Virus record (IMG/VR): IMGVR_UViG_3300045988_146577
Length of the DNA stretch: 64,000 nucleotides
Reading direction: 5' to 3' (one strand)
From: a virus
Lineage: Duplodnaviria > Heunggongvirae > Uroviricota > Caudoviricetes
Shown: piece by piece, positions 1 to 64,000 of the stretch
Layout of the letters: the number at the start of each line of letters is the position of its first letter
How positions within the stretch are numbered: position 1 is the stretch's first letter
The notes under the pieces: generated by a model
What the model saw: the letters and a program-made list of their open reading frames with translations, nothing else
Database searches by the model: none
What the model was told of the DNA's origin: nothing
Program-made: the position numbers and the translations under genes

Positions 1-1042
1 TGTCCATTTCGTACTTTAGCCGCTCAACATAAACCCTGTTCTCAGAAGCAGGTGGTGTGTATCCAAACTCTTTTGTGGTAAGACGTTTACGCAGCCCTGC
101 AACAGCCAGTTTCATCAGCGTTGCAGGTTCGTCGTCTGCCATCTTGGGCAGTGCTGGTGGCAATTCATGCCAGCGCCATGTGCAGGCATCGATAATGGAG
201 TCCTGCGTTGTTGAGGCCATTGCAGCTGTTACCGGCACATCCATGCGAACGGAGAAGGCTTTAAGCGCCTCAAGGAGATGGCGACGACCATTGATGGCGT
301 TATCTCGCTGGTGGGGGATACGCAGACGATGCGGCTGGTCGATTTTTATGTTGTTCGTAACCATGTGCGCAATGTCTTTAATGTCTGCATCGTCGATCGA
401 TTCGTAATAAGCGGGATAGAACGCTACTGGCTCTATTTTCAGTGCGCTGGCTACTTTCATCGCTCGGACGTTAATCTGGTCGTAGAATGGGGTAGGGTGC
501 GGATAAACCACGCTATAGAAGTTGTCTTTCCCGCCCGCTGTAATCAGTGAGCTTATGATTTTTGCAAAATCGTTGCGTTGGAACACGCTACCGATGTCGG
601 AAGTGAGCAGGATGATGTTGCCTTTGGCATATGTAGAAACCAACTGTTCGAGCGAGAGACGCGGTACAAAGTAGAACTGTTCTCGTGTGTTGGCCACCGT
701 CATTAGTTCGCAGATGTCGCGATATCCTTGCTCATTTTTAATTAGAGCGGTAAACGAGTAGTTACGTCCCCGCTCTAATGATTCCATACATCTCATAGAT
801 TCTTTAGCAAGTTTAGCCCGGTGCTCGTATGTGGGATCATCAACGATATTTAGTTTCACACCACAAATAACCGCCATGTCGTCACCAGCGGCACGTTGTA
901 GTGGAATAACACTCGCAATATTCATGCTATCTGCTGAAATTACAGCGGTGTAGCCAGCTTCTCTGGCAATCTTCACCGCGTTTTCTGCTTTTAGAGCCGA
1001 CTCCCCAAGTGAGAAGTCAGTTCGAACCATCAGTGCTTTCAT
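1..1042 (-). CDS. DnaE-type DNA polymerase III alpha-like protein, N-terminal PHP-domain part (partial; continues past left edge)
   Basis: Hand translation from ATG at 1042 reads MKALMVRTDFSLGES...AVISADS...GVKLNIV... with no stop seen down to position 1; pattern resembles the PHP domain at the N-terminus of DnaE. Absent from ORF track, presumably because it runs off the window. Confidence 0.45.
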   Translation of the reverse strand, partial: MKALMVRTDFSLGESALKAENAVKIAREAGYTAVISADSMNIASVIPLQRAAGDDMAVICGVKLNIVDDPTYEHRAKLAKESMRCMESLERGRNYSFTALIKNEQGYRDICELMTVANTREQFYFVPRLSLEQLVSTYAKGNIILLTSDIGSVFQRNDFAKIISSLITAGGKDNFYSVVYPHPTPFYDQINVRAMKVASALKIEPVAFYPAYYESIDDADIKDIAHMVTNNIKIDQPHRLRIPHQRDNAINGRRHLLEALKAFSVRMDVPVTAAMASTTQDSIIDACTWRWHELPPALPKMADDEPATLMKLAVAGLRKRLTTKEFGYTPPASENRVYVERLKYEMD

Positions 1043-1222
1043 GTGTTTTTACCTTTATGGTTTTTTTGATTTTGTCATTGGGGAAGCCTACGAACTTCCC
1101 ATACATCGAAATCGCAACTTCTTTTGCTGATTGGTGACAATCGGGCTTGTCTGGACATACCAGACAAGCCTTACCAGTTTCAGAAGCAGCGATAAGAGAG
1201 CCGAAACATCCTTTACGCACGA

Positions 1223-2458
1223 TCAACCAAATATTTTTTGAACAACTTCACGAGCCGCTTGTGCAGAAGCTGAAGGGAGTTTGTTAATGAAAGAACGCTC
1301 AATACCTGTCACAAAGTCGCCTCGCATCATTCCAATCTTGGCCGACAACAAAAGTTCACGAGGGCCAATTGGCTGACTGATAAGGTGTTCTTCGTATCCA
1401 TCGCGAACGATACCGGCAAACTTAACCATCTTTTCTGCGTATTCATCCACGATACCGGCATTTATCAACATGTTGATCTCTGCCTCTTTGCTCATGTATT
1501 TCACATTCGAAACGATGCCAAAACGCGAAAAGTTCGCGGCGTTCTGGATGTTTGTACCCTGGTACAAGCCGGTTTCATCACCAGATCCGTTCGTGTTGCC
1601 AGTGCCAATGAAAGCAAACCGTTCATGCGGAGTAATGCGACGCCATTCTGGAGTCGCCTCTTTGATGACTAACGCTTCACCTTCCAGCACTGGCTGATAC
1701 ACGCCAAGAATTTGTGGAAACGCAAAGTCGTATTCATCCGCGAGGTAAACCCAGCCATGCTTCATTGCGAGCGCAAGCAAGCCAGGCTCGAAATACGTAG
1801 AGCCATCACGCGCCAGAATTTGCCCCGTAACATGTGCCTCTTCCATTGATGCTGTATGTTGGGCACGGATCAACGGACGATTGAGCAAAGCACATAGTTG
1901 TGTAGGCAATGACGATTTGCCTGTTCCTGCATGACCCCACAAATAGCCAGGTATGCCAAGTTCAAGCATCATGAAAATGTCTTTGATCAGTTCGAAGTCG
2001 CCATATACGTAGCCCTTCTTCACTTCTGGAACGAACTCTGGAAACGGCGTATTGACGTTGACGCTAACCATGAGCGGCGTCCCACGTTTTGTTCCGAGTT
2101 CTTTCACCGTTACATTTAGCAGTTCGTGAGCTGCGACCAGATCTGTCTTGTACTCAACTGTGCCTGTGTAGCCTGGGCTACTGGTCACGCCAGATGATTT
2201 GGCCATTTCGCTTTTTTGCTCGGCACGTTTAGCTTGAATTGCATCAAGTGCCTTTTTCGATAGCGTTGGCTCATCTGGAAACTGTGTTGTGTACATTTTC
2301 AGTACGGTGTCAGGATCGGCATCTTTTACTGACTCAGGAATGCCCTCGCAATTACCATTGGCAACATGGGACTTAAAATAGTGAAATGATTTTCCGCACC
2401 ACTTGCAAACAAGGTAATCAGAAGGATTTTTTTCATTTTGCAGTGCAGTAGTAGTCAT
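1223..2458 (-). CDS. AAA+ ATPase (MoxR/CobS-like) with N-terminal Cys-rich motif
   Basis: Walker A GHAGTGKSS, Walker B-like VYLADEYD, N-terminal CKWCGKSFHYF...C motif; 411 aa ORF. Confidence 0.75.
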   Translation of the reverse strand: MTTTALQNEKNPSDYLVCKWCGKSFHYFKSHVANGNCEGIPESVKDADPDTVLKMYTTQFPDEPTLSKKALDAIQAKRAEQKSEMAKSSGVTSSPGYTGTVEYKTDLVAAHELLNVTVKELGTKRGTPLMVSVNVNTPFPEFVPEVKKGYVYGDFELIKDIFMMLELGIPGYLWGHAGTGKSSLPTQLCALLNRPLIRAQHTASMEEAHVTGQILARDGSTYFEPGLLALAMKHGWVYLADEYDFAFPQILGVYQPVLEGEALVIKEATPEWRRITPHERFAFIGTGNTNGSGDETGLYQGTNIQNAANFSRFGIVSNVKYMSKEAEINMLINAGIVDEYAEKMVKFAGIVRDGYEEHLISQPIGPRELLLSAKIGMMRGDFVTGIERSFINKLPSASAQAAREVVQKIFG

Positions 2459-2553
2459 GCGTTTTTCCTTTGTTTTCTAATGAGCGTTCAACTTCTTATA
2501 TAAATATATCATTATCTATCGTAAGTGGTTACTTATCGTTAAGGCTGTTTTGT

Positions 2554-4662
2554 TCACTTTAAAATGATACGAGATAGTTCAGTAACTACAGATGAACCAA
2601 GACTATCAACGCTCGTTACCAGGGCATGATTTGCGTAAAATCTCTCCGGTGCATCAGTCATGATGCCAATTGCCATCAAATCAATGTCAGTCTGCGTTTC
2701 AATTTGCTTCGCAACCGAACGCAAATGAGCGTCAAAACCTCTCCCAACAGCCCACGGCTCGCCATCGCTCAGAACAAGCATGATCTTCCTGTCCTCCATG
2801 CGACCGGAAAATAACGATGCAAGGCTGGCTATGCTTTCACCATCCACGTTATTAAGAAGTGGGAATGTGTAGCCTACGCACCCCATACGTGAGCGAACTT
2901 CGCGAGAATTTGCTTTTTCATTCCAATTTTTGATGATAGGTAGCATTAAAGATTCAAAGCGAGAGAACTCATATTTGATAGCCTTAAGTTCTCCTGCTGC
3001 CATATGACTGCCAAATGTAGTGAAGCCGGTGATAATGTTGGGAACATTTATTCGATCAAGTGCATCGGCGATGGTATATGCACTTGCAAGAGCTAGTTTT
3101 ATCGTTTCGCCACTCATTGAACCCGATAAATCAATCACTTGTTGAACACAGGCGTTAACGGCTTTAGATTCTTCTTTTTTACGAAACACGCGATCATCAT
3201 TCATTGTTAATCTGTAGATACTTGAACCATGAATGCGCCCCCGACGCTGGCCAGGTATAAACTGAACTCTGTTTCTGCTTGCTATTGCACGTTCCAGGTC
3301 TTTTGCCAGCGTCGACGAAACACCTGACGAAAGGTGCTTTTCAATATATTTGTCGAAGAGTTGGTTGCCTTCAGGAACGATGCGATAACGGCTGATTGGA
3401 TATCCACCTAAATCAATATCGGAGAATGTTTTAATAAGCCGTTTGATATGGGCTTCTGCCTGATCAATCGAGCCGATGAAGTCGTATGAGCGATTGTATG
3501 GCCTGTATTCGCTTTTCGAGCTTTCTGTTAACTCGCTTTTAATCGTTTCGGATAGCGCATCTTCTGTCATGCCTCCGACTTCATCTTCCATGCTATCCAA
3601 CTCCTCTAAAGCCTCTTCCAGACTCATTTTTGACGGAGTTGGAATGTCTGAAGAGCCGTCTTCTGTCGTTTTTCTTTTTTCGTGGTCAGCGGTTAATGAT
3701 TCTGACGCCGCGTTATCAGAAGCATCAGAATCTGATACCGCTTTATCATTTTCTGTATCATCGAATATTGTTTCTGATGATTCAGGATTATCTGAATCAT
3801 CACTGTCGTTATTATCATGTTTGTGCTTACTATGTGACTCTGATTTAATAGATTTGTGATTATCTAACGATGAGGGTGTCTCATGATCTTCGTTGTCTTC
3901 ATTGTTTTCTCCAGAGGCATCCGTCTGGTCAGCGTCTGAAGGATCGGAAGTTTTTCCCGGAGCTGACTCCTTACCTTTGCTTTCACTTTCAGTGTCTTTG
4001 AGGATCTTAGCTATGGTCGCAGCCACCTTTACACAATCCTCGGTGCAAGACATGTTACGCACGGCCACATCGATACCATGTTCTTTTAATAATGAAATTG
4101 GTTTCTCAATGACAGGCCAATATTCATCCATGAAATCTACGAACGGTGCTTGGCCATCCCAGGCTCTTACAACCGGACAGAGAAAGAAGTTTAGAAAAAG
4201 CGCGCGCTGATCTTTGCCACAATAAGCAATAGCCTCTGAAGCCTTTGGTTTAAAGACTTTTTCGATTATAAGGCGCTGAGTTGCCATCAGATTACGTCTT
4301 GTTCCGTTAAAGACCTGACCCATTTTTCGCTCGATGAACACGTCTTCTAAGGCATTCCATAGCGACCAGGAAGGAACGCGTCCTTTTTCTCTCATTTTGT
4401 TGGACACACGAATATCGGTAAACAAAATGTGAGCAACCTCATGATCGAGAAATCCGCGCACAGCATTCATCAATGCCGGTGTTGCGTTATCCGGGATTGA
4501 TGGGATGTTTACGAGAATTGGCTCTCCATCATCGTTATAGCGTACATAAGCGTCGTCCCCTCGTTCTGCAACAGGGATGTTTTTACCTGAAAGGAGAGCG
4601 ACTACTCGTTTTACACTGTCACGGAAGTCCTGAACCTCTTTGATGGAACGTTTTTTAGACAT
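2554..4662 (-). CDS. von Willebrand factor A (vWA) domain protein with long acidic Ser/Asp/Glu-rich central region (CobT-like)
   Basis: C-terminal MIDAS-like motif VIDLSGSMSG; strongly acidic low-complexity middle; directly upstream of the AAA+ gene on same strand. Confidence 0.75.
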   Translation of the reverse strand: MSKKRSIKEVQDFRDSVKRVVALLSGKNIPVAERGDDAYVRYNDDGEPILVNIPSIPDNATPALMNAVRGFLDHEVAHILFTDIRVSNKMREKGRVPSWSLWNALEDVFIERKMGQVFNGTRRNLMATQRLIIEKVFKPKASEAIAYCGKDQRALFLNFFLCPVVRAWDGQAPFVDFMDEYWPVIEKPISLLKEHGIDVAVRNMSCTEDCVKVAATIAKILKDTESESKGKESAPGKTSDPSDADQTDASGENNEDNEDHETPSSLDNHKSIKSESHSKHKHDNNDSDDSDNPESSETIFDDTENDKAVSDSDASDNAASESLTADHEKRKTTEDGSSDIPTPSKMSLEEALEELDSMEDEVGGMTEDALSETIKSELTESSKSEYRPYNRSYDFIGSIDQAEAHIKRLIKTFSDIDLGGYPISRYRIVPEGNQLFDKYIEKHLSSGVSSTLAKDLERAIASRNRVQFIPGQRRGRIHGSSIYRLTMNDDRVFRKKEESKAVNACVQQVIDLSGSMSGETIKLALASAYTIADALDRINVPNIITGFTTFGSHMAAGELKAIKYEFSRFESLMLPIIKNWNEKANSREVRSRMGCVGYTFPLLNNVDGESIASLASLFSGRMEDRKIMLVLSDGEPWAVGRGFDAHLRSVAKQIETQTDIDLMAIGIMTDAPERFYANHALVTSVDSLGSSVVTELSRIILK

Positions 4663-4760
4663 GGCTAATCCTTTGTTATGAAAACAAATTATTTACTAGT
4701 GTGTTTAATGTAGCACTGCGCGAACAGGGAACTAAGCCATTCGCGCAGGGAGAAGAGGGG

Positions 4761-4973
4761 TTAACAGATTCTGACGGCTAAAGACCCGGAGCCGGTATTG
4801 AGAAGCGTGAAGCGTTTGTTGTTAAGTTCGAATATAAATCCAGTTGTGTCATTCACACCAACCTGAATCTGCTCATTCGGTAGATCGGTGAGGATGTCAG
4901 CTACACACTCATCAACTAATTTCTGTACGTGTCCGATCTCAAGAGCGATTAGGCTGGAAATAGTGGTGTTCAT
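4761..4973 (-). CDS. hypothetical small protein
   Basis: 70 aa ORF, no recognisable motif. Confidence 0.3.
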   Translation of the reverse strand: MNTTISSLIALEIGHVQKLVDECVADILTDLPNEQIQVGVNDTTGFIFELNNKRFTLLNTGSGSLAVRIC

Positions 4974-5224
4974 TCAATCAATCCATTCTAACTTATACTA
5001 TGGTAAGGAATACTACTAAAATTTATATCAATACTGAATACATTCATATCATATGCAAGTTGATTTTCTTACCTGTTTTGGGCTAATTTTTCTCCGTGCA
5101 ATGGCCTTTAACCGGTCTTTTAAGTGCCTATCGAAAAAAATGATAATAGCTTTACAACCCTAACCTTTGATGTAATATCGGTAAGCACTTACCAGAGAGA
5201 ATTGAACGCGCAAAGGTTGTAACC

Positions 5225-5611
5225 ATGTCTGATAACAAGATTGAATTTATAGAAAGTCGCTACGCTGCTTTTATCGCAGGGTTGATTGAATCCTCACCTA
5301 TGAGCCAGGCCCAGATAGCCAAAACAATTGGGTATAAAAACGCCAACAACCTTTCTTTAATTAAAAGCGGCAAAATTCCTTTGCCTATCGATAAGGTTCG
5401 TCCGCTGGCGCTGGCACTGGGCATTGAGCCAAGTCGTCTTATGATGATGGTGCTGGAAGAACGCCAACCCGAACTCGCAGCATTTTTATACAAAGAAGGC
5501 ACTGCTCCTCTTAACGAGGACGAAAAACAGGTTCTTGCTGCATATAACGAGCGATTCGGTAAAGAGAAAGGCGCATCACAAAAGGTTGTTGAGGCCATAA
5601 AGTCTCTATGA
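5225..5611 (+). CDS. HTH DNA-binding regulator (XRE-like), candidate repressor
   Basis: 128 aa; helix-turn-helix-like segment SQAQIAKTIGYKNANNLSLIKSGK; palindrome GGTAAGCACTTACC about 35 nt upstream. Confidence 0.55.
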   Translation: MSDNKIEFIESRYAAFIAGLIESSPMSQAQIAKTIGYKNANNLSLIKSGKIPLPIDKVRPLALALGIEPSRLMMMVLEERQPELAAFLYKEGTAPLNEDEKQVLAAYNERFGKEKGASQKVVEAIKSL

Positions 5612-6709
5612 AAAATTTACACGAATAAGCTCTGTTGATAGACGATCTCCCTTAAATTTGTGGTCAATTTCGTCTAAATCCGGTTGCTCTACGATTGATG
5701 CGATGTACGTCGAGAAACTTTCTAAGGCGTCTCGCATCTCGTCCATATAATCGTGCCGGTCGTAGACCCGATCTATCCCCTCAAGACTGTGGTTCATGAT
5801 TTTACGTGATACCTCCTGGCTTATGCCTAATGCTGGGAAGTAACTACGCGCAGTACGGCGCAAATCTCGGGGTGTAAATGGCTCAAGCTCCATCAGTTCT
5901 GGTCGTTCCAGAATACGACGTAATGCCTGGGCTATTGCCACTTTAGACATAGGAAGGTCTTTCCCGATTTTTTTATTCGAAGGCACGAGCCACTGGCTGT
6001 CTTTACCATATTCGAACAACTCTTCAATACAAGTGCGCATTAATGAGCTTAAAGGCAGAGAATGCTCACGGGCAGATTTGTTCCTCTTGCCTTGATTCCA
6101 AACCCCACGCTTAAGATTGAACTCACTTTTTTTAGCCCGCAGTACTTCGTCAGGTCGTCTTGCGGATACAAGACATAGCCTGGCCGCCCATTTTGTACCA
6201 GCACACACATTGAAGTAGTCCCATATATTCCAGAACACCCATACCTCTGCGTCAGTCAGCTTCCGCTCGCGGGGCGTGGGCTTTGCGCCACCGGCAACTT
6301 TGTTAAGTGACATATCGTTTAACGGTGACACGTCTATCATCCCCTGGAAGGCGCACCAGCTAAGGAACTGCTTCATCAGAGAGAAAACGCGGCGGCCCAT
6401 AACAATTTTGCCATCCAGTATTAGTGGGTTGACCAGTTGGTTCACCATGAACCTATTAATATCACTTACTTTTACATCGGCAATGTGCGGAAAAACATGT
6501 ATCAAAATACAATGAACAGCGATCTCTGGCCGACGTCTGGTTATGAGCAGAGATAAGCGAGTGAATAACATGAATGCGTCCGAGAATCTCATGTCATTGC
6601 TGACCTGGGAGATCATAACGGCCTGCATTTGAGATGCTCTTTCGAGATACTCTATCGCCTCTTTTGAGGTGTTCTCCGCAGCGCGTGCTCTGTCAAAGCT
6701 ATTTTTCAT
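5606..6709 (-). CDS. int: tyrosine recombinase / phage integrase
   Basis: 367 aa; C-terminal catalytic region with RDLRRTARS...HSLEGIDRVYDRHDY (R..H..R..Y pattern). Confidence 0.85.
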   Translation of the reverse strand: MKNSFDRARAAENTSKEAIEYLERASQMQAVMISQVSNDMRFSDAFMLFTRLSLLITRRRPEIAVHCILIHVFPHIADVKVSDINRFMVNQLVNPLILDGKIVMGRRVFSLMKQFLSWCAFQGMIDVSPLNDMSLNKVAGGAKPTPRERKLTDAEVWVFWNIWDYFNVCAGTKWAARLCLVSARRPDEVLRAKKSEFNLKRGVWNQGKRNKSAREHSLPLSSLMRTCIEELFEYGKDSQWLVPSNKKIGKDLPMSKVAIAQALRRILERPELMELEPFTPRDLRRTARSYFPALGISQEVSRKIMNHSLEGIDRVYDRHDYMDEMRDALESFSTYIASIVEQPDLDEIDHKFKGDRLSTELIRVNFS

Positions 6710-6725
6710 ATGACAATCACCGAGT

Positions 6726-6745
6726 TACGCCGATGTACTGTATAA
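6726..6745. promoter_or_regulatory. LexA (SOS) box-like site upstream of integrase
   Basis: TACTGTATAAGTAAACAGTA fits CTGT-N8-ACAG; 17-36 nt upstream of int start. Confidence 0.45.
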
Positions 6746-6889
6746 GTAAACAGTATATTAGGCATAGATTCTTATAGGATCAAGAGTAAAAGTAACTCAT
6801 TTTTACTAATGATTCCATACATAGTAGGTATGGAATCATTTTGACGTTGTTTTTTGAATTTTAAGGGAAATGGGAGTGAGTTTGGTGGG

Positions 6890-6916
6890 AATAAAAACGG
6901 CTCCTGTGAGCCGTTA
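6890..6916 (-). terminator. rho-independent terminator after glutaredoxin gene
   Basis: Hairpin ACGGCTCCTGTGAGCCGT followed by U-run on minus strand. Confidence 0.55.
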
Positions 6917-6919
6917 AAA

Positions 6920-7165
6920 TCAGAGGGTGCTGACGTATGCAGCCAGTTCTGTGTATCCGCCAATCGGCTGGCCATCGATCAGCACCTGGGGGATAGTCTC
7001 TACCGGTTTACCAACAATTTCACTTAGTTTTTCCTTGTCGATACCGGCAGTGGTGATGTCGATGTACTCATAATCACCGTAGCCATGTCCCTTTAGTTGC
7101 TTCGCCAGCTCGACCGCACGTTTGCAGTATGAGCAGTTATCTCGTCCGTAGATAGTGATCGTCAT
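6920..7165 (-). CDS. glutaredoxin-like protein
   Basis: 81 aa; CSYC active-site motif near N-terminus, glutaredoxin-like length and layout. Confidence 0.75.
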   Translation of the reverse strand: MTITIYGRDNCSYCKRAVELAKQLKGHGYGDYEYIDITTAGIDKEKLSEIVGKPVETIPQVLIDGQPIGGYTELAAYVSTL

Positions 7166-7512
7166 TGCTTTGCCTCATGCCACTTTTGCTTCAGGAGATA
7201 GCCTTCCAGGGGCCAGATTTGATCGATAGCATCTTTTCGAGCGTACTCGCGACCAACATCAAAGTTGAAGATTTCTGGTCTTACGCACGCAGATTTTCCC
7301 GTTACGGTATATCCATTTTTGAGAACCATAACGCAGAACGTTAAGAGTTTTAACGACTCATGACCTTTGTCGATATCTGTTTTTGAATTGTAAACAGAGA
7401 TGAAGTTATCCCCGTGGCTGGCATCATATGCAGTGAAATAATGTTCACTTTGAATGAGTTGTTCAATGTGTTCAGGGGTGACTTTTAGTGGTGTGTTATC
7501 TTTGCTGGTCAT
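7162..7512 (-). CDS. hypothetical protein
   Basis: 116 aa ORF overlapping glutaredoxin start by 4 nt (coupled). Confidence 0.5.
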   Translation of the reverse strand: MTSKDNTPLKVTPEHIEQLIQSEHYFTAYDASHGDNFISVYNSKTDIDKGHESLKLLTFCVMVLKNGYTVTGKSACVRPEIFNFDVGREYARKDAIDQIWPLEGYLLKQKWHEAKQ

Positions 7513-7555
7513 TATTTCTTCCTACAAAGTTCGTAGACTTGACTCTTTCAGTTGC

Positions 7556-7585
7556 AAAAAAGGGGCCGAAGCCCCTTTGAATTTT
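7556..7585 (-). terminator. rho-independent terminator (possibly bidirectional) after tRNA cluster
   Basis: GGGGCCGAAGCCCC hairpin flanked by A6 on one side and TTTGAATTTT on the other. Confidence 0.6.
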
Positions 7586-7732
7586 GCGCTGAAAAAAGTG
7601 TTGCTAGGATGTTAGCAAGCTATGGTTAAGAACGTCTGCCGTAATTGTCTATCACAGCGTTGAGCGGTCTGGTTTATGTTAGCGGAGTCTTAATCTGGGT
7701 GATTAAAAGGCCAAACCGCTCAACGCTGTGTC

Positions 7733-7819
7733 TGGCGGAGAGTAATGGAATCGAACCATCATCGCTTGCGCAATGGGACGGTTTTCAAGACCGCTTGAGC
7801 ACCATGCTCCCTACTCTCC
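7733..7819 (-). tRNA. tRNA-Ser (anticodon UGA), about 87 nt
   Basis: Acceptor stem GGAGAGT/ACTCTCC, discriminator G, encoded CCA, anticodon loop CUUGAAA, long variable arm; folded by eye. Confidence 0.6.
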
Positions 7820-8139
7820 AGCTATTGTGATGGTCGGTGCTGAACTCCGACACAGGGTTGTAGCAAGCCCCGCAAAGCGCGCACTACTGTAGTTGCGGCA
7901 CATCAGCCTGTGCATTCATCACAACGGTAAGATCACTACCTTTCGACCAGTCATTGTGCACATGAACGACGATTAACCGTAATGATCTTATCGTTGTGTT
8001 GTGAAGCCAGATGCTTATCTTCTGGTTGCTTCAAAGAGCTGCACTTCCTCACAACGGTAAGAGCACTGGTCTGACTCTATCGATTTACGGGCTTGTGGGT
8101 CAGTATCGCCGATTCGCCCAATGCTCTTACCTGTTGTGT

Positions 8140-8215
8140 TGGTGCCGGTTAACGGGATCGAACCGCTGACATCCTGCTTACAAGGCAGACGCTCTACCAA
8201 CTGAGCTAAACCGGC
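8140..8215 (-). tRNA. tRNA-Thr (anticodon UGU)
   Basis: Acceptor GCCGGTT/AACCGGC, anticodon loop CUUGUAA, T-loop GGTTCGATCC, encoded CCA. Confidence 0.65.
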
Positions 8216-8219
8216 AATT

Positions 8220-8306
8220 TGGTGGGGAGTGATGGAGTCGAACCACCCGAGTCGCAATGACAGTAGATTTACAGTCTACCCCGCTGCCCCTACGGACTAA
8301 CTCCCC
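8220..8306 (-). tRNA. tRNA-Tyr (anticodon GUA)
   Basis: Acceptor GGGGAGT/ACTCCCC, anticodon stem-loop GTAGA-CUGUAAA-TCTAC, T-loop GGTTCGACTCC, long variable arm, CCA. Confidence 0.65.
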
Positions 8307-8311
8307 TAAAT

Positions 8312-8386
8312 TGGCGATGGTGGGTGGATTCGAACCACCGACCAGTTGGTTAACAGCCAACTGCTCTACCGCTGAGCTACACCATC
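8312..8386 (-). tRNA. tRNA-Asn (anticodon GUU)
   Basis: Acceptor GATGGTG/CACCATC, anticodon stem-loop GTTGG-CUGUUAA-CCAAC, T-loop GGTTCGAATCC, CCA. Confidence 0.65.
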
Positions 8387-9164
8387 AATTCAGCACTGCC
8401 AGTATTTATTACTCAACAGTGCCAATCGCGACGGTTTAGTTTCTGCCAGGAAACGCACCGCTACTTGCACTTTTCGTTAGTGCCAGACGCTTTCGACTTC
8501 GCTCAATAGTAGAAGGCAAAATCTTTAAGTAGATGATGTTTCTGAGGACAGCACCTACTTTGTAATTTATACAATGTGATGTATGGAATCATTTGTTGTG
8601 AAAACAGGCACCAATGGCAACAGTGGTTAAACCTACACAACAATCCTGTCTTCACAACGTTGAGGCCACTACTCCGATTGAATGTTTGCCCAACATGTTA
8701 CATATCAACGCTCGCCGGTATCTCTGTGAATAGAACCTTAGAATTGATAAAAATGTAATGGCCTCAACGTTGTGTGCTGGCTAACCATACCAGCCGGGCT
8801 ACGTCGCCGCTTTTTAACCCAGTATAAACGACATAATTGAACAAAATGACGTAACAGGATGGGCGGTCAGTGGCTAAGAATCCGGGAGTCATATGGAGTT
8901 GAAAATATACCAACCACCCATTCTGTTACTTCATCGGAGGGAACATGAATGTTCCCTCCTGCGTTCTGCAATCACACTCGCTCAGTGTGTCCCATTTCGG
9001 TAACGAGGCTGGAAACTGACCTCGCTGGTGTTTGGCTTATTAGGCTACTGCCAGATAGACTTCTTCGTTTGCACTTGTATTTAAGTTCAAACAGTCGCGT
9101 CTCAACGAAAACAAAGTCATCTTATACATAAAAGATAAGTAAGTAAATACTTATCACCATGTTT

Positions 9165-9455
9165 TTATTCGGTTGTGACTTTTTTGATCAAGGCCACTCT
9201 ACGACTAGGTGTTCTTGTGATGGTGGCAGTGAATCGTTTCGCCTGGATAGTAATGGTTTCGTTCTCCTTAAGTTGCCCGTAGCGAGTTTCCACCAGGGTG
9301 CCAAGACGCCACAGACCATCATCGATACGTTTATGACTAGCAAATTTAATCAGCAACAGTTTTACGACTAACTGACCTACGTAAAAGGCGAATGCGACTC
9401 CGGCCGCTAAGAAATAGGTGGCCAACCACCAGTCCCAAGAAGTTAAATTGCTCAT
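9165..9455 (-). CDS. hypothetical membrane protein
   Basis: 96 aa; N-terminal hydrophobic helix WWLATYFLAAGVAFAFYV. Confidence 0.45.
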   Translation of the reverse strand: MSNLTSWDWWLATYFLAAGVAFAFYVGQLVVKLLLIKFASHKRIDDGLWRLGTLVETRYGQLKENETITIQAKRFTATITRTPSRRVALIKKVTTE

Positions 9456-9600
9456 TTTCTAACCTTTGTTTCATGAACTACCCGATACACACGCTTTCCG
9501 ATGCACAGTGTTTTGGTTTTAAGTTCCTGCTTAATTAAATCACGACAGATGCCGAAGCCGATAAGGAAGCCACCCATAAAAGCTAATGAGATGTATGGAA

Positions 9601-9816
9601 TCATTTTAACACTCCTGATTCTACTAATTGCTGTAGCAATACTTTCCCTTTATCAGTTAACTGGTAGTTGGCCGAACACTTCGTTTCAGAAACGTTTGCA
9701 ACCAACCCTAAACGCTCTAACTTAGCTCGCGTTTTAGGCTTCCAGTACTCAGGGAACTCCGGCCACTTACTGATTTCATGAAGCGTTTCCTTCTCCCGTT
9801 TACTTAATACGATCAT
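9601..9816 (-). CDS. hypothetical protein
   Basis: 71 aa ORF. Confidence 0.4.
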   Translation of the reverse strand: MIVLSKREKETLHEISKWPEFPEYWKPKTRAKLERLGLVANVSETKCSANYQLTDKGKVLLQQLVESGVLK

Positions 9817-9975
9817 CCTTAATCTCCTTCAGGGTGTTGGTTATTTCTACAATGCGATAAATACGACCGCGTCTTTCTATAACACCGCTTTTAATGTAGT
9901 CATTGATGCAACTGGACATCACCACAATACCTATGAAAAAACCAACTGCTAAAAATGCAATCATCCAGCCGAGCA

Positions 9976-11298
9976 TCATTCTTTATCTCCGATTCGATCT
10001 TCTGTATCGCGTAAGCAACGCGGCCATTTCAGTCGGGGGTGGCGTAAGCTGCCATCCGGTGTTTTCTCGTGACAATGAACCTCAACAATACGACCACGGT
10101 ACTTCTCTTTGTTGTTCCAGATCTCGTCCAGATATTTATGCTTAATGCCGCTCGCACGAACAATCACACCGTTTTCAAGGCGAATAACAATTTTTCCAAG
10201 CGTGTTGGCAAAACCAGAGTCCGGATCGCCCGGCTCAAAATCGATAATTTCACCATCTTCTGAATCTTCGTCTTTTAACTTCCACCAGCTGCGGGTACGT
10301 TTAAACTCGTAAACAGAGTTCGGATCTTTGCCCATCTCCCCTTCTTCGTTATCGTCCAGGCGTTTCATGAAGCGTTCGATGAAGTCTTCGTGGCTATGGA
10401 TGATATAGAACGGATGCAGGTGAATGTCTTGTGCGTAGCCTTCACTGCGATCGTTTTTGAACAACGCCACGAGAATAGCCAGGCGCTCTTTCAGCTTCAT
10501 ACCTGTCTTTGCATACTCTTTGGATTTAGCCTGTGCCCGCCATTCCGGTAGGAAGAAGTCGAAAACATGATAAATAGCGCCAATTGCCTGCACGTTCTTT
10601 TTGCGCAATGCAGATACGGACTGGTTAAATGAACCGGCTGTTCCTTCACCATCGAAGAAGATGTGTTTGTGGCCTGAAAGTTTGCCTAATTCGAGCATTG
10701 CTGGCTTTAGGTGATCGAGAGACGTGATTGGATTACCAGTACGAGAAAGGAAGTTAACCTCTTCCTCGTCAACAATAACCTCGCAAATTACTCGCAAACC
10801 ATCGAGCTTAAGACTGCCAATCATCGGCCATTTTGCTTTAGGATTTGGCTTGAAGGGGTATTTGTCGCCTTTTTCTTTATACGGTGACGCCAGCTGCACC
10901 TCGAATTTCGGAATGGGATTTTCAAAAACCTTGTTGCATAGGCTAATCCCAACACCTGCTTTCGGGTCTTTTAAGAGGAAACGACGGAACACGTCCTGCC
11001 CATCGGCGCACATTGACGCCACGATAGACTCAACAGCTGCTATTGCTGCGTTCCCCGTCAGCTCGCGAGAGGCCAGCTTATTCAGTACATCAATGGCTTT
11101 TTCGTCACTTGGGACGGACTCACTAAGCGGCTCTGCCACTTTGTATTTCTTTACCCCAAAACGGATGAAAGGGTTGAGCATCAATGAAACCATGCTTTGT
11201 TCAAAGTCATCCATGTTGGCCAATGCCTCTTTTTTTGCATTGGTTCCCATAGCTTTCATTTCGTCCAGCTTATGCTTAAGTGCGATCAACTTTTTCAT
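9976..11298 (-). CDS. ATP-dependent DNA ligase
   Basis: 440 aa; adenylation motif SLKLDGLRVI (KxDG), ligase-like size. Confidence 0.75.
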   Translation of the reverse strand: MKKLIALKHKLDEMKAMGTNAKKEALANMDDFEQSMVSLMLNPFIRFGVKKYKVAEPLSESVPSDEKAIDVLNKLASRELTGNAAIAAVESIVASMCADGQDVFRRFLLKDPKAGVGISLCNKVFENPIPKFEVQLASPYKEKGDKYPFKPNPKAKWPMIGSLKLDGLRVICEVIVDEEEVNFLSRTGNPITSLDHLKPAMLELGKLSGHKHIFFDGEGTAGSFNQSVSALRKKNVQAIGAIYHVFDFFLPEWRAQAKSKEYAKTGMKLKERLAILVALFKNDRSEGYAQDIHLHPFYIIHSHEDFIERFMKRLDDNEEGEMGKDPNSVYEFKRTRSWWKLKDEDSEDGEIIDFEPGDPDSGFANTLGKIVIRLENGVIVRASGIKHKYLDEIWNNKEKYRGRIVEVHCHEKTPDGSLRHPRLKWPRCLRDTEDRIGDKE

Positions 11299-11777
11299 TG
11301 TTGTTTTGCCTCCATATGTTGATCGATTTGCTCATGTGTTTCTTTTGTTGTTTCTTCAAGCAACGCCGCATACACGTCAGTGATCGCTGTTTGTGATGTG
11401 GCGCTCTTCTTAACCATGCTATTAATCGTTACACTGTCACGTTTTCGTTTTATAGTTCTGGCTTGTTTATTCCGTTCTTCAACCTCCTTAATGAGTGCGG
11501 TCATATCTTCGAAATACAGAGATTCTCCTTTACGAATCTCTTCAACCATCATTTTTAACGCCTTGCATTTGCCTGCTTTGATAGCGGTTGCGCACGACTG
11601 GAATGAAGTTCGAGGAAGACGGTTTTCTTTGAAGGCAAGAATGGTGTGCTGGCAAACGGAGTAGCTGCAATATGCCGACTCACCGTTTATCTTTACTTCC
11701 TCACAACGAAGTGAATAACCATTATTTCCTGAAATAGAGGGGATTTTTGACAAATCAGCTTTCACAACCACCGCCAC
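11295..11777 (-). CDS. hypothetical protein (Cys-containing)
   Basis: 160 aa ORF overlapping ligase start by 4 nt. Confidence 0.5.
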   Translation of the reverse strand: MAVVVKADLSKIPSISGNNGYSLRCEEVKINGESAYCSYSVCQHTILAFKENRLPRTSFQSCATAIKAGKCKALKMMVEEIRKGESLYFEDMTALIKEVEERNKQARTIKRKRDSVTINSMVKKSATSQTAITDVYAALLEETTKETHEQIDQHMEAKQQ

Positions 11778-11832
11778 AAATAATCTTGTACTTACCTATC
11801 ATTCTTTGCGTAAAAAACGACACACTGAGAGA

Positions 11833-12609
11833 TTACCAACTTCCCCAGCTAATCATCTTGCGCTGATTGCTTTCTAAGCGATAGGGGGCAAGAAGCTCTG
11901 TGACATGATTGGTGGCGTATGATTTAGCCTCTTGCTCTATCATCGGTAATTCGTTAGCAATCCTGACCACCTTCCAAGCAAATTCCGCCATTACGCCATC
12001 ACATGCCTTCCCAGCATCAATAACGATATGCACCAGATCCAACTGGCTTTTGCACATGTCGCAAAGAGACGCATACTCACTCTCTCTGATTACATTTACG
12101 GCATCATTAGCCCCTTTATTAAGCAAGACTTCCAACAGGTTTTTCGGGGTAACGAAATCTGCTTTCAGAGATAATGTCTTTTCACCACTTATCGAACGCA
12201 AGTACTCTTCGTAGTTATTCTTCATCAAACCGCTGCTGCGCATTGCTAGAACTGCTTCTTGAATGGCCGCTTCAATAGTTTCGTCGTTTGAAAGACAAAA
12301 AACGGTATTTGTGTAGATCACTTTGCCATCCATCCATGCACCAACCTGCACTTTAAGACTGAGCGGGTTTTCTTTGCTAATAAAAACAACTAATGCAGAA
12401 CGCCGTGCACAAGAAGGTTCACCCCATACGTGTAACTCAACTTTCAGATAAGGTAGCCCTGGTAGCGGGATCTCAACCAAACGAGTGGCGATATGATCCA
12501 TTGCTGTTTTTACCGCTTTTTCAATGATGTCTAGTCGATTGCTCTCGCTGATTTCTAAACCAGTTTTATCAATGATGTCGCAGGCTAATTTCTGAATTTC
12601 GTCTTTCAT
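11833..12609 (-). CDS. hypothetical protein
   Basis: 258 aa ORF; TAAGTA-N6-TACTTA palindrome 44-61 nt upstream. Confidence 0.5.
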   Translation of the reverse strand: MKDEIQKLACDIIDKTGLEISESNRLDIIEKAVKTAMDHIATRLVEIPLPGLPYLKVELHVWGEPSCARRSALVVFISKENPLSLKVQVGAWMDGKVIYTNTVFCLSNDETIEAAIQEAVLAMRSSGLMKNNYEEYLRSISGEKTLSLKADFVTPKNLLEVLLNKGANDAVNVIRESEYASLCDMCKSQLDLVHIVIDAGKACDGVMAEFAWKVVRIANELPMIEQEAKSYATNHVTELLAPYRLESNQRKMISWGSW

Positions 12610-12684
12610 ACCAACTCCTAGCTAACAGATGAAAGTATTCTTACAGAAAGATAAGTAATCATCTACTTATTTTAGCGGCACTTG

Positions 12685-13866
12685 TTACGATAGCGCCTTA
12701 ATGCCCAAAACCTTGCTTTGCAACTCCAACTGTTTGGTATACGGTTTTGCCCGATAATAGGCTTTGATAATTTGTTCTGGCGTTGCATCGCCTGGGTCGA
12801 GTCCTTCCTCGCCCAAACATGCTACTTTGACATTAAGACCAATACTGGTCAGTCGCCTGGCTGCGGCCATAGTGTTGCGTATAGCTTGCTTTTCACTATC
12901 CCACATCATGATCACATTACGTAATCCACGCGCCTTGAGCGTCAGGAACGCGCCCAACTGATCTTCTGCATCCTGAGTGGTGTTACCAGATAGATGCATC
13001 CCGAACGTTCCTATCGGTTCCACGTAATCACGTAATGTTTCTTCATCAAAAATAGCTCGTTTAACTCCCATAACATCGAACGCCCCCTCACAGACAACTA
13101 CAGTCTGTTTGCCGACCGCATTATGGCCGTTGTAGAGAAACTTACCTGAAGCTGGAAGCTGCATAGGAAAGAGGTAGCGACGTTCAGCTGTACCGGTAAT
13201 GTCTCGTCCCTGAAATGTCTTCATTACCCCATCCAGATCGTAAACCGGTATCAGTATTCGCATATCGAATATCTGTCCTTTAACCTGATCTGTATACGGA
13301 TCTACATAGGCGTGCTTGCCTTCGACGCAGTATCGTAGGTCAAAATACTTTGCCATTTCAGGCGATATGTTTCGTTCAACCAGATAGTCTGGAAGACGGC
13401 CATCTATAGGAAGCTCGTAATGACGAGGGAGTGCAACTGGCCCCTCTAACTCGACTGTGCTTGCAAGCACTATCTCTTCTTTCTTTGGTGCCCACCCCTG
13501 GGAAAGAAGGGCGTTCTGCACATATTCCTCGAACTGTCGTCGTGATTTGCCGCTGTAGTGCTTGAGGAAGACCAGCTTATTGAACTGAATCTCTTCGGGA
13601 TGATCACCAGCGAAGCATTTACCGACGCCACTGGTCAGATTGAAATATACCTTCCAGTTGGAGCTGCCACATACCGGACACTCCTTGATATTCACTTCAC
13701 GACCGCGAGTACTCACGCCTCCACGTCGATAAACGATACCTTCAGTATCCAACCATTGTTCAAAATCTAATTCGGTAATTAGCTCTTTCAGCTCGCTCAC
13801 GATAATTCCACTTTTAACAGGCAATATTGTGACCAACCTAAATGTTGATATAACATAAAGGCTCAT
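12685..13866 (-). CDS. DNA primase (zinc-ribbon + TOPRIM); start uncertain (track start 13938, alternative GTG near 13800)
   Basis: CPVCGSSNWKVYFNLTSGVGKCFAGDH zinc motif; TOPRIM-like VVVCEGAFDVMGV; track ORF start overlaps a hairpin. Confidence 0.7.
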   Translation of the reverse strand: MSLYVISTFRLVTILPVKSGIIVSELKELITELDFEQWLDTEGIVYRRGGVSTRGREVNIKECPVCGSSNWKVYFNLTSGVGKCFAGDHPEEIQFNKLVFLKHYSGKSRRQFEEYVQNALLSQGWAPKKEEIVLASTVELEGPVALPRHYELPIDGRLPDYLVERNISPEMAKYFDLRYCVEGKHAYVDPYTDQVKGQIFDMRILIPVYDLDGVMKTFQGRDITGTAERRYLFPMQLPASGKFLYNGHNAVGKQTVVVCEGAFDVMGVKRAIFDEETLRDYVEPIGTFGMHLSGNTTQDAEDQLGAFLTLKARGLRNVIMMWDSEKQAIRNTMAAARRLTSIGLNVKVACLGEEGLDPGDATPEQIIKAYYRAKPYTKQLELQSKVLGIKALS

Positions 13867-13919
13867 GTGTTTTTCTTTTGTGGTTTGGCAAAAGAAAAGT
13901 TGTTTCACCAATGAATCAA

Positions 13920-13949
13920 GCGTGGAGGTGTTCTCCACGCTTATTTTTT
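13920..13949. terminator. hairpin with T-run between helicase and primase genes (orientation ambiguous)
   Basis: GCGTGGAGGTGTTCTCCACGC followed by TTATTTTTT on plus strand; weaker U-tract on minus strand. Confidence 0.35.
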
Positions 13950-15288
13950 AGGTAACGTCTAAGATTCGCTCAATGAAGCGCATTTGTTCGAGGTTTTGTT
14001 TAACGCGAATGCTGATCCCTCCCTGCTGGTTACGTGAACCAGCAAAGTAGAGACGAGCCTCTCCTTTCGCTTCTTCTTCTTCGGTTTTGTTGATCGTTAT
14101 TACCAGGTCAGCAATACGTACTTTTTCGATGTTGTCGGCAGCGTGCATCATTGTGGCAACTTCTGACGCGCCACCTTCACGGTTTGTCTGCGATGCCGTG
14201 ATACCAGCAACGTTGTGTTTGTCATAAAGAGCACGTAAGTCGGTATAGATACTACGTATGTTGGCGCGATCATCACGAAGGTCATAACTGGCACGCATCA
14301 AATCTGCATAGTCGACAACAACCATGTCAGGCACCATGCCATTGGCTTTCATGCTGTTAAGCATACGATCCAGATCTGCCGGTGACATACTTCCTGACGG
14401 ACGCTCAACAACCCACAAACTACCAATCCCCTTCGTGGCTCCCAACTCTGCCAACTTACGATGAACCTCATCGCGCCGTTCCACCAGCTTGGACATTTCT
14501 GTCTCCGACAATCTTGCATCAAAACGGTCGGATAAAATGGTGGTGTGAACCTCCAGCGAGAGATACAGAACATTGTAGCCAGCAAGCGTTGCGTTTATGG
14601 AAAACTCACCCATTGCGGTCGATTTACCGGATTTAGCGAACCCCATGAAGAGCACCATTTCGCGCTTTGCCCAGCCTTTTTGGTACAGCAACCTATCGAG
14701 CAGAGGGAGTCCAGTTGTAATGCTGTTTGGCACATACTCCTCTGAAGCCTCATATTCACGCGCTTTCAATCGCTCACTTGCGGAGGTGTAGTAGTCATAG
14801 ATTCCGGTCGCTTCGTTCGATCCAATCTGCTGAACCTTGGCCATGATTGCCATCGCCCCCTGAAAGTCGCCTTTCTCTTTCAGTTCAGCAGCCTTAATCA
14901 GAGCATCATCAAACGCTACGCTTTTTGCGAAGGTTGATACCTGGTCAACCATGTACGAGGTATCGGACAATTTTTCTGCAAGGATGCGCTTAAACGCAGC
15001 AACAACATCGGCGAATAGTTCCTCACGGATAGTCTTATCGCGTTTCGCACGCTTAAGCATATCCAGAATTGCAGATGAAGAGGGCGCGCTCTTGTACATA
15101 CGGTAATAGCCCGAAACCATATTAACCAATATGGCATTGGCCACATTGGCAAATTGGCTAGGCACAACCAGATCTCCCGCACGAGTAAGAAACTCGTGAT
15201 CACGACAAAAATATGCCGTCAGTCTGTTCTGGAAATCTTCATCAAACTCTTCGGACAGCCCGCGTCCTGTATGGCAAAGTTCGGTCAT
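13948..15288 (-). CDS. DnaB-family / RecA-fold replicative helicase
   Basis: 446 aa; Walker A GFAKSGKST, Walker B VVVDYADLM. Confidence 0.75.
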   Translation of the reverse strand: MTELCHTGRGLSEEFDEDFQNRLTAYFCRDHEFLTRAGDLVVPSQFANVANAILVNMVSGYYRMYKSAPSSSAILDMLKRAKRDKTIREELFADVVAAFKRILAEKLSDTSYMVDQVSTFAKSVAFDDALIKAAELKEKGDFQGAMAIMAKVQQIGSNEATGIYDYYTSASERLKAREYEASEEYVPNSITTGLPLLDRLLYQKGWAKREMVLFMGFAKSGKSTAMGEFSINATLAGYNVLYLSLEVHTTILSDRFDARLSETEMSKLVERRDEVHRKLAELGATKGIGSLWVVERPSGSMSPADLDRMLNSMKANGMVPDMVVVDYADLMRASYDLRDDRANIRSIYTDLRALYDKHNVAGITASQTNREGGASEVATMMHAADNIEKVRIADLVITINKTEEEEAKGEARLYFAGSRNQQGGISIRVKQNLEQMRFIERILDVT

Positions 15289-15304
15289 GTGCTTTCCTTT
15301 GTTT

Positions 15305-15325
15305 TTTAAACAAATTGTTTTCTAG
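15305..15325 (-). promoter_or_regulatory. palindromic operator motif A (AAACAA-N-TTGTTT) upstream of helicase gene
   Basis: AAACAAATTGTTTTCT 15-30 nt upstream of start at 15288. Confidence 0.5.
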
Positions 15326-15331
15326 TATTAG

Positions 15332-16081
15332 TTAATTAGATAGGGGATCAATAAACCGCCGTGCTTCTTCCAGTTCTTCTGGAAAGTGGGCGGAAATAAG
15401 GCGCTCTGGAACGATTTCCATTAGCCAGATAGCGGAGAAAATTGCGCGTATGCGCTTGCTGCGGGGGATGGTGCGTAAACGCTCCAGAATCCACTCAAAA
15501 TAGCTTTCCTGAATCGGGTTGAACTGCATGTCTCCCATATGCTTAAAGCTAACGAGAGAGTCATCCAGACGGGTTGTTGCGCGTCTGGCTAATTTCTCTT
15601 CGAATATCTCAATCAGCTCTGGCTGCCACAAATGCTGTGGGCGCGGCAGCTTGTCCCACAGCCGTCGTGCAGCTGCGGAAAGAACGGTGGAGATAAAGTA
15701 GTCGTATGAGCAGCAATAGCGATCCGCAAACTGGCGTGCTTTCCATAGCGACGTTTTATTGGCAGTCGACAACTCCTGATAAGGCAGGCGTTTTAACCCG
15801 GTGGTGAACGGAGCTGTTTCAAAGTGTTCGCGACCGTGCGTCAGCATGATATTTGAGTACTGACGTTTGTATGCCTCCGTAAAAAGACAGGTGGCCATGA
15901 GAGGATGCATGTCGCGGTAATCAAACCACTTCGTCTCGAAGAGTTCAGCCTCGTCTTTACAGCGCGACAAACCAATGTTTTCAGCGACCCACTTGTCCAT
16001 AACAGCGGTATTCCACTCTGTCATGAAGTCGTACTGGTCGTTGTCGATGGTATCGAAAAAGATTTGGCTCATGTGGCTCAC
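15332..16081 (-). CDS. hypothetical protein (replication-module position)
   Basis: 249 aa ORF immediately upstream of helicase gene. Confidence 0.5.
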   Translation of the reverse strand: MSHMSQIFFDTIDNDQYDFMTEWNTAVMDKWVAENIGLSRCKDEAELFETKWFDYRDMHPLMATCLFTEAYKRQYSNIMLTHGREHFETAPFTTGLKRLPYQELSTANKTSLWKARQFADRYCCSYDYFISTVLSAAARRLWDKLPRPQHLWQPELIEIFEEKLARRATTRLDDSLVSFKHMGDMQFNPIQESYFEWILERLRTIPRSKRIRAIFSAIWLMEIVPERLISAHFPEELEEARRFIDPLSN

Positions 16082-16190
16082 CTGGTAGGTAGTTACTTAC
16101 TTATCACAATGAGCGGATGATAGCGACTGGTGGCAGTTTTTGGAAGTGGAAACGGAAGGGAGTTGTTCTGGTGGTGTCTTTTAAAAGACC

Positions 16191-16244
16191 TGCTTCCGTA
16201 TATATTTAATAAGTTACTTATTATTTATATATACAGAAGCAGGC
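16191..16244. repeat. 54-bp AT-rich palindromic element, copy 1 of 2
   Basis: CCTGCTTCCGTATATATTTAATAAGTTACTTATTATTTATATATACAGAAGCAGG; one mismatch to copy at 47801-47855; sits in a divergent intergenic region. Confidence 0.8.
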
Positions 16245-16348
16245 TCCTAATGGATACCAAGAACAACATAATTTGACTCCAACCCCAGATGCTATGTCAT
16301 TGACAGATTTATCAAGGGAGATCATGTTAGAATCAGTGTTTTAGCCTC

Positions 16349-17422
16349 GTGGATATTGTCACCATGCGCATGAATAGACTTCCAGGATATGGCCTTACCG
16401 AACTGGCTTTTTGGCCTCAGCCTAAATATGAACGGAATAAATGGTCGATGTTCTGTCTGAAACTCCGTAATGATGGAACCCTTGCTTGGTATCGGCGATA
16501 TGTTGATCGTGGTATGCCAAACCACGCTTTTGATGACGACTACGATAACTATCCTGAAGCAAGAAAAGCGGCATTAGAGCTGAATAAAAACGTGAGCTTT
16601 GACATTGAAAAACTTCCTCTATCTATGTTTCAAAAGAAGTCATTGCGTTTGAAAGTTGACAAAGCACTCAAAGCCAAATCACGTCTCATGGATGAAGAGC
16701 ATATAATGCTCAACGAAGCAATTAAGGCACACGCCAACGATCCGCGAGTGACATTAAATGAGTTAATAATTAACCCAGATTACGAAACTTTGCGTCAACC
16801 CCTTTTTGACGTGCTAAGCGAGATGCCTTACTTACATTTTGTTTTTCTTCCCAAATTCCAAGTTTCACTTCAACTCGTTGCTCCTAACACTTGGGAATGT
16901 TCATATAACAACAAAGCTAAGACAGCGAAGATCTGCTACCAAGAACGCATAGCCAGAGGTTTTGGTTTATCAGGCGCTGCACATTGGGGAAAAACAAAAG
17001 CGACTATTCGCTCAATGCTTCTGCCGCGTGCTAACCGGTTACTGCAACTCGCCAGCGTAAAAAGAATGCTGGATGAAGCTCTCAGGAATGGGCAAAAGGT
17101 ACTGGTTGTTGGCAACTTTGTTTTCTGGTTTGAGGACAAAAATCAGGTAGGTTGGAGTGTTAAAGTTGCTAGCGAAAGCGAAACCACCTCAAGAGGCAAT
17201 ACGCTCTGGAAAGAAGGAACTATCATTTCAAAAAATCACGGTCGAATTGTCGTGCTGCCGTATACAAAAGAAAACGGTAAACATGTAAAAGGTTATACCA
17301 AGAATGCCCCTAACGACGGCAACGCAATTCCGAGACATAAGGATGAGTATGTCGAGTTGCCCTTTGAAATTTTGGATGGTGACTTGATGTTCAGTCTGTT
17401 CGGTGAGCTTAACTACGAATAG
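16349..17422 (+). CDS. hypothetical protein (lone plus-strand gene)
   Basis: 357 aa ORF with no recognisable motif. Confidence 0.5.
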   Translation: MDIVTMRMNRLPGYGLTELAFWPQPKYERNKWSMFCLKLRNDGTLAWYRRYVDRGMPNHAFDDDYDNYPEARKAALELNKNVSFDIEKLPLSMFQKKSLRLKVDKALKAKSRLMDEEHIMLNEAIKAHANDPRVTLNELIINPDYETLRQPLFDVLSEMPYLHFVFLPKFQVSLQLVAPNTWECSYNNKAKTAKICYQERIARGFGLSGAAHWGKTKATIRSMLLPRANRLLQLASVKRMLDEALRNGQKVLVVGNFVFWFEDKNQVGWSVKVASESETTSRGNTLWKEGTIISKNHGRIVVLPYTKENGKHVKGYTKNAPNDGNAIPRHKDEYVELPFEILDGDLMFSLFGELNYE

Positions 17423-17482
17423 CTTTCATAGAACGAAATATTTCTAAGGCTGTCCAATGCAGACCAGCCTTAGAGATTTATA

Positions 17483-17842
17483 TCAACCTTTCTTCATCAA
17501 CTCTCGTTTGATTTCATCGGTACGCATCGTGACATCGGCAGCGGTGATCGCCTCATTCAATTTCACGATGTCCTCGATTTCCTGCGGTGACTTCTCTGCC
17601 AGATGGAAAATGGCTGCTCGAATCACGTCAGAACGAGTGAACTTCTCGAAGCGAGGGATGAACTTCATCATCTCCAGCAGTTCGAAGTATTCGTCCTCCA
17701 GTGACATTGTGCGGCTTTTAATTTTCTCTTTGCCACGAGTCGGGCGTCCCTGTGGTCTGACTGGTTGGCGCAAAGGAGTTGTGTTCTTAGCCGGTGCATC
17801 AGGCTCTTTGCGCTTTGCTAGGTCACCCATTTTCATGGACAT
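17483..17842 (-). CDS. putative partition centromere-binding protein (ParG/ParB-like small partner of ParA)
   Basis: 119 aa ORF directly downstream of and abutting ParA; basic N-terminus; assigned by position only. Confidence 0.4.
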   Translation of the reverse strand: MSMKMGDLAKRKEPDAPAKNTTPLRQPVRPQGRPTRGKEKIKSRTMSLEDEYFELLEMMKFIPRFEKFTRSDVIRAAIFHLAEKSPQEIEDIVKLNEAITAADVTMRTDEIKRELMKKG

Positions 17843-18510
17843 TATTCTTCTTCCTCCAGACTCAACAGATAATCTACAAATTCTTCAAACTCGGCTTCCG
17901 CCTTTTTGTCGCGCTCGCTACCGGTCATTTCAAAGATAGAACGACCAGACTCTTCCGCATCATCATAGACGTTGCGGTTATATAGATTGACTGGCGCAGA
18001 CTCGATTCCAAACGTCTCAACAATCTCTTTAGCCGCCAGAATGCGAGACACTTGTGATGGCAAAGCCGGGCACTGGTTCATGACCGCGCGGACCTTCACT
18101 TTATCGTTTACATTGCGAACATTGTCGATAATAGGATCGATGTCACGTAAAGATTTCAAATCACGACGCTTAGGACGCAGCGGGATAATGATAACGTCAG
18201 CCATCAGCATCGCTTGTCGCTGAATTTCGGAGTCGAAGCCACCAGCATCTACCACTACAAACTCAGCTCTACCCTGAAGCGATTTTAGGTGCTTAATGAT
18301 GTCATCCTGAACGTATGCAAAAGGAATCAGCTCAAGGTCTTCGTTCTGTCGACGGTCTTCACACCAGCTCGTTGTCGTGCGCTGAATATCTATATCGGTA
18401 ATATAAACCTTCTTCTTCTTTTTGACTTTCATGCAAACGGCAATTTGCTGGGCAACGGTGGATTTGCCAGGCCCGCCCTTTGTGCCGCCAACCACAAAGA
18501 TCTTGGTCAT
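17842..18510 (-). CDS. parA: ParA/Soj-family partition ATPase
   Basis: 222 aa; deviant Walker A GGTKGGPGKST at N-terminus. Confidence 0.8.
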   Translation of the reverse strand: MTKIFVVGGTKGGPGKSTVAQQIAVCMKVKKKKKVYITDIDIQRTTTSWCEDRRQNEDLELIPFAYVQDDIIKHLKSLQGRAEFVVVDAGGFDSEIQRQAMLMADVIIIPLRPKRRDLKSLRDIDPIIDNVRNVNDKVKVRAVMNQCPALPSQVSRILAAKEIVETFGIESAPVNLYNRNVYDDAEESGRSIFEMTGSERDKKAEAEFEEFVDYLLSLEEEE

Positions 18511-18545
18511 TGGAGAGTTCCCTTTGCGTATATAATTATCGTCTG

Positions 18546-18562
18546 AAACAACTTGTTTTCTT
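18546..18562 (-). promoter_or_regulatory. palindromic operator motif A upstream of parA
   Basis: AAACAACTTGTTTTCTT 36-52 nt upstream of parA start. Confidence 0.5.
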
Positions 18563-18828
18563 ATATGTGATATAGCCTAAATGCCTACGGCTGCGGTGTA
18601 AAGGTTAAATGGTAGGTTGTGATTAACAATTGGCAATCATAGCTTGTATTTGTCTGTTGAAAAAAGTAACAATGACCTCTATATTACAAGTACGGTGATA
18701 TGCCGTACACAATTTGATAATGCACACGTAATGGGCTATAGCCTTTTAAAGTAATTTTTGAGTCGAAAACTCAGTTTGAACAGAGGAGATTGATGGCCTT
18801 CCTACATCACGGCCATCAGGAGGAATAC

Positions 18829-19098
18829 ATGTCAGCACTAAAAAAGCAGCGCATCGATTTGAGATTAACCGATGACGATAAAAGCATCATCGAGGAAGCT
18901 GCCGCAATGTCTAACCAGAGCATTACTCAGTTTATGGTTAGCAGTGCATCTGAACGTGCCGTGAAAGTTATAGAGCAACACCGTAGACTAGTTCTGAATG
19001 AAGAATCCTGGAATCTGGTTATGGACGCTATAAGCAATCCTCCGGCACCGAACGACAAGCTGAAACGAGCTGCTGATCGTCTGAAAAGCATGGAGTAG
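18829..19098 (+). CDS. DUF1778/TacA-like antitoxin (partner of GNAT toxin)
   Basis: Start at ATG 18829 after SD AGGAGG (track ORF begins at 18790); about 89 aa; sits directly upstream of GNAT gene. Confidence 0.65.
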   Translation: MSALKKQRIDLRLTDDDKSIIEEAAAMSNQSITQFMVSSASERAVKVIEQHRRLVLNEESWNLVMDAISNPPAPNDKLKRAADRLKSME

Positions 19099-19105
19099 TT
19101 TACTC

Positions 19106-19627
19106 GTGAGCAATACAACGATAGAGATTTTCTCTGGAGAGAAAGATTATGATCTAAACGGTTTTGATTGCGGCGAAGAGTCACTAAACGCCTTTTTAGC
19201 CAACCACTTAAAAAGGCAGCATGAGGGAAAAATTCTTCGTGCTTATGTGCTTTGCACTCAAGAAGAAAGGCCAAAAGTGTTAGGATATTACACTTTGTCA
19301 GGTAGTTGTTTTGAAAAGGAGTCCTTACCTTCAAGAAGCAAACAAAAGAAGGTTCCTTATCGGAATGTTCCAAGTGTTACTTTGGGTAGGCTGGCTTTGG
19401 ACAAGTCCCTTCAAGGTCAAGGATTTGGCTCAATGCTTGTAACACATGCAATGCGCGTTGTGTACAATGCATCTCTTGCTGTAGGCATTCATGGACTTTT
19501 CGTTGAGGCGTTAAATGACAAAGCCAAGGCGTTTTATAAAAGTTTAGGCTTTATCCAGCTGGTTGGTAACAACGAGCGTTCTTTGTTCTATCCTACAAAA
19601 TCTATCGAAAAATTGTTCGAAGAATAA
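19106..19627 (+). CDS. GNAT-family acetyltransferase toxin (TacT/AtaT-like)
   Basis: 173 aa; acetyl-CoA binding motif RLALDKSLQGQGFGSMLV; 8 nt after antitoxin stop. Confidence 0.7.
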   Translation: MSNTTIEIFSGEKDYDLNGFDCGEESLNAFLANHLKRQHEGKILRAYVLCTQEERPKVLGYYTLSGSCFEKESLPSRSKQKKVPYRNVPSVTLGRLALDKSLQGQGFGSMLVTHAMRVVYNASLAVGIHGLFVEALNDKAKAFYKSLGFIQLVGNNERSLFYPTKSIEKLFEE

Positions 19628-19795
19628 TGTGTTCCCCTCATTTGAGGGGAACTTCGACATCACCAACCACAAACCCTCTCTCCCATCGTATTGTGAAAAA
19701 GGATTTGGCGTTCGGTTTCTTCAGTCATTACATCATTATTGCTGATATAGATAGGCTCAGCCCCATCGCAGAACAACACGCTGGCTGTTTGTGGT

Positions 19796-20047
19796 TTAAT
19801 GACGCACCCACTTATCATACAACTCACGATGAACGGCAGAAGCATCTTTCTGACGTATTTTACTGCTCGTCTCATTCACCACTTTCACTGTGTTTTGAAG
19901 TCGTTTTCTGTCTTCCTGTTTTGCCTTCTCTTCCATTGCTCGTCGCGCCGCATTCCCGCCCATCGTGTAAGCGCCGACAAGAACGAAAAGAACGGCAGCC
20001 AGCGTAATCAAAGCAACTTTTAGCTTTGTCATCAGGCTGCCTAGCAT
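19796..20047 (-). CDS. putative spanin / lysis accessory protein
   Basis: 83 aa; N-terminal TM helix then charged coiled-coil-like region; immediately downstream of endolysin-like gene. Confidence 0.4.
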   Translation of the reverse strand: MLGSLMTKLKVALITLAAVLFVLVGAYTMGGNAARRAMEEKAKQEDRKRLQNTVKVVNETSSKIRQKDASAVHRELYDKWVRH

Positions 20048-20048
20048 A

Positions 20049-20768
20049 TTAGACCATCCCTTTCTGGTGTTTTCTTACCTGCGACCAGGCAATGAATCCT
20101 GCCACAACAATAGTGGCAATACCGAAGATGATGCGTACTGTATCCCCGCTAGAGATATGACCTTGTGCTTTATCCATAGCAGCGGAAACCTGCGGCATAA
20201 CATCGGCCAGCTGCGCCAGACCAATACCTGCTGTAACAGTTGCGCCTGCGGTTTCTTTAGTTACAGGAACAGCCTTCACGGTTTTCACCGGCTTAACAAC
20301 GCCAGCTCGACGCAGACCTTCCTCAATAACTTCTGCCGCATACCAGGTGTTCAGCGTTTTTAGCGGACCTCGCCCATTCTCATGGCGAATGATTGCCTCA
20401 ACCAAAGGTCGAAGAATGTCGTAATCATGCAGATCGATAATCATGTCTGCGGTTACACCAACGGCTTTAGACACCTCATTAATGTAGGCGTCAGTATTAT
20501 TTTCATTCGGCGGTGCCCAGCGTTCAATAACTTCACGAATGGTATCGATACTTGAGCCGTCTTTTGCGCGACGTTTGTCGTGGTAGGTAATTAGAGTCAC
20601 CGCCAGCGCACGAATCCCCCAAACAGGGTCTTTAAACGTGCAAAAGCGCGGTTCGTCTGGATTCGCAACCAGACCTTGCCACGGTGATCCTTTATCAAGA
20701 TTACCGGGGTTATTATTACGAATGCCTCTCGGAGTCTTCATCCTTGATCTCCTGTTATTGCAGTCCAT
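20049..20768 (-). CDS. putative endolysin with C-terminal transmembrane segment
   Basis: 239 aa; N-terminal RGIRNNNPGNL motif, C-terminal hydrophobic helix; between holin-like and spanin-like genes. Confidence 0.45.
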   Translation of the reverse strand: MDCNNRRSRMKTPRGIRNNNPGNLDKGSPWQGLVANPDEPRFCTFKDPVWGIRALAVTLITYHDKRRAKDGSSIDTIREVIERWAPPNENNTDAYINEVSKAVGVTADMIIDLHDYDILRPLVEAIIRHENGRGPLKTLNTWYAAEVIEEGLRRAGVVKPVKTVKAVPVTKETAGATVTAGIGLAQLADVMPQVSAAMDKAQGHISSGDTVRIIFGIATIVVAGFIAWSQVRKHQKGMV

Positions 20769-21090
20769 TTTTTACGCCATACGCGGCTAACCCCAAAAGC
20801 AGTGCAGTAATAATGAACGACGTTATTTTAGAAACAATGCCGCCAAAGAACCCACTGGAGATGGAATCTAACCGGTTAAGGAGTTTGTCCAGATTGGAGT
20901 GTTGAATACTATGTTGCGCCGGGGTCATATCACCAAAGTAGGTTTTCAGCTGATCATTGACCTCCTGGCCAATTTCTTCACGTAGCTCTTTACCTAATTT
21001 ACCAACAACCTCCCGAGCAACGATCGCGGCAATACGCTCAACTTGCTCTGTTGTAACGCCCGCCATCTCGTTCGACATGTTTTCCTCCAT
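20755..21090 (-). CDS. putative holin
   Basis: 111 aa; C-terminal TM helix FGGIVSKITSFIITALLLGLAAYGV; first gene of cassette. Confidence 0.45.
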   Translation of the reverse strand: MEENMSNEMAGVTTEQVERIAAIVAREVVGKLGKELREEIGQEVNDQLKTYFGDMTPAQHSIQHSNLDKLLNRLDSISSGFFGGIVSKITSFIITALLLGLAAYGVKNGLQ

Positions 21091-21280
21091 GAAAAGTCAA
21101 ATCGGGATGGCGGATTTATATCACATTTCACCCTTTTGTTGTAGGTGTGTACTTACCTATCTATGTATATACCGTTTAACGGCTGTTCAAATTCGTATCT
21201 AGTAACTCACTAATATATCCCTATGATTGCGGCTGTGAGATCGCATTTTAAACCTCACAGCCATATAAATAATGTCTAAA

Positions 21281-24200
21281 TCAGTTACTTGTTGCCCCAA
21301 CAGTACCGGCAAATTTCAGCCATTGACCTGACGGACTTCTATTACTGCGGTAGTGATAAACGAGGATTGCGTTTGTCACTCCACCGTAATCAGCTTTATG
21401 TGACGTTGTTAAACGAATTGTATAATCACCGTTAGGTAGATTAAAAACTTCGATTATAGATTCTGCTAATTCTACAGCACCAAATCCCGTTATATTGTTG
21501 ATACTGCCAGCATTGAATCCCATAGCATCGCCAAAGCCAATCCAATATCTTTTGCTAAACGCCCCATTTGATTTAAGGTGGCTAATGAATGTGGACAAAC
21601 TCATGCCCATATCCCCACCTGAAATAGAGGAAGTTCGCACAGTCATGCTTGGAAGAGCACTGCTCTTCACATAGGAACTTAGAAGATTCGTTACCTCTGT
21701 TTTCGTATAAGCATTAAGGTTAGCCGCAGTCAAAGTAATATCGGCAGAGCCATCAAACGCCACACCAGCAATTTTCCTTGCTGTCTGCAATTTTGTGGCG
21801 GTTGCAGCATTACCAGTAGTGTTCTGGTTCCCATCTGCATTCACACCTGGGATGCTGTCTTTTTTAGTATATATCTGAGTCCAGTCCTCTTCGAACCCAT
21901 AGCCATCACGTGATGAACGGTAATACAATCCACCATTTTTATAATGCGCTCGGATTTGGAGAGTCCGACAACTACCTACGCCTATATAAAAATTTGCAAC
22001 GATATAAGAATCCCCGGAGCGTGTAACATTATACGCACCTGATTCGGCATTCCACGGGACCGCACCACTAGTATCGGCATAAGTTCCAGTAGCGCGTCGA
22101 GCAAAAGCAGATACATTTGCAGCTGTTAGTGTTATATCAGCAGAACCATCAAAAGACACGCCGCTTATTTTTCTAGCAGTTTGCAACTTCGTAGCTGTTG
22201 AAGCATTACCGTTCAAACTACCATTTACGCCACCAGTAACATTTAGTCCATTACCAATGGACACAGCACCGCTGGTATTATTAATTGTAATAGGTCGCAA
22301 ACCGTTCCATGAACCTAATGTGTTTCCTGATGCTGTTAGCATGAAATATGTGTTCGATCCATCATTACGGATAAAGAACCCAAAGCTACCGTAAGCAATG
22401 CGGAAACCATTTGCATATTTTGAAACGATCTCACCAGAAGACGTTAATCCGCCAGTTAACGCTCCTCCAGATAGTGGTAAAGCTCCGACATCAGCCGCAG
22501 TAGGCTTGTTTTTAGTGTTATACGCTCTGCGCCATCCTGGTGAATAGCTCGTCCCGTTAAATACATAGATAAACTCCGCATTAGTGAGAGCACCAGAGAC
22601 ACTCGTCGTTGTGGCCGTTGTTATACGGATCGTATAATTGTTTGAGCTACTACCGTTATTAAATACCTCAATAACTGCGCCAGCCAGTGGAATAATGCCG
22701 CATCCTGTTTCGCTGTCTGGTATGGATGCACTATTTGCATACGCCCAAGCACAACGCGCTATCCATGCCTTTGCATTAAAAGCACCATTATTTTGCAATA
22801 ACGTCACTAACTGTGCTGTTGTTATTGCTCCGCCATTACTTCCTGTAGTTAACCAACCAGTAGGAGATGCCGGGCAACCTATATTTGTTGGCGACAAGGA
22901 AATATTTGCCGAGCCGTCAAACGACACCCCATTGATAGTACGCGCAGTCTGCAACTTCGTAGCAGTAGCCGCGTTGCCCGTTGTATTCTGATTACCAGTC
23001 GTATTAACACCTGGCAAATTAATATTCGCAGTACCATCAAAGCTCACGCCGCCGATAGTTCTTGCCGTCTGAAGTTTTGTAGCAGTTGCAGCATTACCAG
23101 TGGTGTTCTGATTACCCGTAGTATTTACACCTGGAAGGTTGATATTTGCAGAACCGTCGAAACCAACTCCACCGATAGATCTTGCCGTCTGCAATTTCGT
23201 TGCTGTACTTGCATTACCATTTAATGTTCCGGTGATCCCACCAGTAACAGACAACGGACCTGAAACTGTTCCTCCGGTTGTTGGCAGTGCTCCAATATCT
23301 AACGGCGTCGGTTTCTGATGTGTGCTATACATCGTATAAACAACACCATCGGTAACGCTGGAAGGCTTACTAGCTGAATATGTTGGCGATGTATAAATAG
23401 AAACTGTCGCATTTGCAGTACAATCCCAATGGATATTTACACGAGTCGCATAATTGCCAATCTCAACGTAAATATCATATGTATCGCCGGATGTGTTGAT
23501 CCAGGCGAAATTCGTTAATCCGACAGCTGTACGCTTCCACAAAGCACCTGTAATCCCTTTGGGGTTTCCATTGCCTGCTCGTAGAACCAGTTCTGAAATG
23601 CCTGCCTGATGTGGGGAGCCGACGTTGTAACCAGCGCCACCAATCAATGCGATGTAAACGATGGAACTCGCTTGTGGCATTGTAACAGTAGCCAGTTTGA
23701 ACCACCCGGCCCCGCCAGAGAAAGACATCGTTATTGAATTTAAAGTACCAATATCTTTCGGCGTTAATGTGATATCCGCAGTCAGTGCTTTACCGTTAAC
23801 TTTTCGGTTAGATGGCACCCTGCTATTCGCATTGTCATTGGCTGCTTTAACTGCTTTTGGCGTTGCGGCCAGCGATTCACTGGTGCTATCAACAGCACTG
23901 CTAAGTTTCACAACACCTTTAGTTGTAAGGCTTGCGTCTTCCATCGCAACTGCACCGGCAATCTCTTCAGCACGATCAGCAGCAGCTTCCGCACGGGTCG
24001 CAGCGGATTCAGCAGCAGTTTTGCTCTGAGATGCTGCCGTCGCACTGCCTGCCGCCTCTGTCGCCTTCGTGGATGCTGTCGTGGCGCTGCCCTTCGCTGC
24101 GGACGCTTGTCTGGTCGCCTCATCTTTTGAAGCAGACGCCGATGATGCCGATGACGCCGCCGAACTGGCGGACGATGCGGCAGCCGTTTTTGAGGATTCT

Positions 24201-25306
24201 GCGCTGGTTTCCGACGCTTTCGCGTTCGTTTCGGATGTCTTCGCTGCGGAAGCTGACCTCGCTGCTGCGCTGGCCTGTTCAGTGGCTTCGCCAGCCTTCG
24301 TTGTGGCTGTTGAAGCGGATGATGCGGCGCTTTCTGCCGATTTTCCGGCGGCGGTGGCACTGGCTGAGGCCTGCCCGGCACTTGTTGACGCGGCACTGGC
24401 AGACGACGCAGCCGCTGTTTTTGAGCCTGCCGCAGCTGAGGCGCTCTGTCCCGCTGCCGTCTCAGAAGACCTGGCGTTCGCCTCGGACTTTTTTGCCGCC
24501 TTCGCGGAATTTCCTGCCGCCGTTGCCGAGGAAGCGGCACTACTGGCGCTCGAGGATGCGTTCGTTTCTGATGATTTCGCTGCCTCTTTTGAGGCCGCCG
24601 CATCCCGGGCTGAGGTGGCAGCTTCTGACGCCTTCGTGGTCGCGGTGGATGCAGAAGTGGCTGCAGATTTTTGTGACGCTGCAGCATTCGTTTCAGACGT
24701 TTTCGCGGCACCGGCACTGGTGGCCGCCGCGCTTTTTGAGGACTCTGCAGCGGATGCACTTTGAGACGCTTGAGAGGCTTTTTCTCCAGCGGTATTGGCG
24801 CTTTCTGCTGCTGCGGCAGCACTGGCCGCCGCCTCACGAGCTTTGTCGCCAGCAGCATCAATCGCGTCAGTGTTATTTTTATACCACTCAACGTTTTCGT
24901 TGTGCTCGTTGACGATCTGCATTAGCGGCTTAACGGTCACTTCTGTACCGTCTTCACGCTCGATTGTCACCTCATCCAGAGCAGTCAACCAACTGCGCAT
25001 GGACTTGGAATCAGCCGACATACGCGACATTAGTGCTGTAAAGCGCGCGCTAAACTGTGTTAAGTCGCCTTCATAGGTCGTAATGATTCGGCACGGAACT
25101 TCAGACTGAGTTTCGCCGGTATAAGGTTCTGAGAGAACAATGTTCGTATCGCTTATTACGCGCTTGATCTCATACAGCTTATTGTCGGGGCCAATGACGA
25201 TCATCCCCGGCAACACACCATTAGCTGTTACGTTCCAGGCTGTCCCTGCCCCAACCAGAGTATTGCTACCCTGTGTAAATGTGATAGTACCTTCCCTGTA
25301 CCACAT
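21281..25306 (-). CDS. stf: side tail fibre protein (lambda Stf-like) with Ala/Ser-rich repeat region and tail-fibre repeats
   Basis: 1341 aa; long ETNA...ASxSA low-complexity stretch; multiple GNAATATKLQTAR...GVxFDGSA repeats. Confidence 0.85.
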   Translation of the reverse strand: MWYREGTITFTQGSNTLVGAGTAWNVTANGVLPGMIVIGPDNKLYEIKRVISDTNIVLSEPYTGETQSEVPCRIITTYEGDLTQFSARFTALMSRMSADSKSMRSWLTALDEVTIEREDGTEVTVKPLMQIVNEHNENVEWYKNNTDAIDAAGDKAREAAASAAAAAESANTAGEKASQASQSASAAESSKSAAATSAGAAKTSETNAAASQKSAATSASTATTKASEAATSARDAAASKEAAKSSETNASSSASSAASSATAAGNSAKAAKKSEANARSSETAAGQSASAAAGSKTAAASSASAASTSAGQASASATAAGKSAESAASSASTATTKAGEATEQASAAARSASAAKTSETNAKASETSAESSKTAAASSASSAASSASSASASKDEATRQASAAKGSATTASTKATEAAGSATAASQSKTAAESAATRAEAAADRAEEIAGAVAMEDASLTTKGVVKLSSAVDSTSESLAATPKAVKAANDNANSRVPSNRKVNGKALTADITLTPKDIGTLNSITMSFSGGAGWFKLATVTMPQASSIVYIALIGGAGYNVGSPHQAGISELVLRAGNGNPKGITGALWKRTAVGLTNFAWINTSGDTYDIYVEIGNYATRVNIHWDCTANATVSIYTSPTYSASKPSSVTDGVVYTMYSTHQKPTPLDIGALPTTGGTVSGPLSVTGGITGTLNGNASTATKLQTARSIGGVGFDGSANINLPGVNTTGNQNTTGNAATATKLQTARTIGGVSFDGTANINLPGVNTTGNQNTTGNAATATKLQTARTINGVSFDGSANISLSPTNIGCPASPTGWLTTGSNGGAITTAQLVTLLQNNGAFNAKAWIARCAWAYANSASIPDSETGCGIIPLAGAVIEVFNNGSSSNNYTIRITTATTTSVSGALTNAEFIYVFNGTSYSPGWRRAYNTKNKPTAADVGALPLSGGALTGGLTSSGEIVSKYANGFRIAYGSFGFFIRNDGSNTYFMLTASGNTLGSWNGLRPITINNTSGAVSIGNGLNVTGGVNGSLNGNASTATKLQTARKISGVSFDGSADITLTAANVSAFARRATGTYADTSGAVPWNAESGAYNVTRSGDSYIVANFYIGVGSCRTLQIRAHYKNGGLYYRSSRDGYGFEEDWTQIYTKKDSIPGVNADGNQNTTGNAATATKLQTARKIAGVAFDGSADITLTAANLNAYTKTEVTNLLSSYVKSSALPSMTVRTSSISGGDMGMSLSTFISHLKSNGAFSKRYWIGFGDAMGFNAGSINNITGFGAVELAESIIEVFNLPNGDYTIRLTTSHKADYGGVTNAILVYHYRSNRSPSGQWLKFAGTVGATSN

Positions 25307-25399
25307 GTTGAATATGCTCCTTGATTTGGCGGGCTATCCTTGCCCGCCATTAAGTAAATACTTACCTATTTTTACCGATATAAAATTTTTTTTCCACCA

Positions 25400-28300
25400 T
25401 CACAGACGGCCAATTCTTACTCGTAGGACGTTGTTATCGTCATAAACGTCAATCCGCTGACCATTTATAACCAATCGCCCATTGCCGCCGCTATTACCGT
25501 TGATCTCAAGCGTTCCATTTTTGCCGAACCGCCATCCAGATCTACCGCTAACAAAATTGGTAGATTGCAGATCGCCTACTTTTGCATTGGTGATTGTGCC
25601 ATCCTTGATATACGCTCCATTCATATAGGCGATACTGTTTTCGATAACAAATGGCGTTGTGATCTTCCCGTTAACAGAGTTGACCAAACCAAACCTGTCC
25701 GCCTGAACCAAAAACTGAGATAGCCCAGTGGTGTCAATACCAAGAGCAATACCGGCAACATACTTCTGCCCTCCGCTCGTTGAAGTCTCCATTTTCAACG
25801 TCCACGCGGTTGAGACTTTTTTGTTGGTATCAGCAATGGCTGTTGCCTGCTGTTGAATTGTCGCGGTATTTCCATCCACCTCTGCTTTCAGAGTATCGAT
25901 TCGCCCACTTAGAGCATTATCTGCCTGCGTTCTCGCTGTCGTTTCAGTTGTGACCGCCGCAGAAATGTTGGCTGCCGTTTGAGACTCTAAGTTTGTGATT
26001 TGAGTCGCCAGTGCCGCATCTTGCTCTGTACGCGTTTTCGTTTCGGTTGCTACAGCCGCTTTAATATCCTCTTTGTATTGAGAGGTCAGCTTGGTGATCT
26101 GAGACGACAACGCCGAGTCAGCATCAGTTCGAGCCTGCGTTTCAACTGCAACGGCCGCACTAATATCTTTCGCAGTCTGTGCTTTTAAACTTGAAACCTC
26201 TTTTGTTAAAGCGGTATCACCATCTGCACGAGCCGTTGTTTCTCTGGCAAGAGATGCCTCAAGATCATTAGCTTTTGCTGTAAGAGACGTAATCTGAGTG
26301 GACAATGCACTATCGGCATCAGTCCTTGCCTTTGTCTCTACAGCAACCGCTGCGGCAATATCAGTTCCGGTCTGTGCTCGCAGGCTGTTAATTTCTCGTG
26401 AGAGCGCCTGGTCAGCACTTGCCCTGGCCTCCTGCTCCTGAGTGATGGCAGCGGATATATCACCGTCAACCTTTGACTGAAGCTGGTTTATTTGTTTGGC
26501 TAACGCAGAGTCCCCGCTTGCTCGAGCCTCCTGCTCACTACGTATTGCAGCAGAAATATCATCATCAACCTTTGCCTGAAGTTGTGTGATCTGGCTTGCC
26601 AGAGCCGAATCTTCCGTTGCTCGGGCTTCTTGCTCTTCCTTAATAGCTGCGACGATATCGTTGCTTACTTTCGACTCAAGCTGAGTGATCTGTGTCGTCA
26701 GAGCTTCATCGGCAGATGTACGAGCCTCCTGCTCTGTACTAATCGCCGCGCTGATATCTCCTTCAAACTTAGATTGCAGCTGAGTGACACGCTTTGCCAA
26801 CGCTTCATCGCCATCGGCACGAGCGGTGGACTCTTCCAGAATACTGGCCTTAATGTCTTCGCCAATTTCTACGCGAATTTCCTCAACCTTCGTGGCCATT
26901 GCAGACATATCATCAGCAAAGGTTTTCTGTGTTGTTGCGATCTTCGCGTTATTGACCATCTGCTTGTGCTGGTCTTCATCTTGACGAAGAGCCAGGTCAA
27001 TATTTGTTTTGGCCAACGCCTCAATGTTCGTAGTCAGTTCTGCACTGGCACGATCGACCTCTGCAACCGTCTTTTTCATTTCTTCAACGGCAGCGGAGCT
27101 TTCCTCTACCGTTGACTGCAACACTTCCAGTTGTTTAGCGTTTGCAGCATCGCCTTCAACACGAGCCTCGCTTTCCTTAGCAATAAGAGCCGCCGCTTCA
27201 TCTCTTGCAGCCTTTATTGCCTCGACTGTATTAGCGAGAGCTTTATCGTGTTCAGATACGGTGTTTTCGATTTCAACAATTGCAGCATCAGTAGCATCAA
27301 TTTTTTCAAACGCTTCATTGACCTTGTCGATCGTTGCCGAAACCTCACCTTTAAGCTCGGTTTGTGCGTTCTCCAAAGCATCGCTACGCTCGTTGAATTT
27401 TATTTCAAAATCCGCGAGGTTATCGCTGAACTGCTTATCTAATTCAGCTATATCTTCCTTAACGTCGTTTACCGACCCCTCCAAAGATTCGACGCTCTGG
27501 TTGATATGCTCATTTAACTCGTCAACTGCTTCTTGAGAGGCTTTGCTGTTGATGTCCTCAAGCAGAGCCTGACCAAGCTCGGAAGATGTAATTTTGCCAG
27601 TCAGGAACGACAGTACATCGCGAGTTGTCGCCTCTGTACCCAAGTTTGAGTTCGGAGGACTTAACATACCTCGCTTGTTCGATGCTCGAACCCAGTAATA
27701 CCACGTTTCGCTATCCCCAAGACCAGCATGTGTAAAGGTGGTGCTTGCAGACTCTGCGATCAGTTTCGCCGTATCCAGATTGTTGGTCTGGGATGCGTAA
27801 ACATTAATGTGATCAAGGTCTACCGAATCTGGATTAACCCAATTCAGTATCACATTACGATAGTCTCCAACGGCCGTTAATGACGTTGGTGCATCCGGCG
27901 GTGTCATTGTGCCCAGCACCTGATAAACGGCACTGATAATTTCTGTTTTTTTACCGTTGAATGAAACCGCATACAGTTGGAAGTCGTAGCGTCCATTCTC
28001 CGCGACATTAACGATTTCGTATTGCTCTTCGGTTACACGCGCCGATTGCCAGTTCGATACATTGTTTTCATCAGAACGTCGCCAACTGATCCAATACTCT
28101 GGAGATTTCCCTTCCCATGTTGCAGTCAGTTTTACTGACAGGTTGCCAGGGCTTGAGAGATAAGTCCCTTCGGTGATTTGCAAATTAGACGGCTTGGAGT
28201 AAGTCGGGTCCAATACCGTCGTATTTTGCGGGATAAGCGTTGCACCATTGTCGATCGCCTCATATTTAGACGGATTGTTCTCAACAGCGGTGATGTCAAA

Positions 28301-30133
28301 GCTACCCGGCGTTTCCCCCTGCGCGATGTTAACGATGCGAACGCGCATAGGTTCGAGGTCTGGTTCTGTAATAGTCCAGACGCCGTTCAAAACAGGCGTT
28401 TCAGCCGAAGACAGGGATTTTGAAAACGTAACTTTTGTTATATTTTCGCCAGTTTCAAGAACATCGCGTTCAACGATTTTGCCTTCCTGATTCAGTATTC
28501 GAATAAAGCAGCCGCCTTTGGCTAACGACACCGGCGCATCGAGTGTGACGCTGTTTTTGGTAAACGCCACAATTCGACCTGAGTTACGTTTGCCTGCGCG
28601 ATATTTGTTCTGAATCAGAACGGTTTCACCAGGCATCAGAAATGACGCGTCTAAGCCGGCAGTAAATGTAATTACATCCGACTCCATTCTGGCGGTATAT
28701 AAAAGCCACAAACCAACTCGGTGAGCCTGCCCTCGGCTTGTACAGCCAAATGCTACGACTTCTGTCTTACGCTCACCATAACGGCGCATTGCGTCCTGAT
28801 CTTCAACGTACTCGATGTTTTGCTTATAACCGTCCTCCTTGTTGTTGTAGGTTACGAGCGCAACGGATGGGCGATCTTTACGCGCAGAACCTTTATAGGT
28901 AAACAATCCATCTTTGACGTTAGAGTTGGTAAACATCATTACCGGATCTGATGGGCTATCCTGCATGATGTTAACCATCCCACCAGCCCAAAACACCATG
29001 CCGCGGAATGCTCCAGCAATATCCTGAATTAGTCGGTATGCGTCCTGTCGACTGGTGATCTGCGTATTGATTGCAAAGCGTTTCTCTTTGCCACCAAAGC
29101 CATCATCGACCTCTTCGTCACAATATCGACCAATCTGGTACAACTGGCCAAGGTCAATCATAGATTCCGACACATACTGACCAAGGCCATATCGAGCATT
29201 GGTCAGCAAATCAAAGAGAATCCACGCGGGGTTCGAAGAAGACAACAGCTTAAAAGTGCCATCCCATACCCCAGCGTAAGTGTTACTGGACTCGTTATAG
29301 TTTGAAGGTACTCGAATTTTTAGGCCACGCACCAGATAAGAGCGAGATGGCATGGTGCTGCCGAATTGCTCAGAGTTTACCTTCAATCCAACTAAAACAG
29401 AGTTTGGATAGTTCATCGGTGTATCGACAATTTCCCCGATTGAATCCACCCATGTATCGTTATAGAGATACTGGCTACTGTTATCATCGGTAATACGGAC
29501 TACACGAACCTTGTATGCGCGTCCAGGCTTAGGCAGCTTCAGCTCGTAGCTACGGTAATAAACGCCGGTCTTCTTTGCTGTTAGCTTAATGCCAACGCTT
29601 TTTTCACCTTCCGCGACCACATCTACAAATGTTGAGTCGCCATTTGCTATCTGGAACTTGTACTCAACAGTCGTACCGTTCGTGTCACCAGTTTTTTTAT
29701 CTATGCTTCGCAAAGAAGGAAACTTCATGATGACACGAACCCGATCAGCTTCATCGTTATCGATTGAAACCGTTACATAATGTGTTTTTTTTAACTGGAT
29801 ATTGACGGATTTAGGCGTTTCAACGAAATCAAAGCCAGACATTGGAGTTTGGTCTTGCGAACCGTCGCGAAAATCCCATGTGATTCCGCTGAAGTTGGAG
29901 GAACCGTCTTCATTTACAATCGGCAGATCGTCGATAAAAATAGATCTTGCGCCATTTACCAAGCCGCCAATTACACCTTCCCCAAGAAGATCGAGGATAG
30001 CGGCCATTGCACGAGAATTTACGGTATCGTCGGCTTCAACCGGTGTACGGCTAGAGCTTTTGCTGCTTTTTTTACCACCCGCACCTGCAATAAACAGCGG
30101 TAACTTTTTCTTCTTGAACTGTTCCATGTTCAA
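25400..30133 (-). CDS. host-specificity / central tail fibre protein (lambda J-like) with expanded coiled-coil repeat insert
   Basis: 1577 aa; J-like N-terminus and C-terminal QKYVAGIALGID...SQFLV motif; residues ~950-1400 are tandem ~27-aa heptad-like repeats. Confidence 0.85.
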   Translation of the reverse strand: MNMEQFKKKKLPLFIAGAGGKKSSKSSSRTPVEADDTVNSRAMAAILDLLGEGVIGGLVNGARSIFIDDLPIVNEDGSSNFSGITWDFRDGSQDQTPMSGFDFVETPKSVNIQLKKTHYVTVSIDNDEADRVRVIMKFPSLRSIDKKTGDTNGTTVEYKFQIANGDSTFVDVVAEGEKSVGIKLTAKKTGVYYRSYELKLPKPGRAYKVRVVRITDDNSSQYLYNDTWVDSIGEIVDTPMNYPNSVLVGLKVNSEQFGSTMPSRSYLVRGLKIRVPSNYNESSNTYAGVWDGTFKLLSSSNPAWILFDLLTNARYGLGQYVSESMIDLGQLYQIGRYCDEEVDDGFGGKEKRFAINTQITSRQDAYRLIQDIAGAFRGMVFWAGGMVNIMQDSPSDPVMMFTNSNVKDGLFTYKGSARKDRPSVALVTYNNKEDGYKQNIEYVEDQDAMRRYGERKTEVVAFGCTSRGQAHRVGLWLLYTARMESDVITFTAGLDASFLMPGETVLIQNKYRAGKRNSGRIVAFTKNSVTLDAPVSLAKGGCFIRILNQEGKIVERDVLETGENITKVTFSKSLSSAETPVLNGVWTITEPDLEPMRVRIVNIAQGETPGSFDITAVENNPSKYEAIDNGATLIPQNTTVLDPTYSKPSNLQITEGTYLSSPGNLSVKLTATWEGKSPEYWISWRRSDENNVSNWQSARVTEEQYEIVNVAENGRYDFQLYAVSFNGKKTEIISAVYQVLGTMTPPDAPTSLTAVGDYRNVILNWVNPDSVDLDHINVYASQTNNLDTAKLIAESASTTFTHAGLGDSETWYYWVRASNKRGMLSPPNSNLGTEATTRDVLSFLTGKITSSELGQALLEDINSKASQEAVDELNEHINQSVESLEGSVNDVKEDIAELDKQFSDNLADFEIKFNERSDALENAQTELKGEVSATIDKVNEAFEKIDATDAAIVEIENTVSEHDKALANTVEAIKAARDEAAALIAKESEARVEGDAANAKQLEVLQSTVEESSAAVEEMKKTVAEVDRASAELTTNIEALAKTNIDLALRQDEDQHKQMVNNAKIATTQKTFADDMSAMATKVEEIRVEIGEDIKASILEESTARADGDEALAKRVTQLQSKFEGDISAAISTEQEARTSADEALTTQITQLESKVSNDIVAAIKEEQEARATEDSALASQITQLQAKVDDDISAAIRSEQEARASGDSALAKQINQLQSKVDGDISAAITQEQEARASADQALSREINSLRAQTGTDIAAAVAVETKARTDADSALSTQITSLTAKANDLEASLARETTARADGDTALTKEVSSLKAQTAKDISAAVAVETQARTDADSALSSQITKLTSQYKEDIKAAVATETKTRTEQDAALATQITNLESQTAANISAAVTTETTARTQADNALSGRIDTLKAEVDGNTATIQQQATAIADTNKKVSTAWTLKMETSTSGGQKYVAGIALGIDTTGLSQFLVQADRFGLVNSVNGKITTPFVIENSIAYMNGAYIKDGTITNAKVGDLQSTNFVSGRSGWRFGKNGTLEINGNSGGNGRLVINGQRIDVYDDNNVLRVRIGRL

Positions 30134-30145
30134 AAAAATCCTTGT

Positions 30146-30739
30146 TTACATTAGCTGGTCAATCGTGATTGAAGAACTCACAACCTGTGAGCCAACCAGA
30201 ATTTCCTCGCCGTAGATAAGTTGTACTGGGTTTCCCTGGTTTTCTGTATTTTGAGGGCCGTCGAAATAATATGAGTTCGAATTATCCGCTTGCCTCACAC
30301 TTTCGTTAGTGGCTTGCGGCGATATGATTTGTGATATACCGCCCATCATCAGTGACAAACCGAGAGGTGCTAAAGCAGGCATCATTACCGCCGATACAAC
30401 CAACAAAGCGGCCCCTACTACCGTCTGAAACCACCCAAAAGCAGATCCGCCGCTCCCTCGCGGAACAGGGGTAATGCGTATTTTGGCAATGTTGTCAGAC
30501 TGCCCCATCATCTGATATTCACTCTCGTCCACAGACCACTTGTGACCCTGTTTATTGGTGATCTGGATGTGGTATCTGTCATAGGTTTTGATGTTGCGCT
30601 TCATCCATGCTTTAAACCCAGGCTTGTTAGCCTCAATTAAATCCAGAGCCTGTTTTGTATTACGCACCTTTAGATGCCAGTGGCGGCCAAAATGTTTGGC
30701 CATAGGGCCGCCAAGCTGCACATGAACTAACTCAGACAC
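30146..30739 (-). CDS. tail assembly protein (lambda I-like)
   Basis: 197 aa; Gly/Ala-rich hydrophobic middle and conserved C-terminal YGE..VGS motif; position between K and J. Confidence 0.8.
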   Translation of the reverse strand: MSELVHVQLGGPMAKHFGRHWHLKVRNTKQALDLIEANKPGFKAWMKRNIKTYDRYHIQITNKQGHKWSVDESEYQMMGQSDNIAKIRITPVPRGSGGSAFGWFQTVVGAALLVVSAVMMPALAPLGLSLMMGGISQIISPQATNESVRQADNSNSYYFDGPQNTENQGNPVQLIYGEEILVGSQVVSSSITIDQLM

Positions 30740-31551
30740 GTCTCATCTCCCTTGAGCAAGTCTCTGTGACGCAAGTGATGCGTCGTATGTTTCTGATACA
30801 TTCCGCCGTAATAAGCACGACAACTAAGGCGGTCGATCTGGTGATGAAGAATCATTCCATCGCCGATATAAACCGCGCAGTGGTCAGGCATTTTCCCGTA
30901 TTGGATAAAGAAGATGTCCCCACGTTGAGGCTCTGTTCCGGGCGCAAGACGCACCAATCCCTCGTTACGGTAGTTCTGATCGAGAATGTCGTTATCGCCG
31001 GTGTACCACGATGGAATATGCAGGTGTGCGTTCGGGTTTAGTTCGACGTTAAACTCACGCTTCAAATAGTCCCGACACAACATCCAGCAATCGAATACGC
31101 CAAATACATACGGTCTGCCCAGATATGGCATTTCGAAACCATCAGGTGTGATCACATTCATCTCGCTAAAATGGAAAGGGGCATCTCCCTCAACATTCTT
31201 GCGAATAGCCAGAATCATCCACGGAACTTCCGTCGCTTCGCAGCCTGCACGATCGGCATCAGATGCTTCTGCTGATTCATCAGTATGTGAATGCCAGATT
31301 GCGATAACATCACCCGCATCCTCTGCCGCCATAATGTCGTCAACGTGCATTACAAAAGTGTTCTGCGGGTTCTCCGAAACATTCCGCGCTTCCATAAAGC
31401 GATATTTGTCGCCATTAGTTCTAACCAGAAAGCCACACGCTTCATTAGGGTAGCGATTTATGGCGCAGAGATAGATTTGCTGCATAACGTCAGAGCCAAG
31501 CTCAGGGATTGCTTTATTACCCATACCGCGTAGCTCCAATAAATCCGCCAA
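30727..31551 (-). CDS. tail assembly protein (lambda K-like; JAB/MPN + NlpC/P60)
   Basis: 274 aa; HSHTDES...D JAMM-like motif and DCWMLCRDY...H NlpC/P60 Cys-His. Confidence 0.8.
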   Translation of the reverse strand: MADLLELRGMGNKAIPELGSDVMQQIYLCAINRYPNEACGFLVRTNGDKYRFMEARNVSENPQNTFVMHVDDIMAAEDAGDVIAIWHSHTDESAEASDADRAGCEATEVPWMILAIRKNVEGDAPFHFSEMNVITPDGFEMPYLGRPYVFGVFDCWMLCRDYLKREFNVELNPNAHLHIPSWYTGDNDILDQNYRNEGLVRLAPGTEPQRGDIFFIQYGKMPDHCAVYIGDGMILHHQIDRLSCRAYYGGMYQKHTTHHLRHRDLLKGDETCLS

Positions 31552-32248
31552 AATGGATCACACCGTCGGCAAAATAATTCCGACGCGCATTACAGGCGTC
31601 ATAACGTTTTGTGCAGTAATCCGCACCAGACATAGACGTCTGCTGGTTATTTTTGTCGAAATATGGACCGGTATAGCCGCATTCTGGCCCTCGGTATTTC
31701 CACGGGCAGGTGTTTTTAATGATCTGACGATACGGCAGTTGCACCCCCATCAAATCGAACACACTGGACAATTCAAACTCGACAACCTGATGAGTTTCGA
31801 GAGTTTTCTGTTCGATAAACCACATTTCATCCGGGAAATGTTGGTTTGGATCTGCTGTTGGGTTGCCATCTTTAAAATTAACGGCATCGAGGAAGCGAGC
31901 CAGCGTCATCTTGCGAATAATGCGGCAGCCAACAAGATCGTCGTTTGCCTGAACTTCCGCAGAGACAGTTCCGGCAAAGTTCGATACCTGAATTTTTGGA
32001 CGTGGCAACGTTCCCTGGCCAGTTTTGTCAAAGCCTGATGCTTTGATTGGCCACGGCTCGTATGTCACTCCTTGCCAGACGACCGGTTGCATCAGTTCGT
32101 TTGTTCCGGCGTGGAAGAATAGCTCCCCCCCTGAAGTTGTGTTCGACATATCCAGTACGAACAACTCAATGAGTGCAGAGGGAGATAAGCTCTGAATATC
32201 AGCTTTAATTCCCATTGTTTCATCCTTGAAATAAGTAGGCGCTAACAT
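31517..32248 (-). CDS. minor tail protein (lambda L-like)
   Basis: 243 aa; C-terminal Cys cluster CPWKYRGPECGY...C; position between M and K. Confidence 0.75.
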   Translation of the reverse strand: MLAPTYFKDETMGIKADIQSLSPSALIELFVLDMSNTTSGGELFFHAGTNELMQPVVWQGVTYEPWPIKASGFDKTGQGTLPRPKIQVSNFAGTVSAEVQANDDLVGCRIIRKMTLARFLDAVNFKDGNPTADPNQHFPDEMWFIEQKTLETHQVVEFELSSVFDLMGVQLPYRQIIKNTCPWKYRGPECGYTGPYFDKNNQQTSMSGADYCTKRYDACNARRNYFADGVIHFGGFIGATRYG

Positions 32249-32297
32249 CCTGTCAGCGCCACAATGATAGTAAATTAGTACTTACTTATCCAGATAC

Positions 32298-32633
32298 TTA
32301 AGCCTCAAATACTTGTCTGAATGTAGCAGTTAAGACACAGTACCCCTGATATCGCTTGACCGTATGACTGTCACATACAACTACAATCCGTTTTCCTCTT
32401 GGATTAACCCAATAGAACGACTCAACGCCTGCTCGCTCAGTCAGGAAGTCATCGATTGCATTAATTTCGTTGTATGATCTGGTAAAGGTTAACGACCATT
32501 CTTCTTTAATACGATTAAGACCTTGAGCCTGTCGCTGCTCGTAGTCATCACCAAAATTAAGTATCGTTACATTCGGTTTTACGCTTTTTTCAGATTCGTA
32601 ATCTGGATACCAATTAAACGTTTGTCTTTCCAT
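32298..32633 (-). CDS. minor tail protein (lambda M-like)
   Basis: 111 aa; position between tape measure and L. Confidence 0.65.
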   Translation of the reverse strand: MERQTFNWYPDYESEKSVKPNVTILNFGDDYEQRQAQGLNRIKEEWSLTFTRSYNEINAIDDFLTERAGVESFYWVNPRGKRIVVVCDSHTVKRYQGYCVLTATFRQVFEA

Positions 32634-32675
32634 CTCACATCCTTGTGAGACTGCCCCGGTCGGGGCAGTCGATAG

Positions 32676-35600
32676 TTAGTTACGTTGAGTGTTTGGGTTG
32701 AGTGATCCGCCAGGGCGTTTCTCTTGAGCGATAGTCTCAAGCGCGATTGCTTTCATCCGTTGAGCGGCATTGTTCCATATGCTTTCTGTATCGCCGGATT
32801 CAGTTGCGCTACCGTCACTATGGACGTTGATCTCAATTGATACCGGAGAAAGAACATTTCCTCCTCCACTCATGCCATCGGTACTGAGCGTTACAGGGAT
32901 TGTTCGACCATCAGGCAATGGAACATACGCCTCATTCATATCGCCTTCCCCAAACAACGCCAATTGAGGTGAGTTGGCGATACCGCCTTTCTGGTATGCC
33001 CGGAGCGGGATCACGCCGTCTTTTCCGAATATGCCACCATTTGCAAACTTCGGAATTGCAGGAATACCATTCGTGCCATCGGCAGCAGAACTGGTCAGAT
33101 TGTTGAACCCGGAAGTTGAACCAGAAGAACCGGACATCAATCCATCGAATCCACCACTAGCCCATACTGAAACCAAACCAGATGCAACTGTCGCGCCGAA
33201 ATTCAACCACTTATTACCAGAGCCGGAAGCATTAGCTCCAAGCATTGCAAACGCGGCAGACAGCGCGCCGGTAACAGAACTGAGGTTCTGCATCGAGAAG
33301 ATGGAGTCCTTCACGGCTTTTGTCTCGGCATCTTTGGCTTCAGTGCTATCAAATAGCCCTGATACCCAGCTACCAATCGCATTTGTTGCAGTGCCAATTG
33401 CGCTGGTGGTCTGCTGTGTTGTTTGCCCCAATCCAGTTACCGAACTGGACGTCTCCTTCGTGGCTTCTCCTACCGACTTGTCGCCATTAACAGTGTTGCT
33501 TATGCGCACACCTTGATTGGCAACTGCGGAAGCAACCCCGGTGAGCAAATTACCACTCTGTGAACTACCAGCTGCGGTGGCTCCCATCCCCAACATGTTC
33601 ATTAGAGGCAGCGTGATTTGCGACTTCACGACCATATTGGTGATATCTTTCAAAATGGACTGAGACAGGCTGGAGAAGCTCATCTTCCCGTTAATAACGA
33701 AATCAGTCAGGACATCAGTTAAGCCACTAAACAAATCAGTCCAGGTGCTTTCGATCTGCTCTGCCAGGTTTTCGTATTCCAGTGCCAACTTCTGCGTCGC
33801 AGTCCCCGTCTCTTTAATAAGCGCGGTATTGCCAGCAGCAATCAGTTGATTGATTTTCTTTGTATAAAGCGCCACAACTTTAGGATCAGACGCCTTATCA
33901 CGAAGTTCTATCAACGCTTTGAGATTGCGGTTGTAGGTGTCTTCGAAATCAGCAACTTTATCTTCGCGAGACGGCGTATAGCCAGCACTAATAATGGAAT
34001 CCGCCTTCGGTGCCCAAGTGGAGATCATCTGCTCAACATTGCGGCGATTAAACATCTCGCGATATTCAGGTGTCGCATTTTTGAGGTCTTCAAGACGTTT
34101 TTTCGCCTTGTCGATCATCTCTTGAGTGATGAACTCGTTAGGAACCGCATTAGCCAAATCTGTCAGCGATTTCGTTGTATCGCGAAGAGACTGATCAAAC
34201 GATACCGTAGCCTTAGAGCTTTCACCCATTTGCCCCATAAGCTGATCGGCTTTATCCAGAGCCTTCTGGTATCCGGCTGCCAGTTTCTGTTGCGCTGCCT
34301 GTTCCTTCTTGGCCGCACGCTGCGAGGCGTTAGCTGATCGTTGGGCTGCTTTCTCGGCAGCTGCTGCATCCTGTTCACGAGCTTTAGTCAGTGCAGCAAT
34401 GGCTGCGGCACGCTCTTCATCGCTCATTTTCTCCAGAGAGCTGGCACTGGATGCTTTCTGCAAATTAAGCTGCGTCTTGAGTTGTTTAGGCCCAATAATC
34501 GGCTTACCTTCGAAGTCCATCATCGGAGTGCCGTCAGGCAGAGTACGCTGATAAGTCGCAGAATCCATCTGGTTTCGCATATATTGCGCCAGCGCCTTCT
34601 GAGCTGCTTTATCAGTTGTACCTAACCCCAGAACATCTCCATTGATTGACACTAAGCCATTACCACTTTTGGCCGCGTTATCCCTCTTAAACTCTGCCTG
34701 AGTCAGTTCCTGAGCGACGACTTCCAAATTCTCCTGATAACCACGAATACTGCCTTGCAGTTTCTTGATCTGCTCGGTGTTTCCTTCCCTTTTCGCTTTT
34801 TCAAGCTGATCATTAAGAGTGGCTATTTGCCCCTCGACAGCATTCTTACGAGAAGAAAGTGAATCAACCAATTCTTGCGCTGGTTTCAGATAGCTTTTGT
34901 TTACCGTTTCACGTAACGGTGCCAATAGCTTGTTCTTTTCGTCATCTGAAAGTGAACCGTCATCCTTGATTTTCTGAATCTTCTCCAGAGCCTCCTGACG
35001 AGATTTAACGAATGTTGCCGCAAAGTCTCTATTCTCTTCGAGTATTTTCTCTATCTGTGATTCTGCCGCATCTTTTGCAAGACGTTTTGCAACAGCTGTG
35101 TCTCCACGTTCAATAGCCCCAGTAGTTTTATCGAGTTCCTTACGAAGATCATTTAACCCAGTTTCTATTCGCTTCCGTTCATCCTGATCAATCTTTACTG
35201 TGGTTCCAGCCATACCCGGCCCATAAACCACCTTTTCGCCAGATTTTAACTGTTGTTCCTTTTGCGTGATTTGTTGCTCGAGACGCGCTTTATACTCCGC
35301 CATCTGTGCACGTTTGGCCGCCGTCATCGCTTCTGGTATTTTCCTAATCTCGTCAACGACCTTTGAAGTTTCGCTACGAAGCATGGTCATATACGTGATT
35401 AAGCCAGCAACAGCGGTCATTGCAGCAGTGAAAACAAAACCTATCGGATTCGCCGCAATAAACGCAGTCAAGCCAGCAAAAGCGCCTTTAAGCCCCGTAA
35501 TCGCCCCACGGATGGCGAAAATAAGAGAGGGGATCGGAGCCAGCCCCATACGTGCCGCACGATTGAATCGGGTTACTGCTGTAGCGCCGAGGTTAAATGG

Positions 35601-37274
35601 AGTCTGTATGGCGGTCGCCATCGTGGCAAAGGTGCTAACCATCTGGCTGCCTGCGCCAACTACCCCCATGATCCCTGCTCGCATCAGTTTGAACGCAACC
35701 ATCGCGGCCACGACCTTACCGAGATTAATTACCAGCTCTTGGTTCTTTGCTAACCATTGAGCAAGCTGACGCAACCCATCGATTGCCGTTGTTAACCCCG
35801 AACCTAAAGAATTGGCAAACGAAATCCCTTCGGCGCTATTCATGATTGAAGCCAGTTCTTTCATCCCCTTCGATAGAGAATCCAGATATCCGGCCTGACC
35901 AACCCGATCAGCAAATAACGAGAATGACGTCTGAAGTTGCGCCAGCGCACCTGTGTAGGTTTGCATCATGTCTTTCGCTGCGTTCTCATTCTCCGCACGC
36001 AGACCAACAAACATCAGAGACAACGCCTGTTTTGCCTCAACCATACCGCTGGCAACGGCTTTAGTCAGTTCCCCCATAGTGATGCCTGCGGCGTCTGCCA
36101 TTGCCTGCATCGCGTTAGGAACGGCTTCACCTAATTGCTGACGTAGCTCTTCCATTGACACAACGCCCTTACCGGACATCTGCTGAACGGCCACAGCCGC
36201 ACGTTTCAACAGCTCACTATCACCACCAAAACGAGCAACGGAGTCCACCAGCGCCTTCAGAGAACCATCGGTTGGATCTAAGCCAGCAGAACGAAACTTC
36301 ACGAAGGAGTCTGTTAACGCCTGCATCGCGAACGGCGCATTTTGAGCCATGTCTACGATGTACTTCATATCATCAGCGGCAGCCTGGCCCGGGTTGGACT
36401 TCTCCTTATTCAACCCTCGAAGCATCACCCGCATACGTTCCATTTCGGCCGCAGCTTCAACAATAGGCTTCTGCCACCCAAACATGATGTCAGTAACCGT
36501 TCTGGCTGCATCTCCGATCTCGCCAAGCAGGAAAATGTTGCCACGAAGGCCAGAGAACATACCTCCTTCGTTACTTTTACCGCTATGGCCAGAAGCGCCG
36601 CTACGCCGCCCGCTACCACCATCGCCACTTCCAGATGTACGAACGCGTACCGGCTTGCTAATCAGTTGCTGACGTCCGATAACTTCGTCCATCTGCTCAC
36701 GAACCTTTTTCAGTCCCTCGGCAGCCTGACTCGTTGTGACACCCCAATTACTGAGTCGCTTCGTCGTGGTATTAAGGCGCGTATTCATGCCACTCACGGA
36801 CGCAGAGGCTTCTTTGACCTCCGTACCAAAGCGGCTTGCGCTTTTGCTTGCATAGGTCGCCCAATCAGAGAAATCATTTAGCTCTGATTGCACTTTACGT
36901 AATGACGCGGTGAGTTTATCTACTGAAGAAGTTGTCGTATCGACGCGCTCAATCAGGGCTTTAAGACCAGAATTGAGGCTGGTGATGTTGCCACGCATTT
37001 TACGCGTAGCATCTGAAGCAAGCTCAAAACCGGCAGCTACATCCTGTAGTTTATCTGCCGTAGAATCGAGCTTGCTTTCCAGAACGCCAATGATACGGGC
37101 GACCGAACCCAAAGAGCGTTCAAAGGTTTGGATTTTTTGAGCAGGCTTTGTTACCTGCTCACCAAATCGAGTAAGCAGTTTCCCCGCACGATCGATTGAC
37201 GCTGTAAACTGTTTGTCTTCCAGCGACAGGATAAACTCTACGTTTTGTGACATTCCCTTGTCATCCTCTGCCAA
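32676..37274 (-). CDS. tail tape measure protein
   Basis: 1532 aa; coiled-coil-rich with Gly/Ala-rich hydrophobic segments; follows G/T chaperone pair. Confidence 0.9.
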   Translation of the reverse strand: MAEDDKGMSQNVEFILSLEDKQFTASIDRAGKLLTRFGEQVTKPAQKIQTFERSLGSVARIIGVLESKLDSTADKLQDVAAGFELASDATRKMRGNITSLNSGLKALIERVDTTTSSVDKLTASLRKVQSELNDFSDWATYASKSASRFGTEVKEASASVSGMNTRLNTTTKRLSNWGVTTSQAAEGLKKVREQMDEVIGRQQLISKPVRVRTSGSGDGGSGRRSGASGHSGKSNEGGMFSGLRGNIFLLGEIGDAARTVTDIMFGWQKPIVEAAAEMERMRVMLRGLNKEKSNPGQAAADDMKYIVDMAQNAPFAMQALTDSFVKFRSAGLDPTDGSLKALVDSVARFGGDSELLKRAAVAVQQMSGKGVVSMEELRQQLGEAVPNAMQAMADAAGITMGELTKAVASGMVEAKQALSLMFVGLRAENENAAKDMMQTYTGALAQLQTSFSLFADRVGQAGYLDSLSKGMKELASIMNSAEGISFANSLGSGLTTAIDGLRQLAQWLAKNQELVINLGKVVAAMVAFKLMRAGIMGVVGAGSQMVSTFATMATAIQTPFNLGATAVTRFNRAARMGLAPIPSLIFAIRGAITGLKGAFAGLTAFIAANPIGFVFTAAMTAVAGLITYMTMLRSETSKVVDEIRKIPEAMTAAKRAQMAEYKARLEQQITQKEQQLKSGEKVVYGPGMAGTTVKIDQDERKRIETGLNDLRKELDKTTGAIERGDTAVAKRLAKDAAESQIEKILEENRDFAATFVKSRQEALEKIQKIKDDGSLSDDEKNKLLAPLRETVNKSYLKPAQELVDSLSSRKNAVEGQIATLNDQLEKAKREGNTEQIKKLQGSIRGYQENLEVVAQELTQAEFKRDNAAKSGNGLVSINGDVLGLGTTDKAAQKALAQYMRNQMDSATYQRTLPDGTPMMDFEGKPIIGPKQLKTQLNLQKASSASSLEKMSDEERAAAIAALTKAREQDAAAAEKAAQRSANASQRAAKKEQAAQQKLAAGYQKALDKADQLMGQMGESSKATVSFDQSLRDTTKSLTDLANAVPNEFITQEMIDKAKKRLEDLKNATPEYREMFNRRNVEQMISTWAPKADSIISAGYTPSREDKVADFEDTYNRNLKALIELRDKASDPKVVALYTKKINQLIAAGNTALIKETGTATQKLALEYENLAEQIESTWTDLFSGLTDVLTDFVINGKMSFSSLSQSILKDITNMVVKSQITLPLMNMLGMGATAAGSSQSGNLLTGVASAVANQGVRISNTVNGDKSVGEATKETSSSVTGLGQTTQQTTSAIGTATNAIGSWVSGLFDSTEAKDAETKAVKDSIFSMQNLSSVTGALSAAFAMLGANASGSGNKWLNFGATVASGLVSVWASGGFDGLMSGSSGSTSGFNNLTSSAADGTNGIPAIPKFANGGIFGKDGVIPLRAYQKGGIANSPQLALFGEGDMNEAYVPLPDGRTIPVTLSTDGMSGGGNVLSPVSIEINVHSDGSATESGDTESIWNNAAQRMKAIALETIAQEKRPGGSLNPNTQRN

Positions 37275-37530
37275 ATATTTGCATCAGTTGCTCTTTGGCG
37301 TCAGGGTCTGCCTTATCCTGGCTTGGATCGTAGACTTTATCTGTTACGACTGGTCTTCCAATCCTGAGTTGCAAACCCTCCATGAACGCCTTCACAGCCT
37401 CGCCATCCGCCTGGGACGCACGAGCGACTTGTAAGTTGCGGACATCCTCTTCCGCACGCAGACGGTCTATATTGCGACTGAGCATCCAGAACATCGTGAG
37501 AGGAACGTTCAGTAGCTCTAATGGCGACAC
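37261..37530 (-). CDS. tail assembly chaperone T-like (frameshift extension of G)
   Basis: ORF in -1 frame relative to the upstream chaperone gene; this frame is open upstream to about 37647, overlapping the chaperone 3' end. Confidence 0.55.
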   Translation of the reverse strand: MSPLELLNVPLTMFWMLSRNIDRLRAEEDVRNLQVARASQADGEAVKAFMEGLQLRIGRPVVTDKVYDPSQDKADPDAKEQLMQIFGRG

Positions 37531-37610
37531 GGCGTAGTGAGCAACTACACGACTGAAATAGAATCCGAGATCTATTGAGACGGTCCTTGTCCCGGATTCA
37601 TCGCGGGAAA

Positions 37611-37928
37611 TTACTTTGCCCCTTCGCCAGCCGCTTTTTCGTTTTCTTCATCAATCACTTCCATAGCGAAGGTGAAGATCTGCTGGAGTTGCGGAACAGT
37701 CAGTTTTTCAAGAACTTCGTCAGGTACTGAAGGGATAACCTTACGAACCAGATCTGCATAAGCTGTCACTTGCTCAACAGGAGACATGTTCATGAGATCT
37801 TTGCCTTCCATCTGCTTGATGGAAACGAACAGACCTACCGTCATTTCAACGATGGGATATTCCTGACCGCCAAATTTGATGCTTTTCTTCGGAGGCAGAA
37901 TGGAATCGAGATCGAGTAATTTGGTCAT
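37611..37928 (-). CDS. tail assembly chaperone (lambda G-like)
   Basis: 105 aa acidic protein between major tail and tape measure genes. Confidence 0.65.
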   Translation of the reverse strand: MTKLLDLDSILPPKKSIKFGGQEYPIVEMTVGLFVSIKQMEGKDLMNMSPVEQVTAYADLVRKVIPSVPDEVLEKLTVPQLQQIFTFAMEVIDEENEKAAGEGAK

Positions 37929-37983
37929 TGGTTAAAATCCTTTTAAAAGAGAGGCCCATCCTGAGCCTCTGCTTAATTACTGA

Positions 37984-38766
37984 TTAATCTGCGGGGTTAA
38001 TCGTTACTGACTTAGTTGCCTTCTTACCACCGCTATTGCTGGTGAAGGAAATATTTGTAGAACCCTGCGCCACACCACGTACCAGACCCGTTTGATCTAC
38101 CGTGGCCTTTTCCTGGTCTTCGGATTCCCAAACACCGGTTTTGTCTGCGGCATCAGCTGGAGTGATTTCGGCTGTCAGTTGCACAGTTTCTCCAGCTTTT
38201 ACGGTTGGAGATTCCGGTGAGATCGACACAGTTTTTACCGGTTTAGGACCGCTCATTTTGCCCAGAACGCCTTCATCATCCGGGTATGCGCTGAACTGAA
38301 CAGAGAACACACGAACATCATCAGACTGGTAGGTCATAGTGAAGTTGCCCGCGGTTGCCGCTTTCGGGATGGTCAACACATAGTCGGTGGTGTCCTGCGG
38401 AGTCAGAACCAGCTCCTTCGCCACATCAATCAGGTTAACGCCCTGTGCAGATGTGATCGTGACAGAGTTGTCATCTTCGCTCAGAGTAGAACCAGGCATC
38501 AGGTCAACCATGTTTTGGAGTACAGACTCAGCCAGAGGCGCGGTGATGGTAATGTTGCGCCCCTGAACTAATTCGGAAATTACGGTCTGCCCCAACTGAT
38601 CGACGGTGACTTTCAGCGTTTCAGTGGCTACTTCAACCTGAACACCACCTTTGGTGTAACCCAAATCCACACCACCAAACGACACCTTACAGGCACCAAG
38701 TTTGATGTTTTTTACATGGGTATTAGACATTGATGGAAAACTCCTTTTTCCGTTAATTCTACGCAT
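37984..38766 (-). CDS. major tail protein with C-terminal Ig-like (Big_2-type) domain
   Basis: 260 aa (likely start MSNTHVK near 38730); C-terminal segment VQLTAEITPADAADKTGVWESEDQEKATVDQTGLV typical of Ig-like domains. Confidence 0.75.
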   Translation of the reverse strand: MRRINGKRSFPSMSNTHVKNIKLGACKVSFGGVDLGYTKGGVQVEVATETLKVTVDQLGQTVISELVQGRNITITAPLAESVLQNMVDLMPGSTLSEDDNSVTITSAQGVNLIDVAKELVLTPQDTTDYVLTIPKAATAGNFTMTYQSDDVRVFSVQFSAYPDDEGVLGKMSGPKPVKTVSISPESPTVKAGETVQLTAEITPADAADKTGVWESEDQEKATVDQTGLVRGVAQGSTNISFTSNSGGKKATKSVTINPAD

Positions 38767-38804
38767 TCATTGCGCTAATAGTAAGTATATACTTACTAAT
38801 TGAG

Positions 38805-39188
38805 TTAATTCAATAAATAGCCAGCAAATTCAACAGGAATGCCTGCTTCTATTAATGCCCCATCATTTTTGGGATAAATGATTGGCATCGCCATCGGTCG
38901 TACAAGTCGAAAATAAACACCACCAGATTCCGTTTCCTCTACTGGAAACATCTCAATGATTTTATTGGCTTTCTCAACCGTCGTAGTAATTGACGAACCA
39001 CGCACAATGATTGTGAATGATTCGAGATAAAAGCCCTGTAGCTCATGATCGATGCTGATACCGGTATTTGGGTTAATAAGCAGGACGCCAGATTTCACAT
39101 TGGCAGGCAAGTAGTGACAGAAAATGTCAGTCCCGACCGTGCCAATCTTTGCCTTCTGCATCAAACTTGCAAACGCTTCAATAAACAC
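38805..39188 (-). CDS. tail terminator / tail completion protein
   Basis: Start re-assigned to GTG at 39188 abutting upstream stop (track start 39311 would overlap upstream gene by ~120 nt). Confidence 0.45.
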   Translation of the reverse strand: MFIEAFASLMQKAKIGTVGTDIFCHYLPANVKSGVLLINPNTGISIDHELQGFYLESFTIIVRGSSITTTVEKANKIIEMFPVEETESGGVYFRLVRPMAMPIIYPKNDGALIEAGIPVEFAGYLLN

Positions 39189-39189
39189 A

Positions 39190-39663
39190 TTAACCTCTCG
39201 TAAATCCGGCTTTTCTGGCAGCCTCAAGAATCGCTTCTGAGAACTGCTTCTCGCTAATTTCCACCGCTCTTTCCAGAAAGTGTGGCCCAACACGGGGTTT
39301 AACACCGGCAATTGGTGGGTTTGTCACGTTCTTCATTCGAGAAAGATAACCGAGTCGGTATTTACCCAGCTCCATGTACTTAGCATAGTCACCTACTTCT
39401 ACGCCCGGATGCCCCTGACGTGGTTTTGCTCCAGACACAGAAAGCTCAATACGCAGCCCTGAATAACCTTCTTTAATCACCCTGGCAAAGATGGCTGTCT
39501 CCAGAGATCCGGTTTCCAGCGGGGCCATTGCACGGCTGAGACGCTCAACCAAACGCGCCAGCTTTTCCATGTCCCGAATAAGATATCGCTTAAATGCTTT
39601 CTGGCTGTTGTTGAGTCGATTCCCCGCACGTTTGAACTGATGCGCATCGTATTTCAGACCCAT
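39190..39663 (-). CDS. head-tail joining / tail completion protein
   Basis: 157 aa ORF in the head-tail connector region. Confidence 0.45.
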   Translation of the reverse strand: MGLKYDAHQFKRAGNRLNNSQKAFKRYLIRDMEKLARLVERLSRAMAPLETGSLETAIFARVIKEGYSGLRIELSVSGAKPRQGHPGVEVGDYAKYMELGKYRLGYLSRMKNVTNPPIAGVKPRVGPHFLERAVEISEKQFSEAILEAARKAGFTRG

Positions 39664-40094
39664 ATATTCGCCCCTACTTCAAGATGCCCAGGTCTTCCTC
39701 GTAGCCCCCAGCGGCGATGAACACTGGACACCTTTAATTTTTGACCTTCAAGGATCAGTACATCATCAAGTTGTACAGCCGCTTCCAAAGGGACAACTAA
39801 CACAGCATCAAACAGCTCCAGACTCGCCTTACCACGACTACCAGAGCTATCAGCACGAACTGACGATTTCTCATTACTCTGTTCGAACTTAACCACGCCG
39901 ACATTCGTCTTCCTGACGAATTGTAATTGCGCCTCACCGTAAACGTTCTTTGCGCCAAAGCGGTAGATCGCAATTTCTGTTTGCCATGAAATATTCATGC
40001 TCTCTCCCTGTTGTTGTCGGTCGCTCTCATTACTGGCCAAAAACCCTTTAGACCAAAAGTAAATAATGCGACTGGCGTTACGCACGGCGAACAA
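39654..40094 (-). CDS. head-tail adaptor / head closure protein
   Basis: 146 aa ORF; start may be internal (MNISWQ...) since it overlaps upstream gene. Confidence 0.4.
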   Translation of the reverse strand: MFAVRNASRIIYFWSKGFLASNESDRQQQGESMNISWQTEIAIYRFGAKNVYGEAQLQFVRKTNVGVVKFEQSNEKSSVRADSSGSRGKASLELFDAVLVVPLEAAVQLDDVLILEGQKLKVSSVHRRWGLRGRPGHLEVGANIWV

Positions 40095-40911
40095 TCATAC
40101 GGTTGTTGATGTAACTGACCAGCAAGCGCCAGGTACTACGAGCCACATGCACGTTTGCAGCTTTACCGGTACGGTACATATTGGTTGTTTCACCGATGGA
40201 CTCTGACAAAATGCCATCCTCTCGTGCTGCGGCTACATCATTGCCATTTGCGATCTCACACGCTTCGTTGACAACGGCAAGCATCAACGCTTCTTTGAAG
40301 TAGTCAGGGAACTCTTCAAACTTCTCCTGCGTCATCTTTTCCCAATCGACTAAATCATGCCGGTACGCTCCATCTGCTCCCCACGGAATGTCATACACAT
40401 TCAGCATATTTTGAGGGCGATCGTATCGGTCAAAGTCGATACGTAGAATTTTGCGGATTGAGAACGGTAAAGTTTTAATTCGTCTGGTAGCCTCAATGAG
40501 ACGCTTGCGCATTAAGCCTTCACCATCCGACAGCAAAGTGTCCCCATTCAGCATATCGATCGCCTGCATTTGAGCATCAGCGACAGTTGCAAACGACTGT
40601 TCTGGTATCGACAGTTCAAAACTATTCAGCAGAACATACATTTGCCGCTCTTCATGCGTCAGACCCGATGCAACAGCCTTCACAATGACGTACCGCAGAT
40701 CGCGTTCTTTCTCAGAGAGCTGGTTATATTCAGCCGACACGACAACCGGAATCGACATTTGACCGCTGGTAATTTCTAGCGGCTCGCCATCAACGAGAAT
40801 AGCCCCGGTGCTGTCCTTTACTGTGTAGGTAGCAGATTCGATATCCAGCACGTTGAAGGCAAATGAAAGGGAAACAGCTTCACCGCTACGATACGAGTCG
40901 ATCTGCGCCAT
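40078..40911 (-). CDS. hypothetical virion-associated protein
   Basis: 277 aa ORF in head-tail connector region. Confidence 0.4.
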   Translation of the reverse strand: MAQIDSYRSGEAVSLSFAFNVLDIESATYTVKDSTGAILVDGEPLEITSGQMSIPVVVSAEYNQLSEKERDLRYVIVKAVASGLTHEERQMYVLLNSFELSIPEQSFATVADAQMQAIDMLNGDTLLSDGEGLMRKRLIEATRRIKTLPFSIRKILRIDFDRYDRPQNMLNVYDIPWGADGAYRHDLVDWEKMTQEKFEEFPDYFKEALMLAVVNEACEIANGNDVAAAREDGILSESIGETTNMYRTGKAANVHVARSTWRLLVSYINNRMIVRRA

Positions 40912-41345
40912 TACTCACCGCCTTGTGCTTTCAGGATGCCTTCAATCATCTCGACAATTCCTTTCGCTTTGACACCAACCTGATTACCAATCACACGTAG
41001 ACCGGCAATGCCTTCATTGTCTGCAATTGACTCCAACTCTTCTCGTGTGAAAGTCTGGATCTGTTTGGCCGGTTCATCTGGTGTCCCACGTTTCATTGGC
41101 ACAATGTCAGGTGCTGCTGGCTCGGTAATCAGGTCTGCGGTCAACTCGCCACGATCACTGTATGCGGCAGACGGAGAAACATTTTTGCCCTCGACTGTTG
41201 ATGCTCGCATTGAGGCACAAATCCTTTGCTGATCGATAAAAGGCAACTCCGCTACGGACACCCCGTTCTCGAACTGAACGCCGCACAACATTCCCGAATA
41301 ACCGGAAAATTGCGGTTCTAATAAAACAATTTTTGCTGGTTTCAT
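40911..41345 (-). CDS. hypothetical head protein
   Basis: 144 aa ORF abutting downstream gene. Confidence 0.4.
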   Translation of the reverse strand: MKPAKIVLLEPQFSGYSGMLCGVQFENGVSVAELPFIDQQRICASMRASTVEGKNVSPSAAYSDRGELTADLITEPAAPDIVPMKRGTPDEPAKQIQTFTREELESIADNEGIAGLRVIGNQVGVKAKGIVEMIEGILKAQGGE

Positions 41346-41389
41346 AACGCATTCTCTCTACATGGGCGGCTTTCGCCGCCCAATATTGA

Positions 41390-42310
41390 TTATTCCTGTG
41401 CAGCAGTGACTTCTACAGTTGCTGTCGCTTTGTGGCTACCATCTTGGGTAGTAACCTCGATTGTGGCAGTACCAGCCGCAACACCAGTTACAACACCGGT
41501 TTCGCTGTCAACCGTTGCAAACTCGGTATTTTTGGATTCCCAAGTAACGGTTTTATTTGTGGCTCCTGCCGGCTCGACATTTGCGGTCAGCTGAACAGTT
41601 TTGTTTGCCTCAACGGTTGTGCTATTTGGGTCGATTTCGACGGCGGTAACAGCCACAACAGGCGCAGTTACTTCCACCGTTGCAGTTGCCTTTTTGCTGC
41701 CATCTTGGGAAACGATCTCAATCGTCGCAGTGCCAACTTCTACACCAGTAACGTTCCCGCTCTGGTCTACCGTTGCCTTATCTTCATTTTTTGAAGACCA
41801 GGTAACAGCCTTATTCGTCGCATTTGACGGCTGAACATTCGCTTTCAGACTGACTGATTTCCCTTTCTCAACAGAGGTTGAGTCTGGCGTTACCGTTACG
41901 GATTGAACGGCTACCGGATTTACGGTGACTTCCACTGACGCGGAAAGCTGGGTTTCCTGATCAGTTGCAGTAATTTTTACTTTGCCTGGTGCTACACCAG
42001 TTACTAATCCAGTGCCGTTAACGGTTGCAATTTGATCATTCGCTGACTTCCAGGTGAATGAACTGGCACTCTTACCCATACTAATACCTGCACTAAGTTG
42101 AACAGTTTTCCCAACCAAAACTGACGGTGAAGCCGGGGTTATGTTTACGGATTGGGAGAGGGGAACCGCCTGCAAACAAGCAGATAGCTGACTTTGTTGC
42201 CGCTCGGTTAAAGGTTCATCGGAGATAGAATTGGTAAATCCGGCGCGGCACATATGCCCCGTAAAATCCGAAAATGCCTCTTCCGTAATCTTCATCTTTT
42301 GTTCTGGCAT
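41390..42310 (-). CDS. capsid decoration protein with three Ig-like (Big_2-type) repeats
   Basis: 306 aa; three repeats of ~85 aa with VTxxS..TVxxGKTVQL..AN..PxxATNKxVTW pattern; downstream of major capsid gene. Confidence 0.65.
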   Translation of the reverse strand: MPEQKMKITEEAFSDFTGHMCRAGFTNSISDEPLTERQQSQLSACLQAVPLSQSVNITPASPSVLVGKTVQLSAGISMGKSASSFTWKSANDQIATVNGTGLVTGVAPGKVKITATDQETQLSASVEVTVNPVAVQSVTVTPDSTSVEKGKSVSLKANVQPSNATNKAVTWSSKNEDKATVDQSGNVTGVEVGTATIEIVSQDGSKKATATVEVTAPVVAVTAVEIDPNSTTVEANKTVQLTANVEPAGATNKTVTWESKNTEFATVDSETGVVTGVAAGTATIEVTTQDGSHKATATVEVTAAQE

Positions 42311-42383
42311 TTCTTGCTCCTACAAAAAGGGTGGGCGTATAGCCCACCCTTTAACATAGATAACTACTTATCTACTACACTGA

Positions 42384-43259
42384 TTAAATTTTTACATTGG
42401 TCAGTGCAGCGATAGCCTTATCATGCTTATTCGCCAGAGAGCAGTACCACTTCACACGGGTACGTACTGCGTCTTTGTTCTGTACAGTGCCAATGTTTTC
42501 AACAACGATACCTGCGTTGTCGCCGCCATACAGACCAGTAACGCCGTTCTCTTCTGACAGGTGCAGGCAGTAGATGCTTGCTTTGCCAGAATCGGTCGGG
42601 ATGAAGTCGTTGATGATGAACGGAACGCCGTTATGACACAGCATCGGACGACCGAAGTTCTCCATCATGATTTCAGACGGGCCTACGTTTACTGTACGCA
42701 GCAGCGCACGGTAAGCACGCAGGTGCTCTGAACGCATCATGATGCAGTCAGCACCAAGATCTTTCACCGCATCGACCAGTTCGTCGAACATAGAGAAAGT
42801 CATAGATGCACCGGCGATATCGATCTTCTGATCTGCGTGCATCAGGCGTGGAATGCCGTCAAACGCCTTGTTGTTGGAGCTGGAGTCACCCAAAATCAGG
42901 TTGCGACGGAACGCACGAGCCAGACCTTTAACTTTCTGACGAACCTGAATAGCCAACTGGTTGTTGGTGTCGGCCATAGTGGTCGCCAGGAATTTATCAA
43001 CGTCTACGTCACCAGCCAGAATACGCAGTTTCGCAACGCATTCTTCGAAGGTTGCTGCACCTTCAGGGATGGTGTCGTTAACGTCGATGAAGGTAGCTTC
43101 ACTCAGCGTTTTTTCACGGTTGTACAGATATGCCTTTGAATTAATTTTCATAAAAGGCAGGATGGCAAACAGGTCATCGCGATCGATGATGGTTTCAATC
43201 ACGCCCTGTTCAAGTTCGTTGTTAGACAGCTTTTCAGCTTCTTCACGCAGTAATGGCAT
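42384..43259 (-). CDS. major capsid protein
   Basis: 291 aa; position between scaffold and decoration genes. Confidence 0.65.
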   Translation of the reverse strand: MPLLREEAEKLSNNELEQGVIETIIDRDDLFAILPFMKINSKAYLYNREKTLSEATFIDVNDTIPEGAATFEECVAKLRILAGDVDVDKFLATTMADTNNQLAIQVRQKVKGLARAFRRNLILGDSSSNNKAFDGIPRLMHADQKIDIAGASMTFSMFDELVDAVKDLGADCIMMRSEHLRAYRALLRTVNVGPSEIMMENFGRPMLCHNGVPFIINDFIPTDSGKASIYCLHLSEENGVTGLYGGDNAGIVVENIGTVQNKDAVRTRVKWYCSLANKHDKAIAALTNVKI

Positions 43260-43284
43260 CTATCAATTCCCTTTGATTTAGATG

Positions 43285-44172
43285 TTACTTAAGTCCAATT
43301 TTCCCCAGACCGGAGGCCAACTTATCCATAGTCGACTTGTTCTTCGGTTGGGATATTGTGTAGGTCGATTTGGAATGTGAGCCTACACCCTGCTTGGCTT
43401 CGCTACGCATCAATGCGTCAGCTTCCGGATCTGCCCGCACAATGCGTTCAATCGCGGATTCAAACGGCAACGGCTTACCTTCACCGTCAACCAGAACAGC
43501 TCGTTCTTTATGACCTGCCGGTTTGTCATAACCCACTACGCTACCGTCTTCACCCACTTCAAAATGAGAACCGTAGATCACGCGGGCTTTTGCCGGAGTC
43601 ATCAGAACTTTGTCACGTAGGAAGAGAGAGTTACTGAAGGAAGCGCCCACGGTCATCTCGACTAATTGAGATTTCAGTGATGCGTTTTCACTTTCCAGTG
43701 CTGCATAACGTTCGTCACGCTGTGCCAGCTCTGCCTGGTGTGCTTCGATCATCTGTTTTTTAACAGCATCGAACTCACCACGACGCTCCAGTTCAGCTTG
43801 CTCCGCCTCACGACGTGCGTTTTCTGCGGCCTGTTCAGCTTCTAAAAGCTGGCGAGCACGCGCCGGGTCGATATCACCGTACTGAGCAAGCTGATCGGCC
43901 AATGTGCGCTCTTTCTCTTTGCGCTTCATGTTCTCTTTCAGCAGTTCAGCACCAGCTTTCTTGGTTTTGCGAAGTTCGGCCAGTAACTCTTCATGAGTCA
44001 TGCCAGCGTATTCGTCATCACCCTTCGGCTGCTCTTTTTGTTCACCCTGTTTGTCAGGATCTTGTGTACTCTGCTCATTATCAGCAGCTACACCGCCAGC
44101 GCCTCCACGCTCATGCGCTTCAGCAACACCCATCAGACCACGACGGGCCAAAAGCATTTGCCACAGTTGCAT
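43285..44172 (-). CDS. scaffolding protein
   Basis: 295 aa; charged coiled-coil-rich central region; between portal and capsid genes. Confidence 0.65.
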   Translation of the reverse strand: MQLWQMLLARRGLMGVAEAHERGGAGGVAADNEQSTQDPDKQGEQKEQPKGDDEYAGMTHEELLAELRKTKKAGAELLKENMKRKEKERTLADQLAQYGDIDPARARQLLEAEQAAENARREAEQAELERRGEFDAVKKQMIEAHQAELAQRDERYAALESENASLKSQLVEMTVGASFSNSLFLRDKVLMTPAKARVIYGSHFEVGEDGSVVGYDKPAGHKERAVLVDGEGKPLPFESAIERIVRADPEADALMRSEAKQGVGSHSKSTYTISQPKNKSTMDKLASGLGKIGLK

Positions 44173-44193
44173 AAAAATTCCCTTTGTTACTTA

Positions 44194-45768
44194 TCACTCG
44201 TTCTCTTGAGTAGATGAGTCCCCATTCCCTCGGGGTTGATCTTGCCCGCTTTCTTGGGCTGCGCCTTGATCATAAGTAAGTACTGACTTATTTTCAAGAG
44301 TATTTAGATCATTTTTTGGCGGAAAATTCAAGAGATCTTTATCAAATTCCTTCTTCATCGCCTCAGTGATGTTCGGGAAAATCTTCTCAATCAGCATTTC
44401 CATCTGGTGACGACGTACAGAGTCCGGTGCCTGAAGTAACGACAGTTTCTCGGCAACAGAAAATTCATCAGTAAGGCCACGAATATCGAAACTTTCTGGA
44501 TACGCAATTAATGAGTGGTCTTCGTCCAGATCTACCCCCATCCATTTCGCAACCAGTAGCATGATTTGGCGTTCAGCCCTTTCCAGACGCTCTGCTTTTG
44601 TGACAAGCAAGCTATTTACACGCTGGAAGTCATACATTTTTGCGGCACCAGATGAGTTATCGATTCCCTGTGCGTTGTCCTGCTTCGTTCGCTCACCAGC
44701 TACACCAACTGAATGGTAGATTTCGTTAATCACCGTCTTAATCGTAGTGATGATCATCTGAGCTTGTTTCGGGTCTGGTGACAGATAAAACGGCTGGTTT
44801 CCACCTTCAGAATCGTAGGTGAAGACTCGCTTTGTGCCCATTTCAAGCACTTTAGTGTGGTTTTCATCACCAGGTAAAAGCGACTGTACCGGTATAGCCA
44901 ACTGGCTAAATGTCTGATCCTGAATAATGGCATCAAGGTTTGACAGATAGTTTGCAACCGCACGATCAAGATAAGCGATATCATCGATCAACGATGGGCT
45001 GAAATACGGTGATTCACTTTCTCCAATACAATCAACAGGAAACACAGGAACTACGCCGAGATTATGCTCACCGCTATCCTCTAAAATAACTTTTGCCTGA
45101 CGGCGACCTGCTCCACCAGCGCCCTTCTTCACTTCCTCACGGAACAGATACCACTCGTTTTGTGTCCACAGACGATAACGTTGGTATTCCTGACCTGTAG
45201 AAGTAAAAGGATCTGCGTCATCACGAGCGACTTCCACAATTAACGCCCACAACATATTCCCGTCGTCGTCCCATGCCACATCCAGCATTTGCTGAGGTGA
45301 AATCCAGTAGGCGTAGGCGCGAGCATCTTTCTTTTTCTCGTCAGCTACTGACTCAACATCACCACTCATCGTGCTATCGACAACAACCCATATGCGACCG
45401 TAAATAGACGACTGCAAATCAATAGCGGCCATAAATGAGTCAATAGAGGCATTCTGGCGAGTCGCACGTTTCCAGAAATTGCGGATCTGCTCTGGTGCCT
45501 CTTCGATATTTCTATGAATGTCTTCTTTAAAGAGATATTTGTTGATGAGGTTTACCACCTCACGAGTGTGGTTGAAGCGATAAGCACGCTCAACTCGCTC
45601 CTTAAACTCCTGATCTCCCTCTTTAAAGTAACGAAAGATATTGTCTGTAAACCAACCACGCCCGCCAGCGTAAGTGCTGGCGAGGAAGTCCCAATGTTCT
45701 TTTTTCTTTTCGTATTCCGGGTGGCGTCGCGCCACCAGATCCTTAATTTGTTTGTCGTTCAATTCCAT
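44194..45768 (-). CDS. portal protein
   Basis: 524 aa ORF directly downstream of terminase large subunit. Confidence 0.75.
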   Translation of the reverse strand: MELNDKQIKDLVARRHPEYEKKKEHWDFLASTYAGGRGWFTDNIFRYFKEGDQEFKERVERAYRFNHTREVVNLINKYLFKEDIHRNIEEAPEQIRNFWKRATRQNASIDSFMAAIDLQSSIYGRIWVVVDSTMSGDVESVADEKKKDARAYAYWISPQQMLDVAWDDDGNMLWALIVEVARDDADPFTSTGQEYQRYRLWTQNEWYLFREEVKKGAGGAGRRQAKVILEDSGEHNLGVVPVFPVDCIGESESPYFSPSLIDDIAYLDRAVANYLSNLDAIIQDQTFSQLAIPVQSLLPGDENHTKVLEMGTKRVFTYDSEGGNQPFYLSPDPKQAQMIITTIKTVINEIYHSVGVAGERTKQDNAQGIDNSSGAAKMYDFQRVNSLLVTKAERLERAERQIMLLVAKWMGVDLDEDHSLIAYPESFDIRGLTDEFSVAEKLSLLQAPDSVRRHQMEMLIEKIFPNITEAMKKEFDKDLLNFPPKNDLNTLENKSVLTYDQGAAQESGQDQPRGNGDSSTQENE

Positions 45769-45794
45769 TTGAATAACCTTAGATAATTACTTAC

Positions 45795-47051
45795 CTATCG
45801 AGAGCCACCAAGAATAACACGGTTTTTGACTGGATACCTACGATGTACTGGATAGCCCAATGCGTCTGCACTATGCTCAATGCCACCTGTCTTATCCATA
45901 TCTCGTGTTCCAGGCTTGTAGATGACTTTTTCCAGTGAATCAATCAAATGCTTGCACTTCGGATCGATATACAGCCGGATATCTCCAGATGCGGTCATCA
46001 GCATTCGGTTAACAGCATTAACACGATCCGCAATTGGCGGGTGCTTTTTCGAATAATCGACACGTAAGAATCCCTTCTCTTTGAATATGTCGACGTCAGA
46101 CTCCCCGCGAGCATGTTGGCGATAAGCACCTGCCGGATCTGGAAATACCGTTATCTGTGATTTCCAGCGCCAGAAGCGTCTCTCAAGCTCATCACAAACC
46201 TCTGCCGTGTTAGAGGAAAAGAGCACCAATTCATCAATTGCCCATAGCTCACCATTTGGCTGAGGTTGCAAAATTACTGAAGACATCGGGTCAATGTTGA
46301 AGTCCTGCCCTACCCATATAGGCAACCGAGGGTTGAACTGAAGCGGTTTTACATGCACGTTACGATCGAACGGGTAGTAAACGCGCCCGGACATGTTCTC
46401 AAAGCTCGCCAGGTACTCCTGAGCGAACGATTTCGGGTCCATATCGTTCTTAGCAGCTTCAATTTCCGCCGTAGGTACAAACGGAGAATCGGCAGTTACA
46501 AACTGCCAGCTCTTCCACTGTCCCTTTCTTTGCAGCTCTACGTTCTGGCCTATAGTCCACAGTTTGTGAAATTCCGAGAAGCCTTTTGGCGTACCAATGA
46601 TCAGTGCACCGCCGCGTGTCGATGAAAGAGTAGGTCGTAACACCTTGTACCAGGTGTCAGCCTTCATATCCTGAAATTCATCAAGCACTACAAAATGCAA
46701 CGCTACGCCGCGCAGAGTGTCAGGCTTATCAGCACCTTTGAGGGCGATCTCCGAACCGTTCTTCAACACGATTGTCATCGTGGTGTCGTTCTTTCTCCTA
46801 ACCCACTTACGAGGCAGAACTTCCTGTAGATCGTCCCACAAAATCTGGCGAGCCATCTGGTAAGTAGGAGCGACATACCAGACCCTTTGCTTTTTTTCCT
46901 TTGCCGCCGCACGAATAATAGTGGAGATCGACAACCGGGATTTTCCCCAGCGTCGACCAGCACAAACAACTTTAAATCGATGCGGAGACTGGAAGACTTT
47001 CATCTGTCCAGAATGCAGTTGCACAAGACTGAGCGAGGACGGGATTGCCAT
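45795..47051 (-). CDS. terminase large subunit
   Basis: 418 aa; Walker A VVCAGRRWGKS, Walker B-like VVLDEFQDM, C-terminal nuclease-like region. Confidence 0.8.
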   Translation of the reverse strand: MAIPSSLSLVQLHSGQMKVFQSPHRFKVVCAGRRWGKSRLSISTIIRAAAKEKKQRVWYVAPTYQMARQILWDDLQEVLPRKWVRRKNDTTMTIVLKNGSEIALKGADKPDTLRGVALHFVVLDEFQDMKADTWYKVLRPTLSSTRGGALIIGTPKGFSEFHKLWTIGQNVELQRKGQWKSWQFVTADSPFVPTAEIEAAKNDMDPKSFAQEYLASFENMSGRVYYPFDRNVHVKPLQFNPRLPIWVGQDFNIDPMSSVILQPQPNGELWAIDELVLFSSNTAEVCDELERRFWRWKSQITVFPDPAGAYRQHARGESDVDIFKEKGFLRVDYSKKHPPIADRVNAVNRMLMTASGDIRLYIDPKCKHLIDSLEKVIYKPGTRDMDKTGGIEHSADALGYPVHRRYPVKNRVILGGSR

Positions 47052-47683
47052 TATTCGTCCTCCCCTTCACTTCCATCATCTGTCGCATCAAATTCGCTTA
47101 GAGCTTCTTCTTCCAACGTCTCAAGCAATTCGTCATCGATGATTTCAGGCTCGTCGTCTTCCTGACGTAATTTCGCCACCTGGGAAGGCGTAAGCTCACC
47201 AAATACCAGGTTCGGAATTTCTTCCTCGTCATTTTCCGCATGATCCATGCCCAATGCTTTGGACGAAACTTCAAAGCATTTTGCAAGGGTATTACTGGCT
47301 CTCTGTAAGCTCTTGAGAGAATCCTCAATCGCCCCTAAAGGCTTACCCTCACGTTTGGCCGTAGTGACTTCGACCATCACCATCTGCCCCAACGCATACG
47401 CCCAGCCGTCATAACGTGTACGACGTTCTTCTATCTTTTCCGCACGGGCTTTAGCGCGAAGCTCTGCGTCAGATTTAAGAGACTCACGAACCATCTTCCC
47501 AACAGAGTCCGCGCCTTTCTCTAATCCTCGCTTTTTGAAATGTCTGGAGAGTGTTTCACGACGAATGCCGTACTCTTCCTCCAGCTTTGAGAGTGTATAT
47601 TCGCCTGACGTCCATTTGGCTTCAGCTTCGGCCCACTCCGCTGGTGTCAGGCGAGTTTTTACCTCGTCTTTTTCGACCGTCAT
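47051..47683 (-). CDS. terminase small subunit (HTH)
   Basis: 210 aa; N-terminal HTH-like region, acidic C-terminus; abuts terminase large subunit. Confidence 0.6.
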   Translation of the reverse strand: MTVEKDEVKTRLTPAEWAEAEAKWTSGEYTLSKLEEEYGIRRETLSRHFKKRGLEKGADSVGKMVRESLKSDAELRAKARAEKIEERRTRYDGWAYALGQMVMVEVTTAKREGKPLGAIEDSLKSLQRASNTLAKCFEVSSKALGMDHAENDEEEIPNLVFGELTPSQVAKLRQEDDEPEIIDDELLETLEEEALSEFDATDDGSEGEDE

Positions 47684-47723
47684 AGATCCCTCTAAAACAC
47701 ACAGAGCGCGTCCATGCGCTCTA

Positions 47724-47764
47724 AAACAACTTGTTTACTGCATCTTCTAACCAACTTGTTTTCT
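47724..47764 (-). promoter_or_regulatory. operator motif A, two half-site copies upstream of terminase small subunit
   Basis: AAACAACTTGTTT and CCAACTTGTTTTCT 40-80 nt upstream of start at 47683. Confidence 0.5.
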
Positions 47765-47800
47765 GGGGTGTTTAATTAGGTCTGGGCATGTCTTACTAAG

Positions 47801-47855
47801 CCTGCTTCCGTATATATTTAATAAGTTACTTATTATTTATATATACAGATGCAGG
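47801..47855. repeat. 54-bp AT-rich palindromic element, copy 2 of 2
   Basis: One mismatch to copy at 16191-16244; lies between the ParB/ATPase/GNAT/wHTH operon and the terminase operon. Confidence 0.8.
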
Positions 47856-47879
47856 TCTTTAAATAAGCTCCCAGACCGA

Positions 47880-48146
47880 TTACATCACCAGTAACTTCGC
47901 TTTGGCTCGACCTAAAGTGGTTAACCCAAGAGTTCGGCGGTGATAGCGATTGTCACTGCGTTGGCGCGTATGCCCTTTCTCCACCAGCCCCTTTTTTATC
48001 AGAGCGCGAATTGAGAACTGGATACTTTGCTTGGTTGTCTTGTACGGCAAAACTTCAAGCAATTCGTCCAGATCAAGTAGATGACCTCGCTCATAACCGA
48101 GATTGAGCGTTTTGATGATGTCCTTTTGTTTATCGGTTAACGTCAT
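47880..48146 (-). CDS. small winged-HTH-like DNA-binding protein (last gene of ParB-ATPase-GNAT operon)
   Basis: 88 aa basic protein; 10 nt downstream of GNAT-fold gene. Confidence 0.5.
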   Translation of the reverse strand: MTLTDKQKDIIKTLNLGYERGHLLDLDELLEVLPYKTTKQSIQFSIRALIKKGLVEKGHTRQRSDNRYHRRTLGLTTLGRAKAKLLVM

Positions 48147-48155
48147 GGCAAATCC

Positions 48156-49046
48156 TTATGCCGGTAAAGCAATTTCTAACGGTTTATCCAAAGGTTGTTT
48201 GTCGAATGCCAGCAGTGGCAGCGTGTCAGGCAGTCGACGGCCAAAGTCAGGGTTTCGGTACACACCATACAACGGAGACGTAAAGCTCAGGTTGTGAATG
48301 TCCTTGAGCAGCTTCACAATGCTGGCCTCGTCCACCAGACTGTCGGCAATGTCCTGAATCGTCGTGCCACGATTCCGCCCAGCTTTTGCCAGGGAACTGT
48401 TCTTGTGGTAGTCCGCCACCAGATCACGCAATGCACGGCGACGACGAGACTCGCTCATTGCGAACAACTCTTTGACGATCGCCTCGTTATCACCCGGGTC
48501 GGAACGGAAATGGCGCTGGAATACACGCAGTGCACTTTCATAGCTCTTCGGTCGCTCAGGGCGGATGAACTTAAACCCTGCTTTCATGGCGAAGGGATTG
48601 TATTTGCTCATCGAGGACTGGATCTCAATGATTGGCCGGTCATGCATCCTGCTAACCAGGTTAATCATTCGATAAGAGACGCCTACGCCACGATACTGAG
48701 TATCCACAACTGAGCGACTGATCACCGCAAAGTTGTTATTCACGTACCGACCCCAGTACTGGTTAGCCACGGTGGTATTAGTGGTTGGTTTCAACTTAGG
48801 AAACATGCGGTGGCGAGGTGCCAACAGTAGTTTCGGGTAAGCCATAACCACGACGCCCACCAGACGGTCATCAAGTTCGCAGCGATAGTAAGTTGGCGCG
48901 AAAGGTTTGCCGTCTGTTTTGTAGTGAAGCGACTTAAGAGCGTGCCAGTCCTCTACAGTTCCCTTTGTGACAGTCATTCGCTCCAGAAAGTCCAGATGAC
49001 GCGGAAACTCTTCAGGGCGGTAGCGTTTAATGATGATGTCCGTCAT
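48156..49046 (-). CDS. GNAT-fold (acyl-CoA N-acyltransferase-like) protein with extra C-terminal domain
   Basis: 296 aa; motif-A-like RSVVDTQYRGVGVSYRMINL; 4-nt overlap with upstream ATPase gene. Confidence 0.55.
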   Translation of the reverse strand: MTDIIIKRYRPEEFPRHLDFLERMTVTKGTVEDWHALKSLHYKTDGKPFAPTYYRCELDDRLVGVVVMAYPKLLLAPRHRMFPKLKPTTNTTVANQYWGRYVNNNFAVISRSVVDTQYRGVGVSYRMINLVSRMHDRPIIEIQSSMSKYNPFAMKAGFKFIRPERPKSYESALRVFQRHFRSDPGDNEAIVKELFAMSESRRRRALRDLVADYHKNSSLAKAGRNRGTTIQDIADSLVDEASIVKLLKDIHNLSFTSPLYGVYRNPDFGRRLPDTLPLLAFDKQPLDKPLEIALPA

Positions 49047-49708
49047 AAATGAACCTCATCATGACTACCATTGTGATATTCCACCTTCACGCGTTCTTTG
49101 TAGTGCTTGGTGATCTGCATATCCGGGCGCAGCGCGTTCTTCAGGTCTTCGTGAGTCGTCGCCACCATTACCGTTGCACCAACCTTTCGAGCGGCACGCT
49201 GGAGGTTAGATGCCACAACCTGAGCGGTTACACGGTCTAGAACAGCACCGAACTCGTCAGCAGCCCACACTTTAGCGCCTGACTCAATCAGTTTGGCAAT
49301 CTTGAGACGATATTTCTGACCGTCTGACATTTCAGAAGGCTTGCGAACAAACAGATATGCATCGTTCAGACCAGCCATAGATAACAACCCAAGCGCATCG
49401 CTGGTCGTTTTGCCCAACTGATCGATGACGTTAACCTCATTATCGAAGGTAAAATCATCGATGGAGGCTACAGACAGCCCTTCATCCTTCATCTGTCGTT
49501 GCAACTCGCGCAGCACAACGGATTTGCCGGAACCGGATTGGCCGGTGATGTACACCACATCGCCCTGCTTCACTTCCAGCTCCAGATTGTCGTAAAGCGT
49601 CCACTCTTTTTCGTCCAGGCCAAGCCCGAACGACTCAGCGATTTCCAACGTGCGAGTGGTTTTATTTACGCGTGTCTGAAACGATACGTTGATGATGTAT
49701 TTGCTCAT
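49043..49708 (-). CDS. ABC-type ATPase (nucleotide-binding domain only)
   Basis: 221 aa; Walker A GQSGSGKS, signature-like MSDGQKYRL, Walker B VWAADEFG, H-loop-like TTHEDL. Confidence 0.7.
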   Translation of the reverse strand: MSKYIINVSFQTRVNKTTRTLEIAESFGLGLDEKEWTLYDNLELEVKQGDVVYITGQSGSGKSVVLRELQRQMKDEGLSVASIDDFTFDNEVNVIDQLGKTTSDALGLLSMAGLNDAYLFVRKPSEMSDGQKYRLKIAKLIESGAKVWAADEFGAVLDRVTAQVVASNLQRAARKVGATVMVATTHEDLKNALRPDMQITKHYKERVKVEYHNGSHDEVHL

Positions 49709-50406
49709 GCAGCCATCTCCCCGGAAGAGATCTTCTCCGCATATGCCACAAATGCGTCTACCCCGCTTTCTCCCGTCATTTCTTCCATGTGGGCAAGCAA
49801 ATCACCAACAACAATGGCAGAGCCAGCAGGGAGCGTTTTAAAGCCCAATACGTCGACAACACGTACTTCTTCCGCTGCAACTTCACGACTGATCTCGGTG
49901 TGTTCATCCTTCTGTCGTTTAGTTTCTTCGCCAAGATCGATAACTAGCGAGTCGGTGTCCATTTCTTCTGTCATGCTGCCAACGAGAACATTCAACTCAC
50001 GCTCTTCAAAGCCGAAAACCTCGATATCGTCCAGAACAAGCGACTCAAGCTCTTTCTGTAGCTTAATTGCATCGTAATCAATGCTGGCAAGTCGGTTATC
50101 TTCAAGGCGCTTCGCACGAACCTCGTCATCACTGAGATCATCGCGAACAATAACCGGTACGCGCTCAAGTCCAGCAAAAATTGCAGCCTCACGGCGGCCG
50201 TGGCCAGTAATAATTACGTCGTTCTTATCGACCGTAATTGGCTGGTCAAATCCGCGCTTTTTAATGGCTGCGGCCAGATCTCGGATCTGCTGTTCATCAT
50301 GCTTTTTGGCATTCATCTCATAGGGAATAAGATCTGCCGGGTCGCGATATACGATTTCAAACTTTTTGGTCATTACATACGCTCCTTGTAGTAGTCGACC
50401 AGCCAC
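49705..50406 (-). CDS. ParB N-terminal-domain (ParB/Srx-like) protein, paralog 1
   Basis: 233 aa; ParB-box-like ITGHGRREAA; no obvious HTH; acidic C-terminus. Confidence 0.65.
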   Translation of the reverse strand: MAGRLLQGAYVMTKKFEIVYRDPADLIPYEMNAKKHDEQQIRDLAAAIKKRGFDQPITVDKNDVIITGHGRREAAIFAGLERVPVIVRDDLSDDEVRAKRLEDNRLASIDYDAIKLQKELESLVLDDIEVFGFEERELNVLVGSMTEEMDTDSLVIDLGEETKRQKDEHTEISREVAAEEVRVVDVLGFKTLPAGSAIVVGDLLAHMEEMTGESGVDAFVAYAEKISSGEMAA

Positions 50407-51071
50407 ACCAGAGCCTCACCAGCGTTCTCCATTTCATTACCGGTGTTAATAGCCTGCTCTTTGATGATGTTTTTTATGGTTTCTGCAACACGATCTGACG
50501 CATCGAAAGTTACTTTGAAGCGCATGGTCTGATGTTCCGCACCCACACGTTCGGTTTTCTCTCGTTTGTCGGTATCGACAGGCTCATCACTACCACGAGA
50601 CAACGCCTCCAGTGCTTCAAGGTCGATTGCCGCCTCTTTTGCTAAAACCATCGAGATTTCGTCGTCATACGGGGCGATTTCAGACAGTTGATAGTCAAGT
50701 TCTGACTGAATTTCTTCAATGAAGCGTTGCAATGCGATTTGGTCGTCTTCACCGTATCGCTCGTTGTCCACCAGTGACATCTGTTTAGCTACGACATCGC
50801 TAATTTTGCCCACAGAAAGCACCGGAACCGTTGAAATTCCTTGCTCAATAGCAGCACGCCAGCGATGTTCGCCGCCGAGGATTTCAAAAAATCCATCTTC
50901 AAGTTCACGAGCCAAAATTGGCTTAAAAAAGCCCAATTTTTCGATAGAACCTTTCAGTTTTTCAAAATTCTGCGCACCAACCGAATTGGTGTTCCAGGTA
51001 TTCGGGCGAAGGTTGGCAACATCAACCTGCAAAATCGTGATTTTTACATCCATTTTATTGCTACAATCCAC
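50373..51071 (-). CDS. ParB N-terminal-domain (ParB/Srx-like) protein, paralog 2
   Basis: 232 aa; classic ParB box ILGGEHRWRAAIEQG; first gene of operon. Confidence 0.7.
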   Translation of the reverse strand: MDCSNKMDVKITILQVDVANLRPNTWNTNSVGAQNFEKLKGSIEKLGFFKPILARELEDGFFEILGGEHRWRAAIEQGISTVPVLSVGKISDVVAKQMSLVDNERYGEDDQIALQRFIEEIQSELDYQLSEIAPYDDEISMVLAKEAAIDLEALEALSRGSDEPVDTDKREKTERVGAEHQTMRFKVTFDASDRVAETIKNIIKEQAINTGNEMENAGEALVWLVDYYKERM

Positions 51072-51135
51072 TAAGTAATCACTTACTTATTATAATAGCC
51101 AAATAACATACAAAAGGCACTAAGGAAAGAGGTTT

Positions 51136-52695
51136 ATGACTGTTCGGATTGTATCTAACGCAGTTAATGCGCTTATTTCTGGCGCAGATGACAAGGTAAA
51201 GCAAATGGTGCAACAGATGTTGAGCTACGAAGTCGAGACTGGCGACTGGAAGGGCACAAGCACGATGTTCAACTGGAGTAAAAACTCGTTCCCTGCTGGC
51301 TTTGCCAAGCCTGTAGCGGCGAACTTGAACAAGGCGGGCATAAAATGTGTTCATATCCGCAAAGACAAAGCCCCGGCGCTTGGTAAACCAAATCCGGCGG
51401 TTAACCCATTCCCATGCAATCCTGATTATGCGTATCAGGATCAGACTGTGGAAACACTAGTTCGAGAGGGAATGATGATTGCGCAGATCGCTACTGGTGG
51501 CGGGAAATCTAATGTTGCCTGCAAAGCAGCTGCACGTATCGGTCGAATGACATTATTTTTAACAACCCGCTCTGTTCTGATGTTTCAGATGGCCGAAAAC
51601 TTCCAGAGATCCATCGACTACCGCGCCGAAAATGGCGAACCGTGGTTAAAAGACCAAAAGGTTGGAGTCATTGGCTCGGGTGAGTTCCAGGTATCACGAC
51701 ATATCAACGTCGCTACAGTTCAAACTCTTGCAAGTTTCCTCGAAGAACCACCACGCGATGCAACACCAGATAAGAAAAGCTTCCACCTCAAACGTCGGGA
51801 GTTGGTGAAACGCTTCCTTTCAAGTGTCTCTCTTCTTATTCTGGAAGAGGCGCATGAGTCTTCAGGCTCAAATTTCTATGACATTGCCAGATTATGTGTG
51901 AACGCAGACTATCGTCTGGCACTTACGGCCACGCCGTTCATGAAGGATTCTACAGAAGCCAACATGCGTCTGATGGCTGTGGCTGGGCGAATTGAAATCA
52001 AAGTCACAGAAAAGTACCTGATTGATCGAGGCATTCTGGCAAAACCGTACTTCCTTTATCATAAAGTTGCCTACAAGCCAGACGAGGTCAGAATAAAGGC
52101 GGAACTTGCCAACAAACACCTCAATTTTAGAGTTGGTATGAGCACCGCCTACCAAAAGGCTTATCAGTTGGGGATCGTGTATAATTTGGGACGTAACGAG
52201 GCCATTGTGCGCGAAGCATTGCTCTATAAGCAACATTCTCTCAATTGTATGACTCTGGTTCGTCTTAAACGCCACGGGCAAATCCTGATGGAAATGATGA
52301 AAGAGTCCGGCCTTAGAGTTGACTTCATTTATGGGGAATCGAACCAGTCGACAAGGCAAGCAAAGCTGAACAGTTTAGCGTCTGGTGAAATAGATGTTTT
52401 AATAGGCTCGACTATTCTGGATGTTGGTGTTGATGTGCCAAGCGTTGGTGCGGTCATTCTTGCTGGTGGTGGGAAAGCAGAAGTTGAAATGAGACAGCGT
52501 GTCGGTCGTGGCTTACGAGCCAAGAAGAATCAGGCAAACGTGTGTTTTATCACTGATTTCATTGACATTAGCAACAAATACCTGTTGTCTCACTCTTATG
52601 AGCGAAAACACATCATCGACACCACACCTGGCTTTGCAGAAGGTGTATTGCCTATTGATGGCGCATTCGATTTTGGAGTTCTGAAACGAGATTAG
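51136..52695 (+). CDS. superfamily-2 helicase (DEAH-like)
   Basis: 519 aa; motif I ATGGGKS, motif II LEEAHE, motif III TATP, motif VI QRVGRGLR. Confidence 0.8.
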   Translation: MTVRIVSNAVNALISGADDKVKQMVQQMLSYEVETGDWKGTSTMFNWSKNSFPAGFAKPVAANLNKAGIKCVHIRKDKAPALGKPNPAVNPFPCNPDYAYQDQTVETLVREGMMIAQIATGGGKSNVACKAAARIGRMTLFLTTRSVLMFQMAENFQRSIDYRAENGEPWLKDQKVGVIGSGEFQVSRHINVATVQTLASFLEEPPRDATPDKKSFHLKRRELVKRFLSSVSLLILEEAHESSGSNFYDIARLCVNADYRLALTATPFMKDSTEANMRLMAVAGRIEIKVTEKYLIDRGILAKPYFLYHKVAYKPDEVRIKAELANKHLNFRVGMSTAYQKAYQLGIVYNLGRNEAIVREALLYKQHSLNCMTLVRLKRHGQILMEMMKESGLRVDFIYGESNQSTRQAKLNSLASGEIDVLIGSTILDVGVDVPSVGAVILAGGGKAEVEMRQRVGRGLRAKKNQANVCFITDFIDISNKYLLSHSYERKHIIDTTPGFAEGVLPIDGAFDFGVLKRD

Positions 52696-52697
52696 TT

Positions 52698-52976
52698 ATG
52701 AGCGAAAAGAAAACAACTTATTGCCAAGTGGCATTGTCTGATAAGGCCAATGAAAAACTTGGAAAATTCCAAATAAAACTCAAAGAGAAAAAAATCAAGA
52801 TGTCTAAGGCTGAAGTTATCAATGCCATTCTGGAGACGATGACTATGGCTGAATTTGACAAAGTCACATCTGCCGTTGGGGTTTCCGCTAAGACGCGTGA
52901 GAAAATCATGCGCATCTATGAAAACTCCAATATGACAAAAAAAGATCTAGAGGAAATACTGAGCAGGTTGCCGTAA
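52698..52976 (+). CDS. hypothetical protein
   Basis: 92 aa Lys-rich ORF 3 nt after helicase stop. Confidence 0.45.
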   Translation: MSEKKTTYCQVALSDKANEKLGKFQIKLKEKKIKMSKAEVINAILETMTMAEFDKVTSAVGVSAKTREKIMRIYENSNMTKKDLEEILSRLP

Positions 52977-53008
52977 CATTTCATATTTACCCCCTATCTA
53001 CTAATTCT

Positions 53009-53608
53009 ATGATGTGCTCACTTGTTAGAAAGGAGCACATCATGAGTTGGTTAAAAGAATTATCATTTGTTGACACCACTGGCGCTAAGAAAAATCATTC
53101 TTTCTGGAAAGTCAGCGATCCTTCTGATTTTCTTGTTGGTGCTAATGCTGCTTTTGAATTGCTTAACTTTTATCAACGTTATCCAGAAATGAAACACAGT
53201 CCACTCCTGTACAGAATAACAAACGATATGAATAGGTCTGGTTTATTATCAAGTGAGTCAGCGAAAGGCTTTTTTAGCAAAATTACGCCACACATATCAT
53301 TCGATGCTGCAAACGAAATTGATTATCTATCCACGAAACCTCAAGAACAATTATCTGTACCACCTGAGAAAAAAGAAAGACGAATTGCCAGCATTGAAAA
53401 TATATCGAAAGAGCTTCGCACAACAACGTTGAGGCTGCTGAACTTTCTTACGCTGCTTAATTGGATAGATGATCAAACATTGATTCCATCAACAGATGCG
53501 TTGGATAACAGAGTCCTTAGGCTGAACAAAAAATCGCAATTTGGTTTTGTGTTCACCAAAAAAGGTGAAGATTTAATCAAAAGAAAATATAGATTATTGA
53601 ATGATTAA
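53009..53608 (+). CDS. hypothetical protein
   Basis: 199 aa ORF (start possibly MSWLK at 53042); AT-rich. Confidence 0.45.
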   Translation: MMCSLVRKEHIMSWLKELSFVDTTGAKKNHSFWKVSDPSDFLVGANAAFELLNFYQRYPEMKHSPLLYRITNDMNRSGLLSSESAKGFFSKITPHISFDAANEIDYLSTKPQEQLSVPPEKKERRIASIENISKELRTTTLRLLNFLTLLNWIDDQTLIPSTDALDNRVLRLNKKSQFGFVFTKKGEDLIKRKYRLLND

Positions 53609-53992
53609 TAGTCTACATGCAGGTGTATGAGAGCACCTGCATGTGACATTCATCACATTTTTGAATGTATATACCTTCGGCTGAAAAAGATCTTGATAGG
53701 CTGAATGATATTTGTAGGCTTCGCCTCCGAAGAAATTCGGAGGATATATGCGACAATTTATAAAAACGTGTGACCTAAGAAATATAGTAGATGATATTGC
53801 ATGTGATGAAATTAGCAAAAAAGAGAAGAACAAAAACGCCAATTAACGCTATCTACCTATAAATCTGAAGAGTTCAATAGGATGCATATCTGAAACACGC
53901 CCTCGACAATACCAAAAAGATTTGTCGAGGGCGTCGGGCTTTCCCTATGTCTGAACGATTAAATTTTACAGCAATTAAATATTTTGTATATG

Positions 53993-54793
53993 TTATTCTT
54001 CTGGTGGCACGACAAAATCATCGAGCTTATTCTTTTCGTCTCGAAGCAACTTGATTTCTTCTTCTGTTATACATTTGTCATAATCTGTTTGTTCAGAATG
54101 GCACAGTGTAACCGCGAATGGATAGCCGGTATAAGACAGTCCCCTAACAGGTTCTAGTTCACCGTTGTCTTTTTTCCTAAATTTGTAAAAGTCAGGAGTG
54201 TCATAATTGGTGACGCTAACAAGAGCATATTTATCATTTTCTCTTGCATACACTTCACTAACACCTCTCGATTCGCCCAACTCTCTACTCACATATGTCG
54301 AATCACTTGCAGCATCAAACACAGCCTGACCTAATGGAGTTTTTTTTAAATCATCTATTTTCTCTTTTTCCTTCCTGATTTTAGATTCGTTTTCCAGATA
54401 AAGTTTCACACCGTTTTCTTTGCATGCTAGATTTTGGCGTTCAAAACGTAATCGTTCTCTTGCCGAGTTGGTACTTTTATCCATTGTAACGAATACAATC
54501 GGGTTACGTTCACGAACATCAAAGATGTGCGCATTGAATGCGGTCGCACCTGTATAGGCATTCAAGACGTTTTTGCCATTCACTTCTCCACATACCATAT
54601 ATGAATAGCTATTTTCACCTAACTGAATAGCTCGCATATTCGTGAACCGACCAGCATCAGGATCTAGCAGTGTAGAGCGAATATCCTTTTCAACTAGATC
54701 TATGGCTCGCTCTTCATCAGAATCACAACCTGTTAATAGTAAAGCCGCTATTAACAATGCTAATGAGTATTTTTTATTCACCCCATTCTTCAT
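53993..54793 (-). CDS. putative lipoprotein
   Basis: 266 aa; signal peptide with lipobox LLLTGC. Confidence 0.6.
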   Translation of the reverse strand: MKNGVNKKYSLALLIAALLLTGCDSDEERAIDLVEKDIRSTLLDPDAGRFTNMRAIQLGENSYSYMVCGEVNGKNVLNAYTGATAFNAHIFDVRERNPIVFVTMDKSTNSARERLRFERQNLACKENGVKLYLENESKIRKEKEKIDDLKKTPLGQAVFDAASDSTYVSRELGESRGVSEVYARENDKYALVSVTNYDTPDFYKFRKKDNGELEPVRGLSYTGYPFAVTLCHSEQTDYDKCITEEEIKLLRDEKNKLDDFVVPPEE

Positions 54794-54895
54794 GAAACTT
54801 ATTCCATAATCAATTTTTGGTGGAATGTACGGTTAGTCTGTCTACGCATCATAGAGATGTATATAATGACCAAAAAAGACTTAAAAAGGTAGACT

Positions 54896-55417
54896 ATGGT
54901 TAAAGACATCACCTACGGCATACCGGCTGAAGTATGGCCGCGAGACTACGAACATGCTGAACGCACCTTGCTCTTCTGGCGGAGAGCTAAATTTCCTGTA
55001 AGAGTCACTCTCGAAGACGGCCAAGTGTTTTGCATGTACGTTTATGGTCTCATGTCATCTCGTAACAAAGTTGACCTTTGTCCAACTCCATTTGACAAAG
55101 AAAATCGTATAAGGCTCCCACTTGAGCGCATTAGCACAATTGAATCAGGCGTAATTGATGGCATTGATTACGATTTCAAAGGGAGACTAACAATACACCC
55201 TGACTATGTAGACAACCAGCCATCACGTCGTGACTTTTTTAAGATATGTCGTCAGGCTTACCAAAACGGCAAATCTATAAGGGTCTACATGGCAGACGGT
55301 CGCGAAATTGAGGGAACGTCAGATGGCGTTGACGCCTGTCTAGTCACACTTAAGTTGGAAGACGGTAGAAAAATACTTATTTTCTTCGATTGGGTTGAAC
55401 GAATCCTTCCGTTTTAG
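54896..55417 (+). CDS. hypothetical protein
   Basis: 173 aa ORF. Confidence 0.45.
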   Translation: MVKDITYGIPAEVWPRDYEHAERTLLFWRRAKFPVRVTLEDGQVFCMYVYGLMSSRNKVDLCPTPFDKENRIRLPLERISTIESGVIDGIDYDFKGRLTIHPDYVDNQPSRRDFFKICRQAYQNGKSIRVYMADGREIEGTSDGVDACLVTLKLEDGRKILIFFDWVERILPF

Positions 55418-55426
55418 GATATTGAT

Positions 55427-55726
55427 ATGAAAACTGTAGCAGCATTCACATTCTTAACTTTCATTTTTAGCTCTTCCGCATTTCCTCAAGAAAATAGCAT
55501 TGAACGAGTGCAACGTGTCTCTACAGAGTTGTGTTCAAAGGCGGAAGACTACGATTTGTGCATGTTAGACCTAAGCATGGCTTTAGGCGCTGCATATCAA
55601 GATGGACTGATCGTTGCGGGATGCAAGTTGGGACTTGATGAGCCTTCGAAAGACAAATGCGAAAACTCGGAGCGTTTTCAGGAATATATAATAAAAGAAA
55701 TCAGGAACTATGCAAAAAAGATGTAA
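55427..55726 (+). CDS. small secreted Cys-containing protein
   Basis: 99 aa; N-terminal signal-peptide-like MKTVAAFTFLTFIFSSSAF; four Cys. Confidence 0.5.
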   Translation: MKTVAAFTFLTFIFSSSAFPQENSIERVQRVSTELCSKAEDYDLCMLDLSMALGAAYQDGLIVAGCKLGLDEPSKDKCENSERFQEYIIKEIRNYAKKM

Positions 55727-56009
55727 ATTCCTATAAGGGTAATAACCGGCTAAGTCCGGTTATTATTTTACATGCCATTCGTTTAACACTCATTCAATTC
55801 TCCCCCGTATAAATATATATAAGGTCAAAAGCCGGAATTTATTATTTATTTAGGGAACACCTTCGACGATCTCGCTTTTATTTCTAGGGCTTTCATCCCT
55901 GCAAAAAACTTAAAAAAATACTTGCAATCTTTTTTCGCGTGTCGATAATTGGACTCATCGAAAGCGAAATTGCTAACGATAATTAAATTTTATACTAAGG
56001 ATTGAAATC

Positions 56010-56660
56010 ATGACTAACATTATCATTTCTAAAAAATCCATCATTGAAGCTGCTGCCATTGTATCCGACGAGCTGCGCGAAAAAGCAGATCTGGCAACTC
56101 AAACATATAACGAACATTATAAAAATGGTACGCACACAAAAGCAGACAAAGCAAATATGCAAGCTGCGACCACCAAACTTGCTTACTTCATCAACAACGT
56201 CGTAAACGCAGTAGAAGACGAAAAATTGTGCTCTGTTTTCTACTATGCGATCAAAGCAAGCAAACAAGCGCCAGAAGTATTTTTCCGTGATGCAATGACT
56301 AATAGTTATTCTCTGGAAAAACTGGTTTATCTGGTTAAATCCATTAAAGCTGGAAAGTGTGTTTATTCCGTCGCTGATATGTCCGGATCTCGTGTATTCG
56401 CATTAATCGATATGATTAACGACGAGATCGAGACGTTCACAAATGGCGCTGTTTTCGATTTAATGAATGAAGCGAAAAAAGCCAACGAAATAAAATTAGA
56501 CGCAGGATACACTCAAGCCAACCAGCTTATCAATCTTTGCGAACGTCTTGGACTTGTTGAGAAAGTCAAAGGAATGGGAAGCGCAAAAGCTGGTACGCAG
56601 CAATATCGCTTTATTAAAAATGATTTCTATAACTATCTGGCTGATGCTTTCAAAGCGTAA
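56010..56660 (+). CDS. hypothetical protein
   Basis: 216 aa ORF followed by terminator at 56674. Confidence 0.5.
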   Translation: MTNIIISKKSIIEAAAIVSDELREKADLATQTYNEHYKNGTHTKADKANMQAATTKLAYFINNVVNAVEDEKLCSVFYYAIKASKQAPEVFFRDAMTNSYSLEKLVYLVKSIKAGKCVYSVADMSGSRVFALIDMINDEIETFTNGAVFDLMNEAKKANEIKLDAGYTQANQLINLCERLGLVEKVKGMGSAKAGTQQYRFIKNDFYNYLADAFKA

Positions 56661-56673
56661 TTAATGGAATCTG

Positions 56674-56694
56674 GCGCCCACTATGGGCGCTTTT
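56674..56694 (+). terminator. rho-independent terminator
   Basis: GCGCCCACTATGGGCGC + TTTT. Confidence 0.7.
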
Positions 56695-56707
56695 AAGGAG
56701 CTTAATC

Positions 56708-56938
56708 ATGTTTATTCTTATCGCTGGCGTTAACGTGCGCAATGAATATTTTGTTAATCGCATCGCTGGGATCGCTGGTTACGCTGGGCGCGCAGTCGAG
56801 CTTATAGATGAAACGACGCGCAAAATTGACTTATTGAGCGACCAGGAGCGAAAAAAAGCAGACGTGAATGACGCTGATATATTTTTAATGTTAAAAGCGT
56901 TTGTAGAAATGGGATTTGAAATCAGTTTACATAAATAA
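56708..56938 (+). CDS. hypothetical small protein
   Basis: 76 aa ORF followed by identical terminator hairpin. Confidence 0.45.
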   Translation: MFILIAGVNVRNEYFVNRIAGIAGYAGRAVELIDETTRKIDLLSDQERKKADVNDADIFLMLKAFVEMGFEISLHK

Positions 56939-56944
56939 AATCGA

Positions 56945-56967
56945 GCGCCCACTATGGGCGCTTTTTT
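56945..56967 (+). terminator. rho-independent terminator (identical hairpin to 56674)
   Basis: GCGCCCACTATGGGCGC + TTTTTT. Confidence 0.7.
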
Positions 56968-56991
56968 CGTTTCCAATACTTCCACCATAAC

Positions 56992-57017
56992 GCGCCAATG
57001 ATGGCGCTTTTTTTATT
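56992..57017 (+). terminator. rho-independent terminator
   Basis: GCGCCAATGATGGCGC + TTTTTTT. Confidence 0.6.
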
Positions 57018-57424
57018 GTCTTTGACTCAAGCCAACAACATAAAAATAAGCGCCAAAATAACGCCATAGACGCGCTTTTATATCCTTACCAGTACATACC
57101 CATTACTTAGCGCATTAACGCGCTTAAATCGCGTTATATTGCGTTATGGTGTATGGTTAATCATTGGCTTTTATTCTTGCTATGTGATCCGCGTTTAATT
57201 GTCGGCGCGGATCGGCATTTTGTTTTGTTCCGTATCCGCTCGCGTATTATGTGCGCGTGATTTTTCACATAATCACACCACTTAATCACATATGTGATTA
57301 CGCTACGAAAGAAATCTGGATGTCTCAGGCGACGAAAGTCATCATAATTTTCCCCGCTCACCTGTCCGACAACCGCTGGTTGGATTCCACCAGCTTCCCG
57401 ATGTTTTTTCTATATAAAGGCGAA

Positions 57425-57545
57425 TGCAGCCGTTTCCCGAAAAAATCCTGGCCGTTTCCCGTCGGCTCATGAATACGTTCCTCGCCGTTTCTGAAAATTT
57501 CCCTGCGGCAGCTGGTGGCTATATAGAAAGGGCCGTTTCTGGCCC
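57425..57545. repeat. iteron cluster 1 (4 copies of GCCGTTTCC/TG-like motif)
   Basis: AGCCGTTTCCCG, GGCCGTTTCCCG, CGCCGTTTCTG, GGCCGTTTCTGG spaced 20-50 nt. Confidence 0.6.
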
Positions 57546-57554
57546 TCTTCTCAG

Positions 57555-58037
57555 TTACACGCCATCAAGGATGTGGATGCGGTTGCTTGCGTATACATTC
57601 AGCATAAAGTTAGCGCAAAACAGTTTCCATGTATCAACGCCAGCGGTATACGTAATGTTTTTGCATTTAATCGCATTGTTGGCGATCCGCATCCCCTGCG
57701 ATACTGCTTCATCGTCGGAAAATTTGAACGACGATTGAGTTTTAATCCAGACAGAAATCTGCGTAGCGAACTCAATCAGCTTGGACTGGCAGAATCGCCC
57801 GGAGCGCACCGGAAAGACGAACGTTCCGAATCCAGAATTTACCACATACGCTTTCTCAAATACCCGCGAGTAACGACGATTGCCAATGATGTCGCGTGCA
57901 ATAATGCATTTTTCTTGTGCTGACAGTTCTACCGTCTCATTGTCGCGCCATGCACCAAGTACTCGTTTTTCAATGTCAGAGAACGTTACAGCGATATTGC
58001 CATGTGCGGGTGCGTTTACAGTAGCGATAAAATTCAT
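57555..58037 (-). CDS. hypothetical protein
   Basis: 160 aa ORF; motif-A promoter-operator immediately upstream. Confidence 0.5.
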   Translation of the reverse strand: MNFIATVNAPAHGNIAVTFSDIEKRVLGAWRDNETVELSAQEKCIIARDIIGNRRYSRVFEKAYVVNSGFGTFVFPVRSGRFCQSKLIEFATQISVWIKTQSSFKFSDDEAVSQGMRIANNAIKCKNITYTAGVDTWKLFCANFMLNVYASNRIHILDGV

Positions 58038-58054
58038 GATTAATTCCTTATCGT

Positions 58055-58092
58055 AAATAACAAATTGTTTTCTTGTTGGTGTTAATTATCGT
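58055..58092 (-). promoter_or_regulatory. promoter-operator motif A (GATAAT -10-like box plus AACAAATTGTT palindrome)
   Basis: minus-strand CGATAATTAACACCAACAAGAAAACAATTTGTT just upstream of start at 58037. Confidence 0.55.
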
Positions 58093-58241
58093 TGTACGAA
58101 TAAGGCGTCAAAGTGGAAAGTTGCGGTAGCCGGACGGGAACAGGTGGGTTTGTCGGTTGCCTGGAGGTAAGAGGTTGGTGTTTTTAGCCTGCGGGAAACA
58201 GGATGGTCATTTAAGGCCACCAGCATTGGTGGCCTTACTCT

Positions 58242-58528
58242 TTAGTGGAGCAGACCGATGTCGATGGTATCCCCTGAATCATCCACACGGATCATCAGCA
58301 TGGCGAAGGCGTTTAGTGGATAGCTTGCGTGCCATTCAGGGAAGCGGTCATCTCGCATGAAGTCGGCAATGTCGTAAACGCAGCCCTCAAAGTGGAAGAA
58401 TCGCGTGCTTACCTGCTCGTCATATTCCACATGATCCATTTCTTGCTGTTCTGTTTCCGGCAAGTCCAGCCATGATTCAAGGAATACATTTTGTGCTTTA
58501 GGGGTAATGGTGAAATCAGTCATGAGCA
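58242..58528 (-). CDS. small acidic protein
   Basis: Start re-assigned to ATG near 58528 after SD GAGGAT (track start 58655 lies upstream of the promoter motif); about 95 aa. Confidence 0.5.
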
Positions 58529-58542
58529 TATCCTCACTGCGT

Positions 58543-58575
58543 AAACATATTGTTTTCTTGTTGGTGTAATTATCG
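58543..58575 (-). promoter_or_regulatory. promoter-operator motif A
   Basis: minus-strand TGCGATAATTACACCAACAAGAAAACAATATGTTT (extended -10-like TGnGATAAT). Confidence 0.55.
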
Positions 58576-58858
58576 CAGTGTAGATAAGGCATAAAAGAAG
58601 TTAATACAGGCTGAATACACAAGAAAGGTTCTGGAAGTTGATAGCCAGGTTTCAAACTAACCTTCGGTTATTAAAAGTCATTTAAGACCACCAATGCTGG
58701 TGGCCTTAATAATTATCGCCCGATTACGCTAAGGATCTTTTCCTCAACTGATTTGTTGTTGCGACTAAACTGCCTTGCGTATCTGATGACAGAAGAGGCG
58801 TTTTGCTTTCTGACCATCTCGACTCTTTCCTTCAGGCGTTTCTTGAAATCGCCCATAT

Positions 58859-59233
58859 TTACCACCAGGCGCAGAAGGTCAGTCTGTTATTGTGAAAGTC
58901 GTGGTTCTTAATCAGATCTTCCACAAGCTCTTTCAACTCCCCCACATCATGCCAGTAACCTTCATCGTACTCCTGACTGCCGAAGAAAAAACCTTCCCGG
59001 GTAGGCAAGTACTCTTCGCAATTACTTTCGTTTATGTGCATCAAATGAGCCTTCAGAAAACAAATGTCATTCATCGTTAATTCTAAAAGCTCACAATTTT
59101 CGACTTCACCTACGTTGCGCTCCATCCACCCAACGAGCGCATTGAACTTACGGAAGTAAGCAACCTGCTTTCTGGATGCCTCGTTATTCAGATCGTTTTT
59201 AGGCTGTGTCTCGATATAGATATCAAGTCCCAT
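58859..59233 (-). CDS. hypothetical protein
   Basis: Start re-assigned to ATG near 59233 after SD AAGGAAA; about 124 aa. Confidence 0.45.
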   Translation of the reverse strand: MGLDIYIETQPKNDLNNEASRKQVAYFRKFNALVGWMERNVGEVENCELLELTMNDICFLKAHLMHINESNCEEYLPTREGFFFGSQEYDEGYWHDVGELKELVEDLIKNHDFHNNRLTFCAWW

Positions 59234-59310
59234 GATGGTTTCCTTATTAAGTTGCTTCAGTGAAATCATTTTCACAAATCAGATAAGGCAGAAAACAAAT
59301 TGTTATCGGG

Positions 59311-59339
59311 CATAATAAAATGGCGCGGTTTGCGCGCCA
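59311..59339 (-). terminator. rho-independent terminator
   Basis: GGCGCG/CGCGCC hairpin followed by U-run on minus strand, just after the stop at 59351. Confidence 0.5.
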
Positions 59340-59350
59340 TTTAAAGAGGA

Positions 59351-59746
59351 TTAAGCGAATACGCTTTCAGGGATTAAGGTGTCGGCAGGAATGCCAGAGG
59401 TAATGCGCAGACCGTACTGGCCAATCCAGGTGGTGCTGGTGTTCAGGCTGGAGGCGAATACGGTGTTAACCATATTCATCATGGTTTCAAACACCTCTTC
59501 ATCAACCTGGCGGAAGTAGTTCTCGATTTTCAGCAGCAGAGGGTCAGTTGCATCGAGAATGGACTGGTATTGAGTCGCGTACTCGCCGCCGGAGGCATCA
59601 CCTTTACGCACGATCGTACTGGCCTGGACTTCGGCACCAGTTTCGGTGTTGTACGTAACAACGGTGATTTTTGCCACATTCTTACCTTCGGCGGTTTCAG
59701 AGGCATAGTAAACATCAACTGTCAGTTTTTCGCGTTTAACGGTCAT
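59351..59746 (-). CDS. hypothetical protein
   Basis: Start re-assigned to ATG near 59746 after SD GGAGAG; about 131 aa; TAAGTATGTACTTA palindrome upstream. Confidence 0.5.
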   Translation of the reverse strand: MTVKREKLTVDVYYASETAEGKNVAKITVVTYNTETGAEVQASTIVRKGDASGGEYATQYQSILDATDPLLLKIENYFRQVDEEVFETMMNMVNTVFASSLNTSTTWIGQYGLRITSGIPADTLIPESVFA

Positions 59747-59810
59747 TTCACTCTCCGTAGTGTTTTGGTTATTTTTATATTCTATGATCGTAAGTATGTA
59801 CTTACAATAC

Positions 59811-59837
59811 AAAAAAGCCCCGTAAGGATGGCGGGGC
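59811..59837 (-). terminator. rho-independent terminator
   Basis: GCCCCGCCATCCTTACGGGGC hairpin + U6 on minus strand. Confidence 0.65.
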
Positions 59838-59872
59838 TGTCGTACTGTCGACTAATTACCACTTGCACATTA

Positions 59873-60187
59873 TCAGGCTATTGCCATCACTGATGCTCTC
59901 TGAATTTCTTGCTGGGCCACGCGGTTAACTTCCATCAAAGCCAGTTCGAGCTGATGTTCCGGCCACATTCTTTGAAATGCCATCCAGCCTTTTCCACGCT
60001 GGCGACGAACATTCATTACATAACGAGTAAAGGTGTTTTTATCGAAAGACACCGCTGTTTCACGGAACAGACGAATAGAGGTTCCATTGGCAACGATGTC
60101 CAGCAAAGTTAATTGAGCAACCAGCGCAGGCTTCTCTTTTCTCTTCTGGTCTTTGTCCAGACCAAGAACCAATGATTTTTTCATCAC
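59873..60187 (-). CDS. small basic protein, possible DNA-binding regulator
   Basis: Start re-assigned to ATG near 60187 after SD GGAG; about 104 aa, Lys/Arg-rich. Confidence 0.45.
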   Translation of the reverse strand: MMKKSLVLGLDKDQKRKEKPALVAQLTLLDIVANGTSIRLFRETAVSFDKNTFTRYVMNVRRQRGKGWMAFQRMWPEHQLELALMEVNRVAQQEIQRASVMAIA

Positions 60188-60195
60188 AACTCCGT

Positions 60196-60211
60196 AAACA
60201 ACTTGTTTTCT
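60196..60211 (-). promoter_or_regulatory. operator motif A
   Basis: AAACAACTTGTTTTCT just upstream of start at 60187. Confidence 0.5.
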
Positions 60212-60337
60212 CAATGGCGTAAATAATACCAGTAAGAAAACGGCTACAAAGCATATTGATCAGGTGCATGAGCGATATGCAGGTTCTTCCCTGCGGCTAT
60301 AGAGAAATTAAGCCAGCAATGCTGGCTTTGGTTGGGA

Positions 60338-60667
60338 TTACTCGAATACTTCAAGAAACTCCTGAACGTCCCAATGCTGGACGAGGTGAAGATAGACCTT
60401 AGAAATCACGTCATTTTCGCTATCGCATGTGAAGTAGTACTTCTGGCTGCGGTTGTATGTGTCCACACAAAATTCGCTCATATCCATAAAGTCAGCATCT
60501 TCACCCATGTCGCAAATCATCAAAGCAGGTGCGTCATCACGAGTCATCAGCTCAAGCACCCACCGCGAATTGATCAGAGTGGAAGACCAACCTTCCAGCT
60601 CATAGAACTGGTCAAACTCTTTTTGAGTCAATTTCTTGATTTGGTTGATGTCGATATGTGCAAACAT
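60338..60667 (-). CDS. small acidic protein
   Basis: Start re-assigned to ATG near 60667 after SD AAGGA; about 109 aa; Asp/Glu-rich. Confidence 0.5.
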   Translation of the reverse strand: MFAHIDINQIKKLTQKEFDQFYELEGWSSTLINSRWVLELMTRDDAPALMICDMGEDADFMDMSEFCVDTYNRSQKYYFTCDSENDVISKVYLHLVQHWDVQEFLEVFE

Positions 60668-60679
60668 AAAGCAATCCTT

Positions 60680-60712
60680 AAACAACATGTTTTCTTGTTG
60701 GTGTTATTATCG
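60680..60712 (-). promoter_or_regulatory. promoter-operator motif A
   Basis: minus-strand TGCGATAATAACACCAACAAGAAAACATGTTGTTT directly upstream of SD and ATG. Confidence 0.55.
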
Positions 60713-60994
60713 CAATAACGCACAGGCGAAAAAGGATTTTATTCCGGTGAATGTGGTTTTGGCAGTGAGTTTTCAGGTTCAGTACCGAGTACACTTTTTA
60801 CATTATTCTGATTTAGTGGCCGAAGGTGGCTGGTGGGCAGAATAATCATCTCCCCGAAAACCTACTGAAATCGATTGTGACCCGTTGGCTGTCTGGCACA
60901 ATTACGCTGTAACTGGGCATTCAGAGGGAATCCAGCGGTAAGTAAGTTCGCCTGCACGTGAGCGCCTCTCTTCTTCCCGCACATTACAGGTGGG

Positions 60995-61185
60995 TAGCCG
61001 CAACTCTCCCTCTCGCTATACCGGTACGCCGCCGTTCCTGAACCGGCATCGAGCCTTTTCCCGAAATCCACACAGGCAACTCGACCGTTTCCCTGAAAAC
61101 CTCCAGCCGTTCCCCGAAGGCAACCCAGCCGTTTCTGTAGCGGGATGCAGCCTTTTCCCTGTATGGACCGAAGGCTGACCGTAGG
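60995..61185. repeat. iteron cluster 2 (6 copies of CCGTTTCC-like motif)
   Basis: CGCCGTTCCTG, AGCCTTTTCCCG, GACCGTTTCCCTG, AGCCGTTCCCCG, AGCCGTTTCTG, AGCCTTTTCCCTG at ~20-30 nt spacing. Confidence 0.6.
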
Positions 61186-61225
61186 GGTGTTACGGGGGGG
61201 TAAAATCAGGAGTTGAATAAATACG

Positions 61226-61248
61226 AAAAAGGAGGCGACACCCCTCCT
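61226..61248 (-). terminator. terminator-like hairpin ending the transcript of the GT-skewed region
   Basis: AGGAGG/CCTCCT stem with 7-nt loop followed by U5 on minus strand. Confidence 0.4.
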
Positions 61249-61249
61249 T

Positions 61250-62110
61250 CCCTCCCCACTTATACATACCTGTCTTGTTCGCTATACATGTTGTGTTTTC
61301 TTCGTGTTTTATCTGTCTCAACCTCTCTATAGGCGTTAATGCTCACTCCTTCCAGAACGTTCTATACGGCGACTATTTCTGTTGGTGAATTGGGTGTGTT
61401 GTTTTCTCTGTCGGTGTATGTAGTTTCATTAGTTTTGCGGTGGTTCTTCTATGGGGTGTTCTCGTCGTTTTGGTGATTGTTCTTCTCCGTGTATGGAGTA
61501 ATGACAGGTGGGCGATTGCTTTCGTTATTGTGTTTGAGTTGTTTGTCTGGAGTGTGAAAGGCTTTTGTAGTTATTCGTGTATTGGGTAATGGCGTTTCCC
61601 GTGATTGTTATGTTTCGTGTCTTTTGGGATTGAGAGAAACCTTGCGGTTACAGGCTTCGTTGGGGTTTCAGTGATTCTGATGTTTCTTCGCTGTTTGGGT
61701 AATGGCGTGTCGTGAGTATCGCGCGTATGGAAGTTTCGAATTGCCTGTGAAAGTTAGGTTGGTTGTCCGGTAGCCTGGGAAGAAGAGGTGGGTCTTTTCG
61801 GTAGCCTGCCATAAAGAGGTTGGTTGTTTTGGGAATGGCATATGTGTTATTTAGTTGTTTTGTTATGCCTGAAAATAAGTTGTTTATATGGTTATGTAAC
61901 GCAACGGGAACGATTTTGAGCGTGTGTTTTTGTTGGTAGTGTGTTGGGTCGTCTGTGGTGAAAATTGGACGCTGTGGCGCTGTCTGCTGCGTAGAATTAC
62001 GGGTATAAGCTGTGATGTGTGGAAACGTCAATTTTTTAGACCAAATCGGGTGAAAGCGTTGATGTTTCGTTGATCTGTTATTCAGTTGTTTTCTTGATTG
62101 TATAAACAAC
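61250..62110 (-). ncRNA. candidate long non-coding transcript from GT-skewed (plus strand) region; transcript would be CA-rich and G-poor
   Basis: ~860 bp with strong G+T skew on plus strand, internal short repeats, no credible ORF; promoter-like motif near 62080-62110 and terminator at 61226-61248, both minus-strand. Confidence 0.3.
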
Positions 62111-62219
62111 TATAACTTATTGATATTTAAGGATGTGATTGCGGGTATGGAAGGGGAGTAGTGGCGATCAACGGATTCTTATAGAAAAGAATCAAATTGT
62201 GACCGCCATTATCAATGTT

Positions 62220-62954
62220 TTACTTAGTTTTGTTTAGCAGAGAGAGAATTTCATCACTAATTTCACTCGCCTGTTTGATAGCCAATGCAGTTACCTCTTC
62301 TATGGTTGGTGACTGTTGATGCTCATGTTTGGTTTCAGTTATGACAATGTGTTCTTCACCTGAATTTGCGCATAGTGCCGCATTGACTATAAGGTTTGAG
62401 TAAGAATTTAGCAGAGCACTGTTGATAAACGCTTTCACGGTATTACTGTCTGCACCAAATACATCTTTTCTGACCGCTTCAGCCTCACAGCGAACCCCTG
62501 CAGCAACATCGTGAAGAACATGTATGGCCTTGGAGCTTGTTTGTTCACAGTACTCAATCATTATTGTCGAATTGTTCTGTTCAACAAATGATCTGATGCC
62601 TGACGATTCACCCATAGCATCGAAGGCAGCGTGACTCGCACTAGTAGAGATATCTTCATAGAGTTCTTCATCGCTATCTTTTTCTTCAGGTGTCGAGGTG
62701 TCTTCATCGTCGTAATAGATATTGCCTTTAATCAGTGTTTTGGATACTTGATATAAACAATAAGAGACAAGATTTAAGCATTGGATTTTAGCTGTATTGT
62801 CCTTTGTCGCCTCGCTCTTCAGTTCTTTCGCTTCTTCAGTAAGGCTGTTGATAAGACTTTGTATTTTTTCCAACGCGTTAGGTGCACACTCCGCGTTGTC
62901 CATAAAGAATTTATAACCAGTTCCAGGGATTTCTAAACTTTTCAACTTTTTCAT
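62220..62954 (-). CDS. hypothetical protein
   Basis: 244 aa ORF, acidic. Confidence 0.5.
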   Translation of the reverse strand: MKKLKSLEIPGTGYKFFMDNAECAPNALEKIQSLINSLTEEAKELKSEATKDNTAKIQCLNLVSYCLYQVSKTLIKGNIYYDDEDTSTPEEKDSDEELYEDISTSASHAAFDAMGESSGIRSFVEQNNSTIMIEYCEQTSSKAIHVLHDVAAGVRCEAEAVRKDVFGADSNTVKAFINSALLNSYSNLIVNAALCANSGEEHIVITETKHEHQQSPTIEEVTALAIKQASEISDEILSLLNKTK

Positions 62955-62999
62955 TTCTTTGATAATCCTAAAAACAAACTACCAATGCTTTAATATCTG

Positions 63000-63296
63000 T
63001 TACCAGTTCCAGCACTCAAGCCCTTCAACGACCGGTGCACCACAATCAAAATGTACAGAGTCAAAGCCTACATCAAGTACTTTCTGAATGTTAGCAATCG
63101 CGCCTTCGGATATACCATATCGACGCAAGTCGTCTTTCCAGACATCATCCTGTAACCCGGCGTGGACAATACAACCGCCATCAATTTGTGAAACCCAATC
63201 CAGCTCATTGCTTGCGATCATGAATCGGCGAGCATCTTCCTCTGATGTATGAGATGAGCTGATCAATGCCACCTGGTAGGCTTGGGTAATGTTCAA
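63000..63296 (-). CDS. hypothetical protein
   Basis: Start re-assigned to ATG near 63296 after SD GGAGTGG; about 98 aa; two motif-A copies upstream. Confidence 0.5.
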   Translation of the reverse strand: MNITQAYQVALISSSHTSEEDARRFMIASNELDWVSQIDGGCIVHAGLQDDVWKDDLRRYGISEGAIANIQKVLDVGFDSVHFDCGAPVVEGLECWNW

Positions 63297-63310
63297 CATT
63301 TCAACCACTC

Positions 63311-63376
63311 CAAAACAAGTTGTTTTCTTATGTGGTTTATTATCTCCATCAACAAAAGGCAGAAAACAAATTGTTT
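63311..63376 (-). promoter_or_regulatory. two copies of operator motif A
   Basis: AAAACAAGTTGTTTTCTT and AGAAAACAAATTGTTTT. Confidence 0.5.
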
Positions 63377-63460
63377 TAGGTACTGTGTAAATCAGAAGGG
63401 ATTGTGTCTATATGAAAATGCCCGGCGTGTTGCCGGGCATTGCGAAGAGAGGTTGTTTAA

Positions 63461-64000
63461 TTACTTAACCTGGTGGCCAGGTTTAGCACCAGCATCCGGG
63501 CTTAACAGGAAGATATCTTTCCCACCGGGGCCAGCAGCCATCACCATACCTTCGGAGATACCGAAGCGCATTTTACGCGGAGCCAGGTTAGCCACCATAA
63601 TGGTGTGACGACCAATCAGTGCCTGTGGGTCTGGATAAGCAGAACGGATGCCTGAGAAGACATTGCGTTTTTCACCACCTAGATCCAGCGTCAGACGCAG
63701 CAGTTTGTCAGAGCCTTCAACAAACTCCGCGTTTTCAATCAGCGCCACGCGCAGGTCAACTTTGGCGAAGTCATCAAAGGTGATGGTTTCCTGAATCGGA
63801 TCGTCTGCCAGCGGGCCAGTAACTGGCGCGGCAGTGGCTTTCACTTCTTCTTTAGAGGCTTCCACCAGTGCTTCAACCTGCTTCATGTCGATGCGGTTAT
63901 ACAGTGCTTTGAACGGATTAACTTTGTGCGCCAGCAGCGGTTGCTGGATGCCATCCCAGGTCAGTTCCGTATTGAGGAATGCTTCTGCACGCTCGGTCAG
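63461..64000 (-). CDS. metG: methionyl-tRNA synthetase, C-terminal part (partial; 5' end beyond window)
   Basis: Translation ...[30 protein letters not shown]...[19 protein letters not shown]...PGHQVK matches enterobacterial MetG C-terminal tRNA-binding domain from memory; GCCCGGCAACACGCCGGGC hairpin just downstream. Confidence 0.85.

What the first reader, a model, noticed from the sequence alone, without database searches (positions are those of the whole stretch)
7640..8780. Phage-borne tRNA cluster (Ser, Thr, Tyr, Asn) interleaved with related long hairpins
Four minus-strand tRNAs, three of them separated by only 4-5 nt, are followed by a terminator. Around them are four 75-125 nt elements closed by related 15-18 bp inverted repeats: CACAGCGTTGAGCGG... 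(7657-7730), CACAACGGTAAGAKCA... (7917-7996 and 8050-8138) and CACAACGTTGAGGCCA... (8648-8775). They are not obvious tRNAs and may be processing signals, degenerate tRNAs or small structured RNAs.
Basis: seen in the sequence. Interest (0 to 1): 0.45.

Follow-up and report, generated by a model that had tools for sequence, protein, structure and literature searches.

The report
Phage tRNA array with tRNA-like hairpins
The four tRNA genes are real, and the four long hairpins between them are copies of a widespread, uncatalogued structured-RNA module that many enterobacterial phages (including P1) carry in the same untranslated, promoter-proximal arrays as their tRNAs; what the module does is not known.

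Summary
ARAGORN calls four minus-strand tRNAs (Asn, Tyr, Thr, Ser). Four related hairpins with about 20-bp stems lie at 7653-7731, 7920-7999, 8050-8139 and 8653-8775. A terminator follows at 7556-7580.

The window is an SSU5-like phage-plasmid. The hairpins ("LH") are a strand-specific RNA family. Across phages 13 of 19 stem pairs show compensatory changes. A U.G wobble sits at one fixed position, and G.U pairs favour the tRNA strand.

LH starts within 2 nt of a tRNA 3' end in 35 cases and abuts a 5' end in 1. M is a tRNA-shaped three-way junction with kissing loops and has the architecture of Rfam STnc100.

LH and M occur in P1's ban operon, in the pL or PR' leaders of lambdoid and Stx phages, in virulent Klebsiella phages, and in prophages of many Proteobacteria. 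Rfam has no family for LH, and I found no literature on it.

My best reading is co-transcribed, tRNA-derived punctuation and stable-RNA modules cut out by tRNA-maturation enzymes. This is inferred, not shown. The same array also holds a tmRNA-like tag template (9072-9040, ANEEVYLAVA*).

The parts
8312..8386 (-). tRNA-Asn (GTT)
   Evidence: ARAGORN; Rfam tRNA model 75.5 bits.
8220..8306 (-). tRNA-Tyr (GTA), class II. It is absent from the close relative Cyrano and from P1.
   Evidence: ARAGORN; Rfam 39.7 bits. Cyrano and P1 have Asn next to Thr with a 2-nt gap.
8140..8215 (-). tRNA-Thr (TGT)
   Evidence: ARAGORN; Rfam 70.6 bits.
8050..8139 (-). Long hairpin H3 (LH). It starts 1 nt after the CCA end of tRNA-Thr. 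It has a bulged A and carries the consensus stem CACAAC-A-GGUAAGAGCAUUGG / CCAGUGCUCUUACC-GUUGUG.
   Evidence: LH covariance model R2: 65.8 bits on the minus strand against 38.3 on the plus strand. Fold z-score -6.0. Nearly the same hairpin plus tail follows tRNA-Thr in P1. Absent from Cyrano and from CMS-2020a CP053388.
7999..8049 (-). 51-nt tail domain after H3. Its 3' end CUUCACAAC pairs back onto the 3' end of H3 (GUUGUGAGG), and it holds the small hairpin CCAGA...UCUGG.
   Evidence: Sequence and fold. Conserved with P1. This overlap of helices is a general feature of the family.
7920..7999 (-). Long hairpin H2 (LH). Its last 3 nt (GUG) are also the first 3 nt of module M.
   Evidence: R2: 53.3 bits minus against 35.3 plus. 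Fold z-score -4.7.
7824..7922 (-). Module M, a tRNA-shaped three-way junction. Its parts are the closing helix GUGAUG/CAUCAC, an AAU linker, the hairpin GCAC-AGGCUGAU-GUGC, a variable middle, and the hairpin GUCGG-AGUUCAGCA-CCGAC joined directly to the 3' strand. The two loops are complementary (GCUGA / UCAGC). It ends about 7 nt before tRNA-Ser.
   Evidence: Covariance model R1: 75.8 bits, E = 5e-18. The window copy's sequence was in the seed alignment. Family covariation is given.
7733..7819 (-). tRNA-Ser (TGA), class II
   Evidence: ARAGORN. Rfam lists it under tRNA-Sec at 44.6 bits, below the cut-off of 47.
7653..7731 (-). Long hairpin H1 (LH). It starts 2 nt after the CCA end of tRNA-Ser and is the last module before the terminator.
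   Evidence: R2: 46.4 bits minus against 32.5 plus. Fold z-score -10.7. Conserved in Cyrano and in both CMS-2020a records.
7556..7580 (-). Intrinsic terminator GGGGC-UUCG-GCCCC followed by U6. The hairpin also reads as a stem on the plus strand.
   Evidence: Read from the sequence. Not listed by the scanner.
8653..8775 (-). Long hairpin H4 (LH), upstream of the tRNA block, with an 82-nt apical part.
   Evidence: R2: 44.5 bits minus against 34.4 plus. Fold z-score -5.9. Conserved in Cyrano and CMS-2020a, and this stretch matches SSU5 at about 80% identity.
8595..8658 (-). Domain closed by a 14-bp helix, GUUGUGAAGACAGG / CCUGUUUUCACAAC. The helix shares its first 6 nt with the 3' arm of H4.
   Evidence: Inverted repeat I14. 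Fold energy -23.7 kcal/mol.
9040..9072 (-). tmRNA-like tag template GCA AAC GAA GAA GUC UAU CUG GCA GUA GCC UAA, which reads ANEEVYLAVA*. It lies in the same non-coding array.
   Evidence: The Rfam tmRNA models align this stretch but score below threshold: 21.7 against a cut-off of 47, and 17.3 against 84.
9003..9025 (-). Stem-loop 14 nt after the tag's stop codon, GCGAGG...CCUCGU.
   Evidence: Across 14 phages, 3 of its 5 pairs show compensatory changes.
8846..8934 (-). Long hairpin H5 with 22-nt arms. It is not a member of the LH family. It lies between the tag region and H4.
   Evidence: Inverted repeat I4. Fold z-score -5.5. No R2 match.

Best explanation
SHOWN. The four hairpins are copies of a conserved, strand-specific structured-RNA module, which I call LH. 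LH has a stem of about 20 bp. Its base is CACA/UGUG, the middle of the stem covaries, and a conserved U.G wobble sits near the top. The apical part varies in length and sequence.

The hairpins lie on the same strand as the tRNAs. They sit inside a CDS-free array of about 1.6 kb (roughly 9170 down to 7556, minus strand) that ends in an intrinsic terminator. Modules in the array are packed 1-7 nt apart, as phage tRNAs are. The order is: tag region, H5, H4, Asn, Tyr, Thr, H3 plus tail, H2 fused to M, Ser, H1, terminator.

M is a tRNA-shaped module. It has a 6-7 bp acceptor-like helix and a 3-nt linker. A D-like arm follows, then a variable middle. A T-like arm is joined directly to the 3' strand. 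A loop-loop kiss replaces the tRNA elbow contact.

Across phages, LH takes the slot of a tRNA. It begins within 2 nt of the 3' end of a real tRNA. Its own 3' end is shared with the closing helix of the next domain.

INFERRED. The array is transcribed as one precursor from an upstream, lytic-phase promoter. The host tRNA-maturation machinery then cuts it at module borders. I expect RNase P at the 5' side of M and of the tRNAs, and possibly RNase III within the 20-bp stems. In this reading the hairpins act as punctuation: they give the last tRNA of each block (Thr, Ser) a defined, protected 3' side. They are also released as stable small RNAs. Any job these RNAs have in trans remains unknown.
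For: RNA, not DNA. In a plain MAFFT alignment of 41 diverse LH copies, 91.8% of cells pair, against 36-56% when the partner columns are slid. Thirteen of 19 pairs show compensatory changes, and no shuffle of 500 reached the observed values. Stem position 17 is U.G in 25 of 41 copies, and in all four window copies on the minus strand, where the plus strand has a C-A mismatch. For 77 LH copies oriented independently by the adjoining M, the outer stem has 136 G.U pairs in the sense strand against 47 in the antisense. The sense fold is the more stable in 69 of 77.

Position. Of 209 context-unique LH copies, 35 abut a tRNA 3' end (gap -2 to +2 nt) and only 1 abuts a tRNA 5' end. The better-pairing strand is the tRNA strand in 33 of those 35, with 2 ties. 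Seventy-five are followed by M, on the same strand in 62, with 8 ties. The segment spanning the LH 3' end finds a strong complement (-12 kcal/mol or better) 20-200 nt downstream in 63% of cases. The figure is 25% for shuffled sequence and 14% for upstream controls.

M is a real structure. Among 81 distinct copies, 97.2% of cells pair and 13 of 21 pairs show compensatory changes. The kissing helix, which is not part of the model, is 94% paired and shows G-C to A-U and G.U changes.

Context. The modules always lie in the sense orientation in untranslated stretches just downstream of major phage promoters. Examples are the C1-controlled P1 ban operon, where they sit among tRNAs, and the stretch downstream of a pL-like promoter next to the repressor gene in mEp460, Stx2a_WGPS2 and E. 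coli prophages. Others are the PR' leader between Q and the holin gene in HK633 and CUS-3 and a 3.3 kb CDS-free stretch ending in tRNAs in the virulent Klebsiella phage UPM2146. In Massilia, M directly follows a real tRNA-Gly.

From memory, not tested here: RNase P is known to process non-tRNA phage RNAs and long hairpins, including the 4.5S RNA precursor, P1/P7 C4 RNA and P4 CI RNA.
Against: There are no transcript, end-mapping or cleavage data, so transcription and processing are inferred from anatomy alone. LH lacks a 3' RCCA-like tail. M has no encoded CCA, and its T-like loop is 8-10 nt rather than 7. Recognition by RNase P is therefore an assumption.

Many phages carry LH and M with no tRNA nearby: 105 of 209 LH copies abut neither a tRNA nor a canonical M. 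Punctuation of tRNAs therefore cannot be the whole function.

A 20-bp stem starting 1 nt after CCA could hinder 3' trimming rather than help it.

One of the four hairpins (H1) folds slightly better on the plus strand, at -42.0 against -41.2 kcal/mol.

The close relative Cyrano manages with Ser and Thr adjacent and without H2, H3 or M. Those copies are therefore dispensable for tRNA expression.
Confidence: 0.5

Rival explanations
1. The modules are mainly trans-acting mimics of tRNA or tmRNA. Once released, LH, M and the tag-bearing RNA would bind host factors of the tRNA or trans-translation world. Candidates are SmpB, EF-Tu, the ribosomal A site, tRNA-modifying enzymes and tRNA-cleaving defence nucleases. 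They would act as decoys, sponges or a phage-specific rescue system. On this view their closeness to tRNAs only reflects a shared expression niche.
For: M has tRNA-like geometry. LH and M occur in many phages without tRNAs and in late-operon leaders.

A conserved tmRNA-like 10-codon tag frame sits about 100 nt upstream of LH-M in HK633, UPM2146 and others, and further upstream in P1 and in this window. Its last Ala codon varies synonymously, and the stem after the stop codon covaries.

[quoted passage not shown] The relative STnc100 is an expressed sRNA (PMC12370729).
Against: No partner protein gene is consistently adjacent. M has no conserved G3.U70: that pair is G-C in 73 and G.U in 6 of 79 copies. 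M has no encoded CCA. ARAGORN finds no tmRNA. Only 15 of 228 M contexts have a tag within 600 nt upstream. Nothing here shows any binding.
Confidence: 0.25
2. The hairpins are decaying remnants of tRNA genes or tRNA-like genes. They would be kept only because the stems are slow to erode, and would have no present function.
For: Units turn over between close relatives: Cyrano lacks H2, H3 and M, and the CMS-2020a records carry different numbers of units. A minority of LH copies keep a T-loop. In Massilia a real tRNA sits in the LH slot.
Against: Compensatory changes keep 19-20 bp stems intact across distant phages. A wobble pair and a U.U mismatch are conserved at fixed positions. The family spans temperate and virulent phages and, for M, at least Gamma- and Betaproteobacteria. 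Neutral decay would not preserve this.
Confidence: 0.08
3. The hairpins are cis-acting transcription elements of the nut, put or rrn-boxA type. They would make RNA polymerase resistant to terminators, so that it reads through into downstream genes.
For: The commonest 3' arm reads UGCUCUUU / UGCUCUUAC, as in H3. This resembles boxA (rrn UGCUCUUUAACAA, lambda CGCUCUUA; both from memory). In mEp460-type phages the unit lies just downstream of a pL-like promoter, and no N gene is annotated or recognisable in the stretch between the repressor gene and the early genes. In the E. coli prophage an intrinsic terminator follows the unit. In the window a terminator follows H1.
Against: The boxA-like letters are base-paired, and they covary away in many copies, for example CAGUCGCUCCUCCUGUG and the window's H1, H2 and H4. 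The unit also sits in Q-antiterminated late leaders. HK022 putL shows none of the LH or M motifs. None was found in the pR operons of the same prophages.
Confidence: 0.07
4. The inverted repeats act at the DNA level. They would be miniature transposable elements, recombination sites, or single-strand initiation hairpins.
For: The ends are conserved while the interiors vary. Copy number differs between close relatives, and whole units are gained or lost.
Against: Reading the flanks shows no target-site duplication. No copies occur elsewhere in the 64 kb window. Orientation is tied to the direction of transcription. G.U against A-C asymmetry favours one strand. Stems covary instead of keeping one transposase-binding sequence. 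No transposase gene was noticed next to the copies examined.
Confidence: 0.03

Closest known systems
Rfam RF02076 STnc100 (gammaproteobacterial and prophage sRNA of unknown function)
   Same: It has the same architecture as module M. The closing helix ends in GGUG/CACC. An AAU linker and a first hairpin follow, then a variable middle. The last hairpin, CCGGG-AGGCA-CCCGG, is joined directly to the 3' strand of the closing helix. It occupies the same arrays: the third unit in the P1 ban operon scores 33 bits, and a unit in UPM2146 scores 47 bits, equal to the gathering score. It also lies in the Stx2-phage late leader (PMC12370729).
   Different: The STnc100 model does not match the window's M even at E up to 10. 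M has different hairpin sequences and a 5-6 bp loop-loop helix (GCUGAU with AUCAGC). STnc100 does not cover the long hairpins, which are the actual finding.
Phage T4 stable RNAs 'species 1 and 2' (rnaC, rnaD) in the T4 tRNA cluster (from memory)
   Same: They are non-tRNA stable RNAs encoded among phage tRNA genes. They are co-transcribed and co-processed with the tRNAs, and their function is unknown.
   Different: Different phage lineage. No sequence relation was tested here, and the comparison rests on memory only.
Bacterial Y RNAs of the YrlA type (PMC4201824)
   Same: A long stem formed by the two ends, capped by a tRNA-like part with a T-arm. Some are cleaved by RNase P. They are found in phages as well as bacteria.
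   Different: YrlA is defined by its position next to a Ro60 (TROVE) gene and by a Ro-binding helix. The Rfam YrlA model gives no match on the hairpins. Its only sub-threshold hits lie over real tRNAs. Only 9 of 207 LH copies have a T-loop. I did not search the window for a TROVE gene.
tmRNA (SsrA), including the two-piece permuted forms
   Same: The array holds a 10-codon frame that starts GCA AAC GA and ends in Ala-(Ala/Val)-Ala-stop, followed by a covarying stem. This is like the tag template and helix 5 of tmRNA. The Rfam tmRNA models align exactly this stretch.
   Different: No tRNA-like domain with G3.U70, T-arm and CCA was found by ARAGORN. The Rfam scores are far below threshold. The order tag, then LH, then M fits neither the standard gene layout nor the known permuted one (the latter from memory).
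Non-tRNA RNase P substrates: the 4.5S RNA precursor, P1/P7 C4 RNA, P4 CI RNA (from memory)
   Same: These are long hairpins or tRNA-like phage RNAs that RNase P cuts out of longer transcripts.
   Different: This is an analogy of mechanism only. No cleavage data exist for LH or M, and LH has no RCCA-like 3' tail.
Murine gammaherpesvirus 68 TMER transcripts, in which a tRNA-like unit is followed by pre-miRNA hairpins (from memory)
   Same: A viral tRNA or tRNA-like unit is followed directly by hairpins of about 20 bp. Host tRNA 3'-processing separates the two.
   Different: That is a eukaryotic virus using RNA polymerase III and the miRNA pathway. The resemblance is architectural only.
Lambda nut boxA and HK022 put antiterminator RNAs
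   Same: They lie just downstream of early phage promoters. The 3' arm of H3 resembles boxA.
   Different: HK022 putL shows none of the LH or M motifs. The boxA-like letters are paired and are not conserved across the family.

Membership tests
tRNA (the four genes) | A cloverleaf with an anticodon, recognised by tRNA scanners | tested here: met
   ARAGORN calls Ser, Thr, Tyr and Asn. Rfam RF00005 passes its threshold for Thr, Tyr and Asn. Ser is listed under the clan sibling tRNA-Sec at 44.6 bits, below 47.
tRNA (the four hairpins) | A cloverleaf recognised by tRNA scanners | tested here: not met
   There is no ARAGORN call and no Rfam tRNA-clan match at E up to 10 on 7653-7731, 7920-7999, 8050-8139 or 8653-8775. 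ARAGORN makes no call inside any of 207 LH copies.
LH family (defined here) | A stem of about 19-20 bp that starts CACA and ends UGUG, with a U.G or U-A pair at position 17, on the strand of the neighbouring tRNAs or M | tested here: met
   All four window copies score 44-66 bits on the minus strand against 32-38 on the plus strand. These copies were among the seeds, so the match itself is by construction. The strand difference and the U.G at position 17 can be read directly from the sequence.
M family (defined here) | A closing helix, a 3-nt linker, a hairpin, a variable middle, and a second hairpin joined directly to the 3' strand, with complementary loops | tested here: met
   Window 7824-7922 (minus strand) scores 75.8 bits. 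Its loops are GCUGA and UCAGC.
Rfam STnc100 (RF02076) | A match to the covariance model at the gathering score of 47 bits | tested here: not met
   There is no match in the window at the gathering threshold or at E up to 10. The architecture is shared.
Y RNA / YrlA | A match to Rfam RF02553 | tested here: not met
   There is no match on the hairpins at E up to 10. In P1 a 25.6-bit hit (cut-off 69) lies over the two real tRNAs.
Y RNA / YrlA | Encoded next to a Ro60 (TROVE-domain) gene | not tested
   The window's proteins were not scanned. None of the annotated neighbours in Cyrano, P1, mEp460, HK633, CUS-3 or UPM2146 is named Ro or TROVE.
tmRNA | A tag reading frame with a resume codon and a C-terminal Ala-rich degron-like end | tested here: met
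   Window 9072-9040 reads ANEEVYLAVA*. Seventeen variants occur across phages, with synonymous changes.
tmRNA | A tRNA-like domain with an acceptor stem carrying G3.U70, a T-arm and a 3' CCA | tested here: not met
   ARAGORN, which also detects permuted tmRNAs, finds none. In M the third acceptor pair is G-C in 73 of 79 copies.
tmRNA | A match to an Rfam tmRNA model at its gathering score | tested here: not met
   tmRNA_permuted scores 21.7 against a cut-off of 47. beta_tmRNA scores 17.3 against 84.
HK022 put RNA | Sequence or structure similarity to putL/putR | tested here: not met
   The putL region of HK022 contains none of the LH or M motifs. This was a motif search, not an alignment.
boxA (nut / rrn antitermination) | A conserved single-stranded (U/C)GCUCUU(U)A element | tested here: not met
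   H3 reads UGCUCUUAC, but H1, H2 and H4 read CCGCUCAAC, UGAUCUUAC and GGCCUCAAC. The element lies inside the stem and covaries. The boxA consensus itself is from memory.
MITE / mobile DNA | Target-site duplications, and dispersed copies that ignore the direction of transcription | tested here: not met
   The flanks show no duplication. Copies occur only in this array. Orientation follows the tRNAs or M.
RNase III substrate | About two turns of double-stranded RNA | tested here: met
   The stems are 19-20 bp with few interruptions.
RNase III substrate | Cleavage by RNase III | not testable with these tools
   This needs an in vitro assay or an rnc mutant.

The most novel reading that the evidence does not exclude
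The array encodes a non-canonical trans-translation device or decoy that phages carry. In this reading the tmRNA-like tag template (9072-9040), the long hairpins and the tRNA-shaped module M are parts of one RNA system. That system would be present in P1, Stx and lambdoid phages, SSU5-like phage-plasmids and virulent Klebsiella phages. It would either tag stalled-ribosome products with a phage-specific peptide (...LAVA or ...MVAA instead of ...LAA) or block the host tmRNA-SmpB system during lytic growth. The four hairpins would then be its helical scaffolds, not mere spacers.
Probability: 0.15. Interest if true: 0.9.

Novelty: new variant of a known kind. Interest (0 to 1): 0.62.

Why it matters
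Phage tRNA clusters are usually annotated as tRNAs separated by junk or by small hypothetical ORFs. Here the 'junk' is a conserved, covarying RNA family.

The family is present in some of the best-studied phages. In the P1 ban operon the ORFs upl and plp are annotated on the opposite strand. It also occurs in Stx2 phages, HK633, CUS-3 and mEp460. A megablast match to the LH/M junction is found in 472 of 5,426 complete E. coli genomes. Full-length M is found in dozens of proteobacterial species.

Rfam 15 has no model for the hairpins or for M. It has only the uncharacterised relative STnc100.

If these RNAs are processed by tRNA enzymes, they would be a bacterial-virus counterpart of tRNA-punctuated transcripts. 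If they mimic tRNA or tmRNA, they would point to a widespread way for phages to act on the host translation, ribosome-rescue or tRNA-targeting defence machinery.

Either way, covariance models for LH and M would correct many spurious ORF calls.

Tried and rejected
1. phi80 'M3 RNA', a classical phage RNase P substrate, as a possible identity. It is annotated as the oop homologue between cII and O. phi80 has N and nutL in its early-left leader. Rejected.

2. HK022 put. The putL region holds none of the LH or M motifs. Rejected.

3. Y RNA. No Rfam match on the hairpins, and T-loops are rare in the family. Kept only as an analogy.

4. MITE or DNA-level repeats. Rejected on strand asymmetry, orientation, absence of a target duplication and absence of dispersed copies.

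5. boxA or nut. The resemblance does not survive the family's covariation.

6. M as an alanine-accepting tmRNA domain. There is no conserved G3.U70.

7. Literature searches. Full-text searches for the arm sequences found only unrelated primers. Searches on the P1 ban operon, on a P1 transcriptome and on tRNA-like prophage RNAs found nothing relevant. The Pas sRNA preprint concerns other RNAs, next to structural genes. The P1 genome paper is not held.

8. A megablast of a lambdoid copy against isolated phages found nothing. The word-11 blastn search was needed.

9. The hairpin at 8846-8934 is not a family member.

10. The terminator scanner missed the terminator at 7556-7580.
Full report
**1. 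The observation**

ARAGORN finds four tRNA genes in the window, all on the minus strand. They are Asn(gtt) 8312-8386, Tyr(gta) 8220-8306, Thr(tgt) 8140-8215 and Ser(tga) 7733-7819. The first three are 5 and 4 nt apart. Rfam confirms Asn, Thr and Tyr. It lists the class-II tRNA-Ser under the sibling tRNA-Sec model, just below that model's threshold.

Their arms are 19-20 bp, a little longer than stated. Each folds far better than shuffled sequence. The shared motif occurs nowhere else in the 64 kb.

A canonical terminator, GGGGC-UUCG-GCCCC followed by U6, lies at 7580-7556 on the minus strand. The window is an SSU5-like phage-plasmid. The closest records are the roughly 108 kb Escherichia phages CMS-2020a and Cyrano.

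**2. The hairpins are RNA on the tRNA strand**

On the plus strand, all four stems have a C-A mismatch at stem position 17. On the minus strand this is a U.G wobble. An exact-pattern scan of IMG/VR returned 39 contigs with the same stem and unrelated loops of 71-94 nt.

I collected more copies through the adjoining module M, which fixes their orientation independently. Among 77 such hairpins the outer stem has 136 G.U pairs in the sense strand and 47 in the antisense. The sense fold is the more stable in 69 of 77.

In a plain MAFFT alignment of 41 diverse copies, 91.8% of cells pair, against 36-56% when the partner columns are slid. Thirteen of 19 pairs show compensatory changes. No shuffle of 500 reached the observed values.

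Three features are conserved: the base CACA/UGUG, a U.G (or U-A) pair near the top, and, in the commonest subtype, a bulged A and a U.U mismatch. The middle of the stem covaries freely. I call the element LH.

A covariance model of LH finds only the four known sites in the window. They score 44-66 bits on the minus strand and 32-38 on the plus strand. These four copies were among the model's seeds. The hairpin at 8846-8934 is not a member.

**3.

Directly 3' of hairpin 2, and sharing its last three bases, lies a 99-nt element at 7922-7824 on the minus strand. The same element follows LH in many phages. Its parts, in order:

- the closing helix GUGRUG/CAYCAC, which extends to the 7-bp UGUGGUG/CACCACA;
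- an AAU linker;
- a 4-bp hairpin with the loop AGGCUGAU;
- a variable stretch of 40-140 nt;
- a 5-bp hairpin with the loop AGAUCAGCA, joined directly to the 3' strand of the closing helix.

The two loops are complementary.

Among 81 distinct copies, 97.2% of cells pair and 13 of 21 pairs show compensatory changes. The loop-loop helix, which is not part of the model, is 94% paired and shows G-C to A-U and G.U changes. The window copy scores 75.8 bits.

The layout is that of a tRNA. It has an acceptor-like helix, a short linker and a D-like arm. A variable region stands in place of the anticodon arm. A T-like arm stacks on the acceptor, and a Watson-Crick kiss stands in for the elbow contact. 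I call it M.

Rfam's STnc100 has the same architecture with different hairpins. It matches a neighbouring unit in P1 (33 bits) and one in Klebsiella phage UPM2146 (47 bits, the gathering score). It does not match the window's M. The function of STnc100 is unknown.

**4. Position rules**

I examined 209 context-unique LH copies.

| Relation | Count |
|---|---|
| Abut a tRNA 3' end (gap -2 to +2 nt) | 35 |
| Abut a tRNA 5' end | 1 |
| Followed by M | 75 |
| Neither | 105 |

The tRNAs abutted at the 3' end are Thr (16), Ser (13) and Asn (6). The better-pairing strand is the tRNA strand in 33 of the 35, with 2 ties. M is on the same strand in 62 of the 75, with 8 ties.

In the window the order on the minus strand is as follows:

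- Asn, 5 nt, Tyr, 4 nt, Thr
- 1 nt, then H3 plus a 51-nt tail
- H2 fused to M
- about 7 nt, then Ser
- 2 nt, then H1
- the terminator

The 3' end of an LH is usually shared with the closing helix of the next domain. A 13-nt probe across the LH 3' end finds a strong complement 20-200 nt downstream in 63% of cases. The figure is 25% for shuffled sequence and 14% for upstream controls. In the window this holds for H2 with M, H3 with its tail, and H4 with the domain at 8658-8595.

In a Massilia genome the slot before M holds a real tRNA-Gly flanked by CACA...UGUG. A canonical T-loop occurs in 9 of 207 LH apical parts, against 0.24 expected from shuffles. So LH stands where a tRNA stands and is probably tRNA-derived. 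The window copies are not tRNAs.

**5. Where the family occurs**

- P1 ban operon. The order is the C1-controlled promoter, a dicF-like region, a tag template, LH, tRNA-Asn, tRNA-Thr, LH plus tail, LH-M, a third hairpin with an STnc100-like unit, then tciA. The ORFs upl and plp are annotated on the opposite strand.
- mEp460, Stx2a_WGPS2 and E. coli prophages. The unit lies in the untranslated stretch downstream of a pL-like promoter next to the repressor gene. No N gene is annotated or recognisable in that stretch.
- HK633 and CUS-3. The unit lies in the PR' leader between Q and the holin gene.
- Virulent Klebsiella phage UPM2146 (Ackermannviridae). The unit lies in a 3.3 kb CDS-free stretch that ends in two tRNAs.

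blastn finds 177 phage records. A megablast match to the LH/M junction is present in 472 of 5,426 complete E. coli genomes.

Full-length M is confirmed in 55 of the first 80 genome loci returned, one genome per species. These include many Enterobacterales, Aeromonas, Oxalobacteraceae and Marinobacterium. I estimated about 17 chance pattern hits in that scan, and these are not confirmed by the model.

Close relatives differ in unit content. Cyrano lacks H2, H3, M and tRNA-Tyr. The two CMS-2020a records carry other combinations of units.

**6. Mechanism**

Shown: LH is a conserved, strand-specific, covarying RNA structure. It lies in promoter-proximal untranslated arrays, packed against tRNAs and tRNA-shaped modules.

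Inferred: the array is one precursor, which the tRNA-maturation machinery cuts at module borders. RNase III may also cut in the 20-bp stems. The hairpins would then delimit and protect the 3' side of the last tRNA of each block. They would also be released as stable RNAs.

I give this reading 0.5. The points against it:

- There are no expression or cleavage data.
- Many copies occur without any tRNA nearby.
- A stem that starts 1 nt after CCA could hinder trimming rather than help it.
- Cyrano does without H2 and H3.

The rivals:

| Rival | Confidence | Main reason |
|---|---|---|
| Trans-acting tRNA/tmRNA mimics | 0.25 | Supported by the tag template; weakened by the lack of a chargeable tRNA-like domain |
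| Functionless tRNA remnants | 0.08 | Contradicted by covariation |
| nut/put/boxA-type antitermination | 0.07 | The boxA-like letters are paired and covary away; the units also sit in Q-controlled leaders; HK022 putL is unrelated |
| DNA-level repeats | 0.03 | Contradicted by strand asymmetry and orientation |

**7. The tag template**

At 9072-9040 on the minus strand the array reads GCA AAC GAA GAA GUC UAU CUG GCA GUA GCC UAA, which translates as ANEEVYLAVA*. From memory, the E. coli SsrA tag is ANDENYALAA.

Seventeen variants of such a 10-codon frame occur in these arrays, among them ANDDLMMVAA in P1, ANEEMYLAVA in HK633 and ANDNTFLAVA in UPM2146. The final Ala codon varies synonymously. 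A covarying stem follows the stop codon.

The Rfam tmRNA models align exactly this stretch but score far below threshold. ARAGORN finds no tmRNA. The 2014 tmRNA census lists phage tmRNAs only in mycobacteriophages and Bacillus phage G (PMC4131195).

In several phages the order is tag, stem, conserved segment, LH, M, with the tag about 190-215 nt upstream of M. However, only 15 of 228 M contexts have a tag within 600 nt upstream. Whether the tag, LH and M work together is open. This is the most novel reading that the evidence does not exclude.

**8. Verdict**

The tRNAs are ordinary. The hairpins are real and non-random. They are members of a widespread structured-RNA family that is absent from Rfam 15 and, as far as I could search, from the literature. 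The nearest known relative of the adjoining module is the uncharacterised STnc100. I rate this a new variant of a known kind, namely stable tRNA-like RNAs carried in phage tRNA arrays. Interest is moderately high, mainly because of the family's breadth, its presence in model phages, and the link to a tmRNA-like element.

Noticed in passing
window 9040-9072 (minus strand), with the following stem at 9003-9025: A tmRNA-like tag template, ANEEVYLAVA*, lies in the same non-coding array. Equivalent 10-codon frames occur in P1 (ANDDLMMVAA*), HK633, UPM2146 and others. They show synonymous variation, and the stem after the stop codon covaries. No scanner calls a tmRNA at any of these places.
   Followed up: partly
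window 7824-7922 (minus strand): A tRNA-shaped module (M) with kissing loops is fused to hairpin 2. It has the architecture of Rfam STnc100 but is not matched by that model.
   Followed up: yes
L043 (P1, NC_005856) 2376-2945, plus strand of the locus: The P1 ORFs upl and plp are annotated antisense to the array of LH, M and an STnc100-like unit in the ban operon. They may be spurious calls.
   Followed up: partly
window 8846-8934: A fifth long hairpin with 22-nt arms is unrelated to the LH family. It lies between the tag region and H4 and is conserved in SSU5-like relatives.
   Followed up: partly
L282 (Klebsiella phage UPM2146, MN478483) 1409-4743: A 3.3 kb stretch without annotated genes in a virulent Ackermannviridae phage is filled with the same modules: a tag, LH-M, further LH copies, and STnc100 at its gathering score. 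It ends in tRNA-Met and tRNA-Arg.
   Followed up: partly
window 8220-8306, compared with L001 (Cyrano) and L043 (P1): tRNA-Tyr is inserted precisely between tRNA-Asn and tRNA-Thr in this element and in CMS-2020a. It is absent from Cyrano and P1, where Asn and Thr are 2 nt apart.
   Followed up: no
L170 (Massilia sp. TS11) 4484-4796: The order is tRNA-Gly(UCC), then M after a 1-nt gap, then tRNA-Pro. The tRNA-Gly is flanked by CACA...UGUG. This betaproteobacterial version has a real tRNA where enterobacterial phages have the long hairpin.
   Followed up: partly
L044 (E. coli NZ_CP025916) 3160-3845; L167 (mEp460) 2775-3328: In SfV/mEp460-type lambdoid prophages, the roughly 700-nt stretch between the repressor gene and the first early-left genes has no recognisable N gene. 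It is filled by LH-M, a terminator and a second hairpin. mEp460 annotates small antisense ORFs over it.
   Followed up: partly
window 9073-9175 (minus strand): An AT-rich stretch with a near-palindrome (AAGTATTTACTTACTTATC) and a TATAAG box lies upstream of the tag. It might be the promoter or operator of the array.
   Followed up: no

What the first reader, a model, noticed from the sequence alone, without database searches (positions are those of the whole stretch)
15305..63376. Repeated promoter-operator motif A (AAACAA-N-TTGTTT + TTGTTGGTGTTAATTATCG) on early and accessory genes
At least ten copies of a perfect short palindrome AAACAA-N-TTGTTT lie just upstream of minus-strand start codons: 15308, 18546, 47724/47751, 58059, 58543, 59290, 60196, 60680, 63311 and 63360. 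Several are fused to a conserved extended -10-like block (TGCGATAAT...). The palindrome overlaps the predicted transcription start, which is where a repressor would act, implying a single regulator controls helicase, parA, the terminase operon and the small-gene region.
Basis: seen in the sequence. Interest (0 to 1): 0.55.

Follow-up and report, generated by a model that had tools for sequence, protein, structure and literature searches.

The report
Repeated palindromic operator in phage-plasmid
A 13-base palindrome (AAACAA-N-TTGTTT) sits on a dozen promoters of this SSU5-type phage-plasmid and its relatives, marking one shared negative control circuit whose regulator protein is still unidentified.

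Summary
There are 6 perfect copies (0.03 expected) plus 7 with one mismatch. All 13 are intergenic, and 12 lie 8-65 nt upstream of minus-strand start codons.

The window is an SSU5/pHCM2/pMT1/pLF82-type phage-plasmid. The same palindrome is the only over-represented 6-N-6 palindrome in SSU5, Klebsiella pJN2-26, Cyrano, pMT1 and more distant relatives. It stays fixed while its flanks diverge.

Most copies start 4-15 nt downstream of a sigma-70-like -10 element, covering roughly -2 to +20. Some instead overlap the -35. Published RNA-seq of an LF82 lysogen shows most motif-bearing genes at background.

Best reading (0.45): a duplex-DNA operator for an element-encoded, two-fold-symmetric repressor.

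Main rival (0.3): a 5'-leader RNA operator for the FljA-family protein at 54896-55417. I predict this protein to be a tandem Hfq/Sm fold. It co-occurs with the motif across clades.

It is absent from SSU5, and its own promoter carries a different palindrome. No regulator is proven. I found no paper describing this motif.

The parts
4682..4694 (-). Palindrome copy (1 mismatch), 19 nt upstream of the CobT-like gene 2554-4662
   Evidence: The orthologous site is perfect in SSU5, pMT1 and Kp while the flanks diverge.
15308..15320 (-). Perfect palindrome, 19 nt upstream of the DnaB-like helicase 13948-15288. It starts only 4 nt after the conserved TAnnAT -10.
18546..18558 (-). Perfect palindrome, 35 nt upstream of parA 17842-18510. 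Predicted promoter is TTTACA-17-TAGGCT.
   Evidence: A half-site remnant ATAAGAAAACAAT is kept upstream of parA in the Moellerella and Pectobacterium outgroups.
47724..47761 (-). Double site (47749-47761 with 1 mismatch, 47724-47736 perfect; centres 25 bp apart) upstream of the small terminase gene 47051-47683
47694..47722 (-). Terminator-like hairpin AGAGCGC-atggac-GCGCTCT followed by GTGTGTTTT, lying in the terS leader between the double site and the start codon
   Evidence: Sequence; leader fold of -28.4 kcal/mol that includes this hairpin; conserved in SSU5, Kp and pMT1
58058..58091 (-). Promoter-operator module: -10 GATAAT (58085-58090), AC-rich spacer, AAGA, palindrome 58058-58070 (1 mismatch). 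It is 20 nt upstream of gene 57555-58037.
58543..58577 (-). Promoter-operator module: TGCGATAAT (58569-58577) and palindrome 58543-58555 (1 mismatch). It is 19 nt upstream of gene 58242-58523.
59293..59305 (-). Palindrome (1 mismatch) of the '-35 type'. It follows a terminator hairpin and abuts TCTGCC, about 20 nt before a TGTGAAAAT -10, and is 59 nt upstream of gene 58859-59233.
60196..60208 (-). Perfect palindrome, 8 nt upstream of gene 59873-60187
60680..60711 (-). Promoter-operator module: GATAAT (60706-60711) and palindrome 60680-60692 (1 mismatch). It is 12 nt upstream of gene 60338-60667.
61873..61885 (-). Palindrome (1 mismatch) at the head of a CA-rich non-coding stretch. Distant relatives have a double site here.
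63313..63376 (-). Two perfect palindromes bracketing one promoter, with centres 51 bp apart. 63364-63376 lies over the -35, GATAAT is at 63339-63344, and 63313-63325 lies at about +7 to +19. The pair is upstream of gene 63000-63299.
54896..55417 (+). FljA-family protein (candidate trans-factor). It is encoded antisense to the lytic genes and is predicted to be a tandem Hfq/Sm fold.
   Evidence: Pfam PF03614, E 3.5e-80. AF2 pLDDT 85, pTM 0.82, two helix+5-strand units. Top 50 PDB matches are all Hfq. Present in 835 plasmid records. Absent from the motif-less Moellerella and Pectobacterium relatives.
47880..48146 (-). 88-aa winged-helix-like protein (candidate trans-factor), encoded immediately upstream of the terS double site
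   Evidence: 84-89% identical in SSU5, Kp and pMT1, with an invariant putative recognition helix. Weak LexA_DNA_bind and Sta1/Lrs14 hits. It is also present in the motif-less outgroups.
17483..17842 (-). ParG/omega-like partner of ParA (candidate trans-factor). It has a basic N-terminal tail and a ribbon-helix-helix-like pattern: IKSRTMSLEDE ... FTRSDVIRAAI.
   Evidence: Sequence. The strand is conserved in orthologues that are 45-52% identical. Expressed in the lysogen (CYRAN_29 = 89). It is also present in the motif-less outgroups.

Best explanation
The 13-bp palindrome AAACAA-N-TTGTTT is the operator of a global negative-control circuit specific to the enterobacterial SSU5/pHCM2/pMT1/pLF82 clade of phage-plasmids.

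It is built into sigma-70-type promoters in two positions. In most it covers about -2 to +20, just downstream of the -10. In some it overlaps the -35. Three promoters carry two copies, 25 or 51 bp apart.

A two-fold-symmetric protein encoded by the element binds the duplex DNA and blocks RNA polymerase binding or escape. This keeps replication genes (helicase, nrdB), the CobT-like gene, accessory small genes and the terminase operon silent in the plasmid (lysogenic) state, and keeps parA throttled.

Shown: the motif, its enrichment, its placement, its conservation and the low expression of most target genes.

Inferred: duplex-DNA binding, repression, and the identity of the protein. The protein is not the HTH at 5225-5611. 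The candidates are the FljA-family protein 54896-55417, the 88-aa winged-helix protein 47880-48146 and the ParG-like protein 17483-17842.
For: - Enrichment: 6 perfect copies against 0.03 expected. All 13 copies with <=1 mismatch are intergenic, p = 4e-11.
- Dominance: it is the only over-represented 6-N-6 palindrome in five related genomes, with 11, 11, 9, 8 and 3 perfect copies against <=2 for any other.
- Conservation: orthologous promoters keep the palindrome while the flanks and the central base change. It is unchanged in relatives whose proteins are only 56-59% identical.
- Whole-unit selection: only the full 13-mer is selected, and the core alone is at chance.
- Symmetric conservation: among 50 sites, positions 2/12 and 5/9 are invariant or nearly so, 6/8 and 1/13 are loosest, and the centre is free.
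- Copies outside the leader: several overlap the -35, outside the 5' leader of the gene they precede (63364, 59293, and at least 8 in relatives).
- Weak RNA hairpin: it is only -0.7 kcal/mol, and variant sites show no compensatory changes.
- Expression: in the LF82 lysogen, background is 9.8. Most motif genes score 5.7-12.9 despite TGCGATAAT-type -10 elements, while neighbouring genes without the motif are expressed. Examples are CYRAN_101 at 7.5 against CYRAN_102 at 57 (PMC9928086).
Against: - No DNA-binding protein has been tied to the site.
- The winged-helix, ParG-like, RHH-like (52698-52976) and HTH proteins all exist in the syntenic Moellerella and Pectobacterium relatives, which have no promoter copies of the motif.
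- The regulator-like gene whose distribution tracks the motif (alongside a few unannotated small genes) is the FljA-family gene. Its predicted fold is RNA-binding.
- The 5' flank is asymmetric in leader copies: AGA plus an A/C-rich, G-poor tract. A symmetric DNA binder does not explain this.
- parA carries a perfect site but is expressed about 5-fold over background, helicase about 2-fold and CYRAN_111 about 2.6-fold.
- TSS positions are predicted, not measured.
- Most prophage genes are silent in the lysogen anyway, so the RNA-seq discriminates weakly.
Confidence: 0.45

Rival explanations
1. The motif is an RNA-level operator. In the 5' leader it reads AGA-AAACAA-N-UUGUUU, preceded by an A/C-rich, ARN-like tract. 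The element's FljA-family tandem-Sm protein (54896-55417) binds it, blocks ribosome loading and promotes mRNA decay. This is how Salmonella FljA acts on the fliC leader (established knowledge: Bonifield & Hughes 2003; Yamamoto & Kutsukake 2006; Aldridge et al. 2006; cited from memory, papers not held).
For: - The protein is a full-length PF03614 member (E 3.5e-80). It is confidently predicted as two Hfq-like domains.
- Single-domain relatives in the outgroup plasmids hit both Pfam Hfq and Flag1_repress.
- The gene is universal in the clade, with 835 plasmid records. These include elements of non-flagellated Klebsiella and Y. pestis, so its target is probably in the element itself.
- It is encoded antisense to the lytic genes and is expressed in lysogens (CYRAN_114, log2 7-8 in most conditions).
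- The syntenic Moellerella and Pectobacterium relatives lack both the tandem gene and the motif, but keep the other candidate regulators.
- Twelve of 13 sites lie 8-65 nt before a start codon.
- The fliC leader of Salmonella/Citrobacter has CAAGTTGT 19 nt before the ATG.
- The leader of gene 57555-58037 is the best of 66 window leaders when aligned to the fliC leader. Motif leaders score higher overall, p = 0.024.
Against: - Strict reverse-complement symmetry of a 13-mer is not expected for single-strand recognition by an Sm protein.
- The one-base gap leaves no room for the two halves to reach opposite faces of a ring.
- The hairpin is nearly unstable and shows no compensatory changes.
- Copies over the -35 are outside the leader unless there is read-through.
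- The fliC site matches only 9 of 12 positions and scores poorly with the motif PWM. The leader similarity disappears when the core is masked.
- The co-occurrence rests on one clade contrast. Other small genes (CYRAN_37, 62, 106) share the same distribution.
Confidence: 0.3
2. The sites are binding sites of the partition system's centromere-binding protein, the ParG/omega-like protein 17483-17842. This protein would double as a global repressor, in the manner of KorB on RK2 (12 dispersed 13-bp palindromes) or omega on pSM19035. That would couple plasmid segregation to silencing of the phage genes.
For: - A perfect site sits on the parA promoter, as expected for par autoregulation.
- parA is the only promoter that keeps a remnant half-site in the outgroups.
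- The protein has a ParG-like layout.
- Its putative DNA-reading strand IKSRT(M/V)S is conserved down to 45% identity, which matches an invariant operator.
- The operon is expressed in the lysogen at 50-89.
- The gene is present in 797 plasmid records.
Against: - No Pfam or PDB match supports the RHH assignment.
- Type Ib centromeres are normally arrays of repeats, not single palindromes.
- The outgroup plasmids keep the protein with the same strand, but have no full sites anywhere.
- pMT1 keeps the sites without this protein. This is weak evidence, because pMT1 is nearly identical to SSU5 in the shared regions.
Confidence: 0.12
3. There is no dedicated regulator. On this reading the palindrome is either a conserved part of a mobile promoter cassette, spread by recombination like the promoter-stem-loop modules of T4-type phages, or a site for a host factor.
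For: - The accessory-region promoters are clearly paralogous modules that share -35, -10 and spacer. They flank variable small genes and terminators.
- The gene content between modules differs among relatives.
Against: - Unrelated promoters (helicase, parA, cobT-like, terS, nrdB) share only the palindrome plus AGA, not the cassette.
- The palindrome is held fixed while the flanks drift.
- No E. coli regulator known to me has this consensus (own knowledge, not tested).
- All pMT1 sites lie on the SSU5-type backbone and none on the rest of the plasmid.
Confidence: 0.08

Closest known systems
Phage-plasmid P1: C1 repressor with more than 14 dispersed operators
   Same: Both are phage-plasmids in which one operator sequence is scattered over many promoters. 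In both, the operators control replication (a DnaB-type helicase; ban in P1), accessory and late-function genes in the plasmid-prophage state.
   Different: P1 operators are asymmetric 17-mers (ATTGCTCTAATAAATTT) bound by monomeric C1. Here the site is a 13-bp perfect palindrome. No C1 homologue was seen in the annotations, and no dedicated search was made. The P1 details are from my own knowledge.
RK2/IncP KorB operators (OB, TTTAGCSGCTAAA)
   Same: Both have the same 6-N-6, 13-bp palindrome architecture. Both have roughly a dozen or more copies on one replicon, and some copies abut the -35. In both there is a link to a ParA partition system.
   Different: The sequences differ. KorB is a ParB-family HTH protein. 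The two ParB-N proteins here (49705-51053) are silent in the lysogen, at the floor value. Most sites here lie downstream of the -10 rather than upstream of the -35.
Salmonella FljA and the fliC 5' leader
   Same: The element encodes a full-length FljA-family protein. Its candidate target lies between promoter and Shine-Dalgarno sequence, as in fliC. The fliC leader shares the core CAAGTTGT at the same distance from the ATG.
   Different: FljA has one known target, whereas here there are about 16 promoters per genome. The fliC site lacks the AAA/TTT arms that are required here. The proteins are about 40% identical. Binding here is untested.
pSM19035 omega and TP228 ParG (ribbon-helix-helix centromere-binding global or auto-repressors)
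   Same: A small ParA is followed by a small protein with a basic tail and an RHH-like pattern. A site lies on the parA promoter.
   Different: Omega and ParG sites are arrays of 7-8-bp repeats. Here there is a single 13-bp palindrome. RHH membership is not supported by any profile hit.

Membership tests
   No copy with <=2 mismatches lies in 4974-5224. That promoter instead carries GGTAAGCACTTACC (5180-5193), which is conserved in the Kp and pMT1 orthologous regions.
   SSU5 has 20 sites but no homologue of the HTH, the integrase or the cro-like gene. The motif-less Moellerella and Pectobacterium elements do have the HTH.
P1 C1-type dispersed operator network | Many copies of one operator on promoters across a phage-plasmid | tested here: met
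   13 copies in the window and 18 in Cyrano, on about 15 promoters
P1 C1-type dispersed operator network | Asymmetric 17-bp C1 operator consensus and a C1 homologue | tested here: not met
   The site is a symmetric 13-mer. No gene is annotated or recognised as C1-like in the annotations read. No dedicated C1 search was run.
KorB/OB global regulon (IncP) | 13-bp 6-N-6 palindrome dispersed over the replicon, some copies next to the -35 | tested here: met
KorB/OB global regulon (IncP) | A ParB-family protein is the binder and is expressed in the plasmid state | tested here: inconclusive
   Two ParB-N proteins are present, but their mRNAs are at floor/background in the lysogen (CYRAN_119 and 120). 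Binding is not testable here.
FljA-fliC type leader control | An FljA-family (PF03614) protein is encoded | tested here: met
   E 3.5e-80 over the full length; tandem Hfq-like model
FljA-fliC type leader control | The target lies in the 5' leader close to the ribosome-binding site | tested here: met
   For 9 genes the nearest copy lies 8-40 nt before the start codon. The leader assignment rests on predicted -10 elements.
FljA-fliC type leader control | The target resembles the fliC leader element | tested here: inconclusive
   Core CAAGTTGT is shared at the same distance from the ATG. Only 9 of 12 positions match and the PWM score is low. The 57555-58037 leader ranks 1 of 66, with p = 0.024 for motif versus non-motif leaders, an effect due only to the core.
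FljA-fliC type leader control | The protein binds the RNA and blocks translation | not testable with these tools
   Needs RNA EMSA, toeprinting, and translational versus transcriptional fusions
Type Ib partition operator (ParG/omega-like) | A small ParA is followed by a small RHH protein with a flexible basic tail | tested here: inconclusive
   The sequence pattern fits and is conserved, but there is no Pfam or PDB hit and no structure was predicted.
Type Ib partition operator (ParG/omega-like) | Array of repeated sites upstream of parA | tested here: not met
   A single palindrome lies upstream of parA
Self-folding RNA element (nut/boxB-like hairpin) | Stable hairpin maintained by compensatory changes | tested here: not met
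   -0.7 kcal/mol and not formed in most leader folds. Variant sites carry single, mostly pair-breaking changes and no double changes.

The most novel reading that the evidence does not exclude
The palindrome-bearing leaders form a phage-plasmid-wide post-transcriptional regulon run by a tandem-Sm (double Hfq-like) FljA-family protein. Lysogenic silencing of about 16 operons in SSU5-type phage-plasmids would then be enforced on mRNA rather than on DNA. The Salmonella phase-variation repressor FljA, with its fliC leader target, would be a domesticated offshoot of this phage system.
Probability: 0.3. Interest if true: 0.8.

Novelty: new member of a known kind. Interest (0 to 1): 0.55.

Why it matters
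SSU5-type phage-plasmids are among the commonest extrachromosomal elements of Enterobacteriaceae. They include pHCM2 of S. Typhi, pMT1 of Y. pestis and pLF82/Cyrano of AIEC, and more than 800 PLSDB records match this backbone. How they keep about 100 kb of lytic genes quiet in the plasmid state is not known.

A single invariant 13-bp site on about 16 promoters gives a concrete handle. It defines the regulon. It gives a bait for pulling down the regulator. It also gives a one-site target for reporter and derepression experiments.

The side result that the FljA family is a tandem Hfq-like fold, with single-domain relatives in sister plasmids, makes a long-standing question directly testable: how FljA recognises the fliC leader, and where it came from.

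Tried and rejected
- **HTH 5225-5611 as binder: rejected.** It is absent from SSU5, its own promoter carries a different palindrome, and it is present in the motif-less outgroups.
- **RHH-like protein 52698-52976 (lysogen-expressed): unlikely.** The AF2 model was poor (pLDDT 54). The putative DNA-facing strand residues vary (Y/H/S/F and A/Q/K) while the motif is invariant. It is also present in the outgroups.
- **Small basic protein 59873-60187: no evidence.** It has no domain in Pfam, PHROGs or NCBIfam. The only link is adjacency and the clade-specific distribution.
- **Covariation test: not possible.** I looked for relatives with an altered palindrome in order to map the binder. The motif is identical in every relative that has it.
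- **Pattern scan of IMG/VR: uninformative.** It returned mostly single chance hits plus SSU5-like contigs.
- **Homologue searches for the RHH-like and winged-helix proteins: no independent context.** They returned only SSU5-type relatives.
- **Rfam: only three tRNAs.**
- **Literature:** no paper in the library reports this motif or links FljA to Sm/Hfq. The primary FljA papers and a 2026 preprint on an SSU5-type phage-plasmid could not be read.
- **Strict PWM match of the fliC leader: failed**.
- **Absence of genes from pMT1: set aside as uninformative**, because pMT1 is nearly identical to SSU5 in the shared regions.
- **Host-factor consensus sequences:** none that I recalled matched. This was not tested.

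Full report
**What the window is.** Bases 40000-64000 are 98.9% identical to E. coli plasmid pEco_M21170_105. They are about 98% identical to pLF82 (phage Cyrano) and about 80% identical to Klebsiella phage-plasmids and to Salmonella phage SSU5. The window is therefore part of an SSU5/pHCM2/pMT1-type phage-plasmid. Nearly all of its genes lie on the minus strand.

**Checking the observation.**
- Perfect AAACAANTTGTTT occurs 6 times, against 0.03 expected.
- Seven further copies have one mismatch.
Some coordinates are a few bases off, and two copies (4682, 61873) were missed.
- All 13 copies are intergenic, although 84% of the window is coding (p = 4e-11). Twelve lie 8-65 nt upstream of a minus-strand start.
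- The 7-nt core CAANTTG is at chance frequency. It either carries the full AAA/TTT arms (10 copies) or random flanks (13 copies), so the selected unit is the whole 13-mer.
- The 19-mer quoted in the title occurs once.
- A looser module, (TGC)GATAAT - 13 nt AC-rich spacer ending in AAGA - palindrome, is shared by four accessory-gene promoters.

**Anatomy.**
- *Leader-type copies.* Read on the minus strand, most copies have the form -10, then 4-15 nt, then AGA, then the palindrome, then 8-40 nt, then ATG. This places the palindrome at roughly -2 to +20 of the predicted promoter.
- *-35-type copies.* A second class (63364, 59293, and at least 8 in relatives) lies upstream. It follows a terminator hairpin and runs into TTGTTT-TCTGCC, the -35 region of the next promoter.
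- *Double sites.* Gene 63000-63299 has one copy of each class, 51 bp apart. The terS promoter has two copies 25 bp apart, followed by a terminator-like hairpin in the leader.
- *Asymmetric flank.* The 5' flank of leader-type copies is asymmetric: AGA plus an A/C-rich, G-poor tract.

**Conservation.**
- The palindrome is the only over-represented 6-N-6 palindrome in Klebsiella pJN2-26 (11 perfect copies), SSU5 (11), Cyrano (9), pEco (8) and pMT1 (3). No other palindrome exceeds 2 copies.
- In orthologous promoters (helicase, parA, cobT-like, terS and two small genes) the 13-mer is kept while the flanks and the central base change.
- It is unchanged in relatives whose proteins are only 56-59% identical, and in a Klebsiella element with a 52%-identical ParA partner.
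- In pMT1 all copies lie on the SSU5-type backbone.
- Over the whole Cyrano genome, 18 copies mark about 15 promoters: terS, parA, helicase, the cobT-like gene, nrdB, tciA and a series of small genes.
- Two syntenic 108-kb relatives from other families have no promoter copies and no other dominant palindrome. These are Moellerella pW18-2-b and Pectobacterium Drgb1. Only a half-site, ATAAGAAAACAAT, remains upstream of parA in both.

**Expression.** Published RNA-seq of the LF82 lysogen (PMC9928086, S1 Table) has a Cyrano background of 9.8.
- Genes behind the motif score 5.7-12.9.
- The exceptions are parA (50), helicase (21) and CYRAN_111 (25.5).
- Adjacent genes without the motif can be expressed. 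Examples are CYRAN_102 at 57 next to CYRAN_101 at 7.5, and CYRAN_109 at 58 next to CYRAN_108 at 5.7.
- Since several of these promoters have TGCGATAAT-type extended -10 elements, something holds them down. But most prophage genes are silent in any case, so this is supportive rather than decisive.

**Who binds? Candidates that lose support.**
- *HTH protein 5225-5611.* It sits in an integrase module that SSU5 lacks, yet SSU5 has 20 sites. Its cI/cro-like control region has no copy of the motif. Its own promoter carries a different palindrome, GGTAAGyACTTACC, which is conserved in three genera.
- *RHH-like protein 52698-52976.* It is expressed in the lysogen, but its putative DNA-reading residues vary while the motif does not. 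Its AF2 model was poor.

**Who binds? Candidates that remain.**
- *88-aa winged-helix-like protein (47880-48146).* It lies just upstream of the terS double site and is 84-89% conserved, with an invariant helix 3.
- *ParA partner (17483-17842).* It looks like a ParG/omega-type protein, and its strand IKSRT(M/V)S is conserved down to 45% identity.
- Both of these, and also the HTH and the RHH-like protein, are present in the motif-less Moellerella and Pectobacterium plasmids.
- *FljA-family gene (54896-55417).* It is the one regulator-like gene whose distribution follows the motif. The Pfam PF03614 match has E 3.5e-80, and it is found in 835 plasmid records. A few small unannotated genes share this distribution.

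**The FljA-family protein.**
- AlphaFold2 gives a confident model (pLDDT 85, pTM 0.82) made of two helix+five-strand units.
- The 50 best PDB matches are all Hfq.
- The outgroup plasmids carry instead a 73-76-aa single-domain protein upstream of the helicase. It hits both Pfam Hfq and the N-terminal half of Flag1_repress.
- This fits what is established for Salmonella FljA, which binds the fliC mRNA leader and blocks translation. That statement is cited from memory because the papers are not held.
- The gene is conserved in elements of non-flagellated hosts (Klebsiella, Y. pestis), so its target is probably in the element itself.
- The fliC leader, read from ten genomes, contains CAAGTTGT 19 nt before the ATG.
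- The leader of gene 57555-58037 aligns to the fliC leader better than any other of 66 window leaders. Motif leaders score higher as a group, p = 0.024. However, the effect is due only to the core, and the fliC site lacks the arms that are required here.

**Weighing DNA against RNA.**

For duplex DNA and a symmetric binder:
- The site has exact dyad symmetry with a symmetric conservation profile.
- Both arms are required.
- Some copies lie over the -35.
- The RNA hairpin is worth only -0.7 kcal/mol and has no compensatory changes.

For RNA:
- The best phyletic candidate has an RNA-binding fold.
- The sites lie in leaders next to ribosome-binding sites.
- The 5' flank is asymmetric and A/C-rich.

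I put the DNA operator at 0.45 and the FljA-type leader operator at 0.30. A partition-protein (KorB/omega-like) reading gets 0.12, and 'no dedicated regulator, or a host factor' gets 0.08. The identity of the binder is open under all of them.

**Comparison with known systems.** Functionally this looks most like the dispersed C1 operators of phage-plasmid P1, and like the 13-bp KorB operators of RK2. It is not a member of either: the sequence differs, and so do the symmetry (P1) and the likely binder. Membership of an FljA-fliC-type system is met for the protein and for the position of the site. It is inconclusive for sequence and untestable for binding. I found no report of this motif.

**Verdict.** The feature is real and conserved across the clade. 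It is a new member of a known kind, a global operator regulon on a phage-plasmid. One open and more novel possibility is control at RNA level by a tandem-Sm protein.

Noticed in passing
window 54896-55417 (+); L154:48354-48575; L151:22046-22276: The FljA family (Pfam Flag1_repress) is predicted with high confidence to be two tandem Hfq/Sm domains. Sister plasmids from Pectobacterium and Moellerella carry a single-domain 73-76-aa version that hits both Pfam Hfq and Flag1_repress. No paper in the library links FljA with Sm/Hfq.
   Followed up: partly
window 5180-5193 (+), upstream of the HTH gene 5225-5611: A perfect palindrome GGTAAGCACTTACC follows a TTTACA...TAATAT promoter. It is conserved upstream of the orthologous HTH genes in Klebsiella pJN2-26 and pMT1. 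It is probably the auto-operator of that repressor, and is distinct from motif A.
   Followed up: partly
window 61061-61158 and 57437-57540 (minus strand): Two clusters of GGRAAMGGY repeats bracket the accessory small-gene region. Four copies have an exact 22-bp period (61092-61158). They look like iterons or a centromere, and are possible sites for the ParG-like protein or RepA.
   Followed up: no
window about 61230-61900 (minus strand): A stretch of about 650 nt is non-coding and CA-rich (A 40%, C 28%, G 16%, T 16%). It starts behind a palindrome-bearing promoter (61873; a double site in distant relatives) and ends at a strong terminator (61226-61252). It has GCCATT(A/C)CCCA repeats. It is silent in the LF82 lysogen. 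It could be an unstructured RNA such as a protein sponge. There is no Rfam match.
   Followed up: no
window 47694-47722 (minus strand): The terS leader contains a conserved terminator-like hairpin plus U-tract between the promoter and the start codon. The 88-aa winged-helix gene lies just upstream. The layout recalls lambda Q-pR'-tR' and suggests that late genes also need antitermination.
   Followed up: partly
window 57500-63400: Each small accessory gene has its own paralogous promoter-operator module upstream and a terminator hairpin downstream. The modules are conserved, but the genes between them differ among relatives. This looks like cassette shuffling by recombination between modules, similar to T4 promoter-stem-loop elements.
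   Followed up: no
window 17483-17842 (-): The gene annotated in Cyrano as 'RelE/ParE putative toxin' reads instead like the ParG/omega-type partner of the type Ib ParA upstream. It has a basic N-terminal tail and a ribbon-helix-helix pattern.
   Followed up: partly
window 13893-13905: A weak copy (2 mismatches; AAACAACTTTTCT on the minus strand) lies about 90 nt upstream of the primase gene start at 13800. It may be a degenerate operator.
   Followed up: no
window 8143-8386 (-) and 63461-64000 (-): The element carries three tRNA genes and a methionyl-tRNA synthetase gene (metG). Annotated relatives also carry dnaE, nrdAB, thyX and a trimethoprim-resistant dfrA51.
   Followed up: no

Follow-up and report, generated by a model that had tools for sequence, protein, structure and literature searches.

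Several kinds of phage and plasmid sites are known that combine dyad symmetry with a position between genes. The terminators tR' of lambda and T-phi of T7 are GC-based stem-loops followed by a U-tract, and they lie on the sense side, tens of nucleotides past a stop codon. The RNase III sites of T7 (R0.3 to R18.5) are paralogous hairpins with two stems and an internal loop, which are found between genes or operons; the upstream mRNA is left with a 3' hairpin that protects it. The SopB sites of N15 and the KorB operators of RK2 are contiguous palindromes of 13-16 bp, present as a few scattered copies near promoters in replicons with ParB-type genes. The cosN site of the lambda/HK97 type is a sequence of twofold symmetry that lies in the non-coding gap just before the small terminase gene; cos is a single-copy site and is usually GC-rich. 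Finally, telRL of the phage-plasmid N15 is a palindrome of ~56 bp with (TA)n dyad symmetry.

SSU5-like phage-plasmids are common in E. coli, occur also in Salmonella, Klebsiella and Yersinia and carry resistance genes. The stretch of DNA analyzed here (64,000 nucleotides, referred to as the window) was found to belong to an SSU5-like phage-plasmid of E. coli. It contains a 55-bp imperfect palindrome with GC clamps and an AT-rich interior, which occupies site A upstream of the small terminase gene (TerS), site B upstream of gp038 and, beyond the window, site C. At sites B and C, the element resembles lambda tR' and T7 T-phi in having a GC-based stem-loop and a U-tract on the sense side shortly after a stop codon; however, its stem is ~25 bp long, mostly A-U and bulged, the three copies have one sequence, and copy A is not followed by a U-tract. 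The element shares with the T7 RNase III sites the paralogous hairpins and the two stems separated by an internal loop, whereas its stems are longer and AU-rich, and it has only three copies, which are placed at block boundaries. As with the N15 and RK2 sites, the copies are few, scattered near promoters and accompanied by ParB-type genes, but they consist of arms of 8-14 bp around a variable AT-rich core of ~27-39 bp, and the same structure is also present in nickie-like phages, for which no temperate behaviour has been observed. Copy A lies where a cosN site would lie; the element differs from cos in being present three times and in being AT-rich at its centre. A protelomerase site such as telRL, which is similar in size, in its (TA)n symmetry and in its phage-plasmid host, was rejected because SSU5-like relatives are deposited as circular, have three copies of the element and encode no protelomerase among the annotations seen.

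Searches of the window for exact matches and for matches with 3 mismatches revealed exactly two copies of the element, both on the plus strand and 31,612 bp apart (Table 1). With copy B as the reference, copy A differs by one mismatch (A->T at 47850), which lies in its right arm, where GATGCAGG replaces GAAGCAGG. The chance expectation for a second copy was 0 in 100 dinucleotide shuffles. The sequence-only reading of this DNA, which had described a near-identical, AT-rich, GC-clamped palindrome present twice about 31.6 kb apart, was thus confirmed. Its boundaries for the second copy (47801-47855) were retained, and the element proved to be 55 bp rather than 54 bp long, with the first copy starting at 16189 and not at 16191. 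The surroundings that it had described were also found: copy B has a divergent setting, between the gp038 ORF on the minus strand and an ORF on the plus strand (16349..17422), and copy A is located between the ParB-ATPase operon, which is closed by an 88-aa gene, and the TerS-TerL-portal operon, all of them on the minus strand.

The palindrome is interrupted by a bulge of 3 nt and contains, on the plus strand, a single C.A pair, which corresponds to a U.G wobble on the minus strand. As single-stranded DNA, it folded with -12 to -16 kcal/mol (z = -4.9 to -6.7 versus shuffles). Each window copy is surrounded by an outer inverted repeat, which is less conserved than the element itself. The outer arms GGTCTGGG/CCCAGACC are kept at sites A and C in SSU5 and in the Klebsiella and E. 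coli relatives, and outer complementarity at site B recurs despite different cargo upstream.

Table 1. Positions of the two window copies of the element and of neighbouring features.
Feature	Position	Strand	Remarks
Copy B, 55-bp hairpin element	16189..16243	-	Sense sequence CCTGCTTCTGTATATATAAATAATAAGTAACTTATTAAATATATACGGAAGCAGG; 107 nt upstream of the gp038-DnaB-primase block
U-rich tail UCUUUUAAAAG	16178..16188	-	Directly 3' of copy B on the sense strand
Outer inverted-repeat arm GTTGTTCTGGT	16162..16172		Flanks copy B; partner is 16257-16268
Outer inverted-repeat arm ACCAAGAACAAC	16257..16268		Partner of 16162-16172
gp038 homologue (phrog_2500, function unknown)	15332..16081	-	Opens the replication block downstream of copy B
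Copy A of the element	47801..47855	-	24 nt past the stop codon of the 88-aa gene; 117 nt ahead of the TerS ATG
Outer inverted-repeat arm GGTCTGGG	47779..47786		Flanks copy A; partner is 47870-47877
Outer inverted-repeat arm CCCAGACC	47870..47877		Partner of 47779-47786
88-aa MarR-like winged-helix protein	47880..48146	-	Last gene before copy A; candidate trans-acting factor
Two copies of operator-like palindrome AAACAAnTTGTTT	47720..47764		Between copy A and TerS; repeat families D3 and D5
GC-rich hairpin and U-run (GAGCGCAUGGACGCGCUC UGUGUGUUUUAG)	47692..47723	-	9 nt before the TerS ATG
TerS-like DNA-binding protein	47051..47683	-	Opens the late operon downstream of copy A

The search for further copies in the complete element, which the sequence-only reading had proposed, yielded a third copy (copy C) ~12 kb past the right end of the window. 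Therefore, complete genomes carry exactly three copies, whose sites correspond between SSU5 and a complete E. coli plasmid. The three copies are in direct orientation, 28-47 kb apart, and point the same way as the genes on either side. In SSU5 and E. coli, every copy begins 22-27 nt past the last stop codon of a co-directional block and ends ~110 nt before the first ATG of the following block. Site A precedes TerS and the late operon, site B precedes gp038, DnaB and primase, and site C follows a Dam-like methylase. The genome of ~108 kb is split into late and structural genes (A to B), genes of replication and nucleotide metabolism (B to C) and early, regulatory and accessory genes (C to A). 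The three copies form a set of paralogous boundary hairpins between the main gene blocks, three in number, of SSU5-like phage-plasmids, and their location at the late, replication and early boundaries provides a concrete map of transcription units. The element appears to be unannotated and undescribed so far; the literature covered on SSU5, Cyrano, Nickievirus and ANB28 (the Gilcrease & Casjens paper and the announcement of the SSU5 genome apart) contained neither a description of it nor mapped virion ends.

Conservation of the element was studied in loci anchored by neighbouring proteins. It was kept in all of the ~150 protein-anchored relatives with enough upstream sequence. At site B, it was present in 80/80 gp038-anchored IMG/VR loci, and at site A, it was present in all 74 TerS-anchored IMG/VR loci with enough upstream sequence, two further loci of that set (L020 and L080) ending before the site. 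Among 5,426 complete E. coli genomes, 260 carried the element, and 1,012 of the 1,014 matches lay on SSU5-like plasmids. Hence, the element is not dispersed, and a MITE-, REP- or ERIC-type repeat dispersed over the host chromosomes was rejected. In enteric relatives, the arms CCTGYTTCYGTATA / TATACRGAAGCAGG are near-invariant, being almost unchanged among E. coli, Salmonella and Klebsiella, with flanking DNA only ~77-80% identical. The length varies from 51 to 57 bp via (TA)n slippage, and pairing is kept. In relatives at 55-65% TerL identity, the hairpin at site A was retained with entirely different arm sequences; these distant hairpins are long and have a GC-rich outer stem, an AT-rich interior and a z of about -5.4. 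Therefore, it may be concluded that pairing is what is conserved, the element being kept as a structure throughout a very large family of phages. Covariation within the enteric clade was no better than in the shuffle control, because divergence in this clade is too low.

Copies within one genome were found to be alike in two distant lineages, the enterics and the Pseudomonas phage nickie. The nickie palindromes overlap an operator-like motif (AACnACTTGTTTTTCT), so their homology to the 55-mer is uncertain, and they were not accepted as its direct homologues. A TTCC/GGAA core, sometimes everted, recurs in the arms of many distant lineages, and in a few cases (L085, L122) the core is flipped. 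At the edge of copy B, homology between relatives stops exactly, and many unrelated cargo modules adjoin there; in the window, the gene upstream of B has been swapped for divergent cargo.

As sense RNA, the element forms a hairpin of -23 to -30 kcal/mol with a GC clamp of 8-9 bp. The transcribed strand thus has a stable GC-based stem-loop, as in terminators, though an atypically long and AU-rich one, and in SSU5 and E. coli this stem-loop lies past a gene end in the sense orientation at all three sites. The inner stem measures ~24 bp, and an internal loop separates it from an outer stem of 8-12 bp. RNase III processing sites likewise have double-stranded RNA of at least ~20 bp, often as two stems with an internal loop. 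At site B, a sense-strand U-tract (at least 5 T within 9 nt after the hairpin) was present in 45 of 49 unique sequences, and the tails at site C read CUUUU(U) or CUGUUUU. At site A, in contrast, it was present in 0/29 unique sequences, and the distant relatives had none there either.

A strand preference in folding was also seen. Site B folded better as sense RNA in 23 of the 28 unique cores, with a mean of -22.6 versus -18.7 kcal/mol. Of the arm cells, 97.3% are paired on the sense strand; wobble pairs occur at seven positions, and pair 5 passes across relatives from C-G through U.G to U-A. The wobble bias was absent at site A (10/19), and in copy C of SSU5 the antisense strand pairs better. 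The comparison of 15 independent distant lineages was not decisive, the sense strand folding better in 10 of them and the antisense strand in 5, and the sense strand is G-rich in general. Because of the sense-strand U-tracts at B and C and the wobble bias at B, copies B and C look like intrinsic terminators. Since site A has no U-tract, there is only a hairpin there, which would be unable to terminate transcription alone; yet hairpin conservation is strongest at this site, so termination cannot be the common function of the three copies. Of the three roles suggested earlier, that of a terminator or insulator is thus the best supported, though in a single direction and for B and C alone, which have the U-tract on the sense side; a bidirectional terminator is not supported, as copy A has no sense-strand U-tract in any lineage.

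Taken together, we put the probability that the element acts in sense RNA, as a transcript-end or insulator hairpin at the three block boundaries, at about 45%. According to this explanation, the sense transcript would form a long stem-loop of ~-25 kcal/mol, built from the GC clamp (8-9 bp), a (UA)n stem and, at the apex, a stem of 7 bp. Together with the U-tract that follows it at B and C, this hairpin would cause intrinsic termination and insulate the next block. At A, it would most likely form the 3' end of the ParB-ATPase-winged-helix operon transcript or serve in the processing of that transcript, with a stem of ~24 bp, the size of an RNase III substrate, and the late operon would be gated ~100 nt beyond A by a separate GC hairpin and U-run before TerS. 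The active form would then be RNA, ending transcripts at B and C and serving their processing or stabilisation at A, as judged from the sequence pattern. The piling up of variable cargo upstream of B is expected just inside a terminator at the end of an operon.

It is rather unlikely that the palindromes act as duplex or extruded-cruciform DNA bound by a phage protein, i.e., as an operator, an insulator or a centromere-like loading site. Candidate binders are the 88-aa winged-helix protein, which is conserved in the family and encoded immediately upstream of A, with its conserved recognition helix, and two ParB_N proteins with ATPases. The near-invariance of the enteric arms within more variable flanks, the recurrent TTCC/GGAA core together with the three NTTTCC hexamers after B, the likeness of the copies within enteric and nickie genomes, and the lack of both a U-tract and a strand bias at A are consistent with a protein site. 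However, the half-sites are 43-49 bp apart with variable spacing, which a rigid dimer would not tolerate, the arms of distant relatives are wholly replaced while the candidate recognition helix is unchanged, the ParB proteins consist of the N-terminal domain only, and the sense-side U-tracts at B and C would be left unexplained. MarR-type dimers usually bind palindromes of 16-20 bp, a preference that fits the AAACAAnTTGTTT motifs better than the element. Considering the length range and the replaced arms of distant relatives, base pairing fits better than a rigid dimer site. The proposal of a high-affinity regulator site thus drew support from the enteric arms and from the winged-helix gene next to A, and was weakened by the variable length and the differing distant arms. 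Should a protein prove to bind the DNA of the element, this large phage family would have a boundary site of a new kind. A more elaborate version, which we regard as improbable, is that duplex or cruciform boundary elements bound by the 88-aa protein and/or the ParB-type/ATPase module divide the genome into three domains, insulated from each other in transcription or topology, and tie both the release of the late genes and packaging to that state; in that case the phage would encode an insulator system, not a series of terminators. It should be noted that the near-invariant enteric arms, the lack of significant covariation within that clade and the within-genome likeness of the copies speak against the RNA hairpin model; the likeness of the copies also fits a shared protein factor.

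Three further explanations were weighed against the RNA hairpin. One or more lytic replication origins, with an AT-rich unwinding centre between initiator-binding arms as in HSV oriS and the two SPP1 origins, are quite improbable. The GC arms around an AT-rich core would suit an origin, the conserved gp038-DnaB helicase-primase genes follow B directly in every relative, nickie included, and TTCC repeats adjoin B; but A and C are not beside replication genes, cumulative GC skew does not turn at any copy, gp038 has no recognisable initiator domain, and neither the fixed position after stop codons nor the sense-side U-tracts would be expected of an origin. It is very improbable that copy A is the cosN or pac site of the adjacent terminase, with B and C secondary or non-functional, although A occupies the only sizeable non-coding gap upstream of TerS, the SSU5 GenBank record begins and finishes inside it, and the Nickievirus TerL of this phage family was grouped with 3'-cos phages in a terminase tree (PMC8537276). 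A packaging site should be unique, whereas there are three near-identical copies in direct orientation, B and C being 28-32 kb from terS; the TerL families (Terminase_6N/3/6C; nearest solved relatives P74-26 and T4 gp17) do not indicate a cos enzyme, and the AT-rich centre would probably make unusually weak cohesive ends. Moreover, IMG/VR draft contigs of plasmid DNA also start inside the element, so the break in SSU5, at whose junction no base is missing or duplicated, is probably an assembly artefact. The idea of a packaging-associated site, raised in the sequence-only reading, therefore kept its location upstream of TerS and the record cut within A in its favour and is weak in view of the three copies and the breaks in plasmid drafts. 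Least credible of all is a functionless recombination linker or small mobile palindrome of MITE/REP-like type maintained by gene conversion. The end of homology at the edge of copy B, with unrelated cargo beyond it, the concerted evolution of the copies and the few flipped cores would agree with such an origin, but SSU5-like plasmids account for nearly all of the E. coli matches, the three sites do not change from genus to genus, every relative examined keeps them, and a structural equivalent occurs at the same site down to 55% TerL identity.

Because assemblies of SSU5-like plasmids break at fixed points within this repeat, the start of the SSU5 reference should not be taken as a virion end. 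Record starts of relatives were also rejected as virion ends: the start of the Cyrano record was copied from SSU5, which counts against the packaging explanation too, and PhiR41_1 was deposited as circular, so that neither is informative. In the public LF82 virome run ERR8973296, the coverage of Cyrano is low.

Other known site types were likewise rejected. A parS centromere of HTH ParB proteins is contiguous over ~16 bp, whereas the arms of the element are 39 bp apart, and the neighbouring proteins match ParB_N only. The half-sites CTGTATAT and ATATACAG are ~33 bp apart, unlike those of the LexA box CTGT-N8-ACAG, and one side is usually CCG/CGG. The arms CCTGCTTC / GAAGCAGG do not correspond to the RYYYAAC / GTTRRRY of an integron attC site, and no further copies enclose the cargo upstream of B. 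Rfam searches of the window at gathering thresholds found three tRNAs only, and permissive searches gave only sub-threshold matches to miRNA-precursor hairpin models. Consensus scans for promoters and terminators around both window copies picked up neither a sigma-70 promoter nor the element itself; this silence of the scanner and the atypical 25-bp, AU-rich, bulged stem are observations against the terminator model.

The genes around copy A were also studied. The operon ahead of it encodes two ParB_N proteins, an ABC-ATPase and a 296-aa protein and ends with the 88-aa gene. Pfam and PHROGs assigned no function to gp038, TerS or the 88-aa protein, and an HNH motif is absent from the latter. 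The predicted fold of the 88-aa protein is a winged helix (pLDDT 80.7) with a TM of 0.7-0.76 to MarR/MepR, and its recognition helix is conserved from E. coli to Magnetospirillum. The GC-rich hairpin and U-run just before TerS is a neighbour of copy A, separate from the element, and looks like an intrinsic terminator or attenuator of the late leader. A counterpart of this hairpin and U-run was also found ahead of TerS in distant relatives.

The 55-mer CCTGCTTCCGTATATATTTAATAAGTTACTTATTATTTATATATACAGAAGCAGG, an AT-rich palindrome with GC-clamped ends, was found at window positions 16189-16243 (copy B, the reference) and again at 47801-47855 with one mismatch, A->T at 47850 (copy A). No further copies with up to three mismatches were detected in the window, and the number of matches expected in shuffled sequences was 0. 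This search bore out the sequence-only reading that a palindrome occurs twice in the window with one differing position; the coordinates proposed there were correct for the second copy and off by two bases for the first, and the proposed length of 54 bp was one base short. The palindrome is imperfect and comprises an 8-bp GC clamp, an 8-bp (TA)n stem, a 3-nt bulge and a 7-bp apical stem; one C.A pair on the + strand is U.G on the - strand. Both strands folded much more stably than shuffles did, at z values of -4.9 to -6.7.

Judged from its sequence, the window is an E. coli SSU5-like phage-plasmid. Plasmid pU_B2_3 (NZ_CP075058.1) was 98% identical to it, and 98-99% identity was found in the corresponding stretches of three further records, 'Escherichia phage CMS-2020a', PhiR41_1 and Cyrano (pLF82). 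A search for further copies in the complete element, which had been proposed as a check, revealed a third one (copy C) in SSU5, at 78304-78360 between a Dam-like methyltransferase gene and the next gene, and in a complete E. coli plasmid. In the latter, B is at 30961, A at 62575 and C at 91094; both arms were matched nowhere else, so that the total is exactly three. Copy C would be situated approximately 12 kb past the window's right end. All three copies are oriented as their flanking genes are, start 22-27 nt past a stop codon and end 107-118 nt ahead of the next ATG, and the three sites have almost nothing in common outside the 55-mer. The copies split the genome into three blocks: 31.6 kb of late genes from A to B, ~47 kb of replication and nucleotide-metabolism genes from B to C, and ~28 kb of early, regulatory and accessory genes from C to A.

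Copy A lies 24 nt past the stop codon of an 88-aa gene and 117 nt ahead of the ATG of the small terminase gene TerS (47683..47051), the start of a - strand structural/late operon that extends to the tail fibre genes. The operon upstream of A encodes two ParB_N proteins, an ABC-type ATPase, a 296-aa protein and, last, the 88-aa protein. Copy B is located 107 nt upstream of a homologue of SSU5 gp038 (conserved, function unknown), which is followed by a DnaB-like helicase gene and then a primase gene; on its other side in the window there is a divergent cargo gene. The cargo region adjoining B also holds an ATPase gene with a 119-aa partner, and in relatives the genes found here are quite unlike these (DUF2971, a toxin-antitoxin pair and others).

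Coordinates of repeated motifs and neighbouring features in the window
Feature	Window position	Strand	Sequence or remark
Outer inverted repeat, weaker than the 55-mer	around copy A (47801-47855)		GGTCTGGG...CCCAGACC
Outer inverted repeat, weaker than the 55-mer	around copy B (16189-16243)		GTTGTTCTGGT...ACCAAGAACAAC
Palindromic motif	15304, 18542, 47720, 47745, 58058, 58543, 60192, 60676, 63309		AAACAAnTTGTTTTCT
Gene-junction motif	9131, 12647, 16083, 25350, 32264, 38781, 44272, 45779, 51071		resembles (G)ATAAGTAAGTAnnTACTTAT
Cargo region adjoining B	16244-20050		+ strand genes at 16349-20007
ParA/MipZ-like ATPase gene	17842..18510	-	within the cargo region
Cluster of three tRNA genes	8143-8386	-	Ser, Thr, Asn in a close relative's annotation
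1341-aa tail-fibre gene, internal repeats	21698-23219 and 24222-24709		repeats of 78-160 nt, spacing ~120 nt and multiples; second set, spacing 84-252 nt

Relatives were gathered from IMG/VR by protein anchor and not by the element itself (76 TerS loci and 80 gp038 loci). The element was present at every anchored locus with enough upstream sequence. Its arms, CCTGYTTCYGTATA and TATACRGAAGCAGG, were nearly invariant over the E. coli, Salmonella and Klebsiella types and were kept even at 80% DnaB identity. The AT-rich core varied in sequence and length, (TA)n slippage giving elements of 51-57 bp overall, and was flipped in a few loci (L085, L122). Derived features tended to be common to the copies of one genome, as in L063 and L148, which points to concerted evolution. 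At B, the sense-upstream flank was hypervariable, with many unrelated cargo modules, and the downstream flank was conserved; the homology breakpoint between relatives coincided with the exact edge of the element. The element was carried by 260 of 5,426 complete E. coli genomes, and 1,012 of the 1,014 matches were on plasmids of ~100-116 kb. None of these matches was annotated as an element, nor was an annotation found in any record or a mention in the searchable literature.

Members of the large terminase (TerL) family (Terminase_6N/3/6C) were found on contigs of ~100-115 kb from Gamma-, Beta- and Alphaproteobacteria and in phages such as Pseudomonas nickie, Rhizobium RHEph10 and Stenotrophomonas ANB28. 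Temperate behaviour was not observed for psageB1, a nickie-like phage (PMC8537276). Synteny at site A was constant: an opposite-strand helicase gene, ParB-like genes, ATPase genes and the gene for an ~88-aa small protein were followed by a long hairpin, an operator/promoter motif, a GC hairpin with a U-run, TerS and TerL. At 55-65% TerL identity the long hairpin was kept with entirely different arm sequences; its outer stem was GC-rich, its interior AT-rich and its centre often TAAGTA..TACTTA (L311, L310, L305 with a stem of ~50 bp, L299, L297, L306, L285). Over long distances, pairing and composition are kept and sequence is not. Phage nickie had one imperfect palindrome at each of its A- and B-equivalent sites, both with TTAACTACT / AGTTGTTA, and each of these motifs occurred exactly twice in the genome. 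A GC-clamped AT-rich palindrome was also present at the B-equivalent site of a DnaB relative at 40% identity.

Copies B and C were distinguished from copy A by a U-tract on the sense strand, i.e., the strand of the flanking genes. The sense strand past the hairpin read GCAGG-UCUUUU at B and CUUUUU (SSU5) or CUGUUUU (E. coli) at C. At least five T in the 9 nt after the hairpin were found in 45 of 49 unique sequences at B and in 0 of 29 at A, and no U-tract followed the distant A-site hairpins among the relatives examined. The earlier idea of a bidirectional terminator is thus not supported; a one-directional terminator, on the sense strand, is retained as a candidate role for B and C, and A cannot be a terminator. 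Sense RNA folded better than antisense in 23 of 28 unique cores at B and in 10 of 19 at A. Sense-strand pairing was found in 97.3% of arm cells, with wobble pairs at seven positions and a C-G, U.G, U-A series at pair 5. However, covariation in the shallow close-relative set was not significant against the shuffle control, copy C of SSU5 paired better on the antisense strand, the sense strand was better in 10 and the antisense strand in 5 of 15 distant lineages, and the sense strand is G-rich in general. Therefore, the wobble evidence is supportive for B only.

The number, positions and conservation of the copies and their split by U-tract were observed; from these we infer that the element acts at the RNA level, in termination and processing. 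In the favoured reading, the copies would be paralogous boundary hairpins of the sense transcript, B and C being terminator-like and A serving in processing or 3'-end formation; a probability of roughly 0.45 is assigned to this reading. B and C may insulate the late and replication blocks at their ends in the manner of intrinsic terminators, and A may be a processing or 3'-end hairpin that lacks a terminator and has the size of an RNase III substrate, closing the ParB-ATPase-winged-helix operon just upstream of a putative activator-dependent late promoter. Activator dependence was proposed because a consensus scan found no sigma-70 consensus there. A separate GC-rich hairpin with a U-run was found at 47692-47723 (- strand), 9 nt ahead of the TerS ATG, and relatives across the Proteobacteria have its equivalent, likewise resembling an intrinsic terminator, ahead of TerS. 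The late operon appears to be gated by this family-wide structure, which suggests that it is attenuated or needs antitermination; the layout recalls the known Q-pR'-tR' arrangement of lambda. The element itself is comparable to terminators as an operon-boundary hairpin and to the paralogous RNase III sites of T7, but is unusual in its three near-identical copies, very long AU-rich stem, structure conserved family-wide and inclusion of one copy that is unable to terminate.

The main competing explanation, that the element is a DNA site bound by a protein, was considered rather unlikely. The 88-aa gene (47880-48146, - strand), which immediately precedes A, is kept family-wide. Its product had no Pfam match and was predicted to fold as a MarR-like winged helix (pLDDT 80.7; Foldseek TM 0.70-0.76 to MepR, ZitR and MarR), with a predicted recognition helix, TTKQSxQFSIRALIKKG, almost unchanged from E. 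coli to Magnetospirillum and Halomonas. A protein site would also agree with the invariant arms, the likeness of copies within one genome, the TTCC/GGAA core kept in the arms of many lineages (sometimes everted) and the hexamers after B. However, the spacing of the arms is variable, the arms of distant relatives were replaced wholesale while the recognition helix stayed constant, and the U-tracts are left unexplained. A DNA boundary element, if real, would make the 55-mer considerably more interesting. A replication origin fits the position of B, which adjoins helicase and primase genes, but does not fit A or C and had no skew signal in its support. LexA box, parS, tel site, attC and MITE each failed a defining feature.

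That copy A is a cos/pac packaging site has a low probability. The SSU5 record (NC_018843.1 / JQ965645.1) is linearised inside copy A, between GACTTATTA and AATATATACGG, and one paper grouped a Nickievirus TerL with 3'-cos phages (PMC8537276). However, the start of the Cyrano record just copies that of SSU5, the SSU5 junction rebuilds a normal 55-mer with nothing missing or duplicated, and a unique cos/pac is difficult to square with three direct copies spaced 28-47 kb from each other. The closest solved relatives of TerL were P74-26 TerL and T4 gp17. L093 and L097 (IMG/VR contigs, draft bacterial assemblies) also start inside the element, at copy B, so such breaks reflect the effect of a repeated palindrome on assemblers. 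The repeat is a systematic assembly breakpoint, and hence the SSU5 coordinate origin should not be mistaken for a mapped end of virion DNA. Database entries for the 88-aa protein are in many cases 'partial' (65-87 aa; P0155, P0186, P0191-P0239), so E. coli draft contigs often end in or beside this gene, near copy A.

In every case the gene nearest upstream of the site-A hairpin was the 88-aa gene. A run of three NTTTCC hexamers (CCTTCC GTTTCC ACTTCC AAAAA), with the same TTCC/GGAA core as the arms, was observed 28 nt downstream of B on the sense strand and was strongly conserved among enteric relatives (entered as window 16201-16231; L082 and others). The palindromic motif AAACAAnTTGTTTTCT occurred at least eight times, mostly just upstream of operon starts, with two copies between A and TerS; it looks like the operator/promoter motif of a phage regulator, and the corresponding place in distant relatives held another palindrome (ATAAGTCACnnnGTGACTTGA). 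The motif resembling (G)ATAAGTAAGTAnnTACTTAT recurred at gene junctions, 10-45 nt ahead of start codons, and contained stop codons in at least two frames. It was also seen in distant relatives, e.g., around the TerS RBS and ATG of L284, and the 55-mer has a similar sequence at its centre (AATAAGTnACTTATT).
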